Source: Macrostomum lignano (Eukaryota). Taken from it: a stretch of DNA of 64,000 bases. The stretch spans positions 1 to 64,000 of the forward strand of contig NIVC01001246.1 in assembly GCA_002269645.1 (NCBI GenBank), in the 5' to 3' direction. The notes beneath the pieces were generated by a model that was not told the origin of the DNA, ran no database searches, and saw only the letters and a program-made list of their open reading frames with translations. Positions 1 through 64,000 of the stretch are shown here, one piece after another; positions within the stretch are counted from its first letter, which is position 1, and the number at the start of each line of letters is the position of its first letter. The translations under genes were made by a program, and so were the position numbers.

Positions 1-43
1 AGCGTTTCAATCGCGTTTCAACCCAGGCAGCCTACCCATAATA

Positions 44-783
44 TACCTTTTCAAGCTGGACTTTGGCAAAAGTGACTTCAATTTTGGTAGCCTATAGAAA
101 AAGCATACGCCTGCCAGCAAAATGTCTATGGTCAACTGTGGTAGAATCGGTTAAAGCGTGCATTCAACTTTGGCAAAAGTGAGCGAATTTGGCAACACAA
201 TAAACTGAACGGAAAACGGTAACAAACGAATTCCAGTGCTCATGCACTCGCCGAACGTCCTTCAGCGTGATGTACAGAGTACAGTCCAGGCGACGGCTGA
301 TTGCCTGCACCGACACGCCAGGTGCGCCTGGAAGTTCGGCTTCCATCTTCTCCTTCATCTCCCTCAACGTTATGGTGGGCTTCTCTTCAACAAACCGAGT
401 CACAGCATTTAACATTGGTGGTGTAAATTTTGGCCTCACGGCTCCTCCTCGTTGCTTCAGCGCAACGCGATCTTCAGTGACAAACCTGTGGATAATTGTG
501 TCGGCCGTGGTTCTCTTTATGTCGAGGTCCTTCGCCAGTCGTCTCCAGTCTCTTCCTTCTTGGTAGCTGCGCACCAGCCGTTCTCGATCCTGCAGCGATA
601 TACGCGCGTTCGGCATCTTGTTCGGTTGAGTTGCCAAAATTCGCTCACTTTTGCCAAAGTTGAATGCACGCTTTAACCGATTCTACCACAGTTGACCATA
701 GACATGTTGCTGGCAGGCGTATGCTTTTTCTATGGGCTGCCAAAATTGAAGTCACTTTTGCCAAAGTCGAGCTTGAAAAGGTA
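44..783 (-). mobile_element. Non-autonomous IS630/Tc1/mariner-type DNA transposon (deletion derivative), ~153-bp TIRs, TA target duplication
   Basis: 44-196 and 630-783 are near-perfect inverted repeats beginning TACCTTTTCAAGC, flanked by TA at 42-43 and 784-785. Each TIR carries a 16-bp internal direct repeat ACTTTGGCAAAAGTGA (60-75, 167-182). The interior encodes a transposase N-terminus. Confidence 0.9.
197..616 (-). pseudogene. Truncated Tc1/IS630-like transposase, HTH DNA-binding region only
   Basis: ATG at 616 gives MPNARISLQDRERLVRSYQEGRDWRRLAKDLDIKRTTADTIIHRFVTEDRVALKQRGG...ITLKDVRR. This is collinear with the N-terminus of the full transposase at 1612-2670 and runs into the TIR before any DDE residue. 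Confidence 0.85.
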
Positions 784-964
784 TATAAACTCGTGCCCTC
801 TGTGGCTCTTTACTTCCTCGTCAAGTGTTTGTATGCGCAGCATGTCCCAGAATGACCATGGACAATTCCATGCCCATGCCCCTTTCCACGCTGCGTAGGT
901 GTCTAAAGCACAGTCAGTAACAGGTATAGATAGCAACCACGAGCTTCCAACAGACCGCTCACTC

Positions 965-1200
965 GTCGAGGCATTCCCGAACAAGGCGCCGCAGAAAGTA
1001 TTGTGGAAGCTGTTGCCATGCGACTGAAAGCGCATTGCGCAGCTGGACCACGTTCTAGGAGGATAGAGATTGTTGCACCGAATCGTGCGCTTCAGGAAAT
1101 CCCACACGTCGTCAATCGGGTTCATATCGAGTGATCTGGACGGCTAACGCAGAGTGCGCCAATCAGTCATTTAGCGGACTATCGTTGTCACCTGCGTGCA
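965..1200 (-). mobile_element. Degenerate C-terminal fragment of a classical Tc1 transposase
   Basis: Minus strand reads PSRSLDMNPIDDVWDFLKRTIR...VQLRNALSVAWQQLPQ (frameshifted), matching the Tc1 motif WPxxSPDLNPIExxWxxLKRxI. Confidence 0.7.
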
Positions 1201-1409
1201 GATGCCTCCAGTAAACCCCTGTACACTCGTTACTGTAACGTCTTTACACTTTTCTGCCCTTTTTGCTCATTTGTCTATGGCCCAAAACCAATTGGCGAAA
1301 TCATCGATCATGCTGCCCATGGACCCTTGGCGCAAGGGTGGACACTTGAATGTTGCTGAGTGTTTTTACTAATTGTGTAGCGAGCTACCTTACCAGTAAT
1401 CAATAAATA

Positions 1410-2828
1410 TTCCTTTTTACGTTCTATTTGATAAAAACTGCAACCAATTTGGCCACGGCTCAGCCTGACGCAGCCGCAGCAATTTTCCATAGACAGCCAC
1501 CGCTAGCGGCAACCAATTTGGTAAAAACTGCGAGCTATTTTGCCAGCTTGAAGATAGCAGCTCAATAGCATAACAATAACGATAAAGAATGTTAACAATA
1601 CATGCACGAAGTCAGAACATTATGTCCTCAGCATTCAAGCACCGATTGAAGTACGTCTGGGAATGGTTGATCCAGCGCAGGCACTTAAGAGGCGTGATGC
1701 AGTTCAGTGCTTGCTGCACTTCTCTCTTCAGAATGCGCATCCTGTGCTGATGCAGTGTCGCACCTGCTGCAGCAGCCAGTCCAGTATCTGCCACCTCGCG
1801 CTGAATGGCAGGTGATTGCAATTGCGTTTTCAGCTTGGCCTTCAGCGCTGAGCCTGCGTACTCCGCCGAGTTGATGAACGGCGAGTATGGAGGCAGGAAT
1901 CGGTGAGCATGACCTTCAGACATCCCAGAAACACCTAGGTGAGCGCGAGCCCCATCGGACAGTAGCACAAACTCCTCTTCCATCAGAACATCGATCTCAG
2001 AGAGGAATTCCATGAAGTGCTCGTTCTTAAAGCCTCCTTCGACGAGAGTGCTGTGAATCAGGCCGAGTTGCGAGATGGCCAGGCAGATGGTGAGATTCTG
2101 CCCACGCTGTCCGCTGACGACAGTCACAGCTGGGAGCCCCTTCGCTGAGCGGCCTTGAGTCCTCGCCGTCCAGATGTTCACCCCAAACTCGTCCATGAAG
2201 ATGGTGTTCACCTGGCTTCCCTCGTCCAGCATCCATTCAACGTGCATCCTTCGCGCCTCCTTTGTAACAGGCATGTTCCAGTTCACAGGTACCTGGCGCA
2301 GTAACTTCAGGGTGATGAGGCGACCATCCAGAGCACGACTGATAGTGGTCAGACTCACGTTGGCAGCGTCATTGTGTTGGTGCAGCAGGTGCTCTCTCAT
2401 TTGTTGCAGCGTCGCAGTAGGTTGACCTTCGACGAATTGAACAATGGTGTCCACCATAGCCTCCGTCAGCGCCATCCTCTTCACTCCTCCTTTTGGCAGA
2501 GTGCCAACTCTACCAGTTCGTTCATACGTGGTCACGATGTTCCTCACTGTCGGTTTCTTCATCCCCATCATTCTGCCAAGCTCTCCCCAGTCGTCGCCAC
2601 TCCTGTACGCTCTCACGATTCGCTCTCGATCCAGCTGACTTATCTTTTGGTATGGCCCACGATTCGCCATCAGAGCAGCTGCTATCTTCAAGCTGGCAAA
2701 ATAGCTCGCAGTTTTTACCAAATTGGTTGCCGCTAGCGTGGCTGTCTATGGAAAATTCTATGTCTATGGTCAGGCTGAGCCGTGGCCAAATTGGTTGCAG
2801 TTTTTATCAAATAGAACGTAAAAAGGTA
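1410..2828 (-). mobile_element. Full-length IS630/Tc1/mariner-type transposon, ~150-bp TIRs, TA target duplication
   Basis: TIRs at 1410-1561 and 2678-2828 (terminus T[A/T]CCTTTTTACG), with TA at 1408-09 and 2829-30. Encloses an uninterrupted transposase ORF. Confidence 0.92.
1612..2670 (-). CDS. DDE transposase (IS630/Tc1-like), 352 aa, D-D-30-E catalytic spacing
   Basis: ATG at 2670 (MANRGPYQKIS). Has an N-terminal HTH, then motifs FMDEFG (D1), LLSDGARAH (D2) and FLPPYSPFINSAE (E). No stops or frameshifts. Confidence 0.92.
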   Translation of the reverse strand: MANRGPYQKISQLDRERIVRAYRSGDDWGELGRMMGMKKPTVRNIVTTYERTGRVGTLPKGGVKRMALTEAMVDTIVQFVEGQPTATLQQMREHLLHQHNDAANVSLTTISRALDGRLITLKLLRQVPVNWNMPVTKEARRMHVEWMLDEGSQVNTIFMDEFGVNIWTARTQGRSAKGLPAVTVVSGQRGQNLTICLAISQLGLIHSTLVEGGFKNEHFMEFLSEIDVLMEEEFVLLSDGARAHLGVSGMSEGHAHRFLPPYSPFINSAEYAGSALKAKLKTQLQSPAIQREVADTGLAAAAGATLHQHRMRILKREVQQALNCITPLKCLRWINHSQTYFNRCLNAEDIMF

Positions 2829-3203
2829 TATTACAGTGATTATGGCTATATGAAGTGCAAACTGCCTGTTCAATACTCACTGATGAATGACTCATTCTCG
2901 GCTAATTCCCGTGAATCGATCAAACCCAGTCGGTGCTGCCGAGTCAAGAGCAGCCGGGCTGCACTGGAAAGGCGAAATGGCGCTGCTCTCCCATCACGGC
3001 ATCGGCGTACTCTGTCGAGTCAACGACGACTGGGCGAGCGATCGCCGCGGTCAGCGAATTGCGTCAGGCCACTTCCAGGTGATGTACATGTGTCCCGCCT
3101 ACTTGGATAATCCGAGGGTGCGCAGCGAGATGGCAACAATGCGAAGGAACCCTAAGCAGAGCAGCTGTCAGTTTGTGTAGTTTTTTATTCATTTATTTTT
3201 TTT

Positions 3204-4103
<900 letters not shown>

Positions 4104-4189
4104 ATCCGTTCATTCGTTTAGAAAAAAAACTGGAGTAGTTATCCTTTGTAACCATGGGCTACAAAATTCTAATCAATCGTCTTTCTCAG

Positions 4190-5365
4190 ACTACGCGTCT
4201 CCTAGCAAGATCAGGCTGCTCAAAGCCGAGTACGTTGTCTGCAAAGTTGACGGCCACCCCGCGCCGGAGGTGAAGTGGACCGTCTCCAGGCCCAAATCCG
4301 TCTGGATTCTCAACGAAACTCTGTTTGTGTCGAGCAACGCCAAGAGAGACGAGGTGAGGGCTTGCGAGTTAATAACGATGCTCGTATAAACTTCTTGGTG
4401 TTTTGGTTCACGTGTGCTACCCTGGGATCGGCTTTTAAAGTCCTTAGGCGTCCATGGATTGTTTGGGGCACCAGCGCTTTGGTAGCTCCAAAGCTACTGC
4501 AATGGGGCGCCAAAGCTACTGCCAAGGGGGCGCCAAAGCTACTGCCAAAGGGGCGCCAAAGCTACTGCAATGGGCGCCAAAGCTACTGCCAAAGGGGCGC
4601 CAAAGCTACTGCCAAAGGGGCGCCAAGCTACTGAAATGGGGCGCCAAAGCTACTGCCAAGGGGCGCCAAAGCTACTGCCAAGGGGGCGCCAAAGCTACTA
4701 CAAGGGGGCGCCAAAGCTACTGCAAGGGGGCGCCAAAGCTACTACAAGGGGGCGCCAAAGCTACTGCAAGGGGGCGCCAAGGTTACTGCAAGGGGGCGCC
4801 AAAGCTACTGCAAGGGGGCGCCAAGGTTACTGCAAGGGGGCGCCAAAGCTACTGCAAGGGGGCGCCAAGGTTACTGCAAGGGGGCGGCAAAGCTACTGCC
4901 AAGGGGGCGCCAAAGCTACTACAAGGGGCGCCAAGGTTACTGCAAGGGGGCGCCAAAGCTACTACAAGGGGCGCCAAGGTTACTGCAAGGGGGCGCCAAA
5001 GCTACTACAAGGGGCGCCAAGGTTACTGCAAGGGGGCGCCAAAGCTACTACAAGGGGCGCCAAGGTTACTGCAAGGGGGCGCCAAAGCTACTACAAGGGG
5101 GCGCCAAAGCTACTGCAAGGAGGCGCCAAAACTACTGCAAGGGGGGCGCCGAAGCTCCTGCAAGGGAGCGCCAAAGCTTCTACAAGATGGATCATGTGCT
5201 ATTTCAACGGTTAACTTACGGATATTTAAAAATTGACGAAATTTGCAGAGTATCTTTGCAACTTGTCACGCCACCAATCGGCAGTTGAATTTGTCCGACG
5301 CTGTCCAAGTAGAAATTCAAGTTAGCGCCGGCGCTGGGCGCAACTTTCAAGGCGTCGCCGCATCG
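4190..5365 (+). CDS. Partial immunoglobulin-superfamily gene: exons 4190-4353 and 5249-5365, possible upstream exon ~2930-3166
   Basis: AG/GT-bounded, phase-compatible exons give YASPSKIRLLKAEYVVCKVDGHPAPEVKWTV...KRDE|SIFATCHATNRQLNLSDAVQVEIQV. This contains the Ig B-strand CxxxGxPxPxVxW and the F-strand CxAxN. The upstream GC-rich segment (LHW...YMCPA) has a phase-1 donor at 3167 compatible with 4190. Confidence 0.65.
4490..5183. repeat. Degenerate ~21-23-bp GC-rich minisatellite (GGGGGCGCCAAAGCTACTGCAA), intronic
   Basis: About 30 visible units. Explains the repetitive ORFs at 4454-5236 and 4570-5214. Confidence 0.95.
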
Positions 5366-5667
5366 GTGAGTATGATGCTGCTGCTCAGAATGTGTCAGCC
5401 TGGCTTTTTTAATTGATTTCGATGAATCCGAAAAAAGTTAAAAAGTGTTTTTTTATTGTTGAGTTGATCCACGGAGCATTTTAGTTGATTCCAGACGTAG
5501 TTTCTTTGGATCAATGACTAGTTGATTAGTCCATTGTCCATTGTCCTGTTATTTTATTAGAAGTCGAGCTTGAAGTTTTTCTATATATAATTGCTTTTAT
5601 AAGTCAAGTTGATAAAAAGCCAGTCAGTTGAATGGCTTCATTAAAAATCATTCAAGCAAAGAAATCA

Positions 5668-6473
5668 TGCAGTTCTGTGGCCGGGCTTTGATTGGCTTTA
5701 TTATCTATGGCCGAGTGCAGTTCTGTGGCAGTGTGGCTTTGATTGGCTTTATTGTCTATGGCCGAGTGCAGTTCTGTGGCAGTGGCTTTGATTGGCTTTA
5801 TTGTCTATGGCCGAGTGCAGCTCTGTGGCAGTGGCTTTGATTGGCTTTATTGTCTATGGCCGAGTGCAGTTCTGTGGCAGTGGCTTTGATTGGCTTTATT
5901 GTCTATGGCCGAGTGCAGTTCTGTGGCAGTGGCTTTGATTGGCTTTATTGTCTATGGCCAAGTGCAGCTCTGTGGCAGTGGCTTTGATTGGCTTTATTGT
6001 CTATGGCCGAGTGCAGTTCTGTGGCAGTGGCTTTGATTGGCTCTATTGTCTATGGCCGAGTGCAGTTCTGTGGCAGTGGCTTTGATTGGCTTTATTGTCT
6101 ATGGCCGAGTGCAGCTCTGTGGCAGTGGCTTTGATTGGCTTTATTGTCTATGGCCGAGTGCAGTTCTGTGGCAGTGGCTTTGATTAGCTTTATTGTCTAT
6201 GGCCGAGTGCAGGTCTGTGGCAGTGTGGCTTTGATTGGCTTTATTGTCTATGGCCGAGTGCAGTTCTGTGGCAGTGGCTTTGATTGGCTTTATTGTCTAT
6301 GGCCGAGTGCAGTTCTGTGGCAGTGGCTTTGATTGGCTTTATTGTCTATGGCCGAGTGCAGTTCTGTGGCAGTGGCTTTGATTAGCTTTATTGTCTATGG
6401 CCGAGTGCAGTTCTGTGGCAGTGGCTTTGATTAGCTTTATTGTCTATGGCCGAGTGCAGTTCTGTGGCAGTGG
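5668..6473. repeat. 49-bp tandem satellite, ~16 copies
   Basis: Unit GCCGAGTGCAGTTCTGTGGCAGTGGCTTTGATTGGCTTTATTGTCTATG, nearly identical copies with no spacers. Confidence 0.97.
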
Positions 6474-7110
6474 TTCTTGACTTTATTGGCTTAGTTATCA
6501 ATATGGCTAACAAATGCAAAACAATGAACCAATGAAAATGCTACTTGGATCAACTACAATGAAATATTTTGTTGCTGTATTTATTTCTGCCCTCTAATGT
6601 ATTGTACTTTTAGCTTACTACCTAATGGAAAAAATATTTATTGTATTAAATAAACACTTATGACGAAAAACCAATCGACACTACTTGTTGTTTGAAACTA
6701 CGAAGGATATATACGAGTATATAAAATCCAGTTGTCTTCTTACTGTCTCAAATGTGCAATTAGGTACATGGAAGAATGGAAAGATGGTGTAGACAATGCA
6801 AAGTGAGAGAGGGAGAAAGAGCTAAAAGAGAAGGGAGAGGCTGAAAGAGAAGCGGAGGACGCATAATGATGTGCAGAAAATTTCTTTCCCTGTTAGCTAC
6901 TGCCAATGCTGTACGAGTACAATGTCAGTAGCGTGGCTTAATTACGTACATACCAAATGCTGCTCTGTTGCCATGCAGGTGAAGTACAGTCCTGTCCACA
7001 TTGCTAAAAAAATTCAAGTCTATCGCTTTCACAAGCTTTTATAATCTGTTAAACGTTGCAATTAAAATCGCTTTTCAAGTAGAGTCAATAGAAGCCTCGT
7101 CGGCAGAGAG

Positions 7111-10100
7111 ATGTTCAGTGTTAAAGCTAAAAAACTGTCGCCCCAGGTAAAAGACTGCTGCTCTGAGATTGAAAAAGCAACCAAGCTTCTAAAACAGTTG
7201 ACCAGTCCAGCAGCTCTAGAGAGCAATGATGCCGGGGCGTCTGACCTGTTCACTAGCGTTGCTCAACTCGCGTCAGTGTTTTCAACCAAACAAGTGGCCG
7301 AGAACCCGGATGTGACAATGGCAGTCAACGATTCCAATCTGCTCGCGATGTCTGTTGCTTACTAATTGCTGCTGTGGAAAGCGCGGATGAGGTGCCGAGT
7401 TCGAGCGCAAAAATATTTAACGGTATTGTTGGCAATGTCTGCCAGTGTCTGTTGGGCATCTTTCTAAACGCTACCAACTGGTCGTTGGACTTTTGTCGGC
7501 AGCTTAGCCAGCAGGAAAAGTACTTCAAGGAGTTTTATCCTCGACTACTATCTAGCCAGGATGCGAAGCAGCTGGACTCACGCACGGGACGTGGAAATGC
7601 CGTTTACTACACCATCGGAGCCGCGTTCAACGCGTACTTTAAAAACGACTCAGAGGTGTTCAGCCGATTGTCGGAGTTTGACTTGGTCAGCAGTACGAAG
7701 CCCTACCTGCAATGCGGCGATACCACGGTGTCTGTGAGTGATTAGATTAATTGGTATTTTAATAGTTCACTTCTCTTAAATATATTTCCCTTCTGTTTGT
7801 GTTGATGCACCTGCCGATGTAAAGATGGGTTAGTGTCTTAGTGCCTGTCTGATTGCCTGCATGTTTTAGTCCCTGTCATTATGTCTGTCTTAGTGCCTGT
7901 CTAACTGCCTGTATGTCTGTTCTAGAGCTTTTATGTCTATCTTAGTGCCTGTTTTAGTGTCTGCCTTAGTGTCTGTCATCGTGCTTGTCTGTCTTAGTCT
8001 TGCCTGTTTTAATGTCTTAGTACCTGTATTATTGACTGTCTTAGTGTGTGTATGTCTGTCTGCCTATCAACCTTTCAATCTCTACCTCGGTACTGAGCTA
8101 AAAGCTGACTGTCACAAATATGAATGGCAAGATAAATAGCCATGCTATTATAAAAACCAAATACCCCACCTCTCACAGACAGCTGCGCTAATCCTCATCG
8201 CATTCGCAGTAGATGAAAAGCAAAGCGACGTATTTCTTGGTGCCAAAGACAACATCGCCTTTCTAATTGAGAATCTGCGCAAGGCGCTCGGGTCACCAGA
8301 CAGAAGCTGGAGAGGCTACGATGTGATTGAAGTGGCTAAATGTGAGTTTTGCCAAGTAGTCAAAAGTTACCAAAATTAATAAAATTTACATTGGTCATTT
8401 TTTCATGCGCCTAGTTTACTTTACAATGAGCTTTTACTGCAGAAAATGGTGGAAAAATTCGTCATCTAACTTTTAACTGCTGCTTAATTCAACCAAGGCA
8501 TTCGGCGATTGGCCCTGAACGACTCGAACAAAGATCTTCTCATCGAACTGGACTTGTTGCCAACCGTAAAAAAGCTTCTCGACAGCTCGAACGACGAGGA
8601 CGTAGCCGAAGGCATCGAGATTCTGTTCACTCTCAGCTTTAGCAAGAAATTTCGTCAGAAGATTTGGAAAGAATTCCGAGAGGTCATCGGCTTGTTAGAG
8701 GTAATTATTGTTTAGTTGATATTTATATGCTTTTAGTGGTTCCAGACGTCCACGAGGATCTGCTCTGTTAGGGCAGTCCTACAGTCCCTGGCGCGAGCTG
8801 ATTTCCAGAAGGCGGAATTGTTCAGGCGGTGGTCGAGACGCACATTTAGTTGCTGACAGACGCACAAGACGAGAAAATTTCATCACCACGAGACCAGCAA
8901 GCAAGCCAATGCACACGCGTTGTCGTGATGGTTTCGACCTTTCAGCCCCCTTATGGGGAAAGCCTTCGGGCCCCAGGTCTCAGAAATAAATCAATTAGAG
9001 TCCTGGCCCCCACTCCTGTCAGATGGTCAGCCCCATGGTAGCTTGATCGTGTGGCGAGCAGTCTAGGTCCTATAGCTAAGAGAGGGACAGCGAGAGACAA
9101 GCAGGGAGAATTTTGAAGATAGAAATTAGTTAATCCGCAGATAAGCTAACTCGCTGCCACCAGCCCGTACGTCCTGGCTCACCACACCGGAACTTCGAAA
9201 TCGGGCTTCCGACTAGAAGGGGCTTTGCACTTACCTGCCAACTAGTGTCTTTTTGCTGTCAATCTCGAAGTCATAGCCGATGATAAGGGACACTGCTGGG
9301 ACTAGATCGCATTGGCCATGCAGGTACAGAGGGGACTTGTGCAGGGGATTCTTGCAGTGGCGAGACTATGGGGTAGCTACATACATGTACTATTACATTG
9401 CTAAATACGAAGAATTGTACTTTTGGCCTTCAACGCGCCAACTAGCCTCTCCTAGCGCTAATGATAGGCTAACTCGAACTTCAGAGACCGCATGATTCAT
9501 CACCCGAGCCGCTTGGCTAACCTGGAGTGCACAGAGTACATCTCTGGAGCCGATTCTGCACTATTGGCAATTTCGCAAACTGATTTGATAGATTGATCGA
9601 CTGAGAACTGCCTTGCCATTGGTCCACTGTGACCGGCGCCTACTAGCTTAGCTACTCATCTGAGCCATCGGCGAACAAAGAAATAAAACCGCTAAATATA
9701 ACTGCCAGATTTAACATGATGTTTAACAGATTTAACAAATGTCAGTCGTGATCGGGGATCAAGAGACGACGGTCGAGCTCCAGGAGGTCTAAGTTTGGCC
9801 AAGATCCCAGGAGAGGTGAGGTCCGAGCGGGCCAAAAACACTGGTTTAAATAGCCGCCAACTGGACCGCAATTTGTTATAATGGAACACGTCGATTGTGA
9901 TTGGCTGAGCCGATTTGTTAAAATGAGCGTCGAATTTTCTGATTGGCTAAGCTTGTTGCTACCCAGAATCACGTGACTGGGAGATCCTATCAGTTCCCTC
10001 GGGGTCATAAAAAGATGACAGGTGCGGCCATAAATCAATTAAAATCGCAACAAACTGATTTATGACTTTTCGCGTAGAATTGACAAAAATTAATGAAAAA

Positions 10101-12127
10101 ATATACATTAGAAAGCTTAAATAGAATGTGAAGATAATGAAGAGAAATCACTAATCGCTAATCCCAAAGTACTTTTAGGGGTAAAACGCATAGCTGTCAA
10201 AGCTGTCACACGCTTTAGTGAACACGAACAATAGGCTCTGACCTCATAAATCTTGATGGCCTGTCAAAATGATCAGAAAAAAGCTACCGCCCGCATCCTC
10301 TCAGACCATCTGGCGTCCGCCTCAACACTGAGTGAGGCGCAGGTGGCTGTCAGACCAGCTTCGAAAGCGATGATTTATGACCCAAAAAGCTGCGCCTATG
10401 TTATTATGACTACTAGTATGACCAAACATTATATCTAGTATAGATTCTATGACAATTCGCAGAAAAAGGATAAAAATGCCCATTGCCCACTGTTAGTAGG
10501 CTGATAAGTTTAGAGCCCATGTGCTAGCGCGGGATTTGGAAAAAGTGCGTCCTCATCAGTCGTATCGCACTTCACTCCATAGCCGGTGCATAGAGGTGTT
10601 GCTGCTGACGCTGCAGGCACAGGATCTTTGAGGGCAGGTGGACACAAGTCATTTCGTTGCTCAGATTCCGTCAGCCGCGTGGCCTAAGTTCAACATTGTG
10701 ACAGCGTACTTGGGGGTTGCAAACGTTTGCTTTATCCCCTCCAATGCTTTCTATTTTCAGGTCAGTCCAAAGTGGAGCAGCTCCAAGCAGCTGCAGGGCC
10801 TCGTCTTTCAGCTGCAGGACGCCTCTGAGAGACCCGGCAGTGCCGCATCAACCGCTTCAGCTTCCGCTGGCCGAAAAAAGTCCAAAAAGTCCTCACGACG
10901 GGTGATGATCAGTTATAACCACGGCAGCAAGGCGGCTGTTGAACGACTTTACAACCTGCTCACGGAGGCTCAGGTAGACATCTGGGTCGATTTCAAAGAC
11001 ATGAAGAGTGGCTCGGTGTATCAGGCGATGGCGAATGGAATTGAAGGCTCAAGTGTTGTGCTCATGTGCATCACCCGGTTGTACAACGAGAGCAACAACT
11101 GTCGATTGGGTATGTTGAAAACGATGGCAGATTTTTCAAGGTTTACAACGGTACAACGTATATAACAAAGTGAATTTTTTGCCTCGTAAAATACGTAAGC
11201 GTTTACCACAGGTAACACAGGGCCGCTAAATAGAATGATACCACACTTCATTTAAGCACATCCTTTTACAATATTTTCACGCTTTGATTTGTACTTCAAC
11301 GATGAATTTGTAGTAATTCGCTCTAAATATTCATAGAGGCTAACCAGTAAGAGAAGTACATGCAGTTATAACAAATTTGAAACCGGGTTGCTTTCATAAG
11401 ACCGAAATTTTACATCGCAGAATACTTTCTATAATAAGGACCATGCCATCTCGGTATTGGGACCTTGATCCCGTCCTACCTCTACTCATAGACCTGTACT
11501 ATTTTGACGCATCTAATCTATTGACGTAGAATGCTCTAATTGTTCTCAGAGGTGGAGTACGCGCACGAGTGCGGCAAGAAGCTCATCCCGCTGCTGCTGG
11601 AGCCCAAGTACCGGACCAATGGTTGGCTCGGCTTTCTGACTCTAGCTGAGCTGCGCTACGACCTCACTGAGACAAAGTGCTCATTTGAGAGCAAAGTACA
11701 AGAGCTGCTGGTGGCGCTGCAGAGCCACTTCAACCAGTTGGACAGCGGCGTGACGTGTCGGTCGGGTTCGGCTGTCGGCAGTCAGCGTCGGGGGCACGAA
11801 ACGCCGTCGCAGCCGCCGGTGCTGCCTCCGATTGTGTCGCAGCAGCAGCATCAGCAACTGCAACTGCAGCAATCAACCCGTCGATTGGCCTCTTCAGTTC
11901 GAGCATGGGACGCCGAGAAGGTCACCGCCTGGTGCCGGGAACACGGACTGCCAGCGGAAATCACCGAACGCGGAATGTCCGGCTTAGAGCTGCAGTTTCT
12001 GGCCCGCACTCTGGCCCGCTCGCCCGAGTACTTCGGTCGAGTTCTCGAACGGCACTTCGGTTTGAGCAAACTGCTAGATTTGGCCGCCTTTGTAACGGCG
12101 ATCGAGGAATTACAGGACTGCGAGTAA
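7111..12127 (+). CDS. ARM-repeat / TIR (TIR_2-type) / SAM-like domain protein; exons ~7111-7733 (1-bp frameshift near 7362), 8179-8341, 8498-8700, 10761-11109, 11550-12127
   Basis: All junctions are GT-AG and in phase. ARM-like segments include IRRLALNDSNKDLL and EGIEILFTLSF. TIR motifs: RRVMISYNHGSK, DIWVDFKDM, AMANGIEGSSVVLMCIT, NCRL|EVEYA, LIPLLLE..Y...GWLG. C-terminal VRAWDAEKVTAWC...MSGLEL is SAM-like. Confidence 0.85.
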
Positions 12128-12339
12128 TGCTGTTTAACGTCACCAACTGCTTCAAATTTCTGTCTTCATCTTTTTAAAAATACCAAAGTACGTGCAGACC
12201 TTTTTATCCGAATGAGAGGTATATTTTTTGCGATTATATTTGCGTAGGTTTTATTGCGTAGGTTATGAAAGCATTCTATGTAATAAATATATTTACTTAA
12301 GCAAAAGTAGCTAAGTTACGGTACGGTTAAACACATACT

Positions 12340-12560
12340 AGCTGCGCGCCGCCTTCAAGATCGGCTACGAACGAATGACCCACGCGCCATTGTATCATCG
12401 CGCCGGCCTGGTCCGCCCAAGCGACGTGTTGCGCCCTCGGCGACTCCAGCTCGCAGGCCATATCATCCGCGCCGAGACATACTGCCCACAACCGGTGCAG
12501 AAGATGCTGCTGCTGACGCTGCAGGTACCCTACCGGCGGGAGAGGCCTGCACTCGGCGTT
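12340..12560 (+). mobile_element. 3' fragment of an RTE-like non-LTR retrotransposon ORF2 (second short fragment at ~10575-10635)
   Basis: LYHRAGLVRPSDVLRPRRLQLAGHIIR..CPQPVQKMLLLTLQ resembles the RTE C-terminal RRLxLAGHxxR motif. The DNA GCTGCTGCTGACGCTGCAGG-like core recurs at ~10600. Confidence 0.6.
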
Positions 12561-12934
12561 CGTTCGCACTTGGCCCTTAGACGCCCCTGTGACGCTGACT
12601 GTGTATTTTGTGGTTAAACAGCTATGTCTGTCAAGCTTTGGATGATTTTCTAGTAAAGTAAATGGTTCAATCTTGTGATTAAATGCGTACACTAGAGGAA
12701 CTCTGGAACTTTTTCATAATTTGCCACGTTTTATCAATGTTGCACACAGAATGGAGATCTACACCCACACCCTCAGAGAACAAGACTACAATTCGCATCG
12801 TTACATATGAGTAGAATTTCTCGGAAACAAAATTCGATTAAGCAAACATATCCGGATAACATATGCGATCTAAATGAACCCAATAGTAAACTTAAAAAAA
12901 CAAAATGCGAATTCGAATCAAGAACTACCCAAGT

Positions 12935-13500
12935 AGATCAAGGACGGGAAAATACGTTTCTTGGAAATTTTGAAGGCGGGTTTTACCGGAAAATCTATTA
13001 GCTACGGAGAATGGAGTGTTTCTTTTTTTCAGCACAAAAAATTTATTGCTTTCGATAGGAGGCAGACCCAATGTTTATCTGGTGATATGACTTGCCTTTC
13101 TCATAGCTCTATTTGATATTACGTAGTAGAGCTTTCTTTAAAAATAAAAGGCTTTAAAAGCTAATATATATAGGCCATATTTATGAGAGAAACTTAGCCT
13201 CAGTCAATATTGTCTCATTTTTCTGAATATTTGTATTATCTTAGTTAAAATCGATTTTGGTATAAAATCAACAAGATAAGCCTGATAAAGATTCATAAAA
13301 GGAATGAATCTGAATCAAATTGTGTCATTTTTGTATGATTTTTAGCAACAAGAAATCCTAATTTTCTAAACAAAAAACTCTACAAATATCAATATACTAC
13401 AATACTAGTTTTGAAAGCAACTACAGATTTTTGCTGGAAAATGAAAATCTCCATTCTGAAAATATTCTAGAAAAATAGCATTTCTTGCTTGCAGCGGTGT
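12935..13500. mobile_element. Diverged copy of the foldback/MITE family at 31974-32670
   Basis: Shares blocks such as TTTTTCAGCACAAAAA, GATAGGAGGCAGA and AAAGCAACTACA with both arms of the 32-kb element. Confidence 0.65.
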
Positions 13501-14489
13501 CCAAAATTCTCTACTGCTGTAGAGTGTATTAAAAGAGTATAATTTTCGATTTTCCGTTGTTCATAACAAGCTCTAAACGCATTAACGCTATTCAGAAGCG
13601 TCTTACCAAGACGTAAGTTCGGCTGCTTCAACTACTGAGCCTTTACCATTTAGCATCATTATTAGATCCACACAATCTCACAAGAATTTGCAATTGAACA
13701 AAGCAATTTTGAAAAAAATCGGTTCAGGCATTCAGGCTGTAGACTGGAATACCAGACAGACAGATCTTAGAGATTTAGTATATTGTGATTAAGTGCGCAG
13801 AATTTGGGTTTCACTTTCTAACGCATGAGCTTGAATTGCGTACATTGGCAGATACAATTCTGATTACACTGTATACTTGCGAGTATGTTTGCTAGACCAA
13901 GTACTTTAGTATGTAAGCATAGCCAGCCCAGTTATTCAATAGCCATGGTTACCAAAAGGCGCGAGGCACCAATCTGTAAGTTTTTGGTTCGCTGGTTTAC
14001 TACTAATATCTTAAAGCTAGATTTCATCCTAGATGTTGTAGATTATTCTAATTCAACTCATAAACAAATTTGAAGCTTCTCAAAATTTAGCTCAATGTTG
14101 TGGATGCGCAAAGCACAGAGCCACACTGTCTTGCACTATTGATACTAGCTAGTAATGACTAAAAACAGCACGAACAACAGCGTTTCTTTGTGCAGTAGAC
14201 AGGCTCGAGCTACAAGTGTTTTCTGTGTCATAGCTTGCTACCACTATTTTTAGCGTCTGCAGGAATCGGTTTCTTCTGCTCCAATGCGTAGCTCATCACT
14301 GCTTTCTGTGAACCATTTCTGTGCAGCCAGTGAAAATGCACTGTAGGAAGGGTAGAAAAATTCTGACAATAAATGGAATAGAGAATTGCTTTCTCGCTAT
14401 AAAATAGACAGGAAAACAGGCAGCGCAAAGACGGACCGCTCGACTCGGATTGCTAAGCAAATCAAAGATACAAACTAACGAAAATCTTT

Positions 14490-17400
14490 ATGGCATCTGC
14501 GAGGCCTCGAGAACTGGAAGACAGCTACGAAGTAGTGCTGCAAGGCTTCGGCGGCAGTGCAAGCGTCACAATTAGTCAGTTGACGGCGCCAAATCAGCTG
14601 GTTGAACAAATAGAAATTGCGCGAGAACGTTGGGTTAAGGTTCGACAACAACTAGCTGAACAGGGGGACCGGCTTGAGAAGCTGCGCAATTCAATTGCTG
14701 CATCAACTAGAGCTGACAATCAGCCCATAGTCCGGTGAGGCTGCTTACAACTTTTTCTCTATTATCTTAGAGGTACATAGCGGTTGGCCCTATCTGTCAC
14801 GACGGTATAGTTCCAGTTTCTAGACGTCTTAGTGGATCCTATGACTTTTGCTACCCATTTGACGTTTGATGCACCCATTTGACGTTTGCTACCCATTTGA
14901 CGTTTGATACACCCATTTGACGTTTGCTACCCATTTGACGTTTGCTACCCATTTGACGTTTGATACACCCATTTGACGTTTGCTACCCATTTAACGTTTG
15001 CTACCTATTTGACGTTTGATACACCCATTTGACGTTTGCTACCCATTTGACGTTTGATACCCATTTGACGTTTGCTACCCATTTAACGTTTGATACCCAT
15101 TTGACGTTTGATACACCCATTTGACGTTTGCTACCCATTTGACGTTTGATACACCCATTTGACGTTTGATGCACCCATTTGACGTTTGCTACACCCATTT
15201 GACGTTTGATACACCCATTTGACGTTTGCTACCCATTTGACGTTTGATGCACCCATTTGACGTCTGCTACACCCATTTATTGACGTTTGTACCCATTTGA
15301 CGTCTGCTACACCCATTTATTGACGTTTGCACCCATTTTACGTCTGCTACACCCATTTATTGACGTTTGTACCCATTTTACGTCTGCTAAACCCATTTAT
15401 TGACGTTTGTACCCATTTGACGTCTGCTACACCCATTTTTATTGACGTTTGTACCCATTTGACGTCTGCTACACCCATTTATTGACGTTTGTACCCATTT
15501 GACGTCTGCTACATTTATTGACGTTTGTACCCATTTGACGTCTGCTACATTTATTGACGTTTGCTACCCATTTGACGTCTGCTACACCCATTTATTGACG
15601 TTTGCTACCCATTTGATGTCTGCTACACCCATTTATTGACGTTTGCTACCCATTTGACGTCTGCTACATTTATTGACGTTTACTACCCATTTGACGTCTG
15701 CTACACCCATTTATTGACGTTTGCTAAGCATGTTTTACTAAGCTTGTAAAGCTTCTTTATAACTTTTTCGAACATAGGCGGATCGCTGGCAGTAAGCTTC
15801 CTGTAAGCTCTTTTAAGGCCAAATACCTTGGAAGCTTATCCTTGTTGTAAACTCCAGCTTTAGCTGTATGACAGGAAGGGAGACAGCAACGAAAAGCGCT
15901 TGGTACGAGTAATAACACAGGTGGCGCAATCGAGGCCCGAGCCTTCAATTTATATATATTTTTTAGTACGAACAAAAACAATTCAACGCCGTGAGAACAG
16001 CGTTCTCAGTTCAAGGCAAGGCCTAAAAAGGCACAGCGCACTGCCACCCACCCCAACGCCACAGATCTACCCCCCCCCAGAGGTGGAGCCAAACACGTAC
16101 CCCCCTCCCAGCCAATCGCAAACGCCGGGGTTTGTCCACGCCGTGCAAGTCGGCTAGGCAAACCGGTCAAAAATTATCAATAATACGCGATAATCAACAT
16201 CTTGCAAATTTAGCGACGTGGAACGGACTGTCGTTCCTCGAGAGATTGAGCGAGCCCGGCACCAAGCTCAAATAAGCGATCTGCAGCGTCGACACGCTGT
16301 TGCGGTCGAAAAAGAGAGGGCGAGCTTTTTAGACCGATTCGAACAGCTTAATCAGTTGCAGAAGAAGCTGATAAGCCAAGATGAAGGCAGAAAACGAGTT
16401 TCAGACACAGCTTTGGAGGAACTCGCCAAGCTGACGGTTGAAATTGAACAGGAGAGAGAGGCAGCACAGCAGGCTCGAGACAGGGCTCGGGAGCTGGAGC
16501 TGGAGCTGGATCAGGCTAATGCTGGGTAGCTATATGCACCATATTTTGCACCTTGCTATCCTATTAATGTCTCACTGTCTGTCCTGGCCCTAAACCACTC
16601 TGCCACTTTCATCCTCACTACACTCTCTGCCCCTTCTAAACCCACCGCTCTCTACCCATTCCAACCCCACCACTCTCTGCCCCTTCTAACCCCACCACTC
16701 TCTGCCCCTTCTAACCCCACCGCTCTCTGCCCCTTCTAACCCCACCACTCTCTACCCCTTCTAACCCCACCGCTCTCTGCCCCTTCTAACCCCACCACTC
16801 TCTGCCCCTTCTAACCCCACCGCTCTCTGCCCCTTCTAACCCCACCACTCTCTGCCCCTTCTAACCCCACCACTCTCTACCCCTTCCAACCCCACCACTC
16901 TCCGCCCCTTCTAACCCCACTACTCTCTGCCCCTTCTAACCCCACCACTCTCTGCCCCTTCTAACCCCACCGCTCTCTGCCCCTTCTAACCCCATCACTC
17001 TCTACCCCTTCTAACCCCACCGCTCTCTGCCCCTTCTAACCCCACCACTCTCTGCCCCTTCTAACCCCACCGCTCTCTGCCCCTTCTAACCCCACCGCTC
17101 TCTGCCCCTTCTAACCCCACCGCTCTCTGCCCCTTCTAACCCCACCGCTCTCTGCCCCTTCTAACCCCACCGCTCTCTGCCACTTCTAACCCCACTACTC
17201 TCTGCCCCTTCTAACCCCACCACTCTCTACCCCTTCTAACCCCACCGCTCTCTGCCCCTTCTAACCCCACCACTCTCTACCCCTTCTAACCCCACCGCTC
17301 TCTGCCCCTTCTAACCCCACCACTCTCTACCCCTTCTAACCCCACCACTCTCTACCCCTTCTAACCCCACCACTCTCTACCCCTTCTAACCCCACCACTC

Positions 17401-19009
17401 TCCGCCCCTTCTAACCCCATCACTCTCTGCCCCTTCTAACCCCACCACTCTCTGCCCCTTCTAATCCCATCACTCTCCGCCCCTTCTAACCACATCACTC
17501 TCCGCCCCTTCTAACCCCACCACTCTCCGCCCCTTCTAACCCCATCCCTCTCCGCCCCTTCTAACCCCATCACTCTCCGCCCCTTCTAACCCCATCACTC
17601 TCTGCCCCTTCTAACCCCACCACTCTCTGCCCCTTCTAATCCCATCCCTCTCCGCCCCTTCTAACCCCATCACTCTCCGCCCCTTCTAACCCCACCACTC
17701 TCTACCTCTTCTAACCCCGCTTTACGCTTTACCCCTTTAACTACAACATGAATATCCTTGAATTGGAGTTTGGCAACGAAATGAAATTCCTCACTTCTAT
17801 CTTTACAGTCGAGAACAAGCAGAAAAGGAAAAGGCTGAACTGGAGAGAACGCTTGAAGAATTGAAAACTACCATCAGCAACGAGACTACAGAGTAAGGGA
17901 ACGAAAAAATTGGGTATAATTAAATTTTGCTAGAGTAAATTAAATTCATCATGCGTGATATTAAACCGTTCAGAAAATTCAATGCAATGGCAGTCAAACA
18001 TCTGGCTTTGCTGGAGAGGCACCAGAGCCTGCGAGAGCAGCTAAGTTCTATGACGATCGGAAATGGCGGAGTTAGATGTGTCAGGTGAGGTGTCTTGTCA
18101 GACAACAGGTCAGAAAGGCAAAGCCACTGATCTATACGCTTAATTCCTAAATCCCTCTATCGCAACGCCTTCGGCAACATCATTCTGCTGACTCCTGAAC
18201 ACATACAAGCTAAGCCAATACTGTACACAGGCACGCACTGATGTACACGCTCACACGGGGTGTACAGCGGCCCTGACTGTCTAATCGTAGGCATGTACAC
18301 TCTCTGTGCCTTAATGATTGAGAACGGCTGTTCAGTTCAAGGACTGGGTGGTCGCCACACACACCCTCAATTACCCCAGCTAATGCTGGCAGCCATTTTA
18401 CAGCTGGGTGAACCGAAGCAATGCAGAGTTAAGTGTCTTGCTTAAGGACACAAATTGTTCCAGTGGGATCAGGAATCGAACCCCGACCTTCAAGTCGTGA
18501 GTCCGACGCTCTAACCACTAGGCTAAAACCCCCAGTGAAAAACCACAAGCTACAGTCTGTGTAGCCATTTTGAATGCCTAAGTGTTCAGACACAGATTAA
18601 ATGCTCCACCCGCAGCCCTGCAGAACAACATCAACAGCAGCAGCAGCAGAAGCCACAAGCAATCGAAGGTCGACAAGGTCCAGAACACGACAAAGACCGC
18701 GAGATCCAACAGCTGAAACAGGAAATTGGCCAGTTAAAACAGAGCGAAAAGGAACTATCAGACCGCTGCAGCGAGTGCAATAGAATTGTCAACGAAGTGA
18801 TTGCCGAGTCTGAAAAGGTCAAATATCAGCTTATGACTGAGCGAAACAGGCTGCTAGCCGACCAAAAGGAGGCCATTAGCGACTATGCTGACAAGATGAA
18901 GGAGAAGGCGAGAGCCGAGCTGCGACTGCGCGACCAAATTCGAGACCTGACAAAGCAGCTGGACGAGATGAAGCGGCATTCCGCGCCTGAGAGAAGTCGC
19001 AAGTATTGA
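14490..19009 (+). CDS. Orphan coiled-coil protein, 344 aa; exons 14490-14734, 16214-16525, 17809-17892, 18616-19009
   Basis: Four GT-AG exons, all phase-2 junctions, total 1035 nt from ATG to TGA. Heptad-rich E/K/Q/R/L composition with no recognisable domain. Confidence 0.85.
14847..15725. repeat. Intronic ~19-25-bp minisatellite (GCTACCCATTTGACGTTT variants)
   Basis: Directly visible; the unit type changes gradually along the array. Confidence 0.96.
16621..17718. repeat. Intronic 25-bp minisatellite (CCCCTTCTAACCCCACCACTCTCTG), ~43 copies
   Basis: Directly visible, with extreme C/G strand asymmetry. Confidence 0.97.
18326..18533 (-). mobile_element. tRNA-derived SINE, copy 1 (3' truncated)
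   Basis: Minus strand has an A-box TAGCCTAGTGGTTAGAGCG, a B-box GGTTCGATTCC, and the body GTGTCCTTAAGCAAGACACTTAAC...CACCCAGCTGTAAAATGG shared with copies 2 and 3. Confidence 0.85.
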
Positions 19010-19110
19010 GAATGAAACTATAAGAGGTGTACATTGGACTCGGGCTCGATAGATATGCTTCCATCGTTGTTGAATGTTTCGGATTGTAATTGTAATTACT
19101 ACCAATAGTA

Positions 19111-19410
19111 ATAATTGATTACACCTGCCCCAATTGGGCCAGATGTGCAACCGACAGCTCAGCCGCAGCTATTGCGCGGCGCATCTGAAGGCTGCGTAAG
19201 GCTGTTCAGTCCAAGGACTGGGGGGTCGCCACACGCACCCTCAATTACCCCAGCTGATGCTGGCACCCATTTAACAGCTGGGTGAACTGAAAAAATGAAG
19301 AGCTTAGTGTTTTGCTCAAGGGCACAAATTGTTCCAGTGGGATCGGGAATCGAACCCACGACCTTCAAGTCGTGAGTCCCACGCTCCAACCACTAGGCTA
19401 CAAACCCCAC
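19111..19410 (-). mobile_element. tRNA-derived SINE, copy 2 (full length, ~300 bp)
   Basis: Same pol III head and body, with 3' end GGGCAGGTGTAATCAATTATT. Confidence 0.88.
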
Positions 19411-20342
19411 TGATAGCCTCAGAAAGGCTTTTGGAATGAAGACCTTATCGAAAACATAGTTGAACATATAACACATTTGTTAAACTTCTCTCGCAGCTCA
19501 TACCAAACTGACCCATAAGGTAGTGTAAAAATGTTCCAATTTGAAATAAAATGGCAAAATAATACCTGTTTATTCATTATTGATTTCATTTTAAACACTT
19601 GTGTTATGAATCTCACTTATGTCAGTTAAATGCGAGTTAAACTTAATGAAAGTCTGATGAAATCTAGCACAAACAACAACGTTTCTATATAAGTTTTCTT
19701 GTCTTTTGTCTTTTGTCTTTTTCAAAAGTGAGAAAAGTACTTCAAAATATTTCTATTGTTCTACTTATACGCTACAGTAGTACCCTTAGAGAATTTTCTT
19801 GCTTGCCGTTTCAAATTAAGTTTTATTTTGTTTTTTAGGTAAGCCTGCATTTCTTTTAGCCTGCAATACTAAAAATCTGCCTTTTTACCTTGGTGGCTGA
19901 ATTGGTTTGTCCTCTTGAACTTCAGTTCCAAGACGGTGTCTTCCATTGCTCATAGCATATCATAACTAAAGTCTAGGCAAATGTCAAGAGTATAAATCAT
20001 GTCGTACAAACAAAAATGAGGTTCCTCTTTGCACCCTGCCAAAAAGTTGATCAGTACAGCCCACCGAGCATCATATATACGATCTCTGAGTGGCGCTATG
20101 CAAACACAGACTGCCTACTCTTGCCAACCTCATTCTCCGTATCTTTGTACACTTTGGTAGGGCTTACTCTGAGTGTGAAGAGTCTCAAGATACTCGAAAT
20201 ATTAATTAATAAAACAAAACCCAGGGAAGCTTTTCAATTTCGGATTCCGTCGCCTGCGTAAGCTGGCATGGTGTGCTCAAAGCTGGAAATTTGAAGTGCA
20301 ATTGATATCCGCACCTGGAGAGCGTGGAGAGCGCAGTGGATT

Positions 20343-20996
20343 TGGGTAAGATTCTCTTGGGTAAGATTCTCTTGGGTAAGATTCTCTTGGGTAAGATTCT
20401 CTTGGGTAAGATTCTCTTGGGTAAGATTCTCTTGGGTAAGATTCTCTTGGGTAAGATTCTCTTGGGTAAGATTCTCTTGGGTAAGATTCTCTTGGGTAAG
20501 ATTCTCTTGGGTAATATTCTCTTGGGTAATATTCTCTTGGGTAAGATTCATAAGATTCTCTTGGGTAAGATTCATAAGATTCTCTTGGGTAAGATTCATA
20601 AGATTCTGTTGGGTAAGATTCATAAGATTCTGTTGGGTAAGATTCATAAGATTCTCTTGGGTAAGTTTCATAAGATTCTGTTGGGTAAGATTCATAAGAT
20701 TCTGTTGGGTAAGATTCATAAGATTCTGTTGGGTAAGATTCATAAGATTTTCTTGGGTAAGATTCATAAGATTCTGTTGGGTAAGATTCATAAGATTTTC
20801 TTGGGTAAGATTTTCTTGGGTAAGATTCTCTTGGGTAAGATTCACTTGGGTAAGATTCTCTTGGGTAAGATTCACTTGGGTAAGATTCTCTTGGGTAAGC
20901 TTCATAAGATTTTCTTTGGCAAGATTTTCTTGGGTGAAATTCTTTTGGGTAAGATTCTGTTGGGTAAGATTCTGTTGGGTAAGATTCTGTTGGGTG
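20343..20996. repeat. Minisatellite of 15-bp (GGGTAAGATTCTCTT) and 24-bp units
   Basis: Directly visible. Unit lengths are multiples of 3, which produces three overlapping long ORFs. Confidence 0.95.
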
Positions 20997-21554
20997 AAAT
21001 TTGTTTTCAAGAAAGGTCCCTGAACAAGACAAGGAATTGTGATTACAATTTACAAATACATTGTAAGTTATAGCACAGTTTTCTACTGCTTTGGTTCTCG
21101 AATGTGACTTAATTTAACGCTTTTCTAGTGCATAAATATAATGTACTTTTAACAAACTCTGAAACTAATTAAATCACTTGACTACCAGTTTTAAATGCGC
21201 TGAAATCAATTTTAACAAATAATTAATTGGAAATCTCTTTCACAATCCATTAACTGCTGCATGGCTTGAGAACAATGGACATGATTGTCTCAAATCGAAA
21301 ATGGTTACTTGGACAATACTGTCATCAATTATTGCAGAATTAAAATTGCAACTGACTTCAAAAGTGAACCGGCAGCGATGGGTCACGGACAATGGCGGAT
21401 CAGAGTTCTTCAACGGATTTGAATGCTGGCTTTTAGTAGAATGAGGTACCGGGTATTTTTGAGTAGTCTTTCGCAGACCTTGAGTGACAAAGCAGTGACT
21501 TAATTAGTGAGGTTTCAAGTCCGTAGGAAAGACACGAACGGGCACACGAAATTT

Positions 21555-21575
21555 ATCATCATCATCATCATCATT

Positions 21576-21638
<63 letters not shown>

Positions 21639-21908
21639 TTCTTCTTCTTCTTCTGTCCTTTTATCGCCGGGGGGGGGGCGTGGACACGGGCACGTTCTCT
21701 TTCCGTGTCCGTTTGGCCTTAATGTTGTTTATAGAGGTGCTCGGTTCGGTCATCTCCGGGCCGCTCTGTTGGAGGGAGGTTTGCCTACAGAACGCAGTTG
21801 TTAAACTGAGTCTGTAGGCCTCTCTCCCCCCCCGACTTCTTCTTTGCCAACCTGTTTCCAGGCTGCCCGCTTGGCACTGTCGAGAAAGTGAGAAGTCTGC
21901 GCCGTCTG

Positions 21909-21983
<75 letters not shown>
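21555..21983 (-). mobile_element. ~255-bp unique insert with (GAA)n tail embedded in a (CAT)n microsatellite
   Basis: (CAT)n 21555-21638, (CTT)5 to 21653, unique GC-rich sequence 21654-21908, (CAT)n 21909-21983. Confidence 0.5.
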
Positions 21984-21984
<1 letters not shown>

Positions 21985-23065
21985 TTAAACAGCGTAACTT
22001 TAGGCATCGAATTAGTAAATTTATCCTATAAAAGATCTCTCGTAAACGACTTTGTTCGGATAAGGCATGAGTCCGGCATCGAGTAGTTATTCAGCGTTGC
22101 AAAGAAACTGACCGAATTTGTTGTGAACAGTGAAGAATGTATATCAAACTACTTATTTGGGAACTGCAGCATGTGCATGCCTTGCATACTTTGGGAATCT
22201 CTGGTTGCTCCAACCAGCTGCTCCCAATCGTGTCCCTCAACGGTCCACTTTCTCTCAGCAGCAAAAGCATTCCTTTAGCTCTCCTTCATGCTCAGTCATT
22301 CTCAGCGCCATGTTATCGCCTAAAAAGCTTCTGTTTCCCCTCTCTTGTTCCCCCGCTCTTGTCTTGGCAAACACGAGTCAGTATGGAGTTTTTCGTTAGA
22401 TCAATGAATGACAAACAAAGCCCTACAGTCTCTGGCTAGGCTATCGACAGCTTAAATAATATGCGTTGAACTATTAAGACACGTTCTCAGAGTTGAGGAA
22501 CGGAAACTTGCTTGCTTGAAGGCTGCGGTGGCGTTGTAAGACAGCAATCCAATTGTATGACATATTTCGGCACTTTGTTCATCTTTGCACTTGGTGGCAA
22601 CAAACGCGTAAACTAGGCTGCAGAGGAACAGCTGTAAGTGGGCTGCGCATTTGCCATCGAGCTCAATGCACTCGCAGGCAGCCGGCGCCTCTGCCCCTAG
22701 CGAATGTGAAGCAGTAAGACGAGAAAAGCCATTTCGCTGCAGTGTGGACGACGCGGTCGGCAGAAAGGGGGAGAGACGAGAGGCAGAAACTTTTGATTTG
22801 TTCCGCATCGCTGCAGTGGGCCAGGCGAAATTAGGGCGCCAGTGAGAGGGGAACAGAGAGAAGGCCTGGGAGAGAAGTGGAAATAGAGAATATAGCGGAT
22901 TGAAATAAGGAGAGGCTTCTGCCGTTGGCTCTCAGATCTCGGCCGGAGGGAAGCGACTTTCAATTCAGCTGGCAAGTCTCACACCGATCTGATTTACTGT
23001 TAAGTGACGCGTCAGGCCAGTCTCTGTCGAACTCTTTGAATGCACCCTTAGATATCGAATCGAAA

Positions 23066-24289
23066 ATGCTGAACTTGTCCGTAGTTGCTAGTGCACCATT
23101 TCTGCTGCTGTGTTTGTTTGTAACGTCTGTGCAACAGTCGACGACGGTCTCTGCAGCAGTTGCTGAGAGGCACAACTTCGACATGGAGGACCGGATTGCT
23201 GGACTAATTACTAAACTGCTGGCTAACTTCGGCCAGAATGGACGCTACGTTTATCCGGCTATTGGCAGCAACACCAGTCAGGTAAACATGAGCTTCCAGA
23301 TATTGCACTTCTATGGACTTGACGAAAAGGAGATCCTAGAGATCGGAGTCTGGACGGCCTTTTTGTGGTTCGACCCGCGCCTGGTGTGGAATGCGAGCGA
23401 GTATGGCAACCTGAACGTGATCAAAGTACCCGCCGACTACATCTGGATACCGGATGTCGGTTTGAGCAACACCAAGAAAGAGAACCAGTTCGATTTTCGA
23501 CTGCTGAAGGCGGTAGAAGCTCTTGTGTATCCCAACGGAACCGTTTACATATATTACCATCTGGTAACAACAGTCGCCTGCCCCATTGACGTCATGTTCT
23601 TTCCGTTCGACTCACAAAAATGCGACTTTCAATTCGGACCATGGACCAGCTACCGCGGTAGCTACCGCATCCACCTGCCCAAAAGTAACATTCGCATGGC
23701 CAATATATCAAAGTTCGTCAGCGAATGGGACATCATCAGCTTCAGCATCGAGGAGAAAAACTTCTTCGACGACAATGTCAACCAGATGTGGGACTACTTT
23801 GAGGTGAAGATTGAAGTCAGACGCAAGCCGTACTATTACATATTCGTGATTGTCGTGCCCTTCTTCATGCTGTCGTTCATGGCGTGCCTCATGTTTCTGG
23901 CTGACGAAGCCGGAGATCGGGTGAGCATGTCGATTGCCATTCTGCTCACCATGACTCTCTACGTGATGATCACCAGTTCGAGTGCGCCGAAGTCCATGCA
24001 GACAATCCCGCTGCTAGGCATTTACATCATGGTCCAAATGGGACTGCTGATTTTGTTCACATTTTTGGCTATCAGAAACAATTTCACTGGCGGCAACACG
24101 CCGAACACCTACTATACAGAGGACACCAACGGGATGGTGACCAAGGTAAAGGAGCGTCGGCTTCGCAGCAGCCGGCATAAGGGACTACAGCGGCAGGACT
24201 GCTTCTTCATGACGCTGTACATCGGTCTCACGCTCACCAACGTGTGCGTCTGTATGGTCATAATGCCAGTTGCCAAGTATCGGATGTAA
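23066..24289 (+). CDS. Intronless Cys-loop ligand-gated ion channel subunit, divergent nAChR-like, 407 aa
   Basis: Signal peptide from ATG 23066 (MLNLSVVASAPFLLLCLF), WFDPRLVW, IWIPD, Cys loop CPIDVMFFPFDSQKC, loop B FGPWT, RRKPYYY pre-M1, four TM helices, M2 GDRVSMSIAILLTMTLY. Confidence 0.95.
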   Translation: MLNLSVVASAPFLLLCLFVTSVQQSTTVSAAVAERHNFDMEDRIAGLITKLLANFGQNGRYVYPAIGSNTSQVNMSFQILHFYGLDEKEILEIGVWTAFLWFDPRLVWNASEYGNLNVIKVPADYIWIPDVGLSNTKKENQFDFRLLKAVEALVYPNGTVYIYYHLVTTVACPIDVMFFPFDSQKCDFQFGPWTSYRGSYRIHLPKSNIRMANISKFVSEWDIISFSIEEKNFFDDNVNQMWDYFEVKIEVRRKPYYYIFVIVVPFFMLSFMACLMFLADEAGDRVSMSIAILLTMTLYVMITSSSAPKSMQTIPLLGIYIMVQMGLLILFTFLAIRNNFTGGNTPNTYYTEDTNGMVTKVKERRLRSSRHKGLQRQDCFFMTLYIGLTLTNVCVCMVIMPVAKYRM

Positions 24290-26948
24290 ATGCTTTGAAT
24301 CTATTATTGATTCGCTACGGACGTCCGACTCATAAGGGTTCATATTTAAAGTTTTTCTGATAATTTCTTTAATGACTCTTTCGAATAGCAATAGCAGCAG
24401 TCAGTTAAACCAGACTTTTGATCATTTTTTGCTAAAAATTAGTGTAGGAAATAAGTTGTCATCTATCTCTTGTTTCCTTGTAATTCCCTGATCACTATTT
24501 GCTTTGATGTACTCATGCTAATTTTTTAAAGGTGAACGCAACTCACACTGGCACTGCAGTCTTGCCTCATCGGCTTATCCCACTATTATATCTACTCCCC
24601 ATCTTAAGCAACGATTAACTCTCCAGTTGTCTAAAAATTTCAAAGCACTGGCTGAGTCATGTTTAACAATTGTGTTAATTACCTCGCAAGTTTTTTTTCT
24701 TTTTTATTACCTCCAATCTAATTGCAGCAGTCCGTGTGCATGACGCAATAAAATTATATAAACTTGCATATACTTGAATCAGCACTTAGCTTGAATGTTT
24801 TTGAATCGTTCGAATTTAGGGCTTAGGGCCCGAATTTTTCATAATTAGTTCTAAGCATCCAGTCATAAAGCGATCGGTTAGTGACCAGCTTTAATTAATT
24901 ATAGAATTGGCTGCCATCGCAGAAACTATTAAAGTCTGCTTTACAATAGCTGTCAAACTCTTGGTTTGTAGCGGTTTTGACAATAGCAGAACTATCGTTG
25001 GACCTCTAGGCCCTGTGCCGATCGCCCATAGCATAAACTCTCCAAAAATAGCATATTTTACAGATGGAAGCGTTTCGACGGCGCTTTTTTTCACGAAACG
25101 AAAAGGTTTCTCGCGTCATGTCGGACTAATTTTTACGAGCGCTGACGCGCCGCCGAAAGCAGCCGAATGGCTGGTATGAAAATTAAAAAAATTTACTCCA
25201 AACTATTTTTACTGGACGACAACAACTGTCTGCAGTGGGCCAGTCCCGTGTCCCCCGTGCACTGCAGATAATTGAGAGAGTCCCAAATGCTGGATTGTTA
25301 AACCTGCAGGCTGGTCGACCCCCCATCCGGTATCTTTCCACGATCTCTGTCAAGGCGATTCTAAAAACGAATATCTGGAGTGCTAAAATTTTCGAATCAT
25401 TAATTTCATTAACAGAGGGGCGGCAATTTTTCATAATTTCTTGGATAAACCAATTTTTTAGTAACTCAATCAGATTGAAATTATGAAAAACCAATTCCTT
25501 GTGTTTTGACTCAAAGTTGTAGTGTAAAAAAGTGTTACTCTGTCACACGGAATCCCATTATTCCTATTATTGTATCTCAGGCTACATCCATGAAAATCAG
25601 AATAGACTACGTACGATATGAGACTAATTATGAGAATTCATTTTGCTAACCATATCGTTATTTAATTTTAAGTTGGCTCTCCAGATTCTGTTGTTATAGA
25701 TCTCCATGGCTCCGAGCCAGCGAAAGCTAAGCGACGCGAAAATTTTCTTTCAATCACGTGACAAAACTTTTCCAAATAGGAATTCGGGTATAGTTTTGTT
25801 GGATACACAATAGTTGCATTCGGTCTGCTGGTCTGGGGTAGCTGCCGGGGCTGATGGGTAACTGGGGTAGTCAAAGACCGAACCGCACTTGACCCTGCGT
25901 TGAAGAATGATTCAAGTCACCAGCAGATGCCATCAGATCCCATCGCGGATGTTTACATGTCCTCGCCGCGCACCGGGAGTCAGTCAGACCGTTTATGCAT
26001 GATTAATTACCGAATTCATCTTGACAGTGGGGGGGGGGGGGTAAACTGCTAACTGGCCAAGTTGTTTGGAATTTTCCATACAATTTTCTAAAGCTTTCAA
26101 GCTGAAAATTTGATCGATTATTGTTCACTGCATTGCTGCAAAACTAGTAGTCTCTTACACCGAAAAGAACTTGGTCCTTGATCTTACTGTAGGTCGATGC
26201 AATTAGCAATCAGAAGCCAGCAGCAGTCCTTTTCAATTATTACAGAACAGTCCGTTCCATACCGGCGACTTCTTTGAGCAAAAGTCAAATATGAATTGCA
26301 GCTTTTCTTTGAGTGCCAGCTACGATAACAAAATTTTCCACCTTTACTCTCGTACCAAAATTGTTCGCATGAAAGCTCCTATGCTTCATTTTAGGTTGCC
26401 TATGCTATTTCTGTGTACAGCCGAGAAAGTAACATATTTTAACGGTAGGAATCCTACTATTTTTCCACCCGACCGAATGCTTGAGAAACTATTTGAGGAT
26501 TACCTAGCTGACGTAGCAGATCAGGGACATCGGAGGAAATTCGTAATATGGTTCCAAGGTCCTATATAGTCCACCTGATGAAGGTCCAGAAGCTCCGCCT
26601 GGGTGAAGGCTAGTGATCAACGAAGTTACAGTTGATGCAGACTATGTGGTCGATGTGCTGATGAAATTTGGAGGCTTGGCAAGGCTGCACTGAGGCAAGG
26701 CGCACAGGGGAGTACTGAATACAAGGACTTCTAGTCCAGTCTAGAAGTCCTTGACTGAATACACTAGCGATTACGGAAAAAATCCGACCTTCTGACGGAA
26801 TCGTTGAATTTCTTGACGGTCCGGAGGTCTGGTGACTTGGTTCTTGTTTAAGAAGGTGCGCAACAAAAATTTAGTCCGTGTTCTCGAATTTCATCCGTTA
26901 GAAGACAGCAACTAGAATGTGAGGGAGAAGTTTCCTCAGCAGATCCTA

Positions 26949-27340
26949 TTGGTTTTGTCAGCCTAACTGAGAATAAAGCCATCCAATGTGAGAATCCTGC
27001 CTACGCTGACTGCGAAGGGCCTAGCTGCGTCCAGCCTAGTCTATGAGCCATAGACTATAAAGGACAAGCAAAGTTTGAAAAGACATCATCCAGTGTGTTC
27101 CTGTTTCCGTTATTCCGTTCAAGCTATTGGCTAGTCATATGGCTCAGAAGGTATAAAAATAAAAGAATACGACGCATAGACCAATCGATTCTCACATTGG
27201 ATGGCTTTTTATCACTTTGCTTATCCTTTATTGTCTATGGCTCATAGACTAAGGCTGCACGCAGCCAGGCCCTTCGCAGTCAGCGTAGGCAGGATTCTCA
27301 CTTTGGATGGCTTTATTCTTAGTTAGGCTGACAAAACCAA
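26949..27340. mobile_element. MITE, 392 bp, ~128-bp TIRs, TA target duplication
   Basis: TA|TTGGTTTTGTCAGCCTAACT...AGTTAGGCTGACAAAACCAA|TA. Arms ~26949-27075 and ~27214-27340, with no coding capacity. Confidence 0.9.
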
Positions 27341-27554
27341 TACTACTGTTAAATAATTATTCCCATTAATTAGTCACGGTCACATAAGCATGTAGCACAT
27401 GTTATTAGTTTAATTATTATCTACTGTCAATATAAAAAGCTGTCAACCACAGATGATAAAATAACTACGAGTATCTACTAGTTATTCGAGTATCTGTGGT
27501 GTAAACATACCTCTCTTTAAAAATTCTACCAGTCTTTTGGACATGCAAGTAATA

Positions 27555-28260
27555 TTGCTTTCTGCAGCCCATTTGGGCCTTCGCGCATTGAATTTAATCC
27601 AAGATGCGTTTGCCAATGTAGTGGAGCTTTTGTCTATGGTAGCAAGGCTGGCACAGGGCATTTCATTTGGTCCAACAAGCATCAATTTGGTCCAAAATTC
27701 TCGTGAGCCATTGGACAAATTCTTGCCTTCTTGCAACAGTCTGCAGGTTGTTGCGTACTGCTGGAATGTCAGCGTCTCTAGCAACAAGTTTTAGTCGCTT
27801 TTCCAGAGTTCCTTCAACTTCTGCTGCATTTTCTGCAGTATCAACAAAGTGTTCGTCTCAACTGCATCGAGTTGGACCTGAGGCTCTCGAGCAACTTGCC
27901 TTGGCGATTGCCACCCCTTCGCAGGCGATCTCTGCTGCCAGTGGTTTCAAAGCGCTGCTGGATGCTGTAAACCATCTTTTACATTCAGAAACCTTGCAAT
28001 GTCATTTGGGTGTTCACTTCTGTCGATTGCTTCGATCACAAGCCAAAGGCATTCGTTTGAAAGCCTAGCATATGATCCACAACTATGGGGATGATGTTGC
28101 TCCTCCACAGCAGTTGAAATGGAAGCTATGGACCAAATTGATGCTTGTTGGACCAAATTGAATGCAGCCTTGCTACCATAGACAAAAGCTCCACTACATT
28201 GGCTAACGTATCTTGGATTAAATTAAATGCGCGTTAGCCCAACTGGGCTGCAAAAAGCAA
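27555..28260 (-). mobile_element. Degenerate Tc1/IS630-type element, ~140-bp TIRs, TA duplication, HTH remnant
   Basis: TA|TTGCTTTCTGCAGCCCA...TGGGCTGCAAAAAGCAA|TA. The frameshifted interior reads YARLS...VYSIQQRFETTGSRDRLRRGG...LKLVARDADIPAVRNNLQTVARRQEFVQWL, homologous to the 1612-2670 transposase N-terminus. Confidence 0.82.
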
Positions 28261-28978
28261 TAATAAATAAAAAGCAACAAAAATTATGTATTTGATTTAA
28301 CTTCTTAAGAAATCGATGTCTGTAAATAATGTCATCGTTGCTAAATATATTTGGCGAGAAGGGGAAGGTCTGTCGCAAAGTTTTTGCTATGATTTCGTTC
28401 GTAATAAAAATTACACATGTGAAGCCAAATTGAGCTAGGCTAATCGTTGGAAATAGAAGTTTAAGAAGCTAGCACACAAGAGTCATGACGAAAATTCTGC
28501 AGGTATATTAAGAAACGATTTTGCAGTAGAAGCGATGGATTTAAATGTAAATATAAGCCTTTAAAATCCACAGAGCAAGCTAAGATACATGAAATCACTA
28601 CCTTGAGCTTGTTATAACGAGGAGTTCAAAAGTCAAAAGCAAATCTTCTGCAAAGAGTTTTACTTATTTTTTTCGAGACTCTCTACTTTTAAAAACAGTT
28701 TGGAGTAGCATTGTTAGAATTTCTGCAACAGTAATTTCTAAAGAAACAATATTCTAAATAGTTTTCTTGTCTAGCGATTAAGTGAAGAAGATTAAAACTA
28801 AAATCCGCCATGAGCGTACAGGTATGACAGACGTCAAGAGTACATTAGCAACGTTATGTACTGTTATTTGGCTAAAGAATCAAGTCAGAAAGCTTCGCTA
28901 ATCAATGCAATCGAGTTTAATAAAGTCATCGAAGTCTGCTGAGTCATCGGTCACGCACAAACACGCGCTCTCTCTCCC

Positions 28979-31319
28979 TCAGGATCCCTCTTCCAGTGCC
29001 ACAATGACAGTCATCTCGCGCTGAACGGTCAGCTCCATTCGCCAGCTCTGGTATCGGCGCCAGCAGGTGGCGGCTCCGTAGACAATCCAGATGATGACGC
29101 CAACGCTGACGAAGCCCGTCAGCAGTTCGAAGAGCACCAGCTGATAGCCGTTGCTCTGCTTCGTCTCTTCCTGGCGTAGGTCGGCGATAAAAAAGATGAG
29201 CACACCGATTAGCGGAACCGCCACGGCCAAGCAGCATATTGTGACAGCCAGACAGCAGACCTGACGAAAAAATTCAGTCAAAAAAGCAAAACTTTTCAAC
29301 TTATCGAAGCTCATTGTTGAAAAAGTTGAGCATCTCATTCTGTAGCTTCACACGGGGTCAATTTGTGACGTACAGCTGCCCTGACTAACTCACTGTCAGG
29401 CAGTTAACTGTTGCGTCGAGTCATCCCATTTTTTAATTGTGGATGAACTGCAGTTCTAGGAAAAATAGGAAAGAAAAGCTTGAATTTCAAAATATCAAAT
29501 ATCACGGGTCGAGTCGGTCGCGCTTATTGAGCATCTTGAGCATCTGGCAAAGCTTTTACAGCTTCTGAAACTGTCTTTTTGTAAATCCTCACTAGTTGCT
29601 ATGCCGCTAATTCCTTGTCCGGTCGTATTCTACGACAGCTTCTTAAACCTAGTGATTTATAATATACCTTTTCCACTCCAAGTCTGTCACAAGTAACTTC
29701 AAATCTGCCGTAGATAGCAGAAAGGCATACATTCAGCTCGCAAGCCGAGCGCCAACTTAATAGTCTATGGTTAAAGCTCAGATCAATTCTGTCAAAAGTA
29801 ATTTCAAATCTGTCTACTGAACAGATAACGAAACAAAGGTTTATTTTGAACAGTGCTCTCAAATTAAAGCAACAAATTCTGTAATTCACTATGCTAACAT
29901 GTCTGCTACAGTCAATCAGTTGCATAGATATTTCAAACAAAAATATCGCGACGATCCAAGCAGGCCTGTCCGTAACTCAACGTGTGCAGGTGCCATCGTA
30001 GGCAGTGGTCATGTGTCAGATGAGGCATGCTGGCATGCAATTCGCGAATCAGAATGCTCAGTCTGAATGCTTTAGGATCAAGTTTGCGGTGGTCCTTTTG
30101 ATTCCGAGGTCAATGGCCAGTCTCCTCCAGTCCCGTCCAGTGTTGTAGCTGTTAACCAGGCGCTGCCTGTCTATTAAGCATATTCTTGCATAGGGCATGG
30201 TGGGTAAGGCAAGAAAAAATTGTTGTGAACTCGCGTTGCTGTCAACATATATATCTCTGACAGATTTGAAGTTACTTGTGACAGAATTTATATATAAGAT
30301 TGCCATAGACGAATAAGTTTCACTGTTAAAATCTGGGTCTGTCTATAAAGAAGTTTTCTAGTCTTTACTGCTTTGGTTCCAACTCCCTATCTGTTCAGTG
30401 GACAGATTTGAAATTACTTTTGACAGAATTGATCTGAGCTTTTACCATAGACTATTAAGCTGGCGCTCGGCTTGCGAGCTGAATGTATGCCTTTCTGCTA
30501 TCTACGGCAGATTTGAAGTTACTTGTGACAGACTTGGAGTGGAAAAGGTATAGTACGAGTACAATAGTCTAGACGTTACACAAGTACTACGTACGTTTTC
30601 TGCTGAGTTGAGACCAGCTGACCTTAAATCTTCCTTTGCTCAAACCGCCACCTAAAAAGAATAAAATCATTTAAAGTAAAGCAAAAAAGTGCAATTTTCA
30701 CCTGGTCCAGTTGTCGCAGCCATGTACACCAGTTCGGTGCCACAGTCGACCCATCAGCGGATGCTTCGCCCTGCGCGGCCGTGGTGGCAGCCTCTGCTGC
30801 GGCTTCGCTCCTGGCGGCGGCGGCAGCTGCGGCGGCATCGGCGGCCGCCTGCGCCAGCTCCGGCATCAGCTGCTGGTCGCACTGACGCAGATCAAAGCCG
30901 CACAGTTCGCACCTGTGCTTGCGGCTGAGCTGCAGCCAGCGAGTTAAACAGCCGGGGTGCACCAGGCCCATCGTGCCTTTGCAGAGGCAGGGACCGACGA
31001 GCGACTCGCCGACCCGATGATCGTCCGCTTGGTCGCTGCAGTTCAAGGACAGCGACCGGCCGCCGAGGCAGTAGCGACAGTGCGGACTGGAGAAGCTGCT
31101 GCCAATGAAAACTGCTGCCGGTGTGCCGCCGGCCTGAGACTGCACGAGCTGCTGACGGAATCGCCGGTCGCTGTTGTTCGAGCTGATGTGATACTCAGGG
31201 TTGTTATTGTCACTGACAGGCGAAGACTGCGACGGTTCTGCATCGGCAGCATCTAAGCTCAAGGCCACGATAGGCGAAGAAGTATTGGGTAAAGTGTCCT
31301 GCAGTAAGGGGTTGTACAT
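28979..31319 (-). CDS. MARCH-family membrane RING-CH E3 ubiquitin ligase, 299 aa; exons 31319-30702 and 29260-28979
   Basis: C4HC3 RINGv CRYC...PCLCKGTMGLVHPGCLTRW...CELC. A phase-0 GT-AG splice (LDQ|VCCL) joins it to an exon with two hydrophobic TM helices, the canonical MARCH layout. Confidence 0.88.
29665..30550 (-). mobile_element. Non-autonomous Tc1/IS630-type element in the MARCH intron, ~163-bp TIRs, TA duplication
   Basis: TA|TACCTTTTCCACTCC...GGAGTGGAAAAGGTA|TA; TIRs 29665-29827 and 30388-30550. Interior MPYARICLIDRQRLVNSYNTGRDWRRLAIDLGIKRTTAN is close to the remnant at 197-616. Confidence 0.9.
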
Positions 31320-31973
31320 TTGCTCGCTTTGTCCTCTGTTCTGTTTGCAAGGTCAGAACTCCGATCCAGCACTTAGCGCTCGTAGACCCGTCAGTTAAGT
31401 TAATTGGTTCAAGTTTCACAGACTTCACAGCCTTGGCATCACATCGCCATCAGTCGTTATCTAAAAAGGCTAAATTTCGTTTCGACACAACTTGTACACC
31501 TTTTTCCATGGCTCTGTGCATTAGCCAGTGTAACTTGAATGTTTCAATTGGTTGAATCAAGCATGCAATTTAGTTGGAGCCTACCTATCGTACATACCAA
31601 CGCTCTGCCTACCGTCTCAGCTCAGCCCTTCTAGCTTTTTGACACTGTACAACCTCAATAAACTGATGCGTGGCGAGACTAACACAGTACACTGTACCAG
31701 CCAATCACAAATCATGAATTGTGTCTGCACATGATAAATCATTACTTCTTGGTGAAAGTCTTCAATTAAAATATGCTTCGTAAATAAACTTGAGCGTAGT
31801 GTGCCAGTGTTGCAGTCTCAGTCAGCTTACTATTGAGCAATGCCTTGTTGACCATTCAAATACAAGACTGGACACATTTCATAGGTAAAACGTTGAATTA
31901 ATCAGCTGTACAAGCTAATTATACTCTCTAAAACAAAAATACTGCATACAAACGTAGCTAAATGTATATTGCA

Positions 31974-32670
31974 AGGACTACTTAAGTAAATACGGGAAAC
32001 CTCGTTACCTGGAAACTTTTTGAAGGCAGGTTTTCCTAAAAAAATACACTACGGAGATAGGAAGTTTTCATTTTTTCAGCACAAAAATTGCTATTGCTTT
32101 TGATAGGAGGCAGATCCAGTGTTCATCTTTTGATATTTTGTGCCTTTCTTATTGCTCTATCGATATTCATAAAGCTAATTGTCGTTTAGAAAATTAGGAT
32201 TTTTTGTTTATCTTTTATTCTACGTACATTTGCACGTGTCTTGTGCCTAAAAATCATTAAAATGGCACGGCTCAGCTCTGGTATTATGAATATATTTTAT
32301 CATTCTTAGCTGACTGAGTAACAAATATGCGTAGCAGAAATGATAAAATAGATTCATAAAATCAAGGATTGGAGCTGCGCAATGCATTTTTATGATTTTT
32401 AGGTACAGGAAATGTACGTAGAATAAAAAGTTAATATACTCGTAGAATCCAAAGTTTCTAAACGAAAAGCTTTATGAATATCGATGGAGCAATAAGAAAG
32501 GCACAACATATCAAAAGATGAACACTGGATCTGCCTCCTATCAAAAGCAACTACAACTTTTGTGCTGAAAAAATGAAAACTTCCTATCTCCGTAGTGTAC
32601 TTTTTCGGAAAAGCCTGCCTTCAAAAAATTTCCAGGAAACGAGGTTTCCCGTCTTTACTTAAGTCGTCCT
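31974..32670. mobile_element. Foldback/MITE with ~260-bp imperfect TIRs
   Basis: 31974-~32235 is the reverse complement of ~32405-32670 (AGGACxACTTAAGTAAAxACGGGAAACCTCG...). Confidence 0.85.
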
Positions 32671-33183
32671 GGTATATTGTCGTGCCGCTATATGTTTCTT
32701 ATAAAACATGTATTCTAGAACTTTTCTTCGCTCTTCGCGTATGCCAATTATGGTAAGGATCTAGAAACTCCTCCCCCGCGCGCACCCCGAGTCTATTATG
32801 TTCTTTTACTAAAAAAGTACAACAGTACAAAGTTCAAAGTTCAAACCATGGTTTTTGTATTAACATAAAAGTACGCTCGCATACTCGTATATAAGTATTT
32901 GTATTTGTGGCAAAAGTGTAATACGGTCTTAGTATAGGAAAAATAGAGCAAAAAAGTTTGCAGAAGCGAAATCTTATTAATTAGATTTCTTCTAGACACT
33001 GAACTGGTATAGGCGTCTAAGCGATGCTCTCTTTGTAGCATTTTAAAAAGAACTATCTGAAGAAACCATGGCGCAAATTAGTAATAAAATTTCATTATAG
33101 AAAATAGAAAGTAACAATCTATGTTACGCAAGCTCAGTTGCCTGTTCAAAACAGCTTTGCAAATTGAATTTTATCAGCTGACA

Positions 33184-33924
33184 TCACAGGAAATAACGCC
33201 ACTTGATAATATCAGTAGCTTCCAGATCGTGTTTCAATTTCTTGTTTTCGGTGTCGCGACTGAAGAATACGCCGCATGTGGGCTTCTGGAAGGTCCGGAA
33301 CGGAGCAACGTCGTTCTTCTCGCGCTCGCTCTCCGTGAAGAAGCTGCTGCCTTCCAGGGAGGGCAGCAGAGCGCCAAGCGGCGTGGGCTCCGGCAGTCGC
33401 TGACCTACCGGTTGAAAGTCCAGCACCCGGCAGACGTTGTAACGTCTGGACAGTTTGCTGCTCAAGCCCATCTGGTGCAGCCGCATGTGCTCGAGACGTT
33501 GCCAGCTTCGGAGTCGCGGATCCGGGTTGAAGCTGAACACCATTGGTGTTCGATCTACTAGAAGTGGCTGCTTAGCCCTTTGCTGGCGTTTCTGCTGCTG
33601 CTGCGGCTTCGAAAGCGTTGTAGCCTGCGGTGCCTGCGCACCGGACACGGCAGTCTTCGGGCGAGCGGATAACAGCCGCTGAGATGATGCCGACGCAGCT
33701 GCTGTTGCAGGACGTTGTTGCGTCTGTTGCTGAGGCGTCTTTGGAGAGCTTCTAGAGGAGATGGGACGCTGCTGCTCTTGCTGCTGTTGAGGTGTCTTCG
33801 GAGTAGTGGGCTTCGCACAGCTGCCTGACGATACGGGCCGCTGTTGTGGCGTCTTTGGCGGTTCGACCGGCTCGACACTTGCAGGAACGTCTTCCGTCTG
33901 GGTCCCAGTCTCAAGTTGTTGCAT
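33184..33924 (-). CDS. Orphan protein, 246 aa (low-complexity P/Q/S/T N-half, ordered C-half)
   Basis: GC-rich, coding-like single ORF from ATG to TGA. No family recognised, and upstream exons cannot be excluded. Confidence 0.6.
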   Translation of the reverse strand: MQQLETGTQTEDVPASVEPVEPPKTPQQRPVSSGSCAKPTTPKTPQQQQEQQRPISSRSSPKTPQQQTQQRPATAAASASSQRLLSARPKTAVSGAQAPQATTLSKPQQQQKRQQRAKQPLLVDRTPMVFSFNPDPRLRSWQRLEHMRLHQMGLSSKLSRRYNVCRVLDFQPVGQRLPEPTPLGALLPSLEGSSFFTESEREKNDVAPFRTFQKPTCGVFFSRDTENKKLKHDLEATDIIKWRYFL

Positions 33925-34244
33925 GTCAGTGTATGCTAGCGCAGCTAAGGATGCAGAAGACAGAGGGAGAAAAAGCTTGTCAACGGGTGCTTTAAACGTA
34001 GAGGTGACAGCAGATGTTTAGCAGCTGTTTTCTTCTTCAGGTGCTCAGAATTTTATTTTTTACCTGCCCTGTTGTCTGCCGCTGTGTCTCAGTTAGCGGC
34101 GGCACTGGAGTGAGTCGGAGTTTGAAGCGCAGACAAAAAGACTCAAGAGTATAGGGAGAGCTGGCCTGAGCTGCAGACAGCCTTGGGTTAGAAATAAGAG
34201 AAATACTCAGGCCGCAGAACATCTCTCTCTCCCTTTGTGCTTTC

Positions 34245-34258
34245 GTAACTCTGGAAAC
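34245..34258. promoter_or_regulatory. Possible RFX X-box
   Basis: GTAACTCTGGAAAC matches the 14-bp X-box consensus at 13/14 positions and lies ~320 bp upstream of the 33924 ATG. Confidence 0.3.
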
Positions 34259-35035
34259 GGCGACTAGGAGCTAGCGGTGGCTTCAGGCTTAAAGCGGTCT
34301 CTCTGGCATAGTGGGGACTCCGCCATAGGCCATATAGCGGCTCTCAGTGCGTGCCTTTTAAATCTCTTTCCACACTTGTTCGTTTGTTCTTTTTTGATGC
34401 TAGATTTTTCTCTTCAGCTAGCTAGCTACCGTGTATGCCTGTCTGTCTGACTGACCAAAAACGTTAGAGGAGGTAGGATTGAATTGTAGCTCTTCTACTC
34501 TTTTATTAATAGAAATCATCTTTAAATTGAAGTAACTTGAAGTAACTAAGTAGGTTGAATCTTGCAAAGAAAAAAAACAGGTAAAATATTTCGCTGGTTG
34601 TTTGATACAGTTAATACAAGGAAATCGGTGCCTTTCCGGCTAGCTACTATTAGTAGTGTTCATTGAATTTATCCGAAATCAAGATTGCCCGGGAGTACAA
34701 AAAGCGATTTTTATATGTATAACCATATTTCAATATGGAGATTTCCGTGAAAACGACTGCAAAATTTAATATAGCAAAAAATCACTTTTATCATACTTTT
34801 ATTTACAACCCATCGTAAGGAATTGGCAATCAAGACAAAAAGTTACAATGATTTAACTGTCTTTTTTCTCAGAACTGCCCGGTAAATAAACTGACGAGGC
34901 GCAAAGCGGGCACACCTTTCGAAATTTTGTATAAAAATAAATATTTTGAGATTAAATTCGGTTAATTCGCTGGCATAAGACTTTGAGGTTAATGAACGTT
35001 AATTATTGCATGTATCAAACCCAATCTTCTCATGC

Positions 35036-38000
35036 CTACTCAGCCCGATGCTTCGCAAACAGGTCGCATTCGGAGGACGTCTCAGCTTCGCTCTCAGCCT
35101 CCACCTGATCAGTCAACCCAGCAGGTTGCATGGCTCGCCTCAGACTTCTCTGTGCCTCGTCCAATTGCCTCTGCAGACTAGCGCAGTGGCCGCGGTCCCT
35201 GGCCTGAGCCAGTCTCAAGGTGGCATGGTCCGCCTGAAGCTCCGAGTGCTCCTGTCTGAGTTCGGTAAACTGCCGCGACTCAGCCAGCAGTCTGTTGCGC
35301 AACTCTTCGGCCACTTCAATCACCGAATCCCGCTGACGGTTGCATTCGTGCAGCTGCTTGAGCAGTCCATCGTTGACAGCTTCGATGTCCTCTGAGTATT
35401 GTTGCAAGTCAGATTCGTAGTCTGGAGCCGGAGCATGTAGTCGGAGTCTGAATTGTTTAAAAAATAAAGTGCGTATCTTGTTTTCAAGGCTTCTAAAACT
35501 AATAAATAATTGCGTTTTCTCACCGTGTCTCGCAGTTCTTAATCTTCTCATTGAGCTCGTAGACCTTGTGCCGAGTCTCATCAAAGTCCTCGAGCACGCT
35601 GTCCAGCTCACTCTGCTTTTCCTCCAGCTTCTTCTCGCTCTCCTCCGCATGAGACTCGTTTCTCTTATTTAGCTCATCAATGGTTTCCCTCAGCTGCATC
35701 TCAAAATCAGCCTTCTGCTCAATCAGCTTTCTGTGCTGCTCCAAAGCCTCTCGCTGTGCTTCGCAGTCCTGTCTCAGTTTCCTGAGCTCTTTCTCACTCT
35801 CATCTGACTTGACAAAAACCTGTCGAACAGTCTCGTCGCTATCTCTGCACTGCTTTCTGAGTTCATCCTCCAACTCCTTCATCTTGCGAAGCTCTTCAGT
35901 CAGCTTTGCAACTTCAGTCTCTGCGGCCTGAAGCATCTTGGCTTTGAAAAAGTTTTCATTACGCGCTGATTTAATTTCCATGTGCATCTGACTGAAAATT
36001 GGAAATGAATGCACGGAGTGTGATGGAGTATGACAACTGAAAATTGATTAATCTACTTACTTTGCCATATTCTTGTCAATTTCAGCCTGGCTCTTCAATT
36101 CCCTGATCTCCTGCTGCAGTTTTTCTGTCTGCGAGTTGCCTTGAGCAGAGCTGAAAAGCCGAGAGGTCGGGAGTCATTGCTTGCGCTAACAAAAGCCGCT
36201 AATAAAAGAGTTTAAGACCCGTATGCATACCCGCTCTCCAGAGTTTTTATTTTCTCATTCAGTTCGTATACTTTGTGTCGAGTCTCATCAAAATCTTGGA
36301 GCACGCTGTCCAGCTCACTCTGCTTCTGCTCCAGCTGCTTTTGCAGCTTGGCCGCCTCATCAGCTTGCTGCATGCTGTTGGCTTCAGCACCACCGTTCTT
36401 GACTTCCGTCTGGGTTGGACTGGGATGCATGCCGCTATAGAATTCATTGGAAATAGTAATTAAAAACTTTTTTAAGCTCATTAGTTTGTTCAGATCTCCT
36501 GGCCAAGCTTTACAAAATCGGTAGGGAGAGATTCTGTAAGATGTCTGAAGGAAGGGAGTGGACACAGCAACCTGAAGGAGGTTGTCGCGACTTTTCTAGT
36601 CCTTTCTTTAGTTCACCTTCACTTGTCTCTGTTTACTGTTTTCTCTCTCTCTCTCTCTGTCTAGCTCAATCTTGTTATTCTTATCTCTCTCTCCCTTGCT
36701 GCGTAGGGGGTAGCAGGGGATCTGGGTGATAGAGGGTAATAGGATCACCGGAATGATCAAGGAAGGGACAGCAGAGGCCGCTGGAAGGTTCAGGGAGGGG
36801 GCACTGGATGCCACCTAAAGGATCAGGGAGGGGGCACCAGATGCCACCTGAAGGATCAGGGAGGGGGCACCAGATGCCACCTGAAGGTTCAGGGAGGGGA
36901 CAGCAGAGGCCACCTGAAGGTTCAGAGAGGGCCCCAGAGGCCACCTGAAGGTTCAGAGAGGGCCCCAGAGGCCACCTGAAGGATCAGGGAGGGGGCACCA
37001 GATGCCACCTGAAGGTTCAGGGAGGGGACAGCAGAGGCCACCTGAAGGTTCAGAGAGGGCCCCAGAGGCCACCTGAAGGTTCAGAGAGGGGCACCAGATG
37101 CCACCTGAATGATCAGGGAAGGGCACCAGATGCCACCAGAAGGATCACGACGACTCAAAGGATTTCTATCCTAAGCTCACCGATTCTCGTAGTCCTTGAC
37201 CTTCTCATTCAGTTCGTACACTTCATGCCTGGTCTCGTCCAGATCTTCAGTCAAGCTGTCCAGCTCTTCCTGCTTTTTAGTCAGCTGAGTCTGCAGCTTG
37301 CTGACGTCTCCGTCGGCTCGAACGTTGGCGACGTTGTCGCGACGGTCGCTTCTGGAATTTGGAAAAACAAATAAATTTGTTATAATGAAGCGACGGACCC
37401 GGATGTGAATATATGGAAAATAGCCAATGCTCTACCGTCTCTCGTAGTCCTTAATCTTCTCGTTGAGCTCGTAGACTTTGTGTCGAGTCTCGTCAAAATC
37501 TTCGAGCACGCTGTCCAGCTCTACCTGCTTCTCTGCCAGCAGCTTCTCCAGCCTGCCGGTGGCGGTGGCGTCTCCGCGGTCGGCAGACGCGCGACTGCTG
37601 GCCAGCTGGGCCCGCTGCTCCGCCCTGGAGATTGGCGGGTTTCATCAGCTCCCGTAGAAACTCACTGACTAATAAAGTCTAATGATTTTAGTACGTTTGC
37701 ACAATAAAGGAATCCACTTGTTGGAGAGCAGCAGGTTAATATCAAATGCATATGCGAAACAGGAAGTTTCCTTTTTTGCATTGGAAGACCAATGTCTCAC
37801 CTTCTGGACTACCGAATTCCAAATCATGCAGGTTTTTCGTGCGTATGTGTGAATTGTGCAAGCAAAGTTCTGACTAAATTTCAACTTTTCCTTTTTCGCT
37901 CAGACGGGACGAAACCCATCTAACTTTGGAGTTTAAACTGGTTAACTGAAACGAGCTGTGTGAGTTTTTTCTGCCTTCGCAAACGCGCTGCAGCCCCTGC

Positions 38001-39400
38001 TACTCAATCCGCAAGAAGAGAAATTCAGCTTTGCACCAGTCAGCATAGCCGACGTTGTGACGCTCTGCAGACAAATCACCGGGCTGGAAAACGCTGGGCG
38101 CAGACGAGGTGCCCATCGAAGCATTGCGCATCCCCTGTGTGGCTAGTAAGGTCTCCAAGTGATGAAACGCTTACTAGCTCTTCGGTGAGGCGGCGCCTAA
38201 CAAATGTACTACGGCACACATCGTCGCTATTTTCTGAGAACGCGTTCCAGCCCCATTGCGGCACAGTGGTTTCAGATTTTAGTTTTTCGCCAAGACATTG
38301 AGAAGGCGGGAAATACGACAGTTGATCCTAATTGTTGTCTTCATAGATTTCAAAAGGCATTCAACTTGGTTGTCAGAGCCATGCTCCCAATGGTCCCAAT
38401 GGTACATTGCGTGCAGCGTGCACAACTTCCGCGAAGTAAAAAATCGTCTACCTCAGCAGTCTGGTTGCCTTGCCCCTCTATTCTGTGAAGGCGGTCCTGC
38501 AGTCTGAGGCCCTACCTGACCGCCGGAGGACAGCGTTCCTCTGGGAGGTGGTCGAGACCGTGCTGCTTTACAGTACGACATCGAGATCCGCTGGGGACAG
38601 ACTCGTTCGAACAGCAAATTGACGCGGCCCACAGCAGTTCGAAGATCAATTTGAAAAGCTTCTACGTACACATGAAATCATCTTTCCCTCTCTGTCCCTA
38701 ATTATCACCGCTGGGGAAGCCTCTTGATACAAGATACATGTAGTCAATGAAGGCTTTTGATTTTCTTTTTAGAGACTGAATTTTTGGCGTTGGTTCTGTT
38801 CTATGACTTATCGCTTCAAAATGAGCCCTAAGTTCGCACATATTTTGTGTCGTTCTACTTAAGTTGTCTAGGTCTGTCTTTCGACCCAAACTTCCAAAAC
38901 TTCCAAACCCATGAAAACTTTGTTCACTTACAACTTGAATGCTCAAACAGTGGTCTCGTAAATGTTTTCTCCACTCTGTAAATCAAACATCGCTTACCGA
39001 CTCTTGTACTCCTTGACCTTCTTATTGAGCTGGTAGACCGTGTGTCGAGTCTCATCAAAGTCTTGAAGCAAACGGTCCAGTTCCATCTGCTTCTCCTCCA
39101 GCTGTTTACGCAGCTCCCGGATTGCTTTATCTTTTTGAGCATCAGAGTTCTCGCCGACCGTCTCGCCTTGCATCGCTGGCCTCATTCCTCGATTCCCATA
39201 ATGCTTGAATTTCCTAGCGGGCTAAAATTATTAATGACAGTTTTTTGTTCACTACCTCTACACATACTCTTGGATGCTTTGAGCATTTTCGAATACCGCT
39301 TCATCTTTTGTGGTCATTCAGACTGGCCTGCAGCTGACTCACCTGACTACTCTGCTCCATCTTCTGCAGGTCAGACTCCGACAATGATGAGGCAATTTGA
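35036..39400 (-). CDS. Coiled-coil protein with five copies of a repeated exon module; exons (~39400-39268), 39213-38998, 37624-37436, 37351-37181, 36434-36231, 36150-36061, 35991-35524, 35447-35036; 5' end unresolved
   Basis: All junctions are GT-AG phase 2. Internal exon lengths 216, 189, 171, 204, 90 and 468 are all divisible by 3. Repeated motif KQxELDSxLxDFDETRHKVYELNEKxK. Confidence 0.8.
36770..37140. repeat. Intronic 33-bp minisatellite, ~11 copies
   Basis: GGAGGGGGCACCAGATGCCACCTGAAGGATCAG variants. Confidence 0.92.
37950..38230 (-). mobile_element. Highly degenerate Tc1 transposase remnant (intronic)
   Basis: Fragments across frames: VCRSTFVRRRLTEE, HRGCAMLRWA, ADWCKAEF. These resemble Tc1 STVRRRL / HRxxRLxWA / DWxxVxFSDE. 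Confidence 0.4.
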
Positions 39401-39869
39401 AAATCAAAAACTGTTCAAATGAATTGCAACGATGTCTTTTTCAGTTAGCATGCGCTCGTAATGTTTGGGCTAACAACTCACGCTGGTTGTACATATTCTT
39501 ACGATAGTGCCATTTAAAATTAATTAAAGTAAAATATAATACGAGCGTACCATGCACTTACCTATCTATTTTGTTGAACAAGGTACTAAAAGAGGCAGAG
39601 AACTGAAAAGAAACTATACATAGCCTACTTTAGATCTACAGCCAGGAGTGAGAGCTACGCTTGTACTCGAGCTTCTAGGCCTTTGCGCGTGTACTGATGG
39701 CCACCTTGCGAAACGTACGTTGCCTTTGCAAATTTATAAATGTACACTACAAATGTACACTTTTGATTGTACGGGCGTATAAAGCGATTATCTGCAATTT
39801 TTTTTACTTACGCTCATAAACGCCAGATATAGAATCTAGCAGGCCAGAGTGCGTATGACTGCAGGCCAA

Positions 39870-40215
39870 AGAGAGGAGAAGAGAGAAGAGAGACGAAAGA
39901 GGGGAGATGAGAGAGGAGAGATTAGAAGAGGGGAGAGAGGAGAGGGTAGAAAGTAGGGGGAAGGAAGGAAGAGAGGAGAATGAAGAGAGGGAAGAAGAGG
40001 GGAGAAAAGAGGATTGGAGAGAGAAGAGAAAGGGAGAGAGGAGAGAAGGGGAGAGAGGAGAGAATGGGAGAGAGGAGGGGAGAGAGGAGAGAAGAGCGGA
40101 GAGAGAAGAGGGGAGAAAGGAGAGAAAGAAAGAGAGAGGGGAGAGAGCGGAGATGGGGGATAAGTGTAAAAAAAGGGAGAGAAGAGGAGATGAAAAAAAG
40201 AGAGCTGAGAAGTGA
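39870..40215. repeat. Purine-only (GA-rich) low-complexity tract
   Basis: Almost exclusively A/G for ~350 bp. Confidence 0.95.
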
Positions 40216-40789
40216 CAAAAACTTTGAGCAGGCCCGATTGCTATTGTGAAGGTCTCAAAGGACCCAAGGGCCGGATAGAGAGGCTTCGCAGGTCAGAGTC
40301 TGCCGACCCCTGGAACTTTGCACTAAATAATAAATTTGTCCTGGAGCGCTGTTGACTTCATTCTTGTTTAAGTGCGTTACAGCACGAAAACTTCCAGAGG
40401 GCGGAAATTCGCAGTCACGTCCACTGTTCAATACAATTAAGGATTAAAAAGCCGAGAAATACAAAACTATTAGTTCTTTCTGACAAAGTTTACGTAGTTT
40501 AGTATCTTATGGAGTTTATTTTTTACAATATTTAGGGTTGCAAAACGTCATGGCATTAATTGTTCAATAAAATATTGAGTGGGAACTTCTAGTGAGACGT
40601 TTTATTCCTTAGCAAAAGAAAATTTCTTTCTCTAAATTGGAATTATTTACGAGTAGCTCGTAATTCGCCATCTGCCAAATTATTGTTTTCAAAGCCTAGT
40701 CGACATGCTTATTCACAAAAACGTCCTTAAAGTAGAATGTTTCACAGTGACCTTCAGATGCCACTGGCCAAGTCTCATCGCCCGACACA

Positions 40790-45609
<4,820 letters not shown>

Positions 45610-45999
45610 CTTGAAAAAGCAGCAAAAGCACTTATAATTTTCTCAAATTCTTGTCTGCGTTAGCAATGAGCTATGATACGGTGCTGCACAAGCTTCATAT
45701 AGTTATAAGGCTATTTTCAACTGTACTGGGCAAGACTGTACAACCTATGTAAACGTATTGTCAGCTACCTTATCTTAGAGGGTTAAGGAGTTGACAAAAT
45801 CATGCACACTGCTGTGCAGCCATTTTGCTTTTTATTTTAGTCTTGACGAATTGCTCACAAAAACAGCGAGGGTTGAAATTGTGGGCCCAGGCATAACTAG
45901 ACAATTTGTTGAAACGAAGAACGAAAACCCAAATGCTAAAATTATATTTAAAAATCCGTAGCAGGGAATAAGTATTGTACAGAGACAAATTTATTCACT

Positions 46000-46390
46000 A
46001 AAGATGATTCTTTTTTTTCACTTGCCAAGCTGTTAGCATCGGAAAGCTGTAATTTCTGTAAACCTGCTGTGAGTTTGAGTTTGAGAGACTCTTGATGAAC
46101 ACCCAAGCAGAGTCCTATCTTCGGATAAAGGCAACCTCCGTGGTCCCTTTTAGCGGCCCGGCACCTTAGCTTTCGAATGGGTTGATATACAGACTTGCTG
46201 GTCCGCGGCTTCGTTGCCGGGCACGCCGCAGTGGGCCGGCACCCAGTTTCGCAGGATTCTGGTTGGGTGCGACACTTCGTCGACGGATTGTCCGGGTGTC
46301 CGTTGTCCGGGGGCCCCGCGGGGGGAACAACTTTTTGCACTTTGCTGATGCTGCTGCTCTGGCTTTGCTCAACAAATAGTTTCTTGACCA
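46000..46390 (-). mobile_element. Non-LTR retrotransposon fragment with RNase H (I-group-like)
   Basis: 46246-46201 reads WVPAHCGVPGNEAADQ, the RNase H signature. DNA near 46090-46130 is similar to 62640-62690. Confidence 0.65.
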
Positions 46391-46399
46391 ACTGAAGCT

Positions 46400-47469
46400 C
46401 CTTGATTGCTGATTTCCAGCCGATAATCGTGTAGAGTTCTCGCCAATGACTAAAAACTGAAGTCTGACATTCTTACGGCAGGGCGATGACACTGGGTCAG
46501 CTGTCTCAGAGGAATCACATTGACATCCGCCCCAGTATTACTCGTACCTTGAAGTGCATTTTTCTTTCAGAGTCCGTGACTGGCAAACCATCATAGCCGA
46601 GGCATCAGCTGGCTTGGGCTGGCGAGCATTCGGCTTTTCCACCGTCATGATAGCTGCTGTCGGAGCATCGCCAGCACAGTCGGCCTTGGAGTCCTCCACC
46701 AGCTCGTGACATTCGCTGAGCGGCACACGGACGCAAAATGATTCGTGCGACCACAAATATTGCACGTCTTACCAAAGGCCGGGCACCTGCGCCGCTCATG
46801 CTGCTGTCCGCAGAATCCGCAGCTTCGAGCCGATCTGGCGTGGCTGACTGTCGCCTTGGCTTGGTTTTGCACGGCATCGACAGACGCTGGCGCGGGTGCA
46901 GGCGCCGCTCGGCTAATCTGCTCAGTGGCCAGGGTCCGAGCCTGCCGCTTCGAAGTCTCGGATGTTCAACCCATCTGGATGGCGCGATCATCTGGATGGC
47001 ATTTTATTTGACGGAGGCTCGCAGTAGTCTTTGAATGCCTCGACTACTTTGTCGTAAATAGCTACCTTGTCTGCAGGAAACCTGGAGAAGATATCTTGAC
47101 TGTCGGATCCCAGGGCGGTTATCAGAATGGCAATCTTCACATCGTTGCTTTCTTCAGTTCTTTTCGTAGCTTTTATATAAAGATCGAACGATTTGATCCA
47201 CCTTCTCCAGTTGTCCGCCCTTTGGTGTCAAAAACCATAGGCTCTGGCGGCCTCAATCTATGCTTGCCAGACTGGACAGGTAGGTAGTTTAGACTTGCGA
47301 CGCCATGTTATGAAATAAGCCAAGTCATGATAGTTGCAATTAGCTACGAAAACTCTTAGACTCCACTGTACATGGAAGGGGTGTGGGAAGTGTACACAGA
47401 AGTACACGAAACTGCGAGAGTAAATATTATTACTAGCACACAAGACACAACAATCGTCAGATATGTACA
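46400..47469 (-). mobile_element. Ty3/Gypsy LTR-retrotransposon relic: candidate 5' LTR 47469-47306, PBS-like site, broken gag and protease
   Basis: TGTA...TAACA followed by TGGCGTCGCAAGT. Gag N-terminus LRPPEPMVFD..NWRRWIKSFDLYIKAT...ALGSDSQDIF and YDKVVEAFKDYCEP. Double zinc knuckle CGFCGQQH...CPAFGKTCNICGRTNHFASVCRS. Mutated protease site NTGADVNVIP. Confidence 0.85.
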
Positions 47470-49058
47470 CTTGGAGGTTGGCCCTCAATGGATGCGAATC
47501 GCATGGCAATCAACTGTCGAATTGCTCGTGCACAAGCCCCAAATGAATATGGCCACGCGCACGGAATCGAGTTCCCTGGTGACTCCTTCCGCCGAACCTA
47601 ATTCGTTTGCGATCCCAATCTGAGCTAGCTTGAGAGCCTCTATCACCTGGTCAACCATTTTGATACTAAAAAATGCTAGAAAAAAAACTATGAAAACCGG
47701 GCGGAAGCTTCAATCCATCCATCTTCGCCCTCCGCTCTTCCCAATCCCTCCTCACCCAGCCCAGCTCTGCGTCGCGTGGCGCAAGTTGCGTCACTCAAAA
47801 GTCAATACTGAGCTAGAATTTACTGCGCTCTCTCAAAGTGGCGACTTTTTAATGTTGTTGAGTATACTTGCTCTTTTGATTACAGTTATTTGCTGCAGAT
47901 GGGGAAGTGACACAAAGGTTCACACCAAGTTCATTCTTGCATCCGCAAATAAACTGAATGCACTATTTTGTATTCAAAACAGCAGAAGCGCACTTAATTT
48001 GCATGCGCGTGTTATTGTAGCAGATTTGCGTATTTTAGCGTCAATTTAACCGCGTACTTCGTCGAAACATTGCCTGTCGCAGGCTGAGGTGGATAGTCCT
48101 AGAGAGCGAAGCCTAGTGGTTGTAATTTAGCGCCAGAAGTACAAGAAGTAAGCTCGTACTTTAGCGATAGCGCCGACCACACGATTAAAAGCATTTTAAT
48201 TGGTGGGTATCAGCAGGACGCCTGCTCAGGTACAGCAATAGATGTAACTTTCGTCTGACCGGCATTGCTGCTAAATTTAGGTGGTTGTGAGTAGCGTAGC
48301 TACTCTGAGTTAGCGAACACGTCCCAGGGGGGGGGGGGCGCCCCCGGGCCTGTGTGGGCTCTCCGTTGCGCGTGCTCTGTCTGGCGGGGTGGTGGGGGCT
48401 TGAGTCCCCCACCCGGCCCTTTGGGGGTTTTTTAGGCCGCGCGGGGCTGCTCTGGCACAGCTACCCTGCTCAATTTTTTATTCTTTTCCCCCCTTTTAAA
48501 GGCACATTTGTCTTTAAATCGCCTTCGTACTCAGCTCATTAATCTATATTCGACCAATCACAAGGGCGCCTGTTCCGCCCGGGTTCGTCTCCCTCGCCCG
48601 TGACGTGCCTTCGCCTTCCTTCCTCGGCGTCGTTCGCTAAAGCTAAATATAATTATGAATGGCCCATGTGGGTACTGGGTCGACAAATTATTGGATATTG
48701 CATGCATAATTCATAAATCAACGAGCTCCATCAACAGTGGAGTAGGACACATTAAACTTTACGGGGTGAAAAGACAGACAGGAATCATAGCTTTAATGAT
48801 GAGCAGGATGAAAACGGCTACCCCTCGTAGTATATTAAGGAATGGCTTGTGACTCATGCACCACCTGTGCTGCATGGCGGGGGGGGGCGTTGCAAGCTAA
48901 ATGTTTTGACTGTTTGTCATGGTAGCAATGGACCATCCTCAAGCGATATTTTAATCTAGCATTGGCCAGTTAGGGGAATATTACCCTTTCCTTGCCCCAG
49001 AAAGACTAGAGGGTAATAGAAGTTTTTTACGATACATTACAAAGCGATTAACTTCAAG

Positions 49059-49802
49059 ATGCTCAGCTCCGGAGCTCACGTCAAACTGGCAATCATTCTG
49101 CTGGCTCTGCAAGCTCCAGCTGCGATGCAGGACGCCTACAACCTGATCACCGGCTACCTGTGCATCAGGAGCGACTTCATTGAAATTCCAGGTGACTCGA
49201 ACTCTGAGATCGGGTGCGCCACTCTGTGCAGCCGCAATCCGCGTTGTCAGGCGTTCAGCCTGGCTGACGGTCCGTGCCAGCTGTTCGTGTTCGACAAGTG
49301 CAGCAAGTCGGTGAGGGACTGCGGCTGCTCCAGGAGAGGCCGGGTGTTTGAGAAGCAGCAGCCGGGACTCGAGGCGGGCGCGCTGTGTCCGTCTGGCTAC
49401 AGAGACGACCTGTGCAGAGTAAAGTACGAGCTGCACTTTAACGTCGATTTCTGGTGGCCGAGCAGACGCCTGTGCGAGTCGGAGAGCGGTCTGGTGATCA
49501 TGGCCGACGTTGTGGACGCCTCCGAGATGAGCCACGTGGACTCGATCTACGACAGCCGGGCGGGCGGCACCTCGTTCTGGCTGGGCGGCCTTCAGCCGGC
49601 TGGCAGCCCGGAGCCAGCAGGCGGCTGGTACTGGGTCGGCTGCAACATCTCCGTTGACGCCACCCTGTGGGGCATCGGCGAGCCCGAGGATCCGCAGAAT
49701 GCTATCGGAAGGTGGTACGCTCACAACAAGCTGTCTGACTTCAGTGAGGTCTCTGCTACCCCGCGAGCCGTCCTGTGCGAATGCTGGTCTCCCTTTGACT
49801 GA
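49059..49802 (+). CDS. Secreted PAN/Apple + C-type-lectin-like domain protein, 247 aa, intronless
   Basis: Signal peptide; PAN pattern SEIGCATLCSRNPRCQAF...CQL; CTLD pattern SRRLCE...FWLGG...GGWYW...LWGIGEP...VLCE. Confidence 0.85.
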   Translation: MLSSGAHVKLAIILLALQAPAAMQDAYNLITGYLCIRSDFIEIPGDSNSEIGCATLCSRNPRCQAFSLADGPCQLFVFDKCSKSVRDCGCSRRGRVFEKQQPGLEAGALCPSGYRDDLCRVKYELHFNVDFWWPSRRLCESESGLVIMADVVDASEMSHVDSIYDSRAGGTSFWLGGLQPAGSPEPAGGWYWVGCNISVDATLWGIGEPEDPQNAIGRWYAHNKLSDFSEVSATPRAVLCECWSPFD

Positions 49803-50239
49803 GAGACGCAACTAAATCAAGTATGAAGTGCAAGAAGAAAAACTAACTTTGTATCTGCGTAGAAGCTATGCCCATCTTAGTACAGTAAGTTTTGACTCCG
49901 CAAAAAGGATTCTTCAAAGTTTTCTTGTGCTTTAACTTTTTTTCATTTTGCCTGTCGATTAAAATAATATTTACAAATTTTCCCGCAAGAACAATTTGTC
50001 CTATCATAGAAATCGTTTCAAACAATTTTTGTATTTAGCACCCAGAAGTGTTACTAATTTTTTTTCAATTACAGATGTTCCGTCGATAGTTGAGTTCAAG
50101 AAATACAAGTTTGCATTTCCGATTTTAGTGTCGATCTCCGACTGCTTTTTAGAGCAGAGGTGAGTGCACTCTCTAATCGACGGTTTCAAGGATCCACTTG
50201 GGGAAATAATGCGAAAGCTATCCTGCATGTGTTCCTCCA

Positions 50240-50400
50240 ACAGTCCTTAGTGAATAATTCAGCGACGAGGTCAACTTCCGCGAACGTTAGGCCGTCTAGA
50301 ATATCGACGGGACGGTTACCATGGTGTTGCAACCTGACACCGGTAACCAGTTTGATCCATCTTCTCGATGCTCCGTCGTCTGCTCCGTCAACTGCTAGTT
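50240..50400 (-). mobile_element. Short LINE ORF2 fragment
   Basis: HHGNRPVDILDGLTFAEVD aligns at DNA and protein level with HLGNRP..IDILNGQTSAKVD at ~63080-63150. Confidence 0.45.
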
Positions 50401-50637
50401 CACAGTTGGTTGACTAGCTGTCTAGCCCTCATTTTACAGTGCGTGACAATCAAAATCATTCTAATAAAAGACAATGATTTCAAAGTCTCCTTTCACCCGT
50501 TCTATGGTAATTACGCGGGATACTTTTTATCTAGCTATGGTTAAAATGCGATACAATGACGATCTAGGACGTACCACACATACTCGTATCATATTATAGC
50601 ATATAGCTATAGCATATCATAGAAGTCAATTCAGGTT

Positions 50638-52700
50638 TATTGTCATAGACTATGTCTGTGTGACAAGCAAACTCAGACTGCAAGCACGCAATCTCAGCCA
50701 AATCATGGTTGCAACAATGTAATATTCCTGCACGAAATTCCTGCACAATGTAATATTTGCGTGTAGGAAAATCATTGTCTTTTGACCATAGACAAAGTCA
50801 TTCCTGCACGGTTTTCGAGAAACGTTAAGAAGAGATGAAAATTGAGTGGAGAGTTTATAGAAAAGTGTATAAAGCTTATTGACTATGGCGTCTGTAATCG
50901 ACTCGGCTCTGAATCCTCCATTAATTGATTTTCGCTACGCTACGGTGTCTGGATTAAGTGGCGACGAAATGTTTATTGAAAGTGTGTCCAGCAACTTTGA
51001 GAGGACGGGCGACGATTTGACTGCACTGATAGCGGATTGCACGTTCAGCGAGGAATTAGAGAAACTTTTCAGCTCGGATCCGGAAACCTTGTGTAACCTT
51101 GACGAATTGGAAAGTCTGGCCGCTCAACTGGAACGCGACAACGAATGTCATTCGACTGTCTCTAAGGAGAAAGCTGTGATCAACCGCTTGACGGCCTGGT
51201 TGGCGGAGAATAATTTAAAAGTGGATTACGCGACTGCTTCGGTGGAAGAAATTTCCAAATGGGTCCGCTACTTCTATGCGACTCTGCGTAAGTCAGACGG
51301 CAGCTTCTATTCGCCGAATACAGTCGTAGGAATTCGAGCCGCACTGTTCAGGTACTTTATGAAATTACGTGGCCTCAATATCATCGCTCACGAGGCTTTT
51401 CATAGCGCGAATTTGATGGTGAAGAATGTTTGCAATGCGTATTTGAAGTCCGGTGGTCGAGTGCAGCATTACGAAGCCATTGAGTCGGACGACCTTGTCA
51501 AGCTTGCTTCTTACTTCGACAGAAGCACTCCAACACGTTTGCTAGAAGAGGTATATTTCAATGTGTTATTTTATTTCGGCAATCGCGGCAGAGAATGGCT
51601 ACGAGGTCTCACTGTTCGTTCATTCCGAGAGAAGGCCCTATCAAACGGAGCAATGGCGATCGAGTTGCAAGGCAGCACCTCAAAGAATGTAAAAGGCTCG
51701 AGTGACATGCGACTCTGCGACGACAATAAACAGGCCTTGATGGTGGCCAAGCCGGAGTCAAGGCACTGTCCAGTTCAGGCCTTCCAGCTTTATTTGTCGA
51801 AAATTACTGCCGTGCCGGGTTGGAATCAGGAGGACTTCTTTCTGCGTCCGAAACCACGAGTGAATGCGGATGGCATCTGGTACACCAAAGTACCAGTTGG
51901 AATCAACACTTTGGGGCCGTTGCTCAAGAAGATCTCTTCGAATGCTAACCTGTCCAAGCTGTACACTCTGCATTGTGTGCGACCTACAGTTGTTACGGAG
52001 CTGCATGAAGCTGGCTTTTCTGTCGAAAAAATTGCGAAGGTGACAGGTCACAAGGTGAGCAATTCTTTATTCTTAGTAAGTTTATTGACACATGGACAAG
52101 GAATTTATTAAACACCACCTCTATTCACAGAATAGCGCGTCGGTAGAACGATACATCCGGAGAGGCAAGAAGAGGGACTCGATCATGGCAGGGATGAGTG
52201 ATCAGCTGACAGTCGCTCTAGCTGGAACTATGCCGGCACCAAGTTCTACATTGAGCGAAGCTCCTGCAAGGGCTGTTACGACTACCGACCCGTGCGGATC
52301 AGCGTCAATGTCAACTGTCAAGAAGTCACTGGTTGTTGAAGAATCGACCACCACACTTGTAGCAGCCCCCACTAAGCGGATGAAGATTTTGGCAAACGGC
52401 GAAACGAATGTTGTGCAGTTTATTTTCGAGTAAATGCCGAGAGGGGTGTGAGTAGGTCTATAGACTCATTAACTGTTTCCCTAGTTCCACTTATTATCCT
52501 TTTTGTTCTTCCATATTGTTATTGATTACATATTCAGTTGCTTCTAAAAATAAACTGTTAAATCGTGCAGGAATGACTTCATTCCTGCACGATAAGCTAA
52601 CGTATGTCAAGTGATTTCTACCATAGACACAGACATTCCTGCACGATAATAAATCGAAAAAATCATTCCTGCACGCTGTGGTCAAACGACAATGACAATA
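50638..52700 (+). mobile_element. Crypton-type tyrosine-recombinase DNA transposon with complex terminal repeats
   Basis: The YR gene is flanked by 25-bp direct repeats (50786-50810, 52621-52645), multiple TTCCTGCAC motifs, and outer inverted TATTGTCAT/ATGACAATA. The exact termini are inferred. Confidence 0.8.
50885..52433 (+). CDS. Crypton (CryptonA/DUF3504-like) tyrosine recombinase, 490 aa; exons 50885-52054 and 52131-52433
   Basis: Core-binding region (FYATLRKSDGSFYSPNTVVGIRAALFRY) and catalytic set R (GNRGRE), K (TSKN), HxxR (LHCVR), GH (TGHK). A 76-nt phase-0 GT-AG intron brings in the nucleophile Tyr (K|NSASVERY). Confidence 0.92.
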
Positions 52701-52932
52701 TACAGCATATTTGACATTTCTTAACTCAACTTGCGCGCCCTACTTTTCTGCCTCCACACGGAAATTGCCCCTATTAACATGCTGAGAGACAACCACAATC
52801 ATGGTTATTCCTATCAGATATCTATCATAACATGAGACTGCCCAATCGAAGGCTAACCTGCTCCGAGCTTGATTGAGCAGCAAATCTCTCAACTTACAGC
52901 GGAGTAAAGCAGATTTGTACACTTTGAACAAA

Positions 52933-53317
<385 letters not shown>

Positions 53318-53641
53318 AAATTTTTTACGGAATTCACTGTCTGCAATTGCGTGTGACTATACTGGCTCTGTACTTGAGTCGCAGCTCAGTTACAGTACTG
53401 CAGTTCAAAGTTAGAGGGACATTAAAACGTATAATATATGTACAGCACTAGAGTGGTCCCAGAGTGTACAACACAAAGCGAAAACTCTTAGCTTGTATAC
53501 ACATACTACCTCAAACACAATGCTCCTGTCTGTCTCTCCTTGCTTTCTTCTGTCTCATCGCGATAAAATGGTAAAAAAGAATCTCATTAAGAATTTAGTG
53601 CAGTTGGATCTTCCAGCATTCAAAGCGGCACACTGAGTAGA

Positions 53642-55075
53642 ATGAGTTCCAGCTGTGCAAATCATGGATCAGAACTTGACAGTATCGAAATATTAACCAT
53701 TCAGCTTGAAAAGGTTTTTGATGGCGACATACCAGTAGTTCAGGCAGAAACTGACATCGGCACCTTGTGAGTTTCATTTCTTAAATTAGCTAGTATAGGT
53801 TGTCGGCCTAATTACTGCTGTCAATATGAACTTTTTACTTTTCCAGGCTCACCGGCTGCGCTTCCTCATCTGAGCCATCGGATTCTGAGTAAGTTTTTTG
53901 CACGAGTCCACCTTATCTGTAGCTTCTTTTGAAGCTGAATTTGTGCAACTAATTTAACTTTTAAAATTATTATTCTCTACTAATGTTGTTGCCTCATTTT
54001 TAGTCGATCTTCAGACGGACAAATCGATATTTCAATTCCATCAATGAAAGAAGTGGCCAACGAAACAGTTGGATCAACAGAATACGAATGCCTGTCACAC
54101 ATTCGACAAGAGCGAGACGGATTGAAGGCTCAATGCCTAGAAATGGAGCAGTGCATCAATCGAATGCAAGATGAATTGAGGGAACTTGAGGAAGTGAAGC
54201 ACATCAACGGCTTACTGAAATCCCAGTTGGAGAACAAGGCTTGGAAAGTGACCAACCTGCAGGCTTCAAAGCAAAGCTTAGAAAAACAGTTGAAACAGTC
54301 GTCTCAGGAAAATCAGCTACTGAAGTCGCAGCTGGCTGACTTGTCAGTCCAATGTGATGAGAGCAGAAAAAATGCTGAGCAAGCTCAAGCTATGGCCGAG
54401 CAATCAAATGCTAAACTGGCAGATTTGCAGCAATTGTGCGATGCGTTGCAGGAGGCTCTGAACCACAACAAGACTCAACTGGAAGCCAAGGCAGCCTCTG
54501 AGCAGCAGCTGAGGCGAGACATCGAAGACCTCTGCAGGGAAAGAGAAACAGAAAAGAAGACTCTACTCGAAAGTACTGAAGCCGAAAAAAAGAGAACTAC
54601 GGACTTAGTTGCACGGCTAAATATGAAACAGGAGGCCCTGCTTCACAAGACTCAAGCTATGGAAGAGCAGGAAACTGCCAATCAGAGCTTACAGCAGACC
54701 GCACAGAAGCTCACAGAGAAAAATCAAATGCTCCAATCTCAGTTGAATGAGGCACGGTCGGTTTCTGCCGAAATGAAAAACAGGCTGATTGCGCTATTAA
54801 GGAATTTTGAAGCTCAAACTAAATCCCTAGATAATAGTGAAAAGACAATAATGTTGCTAGAAACCCAGCTTCAAGATAAGGACTCAGCTTTGGCAGAGCT
54901 GGAAACTGAGCGTCAAAAGCTTAAGAAAGACTTGACGGAGGAAAAACAATTTTCAAGTTGTATGCTATTTACATGTGTACTCGTACTTGCTAGCTCTTTA
55001 TTCGATGTATTCTATCGCAGTTTAGGAAGCTCCAGTCAAGAGACCACAATGGAGAAGAGAAATCGAGCAACTTAA
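53642..55075 (+). CDS. Coiled-coil gene, tandem copy 1; exons 53642-53766, 53847-53888, 54004-~55075 (3' region degenerate)
   Basis: MSSSCANHGSEL... first exon with phase-2 splices, and exon 3 is homologous to copy 2. Downstream homology to copy 2 (55150-55250) is out of frame. Confidence 0.7.
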
Positions 55076-56451
55076 TTCAAGCCAATGTTGACAGTATGGT
55101 TAAAAATTACTATGAGCTACAGACTGATCTGAATAAAGCTACACAGGACCTTGATCAAGGCTGCTCTTGAGCGACAACTGTATTATACAATCGCCCGTTC
55201 TGCATAAAAGACTCAACGAAACACTCAAGAACTTCTTGCAGTAAAGGTGCAACAAAGAAAACTTGTATTAAGATAAACTTTGTCATGAAACTATAGGCGC
55301 TTAAAATCCGTTAAAATCATGTACAGGTTCTTCCGGCTAGTTTATTCCGGATTCTTTTAAGATCGACCATTTCGATTTAAAATTCGAAGTTACAAGCGAA
55401 GCTGTCTATCTGCGGTTTTTTATGAGGCTTTTCATTAGTATTCACTCCAGAATCAGAGTCTGGAAAAGCATTAAAATCCATATACATATACGAGCGTACT
55501 TTTGTTAAGAAATAATCAGAGCGAAACGAAAAATGTCGAACAGATTTTAGATTCTTGAATGGCCAATATAAAGAGCCGCTATGATAAAGTTTTTAAGTGT
55601 TAATAAATTGATTTTTTATCATAATGAGGCAGGCTCGCTAGTTTTATAATACTTATGTATATTCTATTTTAAATCTACGCCAAAAAAGGCCTAACTACGT
55701 ATTTTTGTTTAAATGATGTATTTGTTTTAACGAATGATTTTATATTTAGGAAAATATTTTGTTTAAGTCGATAAAAGAAATTTGTTATTCACAGACCCGC
55801 GCACCCATCCTCCCCTAGTAAAACCTATAAATACAAGCGTTTTCGGGAAACTTTTTCTTTGCCCGCCGTTTCTCCGATTCGGTTAAGAAAGCAAATCGTG
55901 TTGGCTCAGTTACTTGGAAAGCATAAAGGAGAGAAAAGCTGTCAGAAGCCAGGAGAATAAAAAAGAAAAAAGCTGTGAGAAGCCAGTGAAAGGGGAAGTA
56001 AGCGGTCGGCTAGTTGGGCAACGCCGTTATCTCTCAGTATCGCCACCGTGTAGTTTGCAGTTGCTCACTTTGGAGCTTAGTTGCACTTTTTCTTAATAGT
56101 ATCGAGACTATATAGAGTCCGCGCTTGTTGTATTCATCTTTTGATTTACTCAATAGCAAAATAGATAGCCGCAGGATCTTCTGCTACAGCTGCTTTAAAC
56201 GAGTACATGTATATGCCAGTCAGTCAGTTTTTTCTCTAAAAATGATAACAATTTCTTCACGTTGAAAACTTTGCTTGACCTTTGCAAAGCGCATGAATTA
56301 TTCGAATTTTCAATCCCCTTAGCACTGAGCTATGTCAACTTAATGCGACTTGCATTGAATCCGAAAAATTTAAATTGTTCTAACACTCTAAATAGTCGAT
56401 GGCATAAAGCGGCACGTTTCATCTTTCCAATGAATCAAGTCGCGTGTATTT

Positions 56452-56953
56452 GAGTCATTTCTTTTTAAAATTGATGTGTGAAAAACCATCGCAATGTCAC
56501 AGACAGTCTTACAGTAAAAGTTGAAGTTCATAACAAGTACGAGTACATCTTCATGAGTGTGCAATCTAAAGTAGGCCAAAGACACGGAATACTTATACCT
56601 TAAAGCATCGGAAATAAGGTGCAGGGATCCATTCCCAATTTACATCAATTCATGGGTTAGATGCAGTGAGACGTTGTATACTGTCTACCGCTGGGATCAT
56701 TTGGAAGACAAGGTTCGGCGCATTATCTCCCATGATCTTTTAAGAAAATGCTACTCTAGTGTGATTGATGGAATGCTCAAGCGATGGGGAAAATGTGTGT
56801 TGCTACAAATAGAGACAATGTTGAGAAGGCTGCTTTGAAGGTTGATGATTATGATGAATGACTAGATCGTACAATTCGTTTCTTTGAGGACAGAACAGAA
56901 CACTTGTGGCATGGCGATGGTTTTTCACACATAAATTTTGCATAAAATCACTG
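56452..56953 (+). mobile_element. Degenerate Tc1 remnant with ~40-bp inverted ends
   Basis: ATGTGTGAAAAACCATCGC inverted pair, right end CACTG. Interior WDHLEDKVRRI...SVIDGMLKRWGKCV resembles the Tc1 C-terminus. Confidence 0.55.
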
Positions 56954-58971
56954 GAATGGGCGTTCCTTGCGGTTTGGGCTACTGGTTTTCTATTCGCTAA
57001 GGATTTTTAGTGGATTTTACTTGCTATTGTTTGAGGTTTGGTAGGTTTGCTGCCACCAGGCTTCCTGCTTCCCTATTCCTATTAATTTAGTGATAAGGAG
57101 TGACACAGGAAAACCAAATATTTAACAAAACTTTATTACTTCAAAAAAGGAGAAAATCAGCATGCAATGGTTATTGTTACTCTACTTGTGCGAAAAGCTA
57201 GGCATTGCCTACCTTGTAGTGCACTGTCTTTGGCATCGACTACCTCCAACAGTTTTACGTATTTCCCAATATTTTCCCCGCCTCTTACCTATTCCTAATT
57301 TCTGAGACTTCCCGCGGCACGCGTCTGCTTTTCCACGCATTCATTCATTCATTAATAAGTACTGGGCAAACGAAGGCCCTGCGCCTCAGCCCTGGGGGGG
57401 GGGCTCTTACGCAATTGATGTATTTTTTTGTTCTTGTTGGTACGATATATAGTATATATAGTCTGCTTTTCCACGCCCTAACTAACTAACTAAATAAGTG
57501 ATTCCGGCGCCTCAGCCATTGAGCAGGCTCTTACGCCACTAGAAAAATATTAGTTCCAGGTTGGGAGTGTACTAATGTACACAAAAATTCTAATTAGAGT
57601 GAGAGGACTGTAAATTGGGCAAGTAACAAATCACAAATCAAAACCTCCCCGGGGGACAGCGACAGCGGTTCGACGAACCAGTCAGGAAGCCCGTGCCCAA
57701 AAATCCAGATTAGTTAGACCCCTTGCCTATTAGGGTTGGCCCGAAGGCCGAGAGCCGTGGCATCCAGGCTGGGGCCGACCGCCCACCACCCCCGGGTACA
57801 AATCAAAAACCTCCCCGAGGCCAGAGGGGGTTGAGTGAACCATTCAGGGAAGCCCGTGCCTTCTCCAGGGTTAGTAAAGCCAAAAAACCCGGTCGTATGA
57901 CCGCCCCCACGGCCGTGGCAACCCCGAGGAGCCTCCCCCCAACTAAACCCCGGGTACTCTTGCCAGACAGTCTCTTATCTTTGAAGCGGCAGGAGGGCTA
58001 ATCGCCGGGACTATTTCACCCTTTGCTTCGCCAACCCGCCATTTCTATTGTGACCGTGCCAACGGTCTCGTCCTGCTCAGACTCAGTCCTGGTTCTGGCA
58101 CACTCCAGCTTTAATAGAGTCGCTGGCTGTTCCCTCAGAGGGCACTTGAGGGAGACCGTCAAAGCACCAACTGGAACAGGTATAGGCCTGCCTTCCTATA
58201 CAGCTACCCGCAGCCCTTCCCGATCCACTATTACCCTCCAACCCAGCCTAGCTACTCACTCATTACAAGCTTTCAGCCAGGCAGAGACAAGTTTCACAGG
58301 GTACTGCGGTTAGGCGCCTCTATGCGAGACAAAACCACGGCCAAAGACAGCCACTAGTAGTAGTAGTAGTAGTGGTTTGCTTAAATTGAGTTCTTTAACC
58401 AGAGACGACATTTCCAAACAATCATTGACCCTCTGTTTTGAACTCTTTATCGATAGATAGGACAGAAAGGGCAATTTGTAAGCATTAGCTAAGGATTTAG
58501 TTTCTAAAAAAACAGATTATAGAGATTTTAGTATATTGTGAATAAAAATATGCCATTTGATAAGAAAGTAAATTTATTCAAATTAAATTTAAATTTATTC
58601 TGTGGATTCCATAATGCAATGTTTTAATATGGAATGCACGGTCTGAAATTGCGTCTGATTAAATACGTGTGTATCTGTACTCGAGACTCAGTGCAGAGCA
58701 GTACTGCATTTACGCTATAACGTAGAGAGAAATTAACAAGACGGTATATATGTACAGTGCATACACTAAGAGTGGATCCAGAGTAAACAACACAAAGAGA
58801 AAACTCATATACACGAACTACCTCAAATCAAGTGTGCCCCTGTCTATCTATCTCTCCCTCGAACTCTCCTTGCCTTCTTCTGTCTCATCGCCATCGTGAA
58901 AAAACTGTAAAAAGAGTTGCATTAAAATTTTGTGCAGTGGTTCTTTGATTCAAAGCCACACATTGAGTAGA

Positions 58972-60559
58972 ATGAGTTCCAGCTGTGCCAATTATGAATC
59001 AGAATTATTGGACAGGATTGAATCATTAACCATTCAGCTCGTGAAACTTTTTGATGGCGAGACAGCACCGGCAGAACCTGGCATCGGCACCTTGTGAGTT
59101 TTTCTGGTTCTACTAGTTACAGGTAAAGTTTGCGTCTTTTTTATGTAAAAGAAGTGTTTTGCAATTAATTCTGTTAATATGTACTACTTAAAATTATTGC
59201 CATCGGATTCTGAGTAAGTGTGCAGGGCGGAGACAATAGAATATTGGTCTGTTTTAGTCCGTTTCCAGCAAAAAATTTCGCCGAAGAAACGTCCCAATTA
59301 TATCCCCAGGGTTTTGCATTAGTCTACCTGGTTTGTAGCCTATTCTGCAGCTGAATTAGCGCAACTATTTTACTCGTAAAGTGATTGTTTTTTAACAACG
59401 TCGACTCATTCTCAGGCGATCTGAGGAGGAACCAATCGACATTTCAATTCCATCCACAGAAGAAGTGGCCACCGAGACAGTTGGATCAACAGAACACGAA
59501 TGCTTGTCACACATTCGACAAGAGCGAGACGGATTGAAGGCTCAATGCTTAGAAATGGAGCAGTGCAATAATCTATTGCAAGATGAATTGAGGGAACTTG
59601 AAAAAGTGAAGCACATCAACGGCTCACTGGAATCCCAGTTGGAGAGCAAAGTTTGGCAAGTGACCAACCTGCAGGCTTCAAAGCAAAACGTGGAAAAAGC
59701 GCTGAACCAATTGACTCAGGAAAATCAGCTACTGAAGTCGCAGCTGGCTGACTTGTCGGCCCAATGTGATGAGAGCAGAAGAAATGCTGAGGAAGCTCAA
59801 GCCGTGGCCGACCAATCTAATATTAAACTGGCACGTTGGCAGCAGTTGTGCGATGAACTGCAAGAGGCACTGAATCGCAGCAAGACTCAACTGGAAGCCA
59901 AGGCAGCCTCTGAGCAGCAGCTGAGGCGATCCATCGAAGACCTCAGTAGGGAAAAAGAAGGAGAAAAGACGACTCTACTCAAAAATAATGAAGCCGAAAA
60001 AAAGAGGAATACGGACTTAGTTGCGCGGCTCAAGGTGCAAGAGGAGGCTCTGCGTCAATTTCGTCAGGCCAAGACGTCGTTAGAGTCAGAATTGGGTCGT
60101 ATGACTCAATCTATTGAAGAACTGGAAACTGCCAAACGGAGTTTACAGCAGACCACACAGAAGCTGAGAAAGGAAAATCAAATGCTCCAATCTCAGTTGC
60201 AGATGCTCAATAATTCGAAAAAAGTTTCTGAGCAGAAATTCGAAAAGTTGAGTAAAGACCTTGTTCAAAAGACTACTCTGGAGCGACAACTGAATCATAC
60301 AATCGCCGCTCTGCATGAAAGACTCAACCGCCATGCTGAAGAGTCGGACAACAGGCTGAAGGAAGCGAAGCGAATTCAGAATGAGCTGTACGGAAAAGTT
60401 TGCGAACATCAGAATCTTAGACAGAAATGCGAGAAGGAACTTGTTGCATTGAAGGTGCAACTGGAACGCAATAAACGTCAGTTGCATATGGCGCAGAATC
60501 GGATGCGACAAGCAGCTGCGTTGCTTTTGGATACAACTGATTCTGGACCTTCTGCTTAG
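58972..60559 (+). CDS. Coiled-coil gene, tandem copy 2, 421 aa; exons 58972-59093 and 59416-60559
   Basis: Intact 1266-nt spliced ORF from ATG to TAG, paralogous to copies 1 and 3. Confidence 0.82.
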
Positions 60560-60670
60560 ATTTTTAAGCGGGAAAACTTCGAAAACCATGATGTCATGAA
60601 ACATTATAGTGAATCGCTGGCTGAGAGCTCAGCGACGCATTCTAGAGAATAGGACCTGAAACTGTTTCAG

Positions 60671-60868
60671 GTGCAGGATAATCTAGAACAGGCTGTCCAA
60701 CTCTTGCTGCTGTCAGATGAACGCTTTCAACAATCGCAAGAAGTGGCAGATGAATTCCATCATTGTTCGGATAACTTGAAAATAGAAATGGATGCACTGA
60801 AGCAGCAGCTGCTTGAAGTCAAACGACGACTTGGTGACGTCGTTGCGACGTTCAAATCGGTGCGTTAA
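60671..60868 (+). CDS. Candidate alternative terminal exon of copy 2
   Basis: TTTCAG acceptor and a coiled-coil ORF VQDNLEQAVQ...KSVR*. A phase-0 internal donor AAG|GTGCAA is available at 60454. Confidence 0.45.
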   Translation: MQDNLEQAVQLLLLSDERFQQSQEVADEFHHCSDNLKIEMDALKQQLLEVKRRLGDVVATFKSVR

Positions 60869-62131
60869 CGACTATATGATGAACTGAACTCTGAACTGAA
60901 CTAAACAGTTGCATACGTCCTGTTCCTAAAACCATTAAAATGGCACGACTCAACTCATTTGAAAAGTTTCTAACAGATTTTGTTTATTGAAGCGCCAATG
61001 TGAAAATCTCCTTATAACAGCTTCTACAATATTATCCACAAGCATGCCCCTTTCGTGGTCAATGACCGCGGTCGGGCACCGCCCATTTGTGCTCCGTTCC
61101 TTGCTCTGTCCACTCTGCTTGCCATGTGTACAACACAAGCTTAATTTCTACTCCTCCGTTGCTTGCCCCCCACCCGTCTTTCTGCCCCCGAGCGCACCCA
61201 GCCACCCTCAGTTCTGGATAAAAGGCCTTCTCTGGTTGTTCTGACTCGCCTTGTCTGTTTGCGCGTAGTCTTTTTATCCTCTGTGGTCTTTTGTCCTTAT
61301 TCGTATTTCTACGCTTTTTCCTTAACTCTGTTCATCGCTTTTTTACTGTTTTTAATCGTTTTTTACTCCCCCAAGTCCAGGGGGCTTCTTTTGATCGCTT
61401 GTGCGCTTCGTTCCCCTCATGTTGGTGTTCGTGTCTCTTCTTTTGTGCTCCGACCATGGCGTTGATAACTTCGCTATTGCAAAATGTTCCAAATCACAAG
61501 AATTTTTCTAAATGTTCATCCAATCTAGGACACTTAAAAATACATTTTCTAGATTTTCGGTCAGTTAAAAATATCAACCTACACTGAAAATGTTATTTCA
61601 CTCATTTTTGTCACTTTTCACTGTTAAATATTTCAAACAGTAGTTTTAAACAGCAGTAGAGGCTTTATTGAAAAAATACTGCTTAAATTTTGCTGATTTT
61701 TGTACACAACTATATCTATACAGGTATCGAAATTATTGAGGGCTTGTGAAATGACCTCCATAAATTAGAGCACTGTCAACTGCAGTGGCCCATAATAACC
61801 CAAAGAACTGAGGTCTTAGAATTAGAATAAAGCAGCTTCTTATAGCTAGACAAAGGGTAATGCAGCAGAAAGCCATCGGAACACTGTGTGCTACACAAAT
61901 TCACCCGACCCCCTCCAATTCCTCCAGTTCCCACGCGTGACCCATCTGATGATCAGACTTTTAGAAACAGATTACGGGCGTTAGGAGACTGGAAGCCAAT
62001 TAGACAGAGGAAGACATGACTCAATCACAATGGAGTTCGGAACGTGACCGACCTTTTTAGGACTATATTTTAGCTGAGGATTCTGCGCTAAAAAATCCTC
62101 AGACGTCCGATTTTTATTGAGGGGCGGGGCG

Positions 62132-62280
62132 GAGCATCGTCGTCAGCGAGTCATTGGTCCTGCTGAGGACAGTACGAGCTACCAGCATCGCCGTCAGCGA
62201 GTCATCGGTCCTGCTGAGGACAGTACCAGCATCGCCGTCAGCGAGTCATCGGTCCTGCTGAGGACAGTACCAGCATCGCG
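62132..62280. repeat. Three copies of a 44-51-bp unit
   Basis: AGCATCGCCGTCAGCGAGTCATCGGTCCTGCTGAGGACAGTACC variants. Confidence 0.9.
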
Positions 62281-62599
62281 GTCAGGGCATCAGACTTTGA
62301 AGCCTAATTTGCAATTTGCTTATTACTTGCGACTAGAGTCTGTGCTTTCCGTATTGACCTCTTTATTTACTTACTCAATGGCAGAAAAATTAACCGTAGT
62401 ATTTTTACTACCATTAAAGCTGCTTAAAGCCTGAGACGTTAGATCCTTTATTTATTTTACTTTCCTCAATTTATTCTTAATGACTTGCTAATCCTCTCCC
62501 TCGAATGACCAGAACGATCTTAACCCCTGGATATATGCATGTACGCATAGGACCCTTCTCGCATTTGAGCATTTGCAAACCAGAGTTCACCTTCCCTCA

Positions 62600-63185
62600 T
62601 ATACAACTTCTATTAGTGTAGCACCGTTTTGGCGTTGCAGACTCCAGATGAACGTCCAAGCAGAGTCCCATCTTCAGCTATAGGCCAGTCCGTGGTCGGC
62701 TCAAACAGCCCTGGTCATCAGTGTGGACCCAGCCTCGTTTTTAGTGGGAAATGTCAATGAGCCTCCTCAGAAAGGGGTGGTTGCAGACTCCGTGTTTTCT
62801 TACGGCGTCCCGCAAAGGCACCTTAGCAGCGTCATGCATCCCGCAAACCTAGATGTGTTAGAGCCTTGCCTTCACGCCATGTGGCGCCATAATTGCTTTC
62901 ATGTTCTTTCATCCGCTTTCGCGAACTCATAAGCAGATACCACTGAGTTGAGTCACTTAAGCTCATCTTGAAATTCAGGTGGCAATGTAGTTTTGCCGCC
63001 CTTTTTACCCAAGCTTTCCTCAATGACCGATAGAAAATCTGAGGTAAATCTGTCTCTCCGATAGTCGTTAGTAATCGAAATCCACTTTCGCGGATGTTTG
63101 GCCGTTTAGAATATCGATTTAGCATAGGTGGATGGGACGGTTGCCCAAGTGTAGCAACCTAATACAGTAGCCCCAGTCTTGAACA
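62600..63185 (-). mobile_element. Degenerate LINE ORF2 3' region
   Basis: RQIYLRFSIGH (LxxLRTGH-like) and CLCGTP..E knuckle remnants, plus DNA similarity to the 46.1-kb and 50.3-kb fragments. Confidence 0.5.
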
Positions 63186-63573
63186 GTCTGGAACTGCGTG
63201 TGATTCTACTGGCACTGTACTTGAGTATCAGCCCAGTGCAGTATTGCAGCTTTAAGGTAGAGAGACATTAAAAAGTACATTTAGCAAGATCCAAGAACAG
63301 CCACCCAAGATAGAGAATTTGCAAAGCGATTGACTTCAGCTCACTACACAGCAATACACTCAAAGGCGCACTGAGTCTCGGGTAGCGGTTTTGACTGTTG
63401 CCAAGGGTATGTACAATGCATACAATACAGTAGTCCCAGAGTGTACACCACACAGAGAAAACTCATACAAGAAATACTTTAAACCCAACGTTCCTGTGTC
63501 TCTTATGGATTTCTTCTGATCTCGTAGAAAACTTCTGTGCATTTCAAACTTTCTAAGCGGCACACCGAGCAGC

Positions 63574-64000
63574 ATGAGTTCCAGTTGTAACAACTGTGGA
63601 TCAGAATTATTAGACAGGATTGACTCATTAACCATTCAGCTTGTCAAGATTTTCGATGGCGAGATTGCACCAGCAGAACCTGACATCGGCAGCACCTTGT
63701 GAGTTTTACTGTTTATACTAGTTAATAAGGGTGGTGTCAGCGTACTGTTAATGAAAAGTTTCTGTAATTATAGTTGTTATTACGAGTTTGTACTTTTTTA
63801 CTTTTTCAGGCCCAGCGCAAAGGCTTACTCACCTGAGTCATTTGAGTCAGAGTAAGTTTTTGCATTAGTCAAACCAGTTTTAGACTCGTTTTGGAACTGA
63901 CATACTGCAAAAAGTTTAGTCTAAAACTATTGTTTTTGCCAACTTTAACTCAATTTTATTCTTTAGACCATATGCGGACGAACCAATCAATATTTTAAAT
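63574..64000 (+). CDS. Coiled-coil gene, tandem copy 3 (runs off window); exons 63574-63698, 63810-63851, 63967-
   Basis: MSSSCNNCGSELLDRIDSLTIQLVKIFDG first exon, 42-nt second exon, same phase-2 junctions and the same conserved upstream region as copies 1 and 2. Confidence 0.8.

Follow-up and report, generated by a model that had tools for sequence, protein, structure and literature searches.

Sites for IHF (and for HU/Fis) are found in lambda attP, in IS10/Tn10 and at the ends of Mu, where one host factor is reused by tyrosine-recombinase (YR) and DDE systems. The IHF-type sites lie close to the ends and between the sites bound by the recombinase, at a distance from where cleavage or crossover takes place. 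Eukaryotic DNA transposons have few host cofactors, most of which lack sequence specificity, and to our knowledge nothing is known about the cis-requirements or cofactors of Cryptons, the mechanism of which is still a model only. Here we analyzed a stretch of 64,000 nt from Macrostomum lignano (the window), in which the octamer CCATAGAC recurs in Tc1-like (DDE) elements and in a Crypton (YR). It resembles the bacterial IHF sites in being one candidate factor site with a similar placement in YR and DDE elements. However, IHF is a known bacterial factor with degenerate sites, while the octamer is eukaryotic and has a strictly invariant 8-bp core.

Sleeping Beauty (SB) and the M. lignano elements carrying the octamer are both of the Tc1-like IR-DR type. 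In SB, each IR of ~100-230 bp has two transposase-binding DRs, and host-assisted bending of the IR is required for ordered synapsis (PMC5224488, PMC7827188); folding of the ends is needed in IR/DR elements and is assisted by a host bending factor (PMC5224488). In contrast to the octamer, HMGB1 is recruited by the SB transposase and is not sequence-specific, and SB is without a conserved inter-DR motif in both IRs. SB also has HDR, a transpositional enhancer in the left IR only, which resembles half a DR and is bound by the PAI subdomain (PMC5224488). HDR and the HMGXB4 motif are, like the octamer, extra cis-motifs in a Tc1-like IR, and they raise transposition or transposase expression, HDR via the transposase and the HMGXB4 motif via a host factor (PMC5224488, PMC10138897). 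Both are restricted to the left IR, whereas the octamer occurs in both IRs and in either orientation, differs from the DRs and is also present in a non-DDE transposon. An SB-type HDR enhancer was rejected for the octamer, since both IRs carry it and, being unlike the DR sequences, it is not an HDR-like half-site.

Terminal direct repeats of 4-6 bp are known from Cryptons, and their terminal structure was termed variable or poorly conserved (PMC3212892, PMC13465315). The Crypton of the window resembles CryptonA (Kojima and Jurka, 2011, PMC3212892; the Glomhopper paper, PMC13465315) in its DUF3504-like YR with an intact catalytic set, its lack of TIRs and LTRs, and its 6-bp terminal direct repeats matching the target. 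It differs in its subterminal regions, where a conserved octamer is embedded in arrays of recombinase-binding-like repeats, an arrangement not described in PMC3212892 and PMC13465315. A physical association of Crypton and Tc1/mariner is documented for MarCry-1_FO, in which a Crypton and a mariner-type transposon are fused into one element with TIRs, TA TSDs and both genes (PMC3212892). While MarCry-1_FO is one composite, the two M. lignano classes are separate elements with only a site of ~15 bp in common. A MarCry-type composite was rejected for the element at 50714-52694, which has the YR gene only, no TIRs and ACAATG ends.

Enrichment of the octamer

The octamer had 30 exact matches in the window, 15 in a 49-bp satellite and 15 outside it, against 1.20 +/- 0.99 (maximum 4) expected from dinucleotide shuffles. 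An excess outside the satellite had been claimed in a sequence-only reading of this DNA and is confirmed; all positions listed there were exact matches, one of which starts at 30445 and not at 30444. Once repeat copies had been collapsed, the 15 non-satellite matches were reduced to about 8-9 contexts of independent sequence. All canonical 8-mers of the window were scanned without bias, independent contexts being compared with a Markov expectation, and the octamer ranked 4th of 32,896 (9 contexts vs ~1.0 expected, p~1e-6), which is no more than borderline when multiple testing within the window is considered. The pre-specified replication in other M. lignano loci was strong, with 20 matches in 26 kb and a 20-fold enrichment. 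With the satellite masked, 35 matches vs 1.74 expected were counted across 90 kb of M. lignano DNA, in which the single-base variants were near expectation (24/24 at <=3.8x). Among 32 independent contexts, the flanks preferred T at -4/-3, R at -1 and A at +1 to +3, as would be expected of a binding site.

As had been largely anticipated, every octamer of the window lay in mobile DNA, because the 'orphan' at 1273 belongs to a putative Tc1/mariner remnant and the satellite is located inside a Tc1-like TIR. No host gene in the window had an octamer nearby. Element G (another TIR superfamily), a tRNA-SINE family and other repeats in the window were without it, which speaks for class specificity.

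Tc1-like elements of the window

44-783, minus strand: Tc1-like element A, a deletion derivative; TA at 42-43 and 784-785; terminus TACCTTTTCAAGC
164-637, minus strand: truncated, HTH-only transposase ORF of element A, 39% identical to the DNA-binding domain of B
124-131 and 696-703: octamers of element A, reading GTCTATGG inward, between DRo and DRi
730-1405, minus strand: degraded remnant, putatively Tc1/mariner, with the 'orphan' octamer at 1273-1280
1410-2828, minus strand: autonomous Tc1-like element B, TA-flanked; termini TTCC/TACCTTTTTACG
1612-2721, minus strand: transposase ORF of element B (DDE_3 7.9e-14, HTH_SB, HTH_32, PAX)
1487-1494 (one arm), 2744-2751 and 2762-2769 (other arm): octamers of element B, reading CCATAGAC inward
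5591-6473, minus strand: Tc1-like TIR with satellite; terminus TTGCTTTT at 5591; C-like DR GATAAAAAGCCAGTCAGTTG
26949-27340, no strand: Tc1-like MITE C, TA-flanked; terminus TTGGTTTTGTCAGCC; octamers 27048-27055 and 27233-27240
27555-28260, no strand: Tc1-like MITE D, TA-flanked; terminus TTGCTTT; octamers 27632-27639 and 28176-28183
29665-30550, no strand: Tc1-like MITE E, TA-flanked; terminus TACCTTTTCCACTCC; octamers 29763-29770 and 30445-30452

Elements A-E are all flanked by TA at both ends, and their TIRs measure 91-168 nt with 91-100% complementarity. Their common features are the TA TSD, the terminus T[AT][CG][CG]TTTT, the IR-DR layout and a bipartite DR scaffold. All five belong to a single clade of the Tc1-like IR-DR type, within which the transposases have diverged. 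They had been described as five different elements with otherwise dissimilar TIRs and different termini, a description that does not hold given their common terminus, TSD and DR scaffold.

The transposase of element B is of the DDE type and has a paired-like (PAI/RED) HTH domain at its N-terminus; in element A only the HTH part is present, and the MITEs C, D and E are non-coding. Residues D177, D256 and E287 of the B transposase were invariant in 23 homologs, and a PDB search matched it to the SB PAI subdomain and the PAX6 paired domain. The DR of element A is ACTTTGGCAAAAGTGA with a period of 107, and its TIR arms of 150 nt are 97% complementary. Insertion of element A interrupted the 3' part of the remnant at 730-1405. 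This remnant had no Pfam match at E<=0.01, and its assignment to Tc1/mariner is inferred from the translation of its ORF (730-1125), which begins ...SLDMNPIDDVWDFLKR, a transposase C-terminal catalytic motif. The octamer of MITE C lies within the near-palindrome GTCTATGAGCCATAGAC in each arm. In MITE D the octamers read GTCTATGG inward, and the arms are 91% complementary with zero mismatches in the octamer. MITE E has a third octamer (30303-30310) in an internal partial duplicate of the DR and octamer module (30252-30317).

Conservation of the octamer among Tc1-like elements

In all families each arm has its DR in duplicate (identity 11-16/16, period ~90-122 bp), and the DRs are putatively bound by the transposase. 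In families A-E and in the elements L003, L004 and L090, the octamer was located between DRo and DRi at 60-113 bp from the terminus, and it was likewise present in the Tc1-like families F and H. The earlier observation that it lies inside both TIRs of the five elements, at ~60-100 bp, is borne out for both arms with this range. The octamer was kept in Tc1 relatives with transposases 44-70% identical, the TIRs of which otherwise keep the terminus and the DR scaffold only. It was conserved in both arms despite diverged surroundings, including in relatives with transposases only 44-52% identical. The two arms of L090 are identical for the first ~46 bp only and then completely diverged; each has the octamer, at 113 and 67 bp from the terminus and with different flanks. 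The diverged arms of L004 also each retain it, and so do the non-coding MITEs C, D, E and F. The diverged arms and the MITEs suggest that the octamer may be needed at both Tc1 ends, and its conservation on the Tc1 side is attributable to descent plus selection.

The octamer of A, D, E and F is flipped relative to that of B, C, L003, L004 and L090, and would thus work in either orientation. It is sometimes doubled (B, C, H and L001). Its distance to the DRs varied from 10 to 98 bp; therefore, strict helical phasing is absent on the Tc1 side, which counts against the accessory-factor reading proposed below. No octamer (0 in 163 kb) was found in 80 metagenomic Tc1 relatives at a greater distance.

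The Crypton and its composite sites

50714-52694, plus strand: CryptonA-type element, bounded by ACAATG at 50714-50719 and 52689-52694
50885 (ATG) to 52431-52433 (stop), plus strand: YR gene with intron 52055-52130; intact model of 491 aa
50760-50811, plus strand: 5' composite site, with degenerate inverted RBE CGTGTAGGAA at 50760 and octamer 50786-50793
50800-50810, plus strand: 5' RBE ATTCCTGCACG, separated from the octamer by a 6-bp spacer; more RBEs at 50724 and 50737
52565-52676, plus strand: 3' composite site, with octamer 52621-52628, 6-bp spacer and RBE 52635-52645
52564-52591, plus strand: 3' RBE palindrome CGTGCAGGAATGA-CT-TCATTCCTGCACG; one further RBE at 52665

The YR protein (DUF3504, 1e-10) is 98% identical to an M. 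lignano protein. Its catalytic set is R..K..HxxR..H..Y; RGREW, K, HxxR and GHK were invariant among the members, and RY was conserved in those extending that far. A second copy in L005 is 99% identical over 50756-52694. No terminal inverted repeats were found in the Crypton, the ends of which are 6-bp ACAATG direct repeats, present at both ends of two independent insertions (window and L005). The uninterrupted paralogous arm in L005 serves as the empty site and reads ...ACAGACAATGgaaac..., which puts the junction at (G)ACAATG. The octamers lie 72 bp (5') and 66 bp (3') inside these ends, in 31-bp direct repeats. The suggestion that the octamer is the core of the Crypton terminal direct repeats was thus correct as to the repeats; however, these are subterminal, and ACAATG forms the true ends.

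A Crypton-specific repeat, A[AT]T[CT][CT]TGCACG (the putative RBE), follows at 6 bp from the octamer. All independent Crypton sites (5/5) had CCATAGAC-N12-GCACG, for which the background is 0.0008 per offset, and GCACG was found within 40 bp downstream of 0/51 non-Crypton octamers. Family 1 (window and L005) and family 2 (L006), which are 57% identical overall and 63% over the conserved recombinase core, have the octamer at both the 5' and 3' ends. Two Crypton relatives from other samples (L093 and L008) have it at the 5' side. The hosts of the positive contigs from outside M. lignano may be Macrostomum-like, as suggested by a GC of 0.49-0.51 and a shared repeat fragment in the flank of L090.

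The L005 Crypton is located inside an inverted-repeat element carrying octamers, 39 bp from an octamer in the target. The window Crypton is not inserted in a TIR element and its flanks are without an exact octamer, so an octamer near the target was seen in 1/2 insertions, a number (n=2) that is uninformative.

Comparison of the two classes

The similarity between Crypton ends and Tc1 TIRs is confined to the octamer site, at most 17-18 bp. The longest match, TTTTGACCATAGACAAA, was found between the Crypton 5' end and the L090 TIR. Since the similarity is limited to the site itself, no fragment was captured, which favours independent retention of one candidate binding site. A cis-element common to the Tc1-like and Crypton classes had been proposed, and it stands, being conserved across deep protein divergence while the non-coding surroundings diverged. 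The further proposal of a convergent host-factor or promoter site is favoured by the site-only similarity, but five-fold convergence on the Tc1 side is not, as the positive Tc1 elements are one subclade. The positive Cryptons are likewise one clade; therefore, there is essentially one evolutionary origin in each class, n=2 in total, which weakens the accessory-factor reading.

A candidate accessory-factor site and alternative explanations

We propose, with a probability of about 0.4, that TTKR-CCATAGAC-AAA is a functional protein-recognition site selected in the subterminal regions of two unrelated Macrostomum transposon lineages. The common site of ~15 bp near both ends of Tc1-like and Crypton elements suggests one common DNA-binding factor, and a trans-acting protein acting on both classes is probably host-encoded. 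This protein would bind the octamer site as an accessory or architectural factor and assist in folding the end, with its multiple sites, so that an active complex forms. At both ends the octamer is placed between DRs (Tc1) or flanked by RBE-like repeats (Crypton). On the Tc1 side the factor would occupy the spacer between the outer and inner putative transposase-binding DRs and promote the transpososome. On the Crypton side it would be bound at 66-72 bp from the ACAATG crossover in both directions, in an attP-like intasome at the circle junction. The existence, enrichment, placement, conservation and composite spacing of the octamer are observed, whereas protein binding, host encoding and the architectural role are all inferred; such a factor would be analogous to IHF at IS10, Mu and lambda attP and to HMGB1 at the SB IR/DRs. 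The narrower idea of a sequence-specific architectural protein of Macrostomum, IHF-like in function, whose ~15-bp site TTKRCCATAGACAAA was independently built into the folded multi-site ends of DDE and YR elements and which, by tethering, could also bias Crypton integration in favour of DNA with octamers, is possible but doubtful.

Vectors based on heterologous transposons reportedly did not integrate by transposition in M. lignano, a regeneration model capable of transgenesis (PMC5730564). Native elements in which a candidate accessory site is mapped could be of use in building vectors that work. An invariant site common to DDE and YR elements gives a direct handle on the candidate factor (as a 15-17-mer bait), and the octamer is a defined mutation target for probing the assembly of Crypton and IR-DR ends.

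Convergent acquisition of transcription-factor sites by unrelated TEs is well known, and the main rival to the accessory-factor reading takes the octamer as a host transcription-factor or promoter element for transposase and recombinase expression, used for example by a germline or neoblast factor. Both TE classes would have converged, and the symmetry of TIRs or direct repeats would account for the copy at the second end as a side effect. A promoter role fits equally well with an octamer lying 30-180 bp upstream of the ATG in every autonomous element, in sense orientation in 7/8 cases (Tc1-like: B about 70-95 bp, L001 81/181, L003 95, L004 159, L090 75; Cryptons: family 1 99 bp, family 2 31/141 bp, L093 153 bp). 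The SB promoter is also located in the left IR, with a response motif for host HMGXB4 leading to germinal stem cell expression (PMC10138897). Nevertheless, we regard this explanation as rather unlikely: the 3' arm keeps the octamer even where it diverged from the 5' arm (L090, L004), non-coding MITEs retain it, and in element A it is flipped relative to the ORF. Moreover, the Crypton 3' octamer lies downstream of the stop codon, the host genes of the window have none nearby, and the strict spacing of N12 that separates octamer and Crypton repeat resembles a feature of a recombination complex. That spacing, fixed across Cryptons down to 45% YR identity, could also mean that the Crypton protein itself reads the octamer. 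Its N-terminal domain and the YR core-binding domain might recognize the 25-bp CCATAGAC-N6-RBE, or the octamer might be the target of a conserved region in the Tc1-like transposase, with cross-mobilisation, competition or tethering between the classes. The insertion at 39 bp from a target octamer and the existence of Crypton-mariner associations such as MarCry (PMC3212892) agree with recognition by a TE-encoded protein. However, no Crypton RBE stands beside Tc1 octamers (0/51), Crypton ends have no Tc1-type DRs, and the flanks of the window Crypton have no exact octamer. The octamer is also kept in many Tc1 families whose DR specificities differ, a pattern that points to a factor varying independently of the transposase. 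We therefore hold a TE-encoded reader to be quite improbable.

Passive inheritance of the Tc1 copies from one ancestral TIR, with the Crypton copies due to coincidence or an old captured TIR fragment, would agree with the single Tc1 subclade and with the young age of the TE copies in the window (arms 91-98% identical). Such an absence of function is very improbable, given that 8/8 octamer bases are invariant where TIR spacers diverged beyond alignment between families, that diverged arms keep the octamer independently, that the octamer is conserved in two Crypton families and two distant relatives, in a composite of fixed spacing, and that the cross-class sequence ends at 17-18 bp. The sequence-only reading had also offered the octamer as a tyrosine-recombinase target, at which Cryptons would integrate into TIR elements and reshuffle them; the 31-bp direct repeats near both Crypton ends and the location of the L005 copy could be read in this way. 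This is scarcely credible, because two independent insertions are alike well past the octamers and as far as ACAATG on either side, the empty site has its junction at (G)ACAATG, and the window Crypton is not in a TIR element. The Crypton flanks, which were to be checked for insertion at the octamer, have ACAATG junctions, with a target octamer of L005 39 bp away. The octamer is not the crossover point, and a lox/FRT/att-type YR core site was rejected for it at 72 and 66 bp inside the boundaries.

Amplification of the octamer in a satellite

The 49-bp satellite array (5668-6473) consists of 16.4 units with 15 exact octamers. It is the amplified octamer-bearing spacer of a Tc1-like TIR, and its unit matches family C over GCCATAGACAATAAAG(+). 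TE amplification can thus spread one small motif through the genome and even seed a satellite.

Frequency and context of the octamer

The octamer CCATAGAC/GTCTATGG was detected in 30 copies in the 64-kb window, 15 within the 49-bp satellite (5668-6473) and 15 outside it, against 1.2 +/- 1.0 copies (maximum 4) in dinucleotide shuffles. All positions listed in the sequence-only reading were recovered, one of them shifted from 30444 to 30445. The 15 non-satellite copies were distributed over eight to nine unrelated contexts as judged by their oriented flanks, some being the two arms of one element. As a guard against cherry-picking, all canonical 8-mers were scored by independent contexts against a Markov expectation. 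CCATAGAC ranked fourth among 32,896 (9 contexts versus about 1, p~1e-6), and this window-only enrichment was borderline after multiple testing. In a pre-specified replication, other M. lignano loci chosen for unrelated reasons (26 kb) were found to contain 20 copies. With the satellite masked, 90 kb of M. lignano DNA contained 35 octamers against 1.74 expected, while each of the 24 single-base variants was at most 3.8-fold over expectation. The extended consensus from 32 independent contexts was TTKR-CCATAGAC-AAA.

The octamers of the window all appear to belong to Tc1-like DNA or to the Crypton, since the orphan copy at 1273 and the satellite could also be traced to Tc1-like DNA. The orphan adjoins a remnant ORF beginning ...MNPIDDVWDFLKR, a Tc1/mariner C-terminal motif. 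The satellite lies immediately within a TIR of the C/D kind, marked by a terminus at 5591 and a direct repeat (DR); around the octamer, the satellite unit agrees with family C.

Tc1-like elements

Tc1-like elements of the window
44-783: element A, HTH part alone left (39% identity to that of B), terminus TACCTTTTC
1410-2828: element B, complete Tc1-like transposase with DDE_3 and paired-like HTH domains, termini TTCC/TACCTTTTT
26949-27340: element C, non-coding MITE, terminus TTGGTTTTG
27555-28260: element D, non-coding MITE, terminus TTGCTTT
29665-30550: element E, non-coding MITE, terminus TACCTTTTC

Each of the five elements has TA on both sides, and in the transposase of B the residues D177, D256 and E287 were invariant among 23 homologs. 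The elements had been described as five different ones. They have in common an IR-DR layout and a bipartite DR scaffold whose specificity-determining bases vary by family, and their similar termini, TA flanks and common scaffold indicate diverged members of one clade rather than unrelated elements. The arms of B differ by a patch of about 11 bp (2752-2769 versus 1469-1486, GCAGCCGCAGC versus CATAGACATAG), which creates a second octamer in one arm and looks like a conversion-type change rather than a point mutation.

Further Tc1-like MITE families
L005 6435-6674: family F, 240 bp, terminus TA/CACCTTTTCACG, one central octamer
L005 1-640 and L006 6495-7078: family H, terminus TA/TAGCATTTTCAAGC, two octamers per arm in opposite orientations

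Octamers at other loci with homologous transposases (transposase identity)
L001/L002: 70%, octamer in both arms
L003: 62%, octamer in one arm, the other arm decayed by one base
L090: 52%, octamer in both arms
L091: 50%, without octamer
L004: M. lignano paralog, 44%, octamer in both arms

In every family the octamer was located 60-113 bp from the terminus, with the outer DR on one side of it and the inner DR on the other. Both of its orientations relative to the terminus occur: B, C, L003, L004 and L090 have CCATAGAC, whereas A, D, E, F and H have GTCTATGG. The DRs keep one orientation across all families. The octamer is doubled in the second arm of B, in C (as a near-palindrome), in H and in L001. 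The arms of L090 are alike over the first ~46 bp only and then diverge completely; each diverged arm nevertheless keeps the octamer, at 113 and 67 bp and with different flanks, and L004 behaves similarly.

The 80 more distant metagenome relatives (24-49% identity) displayed the same terminus type, with no octamer in 163 kb. In a neighbour-joining tree all octamer-positive Tc1 elements and one negative (L091) formed one subclade, and the metagenome relatives in the tree all branched outside it, the three closest (L028, L013 and L020, 45-49%) being left out because their ORFs were too short. The grouping of the positives with L091 suggests, as the simplest history, that the octamer had one origin on the Tc1 side and was then strongly conserved while the remaining TIR diverged. 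An interim idea drawn from the absence of hits in the 80 relatives, that the motif tracks the host and not the transposase clade, was weakened by the tree and is not established.

Other repeats of the window were free of the octamer: several tandem arrays, a SINE family derived from tRNA and one TIR element that belongs to another superfamily.

Octamer-free repeat families
31972-32656 (~685 bp), solo arm at 12919-13120: TIR element of a different superfamily, arms beginning GGAC(T/G)ACTTAAGTAAA, serving as negative control
18326-18538, 19200-19413, 43892-44088, also L006 6861-7022: dispersed family with an inverted tRNA-like box B (GGAATCGAACC...), probably a tRNA-derived SINE

Crypton ends

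50714-52694, + strand: CryptonA-type element

The recombinase of this Crypton has 98% identity with a protein of M. lignano, its gene model is intact (491 aa, one intron) and the catalytic residues are kept. The window copy and that of L005 (together family fam1) are 99% identical over window positions 50756-52694, with a further common segment to the left, and both are bounded by ACAATG (50714-50719 and 52689-52694 in the window). L005 also holds an uninterrupted inverted paralog of the target (...cattaaaaACAGACAATGgaaac...), and its comparison with the occupied site (...cattaaaaACAATG[Crypton]...cgACAATGgaaac...) identifies ACAATG as the crossover or microhomology. Known Cryptons likewise end in direct repeats of 4-6 bp (PMC3212892, PMC13465315). 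The earlier proposal that the octamer is a tyrosine-recombinase target does not agree with this junction: located internally, 72 and 66 bp from the Crypton ends, the octamers are ruled out as the crossover site. Target preference refers to n=2 insertions.

The L005 Crypton interrupts an arm of an inverted-repeat element that is unclassified (3700-3781 plus 5859-5932 versus 6276-6400). The arms begin GCTGATCCAAATAAC, and the element has an octamer at a distance of 39 bp from the insertion. Compared with the uninterrupted arm, the junction is 4 bp short (ACAG/GACA).

On the presumed circular intermediate, the octamers would stand about equally far from the junction on either side, amid at least seven copies of ATTCCTGCACG, a predicted layout resembling attP.

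A second family (fam2, L006), with 57% identity to fam1 overall and 63% over the conserved core, has the octamer at both ends. Among relatives from other samples, L008 and L093 carry it upstream of the gene; the relatives L007, L009 and L094 are without it, and scans of genome contigs and viral contigs yielded no more Crypton relatives. GCACG starts exactly 12 bp after the octamer in 5/5 independent Crypton sites (fam1, fam2 and L093; background ~0.0008 per offset), compared with 0/51 non-Crypton octamers having GCACG within 40 bp downstream. The octamer in Cryptons is therefore half of a strictly spaced composite site, and our literature search found no description of Crypton subterminal composite sites.

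L005 and L006 have in common an extra 5' module of ~80 bp (aacgagtgcgtcaWtggcaaaagcacgagtgcgcgaagcgcacgagtgcNNtttgCCATAGACgcacgagtt), which holds one more octamer, surrounded by GCACGAGTGC repeats.

Crypton 5' module
L005 3800-3875 and L006 3805-3880: module present
Window ~50737-50759: module absent, its position taken by a short duplicated ATTCCTGCAC segment

The flanking DNA of L090, a Tc1 contig of foreign origin, also contains part of the module core (CACGAGTGCGCGA).

The site common to both transposon classes

Sensitive local alignment of all Crypton ends against all Tc1-like TIRs gave matches only centred on the octamer. The longest were 17-18 bp, such as TTTTGACCATAGACAAA, an exact match between the Crypton 5' end and the L090 TIR. 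Capture or exchange of a fragment between the two was rejected because similarity ends there, and together with the extended consensus this suggests that they have a site of ~15 bp in common. The claim of a cis-element shared by the two classes thus held for the Tc1-like and Crypton ends, but its five TIR elements count as one clade, and each class contributes essentially one evolutionary origin of the octamer. The positive contigs from outside M. lignano have a GC content of 0.49-0.51 versus 0.36-0.40 for most negatives, which, with the Crypton-module fragment in the L090 flank, only suggests Macrostomum-like hosts. Samples behind the Logan/ENA contigs include SRR22216445/49, SRR12900990, SRR22198272, SRR31628392 and ERZ27309178.

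A literature search for the octamer returned only primer matches, and the motif is not described in the paper on the genome and transgenesis of M. lignano. The papers searched contained no description of a sequence-specific site that Cryptons share with a clade of eukaryotic DDE transposons. Scanning the window for Rfam families and tRNAs gave no hits.

Possible function of the octamer

The invariant core with its flank preferences, its retention amid divergence, its position beside each class's own presumed recombinase-binding repeats and its presence at both ends point to a protein-recognition site, presumably under selection in both classes and read by one trans-acting factor. The identity of this factor does not seem to co-vary with transposase specificity, as many DR types accompany one octamer. 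Since the site also serves a tyrosine-recombinase element, a host protein would be the most economical candidate reader. Accessory host-factor sites are a known kind of feature in transposon ends. An accessory or architectural role is favoured, with a probability of roughly 40%, by the independent retention in diverged 3' arms, the persistence in non-coding MITEs, the copy downstream of the Crypton stop codon and the fixed spacing to a recombinase-type repeat in Cryptons. Each autonomous element also has an octamer 30-180 bp upstream of the ATG, so that a promoter or transcription factor site remains a strong competitor, if a less likely one. Likenesses to the transcription factor motifs Sox/HMG (ACAAAG after the core), Hox/Cdx, YY1 and SBE were considered, none of which appears to fit the invariant core. 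Sleeping Beauty is a direct precedent for both roles: the folding of its ends is aided by the bending cofactor HMGB1 (PMC5224488), and a host-factor response motif in its left IR, involving HMGXB4, activates transcription (PMC10138897).

Reading by a TE-encoded protein could account for the octamer-GCACG composite of Cryptons and is rather improbable beside the host protein. Passive inheritance plus coincidence is poorly supported and very unlikely, and the Crypton crossover target, with ACAATG at the boundaries, is the least credible of all. A half-DR of the HDR type was rejected, the octamer being unlike the DRs and found in both IRs. A 3' splice or trans-splice acceptor (TTTT..CCATAG/AC) is unlikely: YAG suffices for an acceptor, yet none of the eight bases varies, and families differ in the orientation of the octamer.

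Other features of the window

Host genes
22925-24289, +: Cys-loop ligand-gated channel, apparently intronless (Neur_chan_LBD 1e-36)
10638-11165, +: TIR-domain ORF
30624-31319, -: RING-variant ORF
33184-33924, -: exon of a CIMIP3-like ciliary protein

No octamer was located near these four genes. The most over-represented non-trivial 8-mer of the window was the near-palindrome TACGAGTA/TACTCGTA (TAC-NN-GTA), with 13 independent contexts versus 1.3 expected (p~2e-9).

Sites of TACGAGTA/TACTCGTA (15)
6712, 6912, 15904, 27466, 30554, 32437, 32882, 40648, 41545, 43175, 46539, 50581, 54978, 56538, 59371

In contrast to CCATAGAC, this 8-mer is dispersed through single-copy DNA that is mostly intergenic, frequently within ~70-300 bp of ORF ends, and is a candidate host regulatory motif.

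Very long pure microsatellites
3225-4103: (GTTA)220
42252-42876: (CTA)208
52933-53318: (TAG)129, beginning ~240 bp downstream of the Crypton

A segmental duplication of ~1.4 kb (53326-54745 and 58628-60199, 72-81% identity) carries paralogous coiled-coil ORFs at 54044-55075 and 59465-60559, with a third partial copy at 63183-63735.
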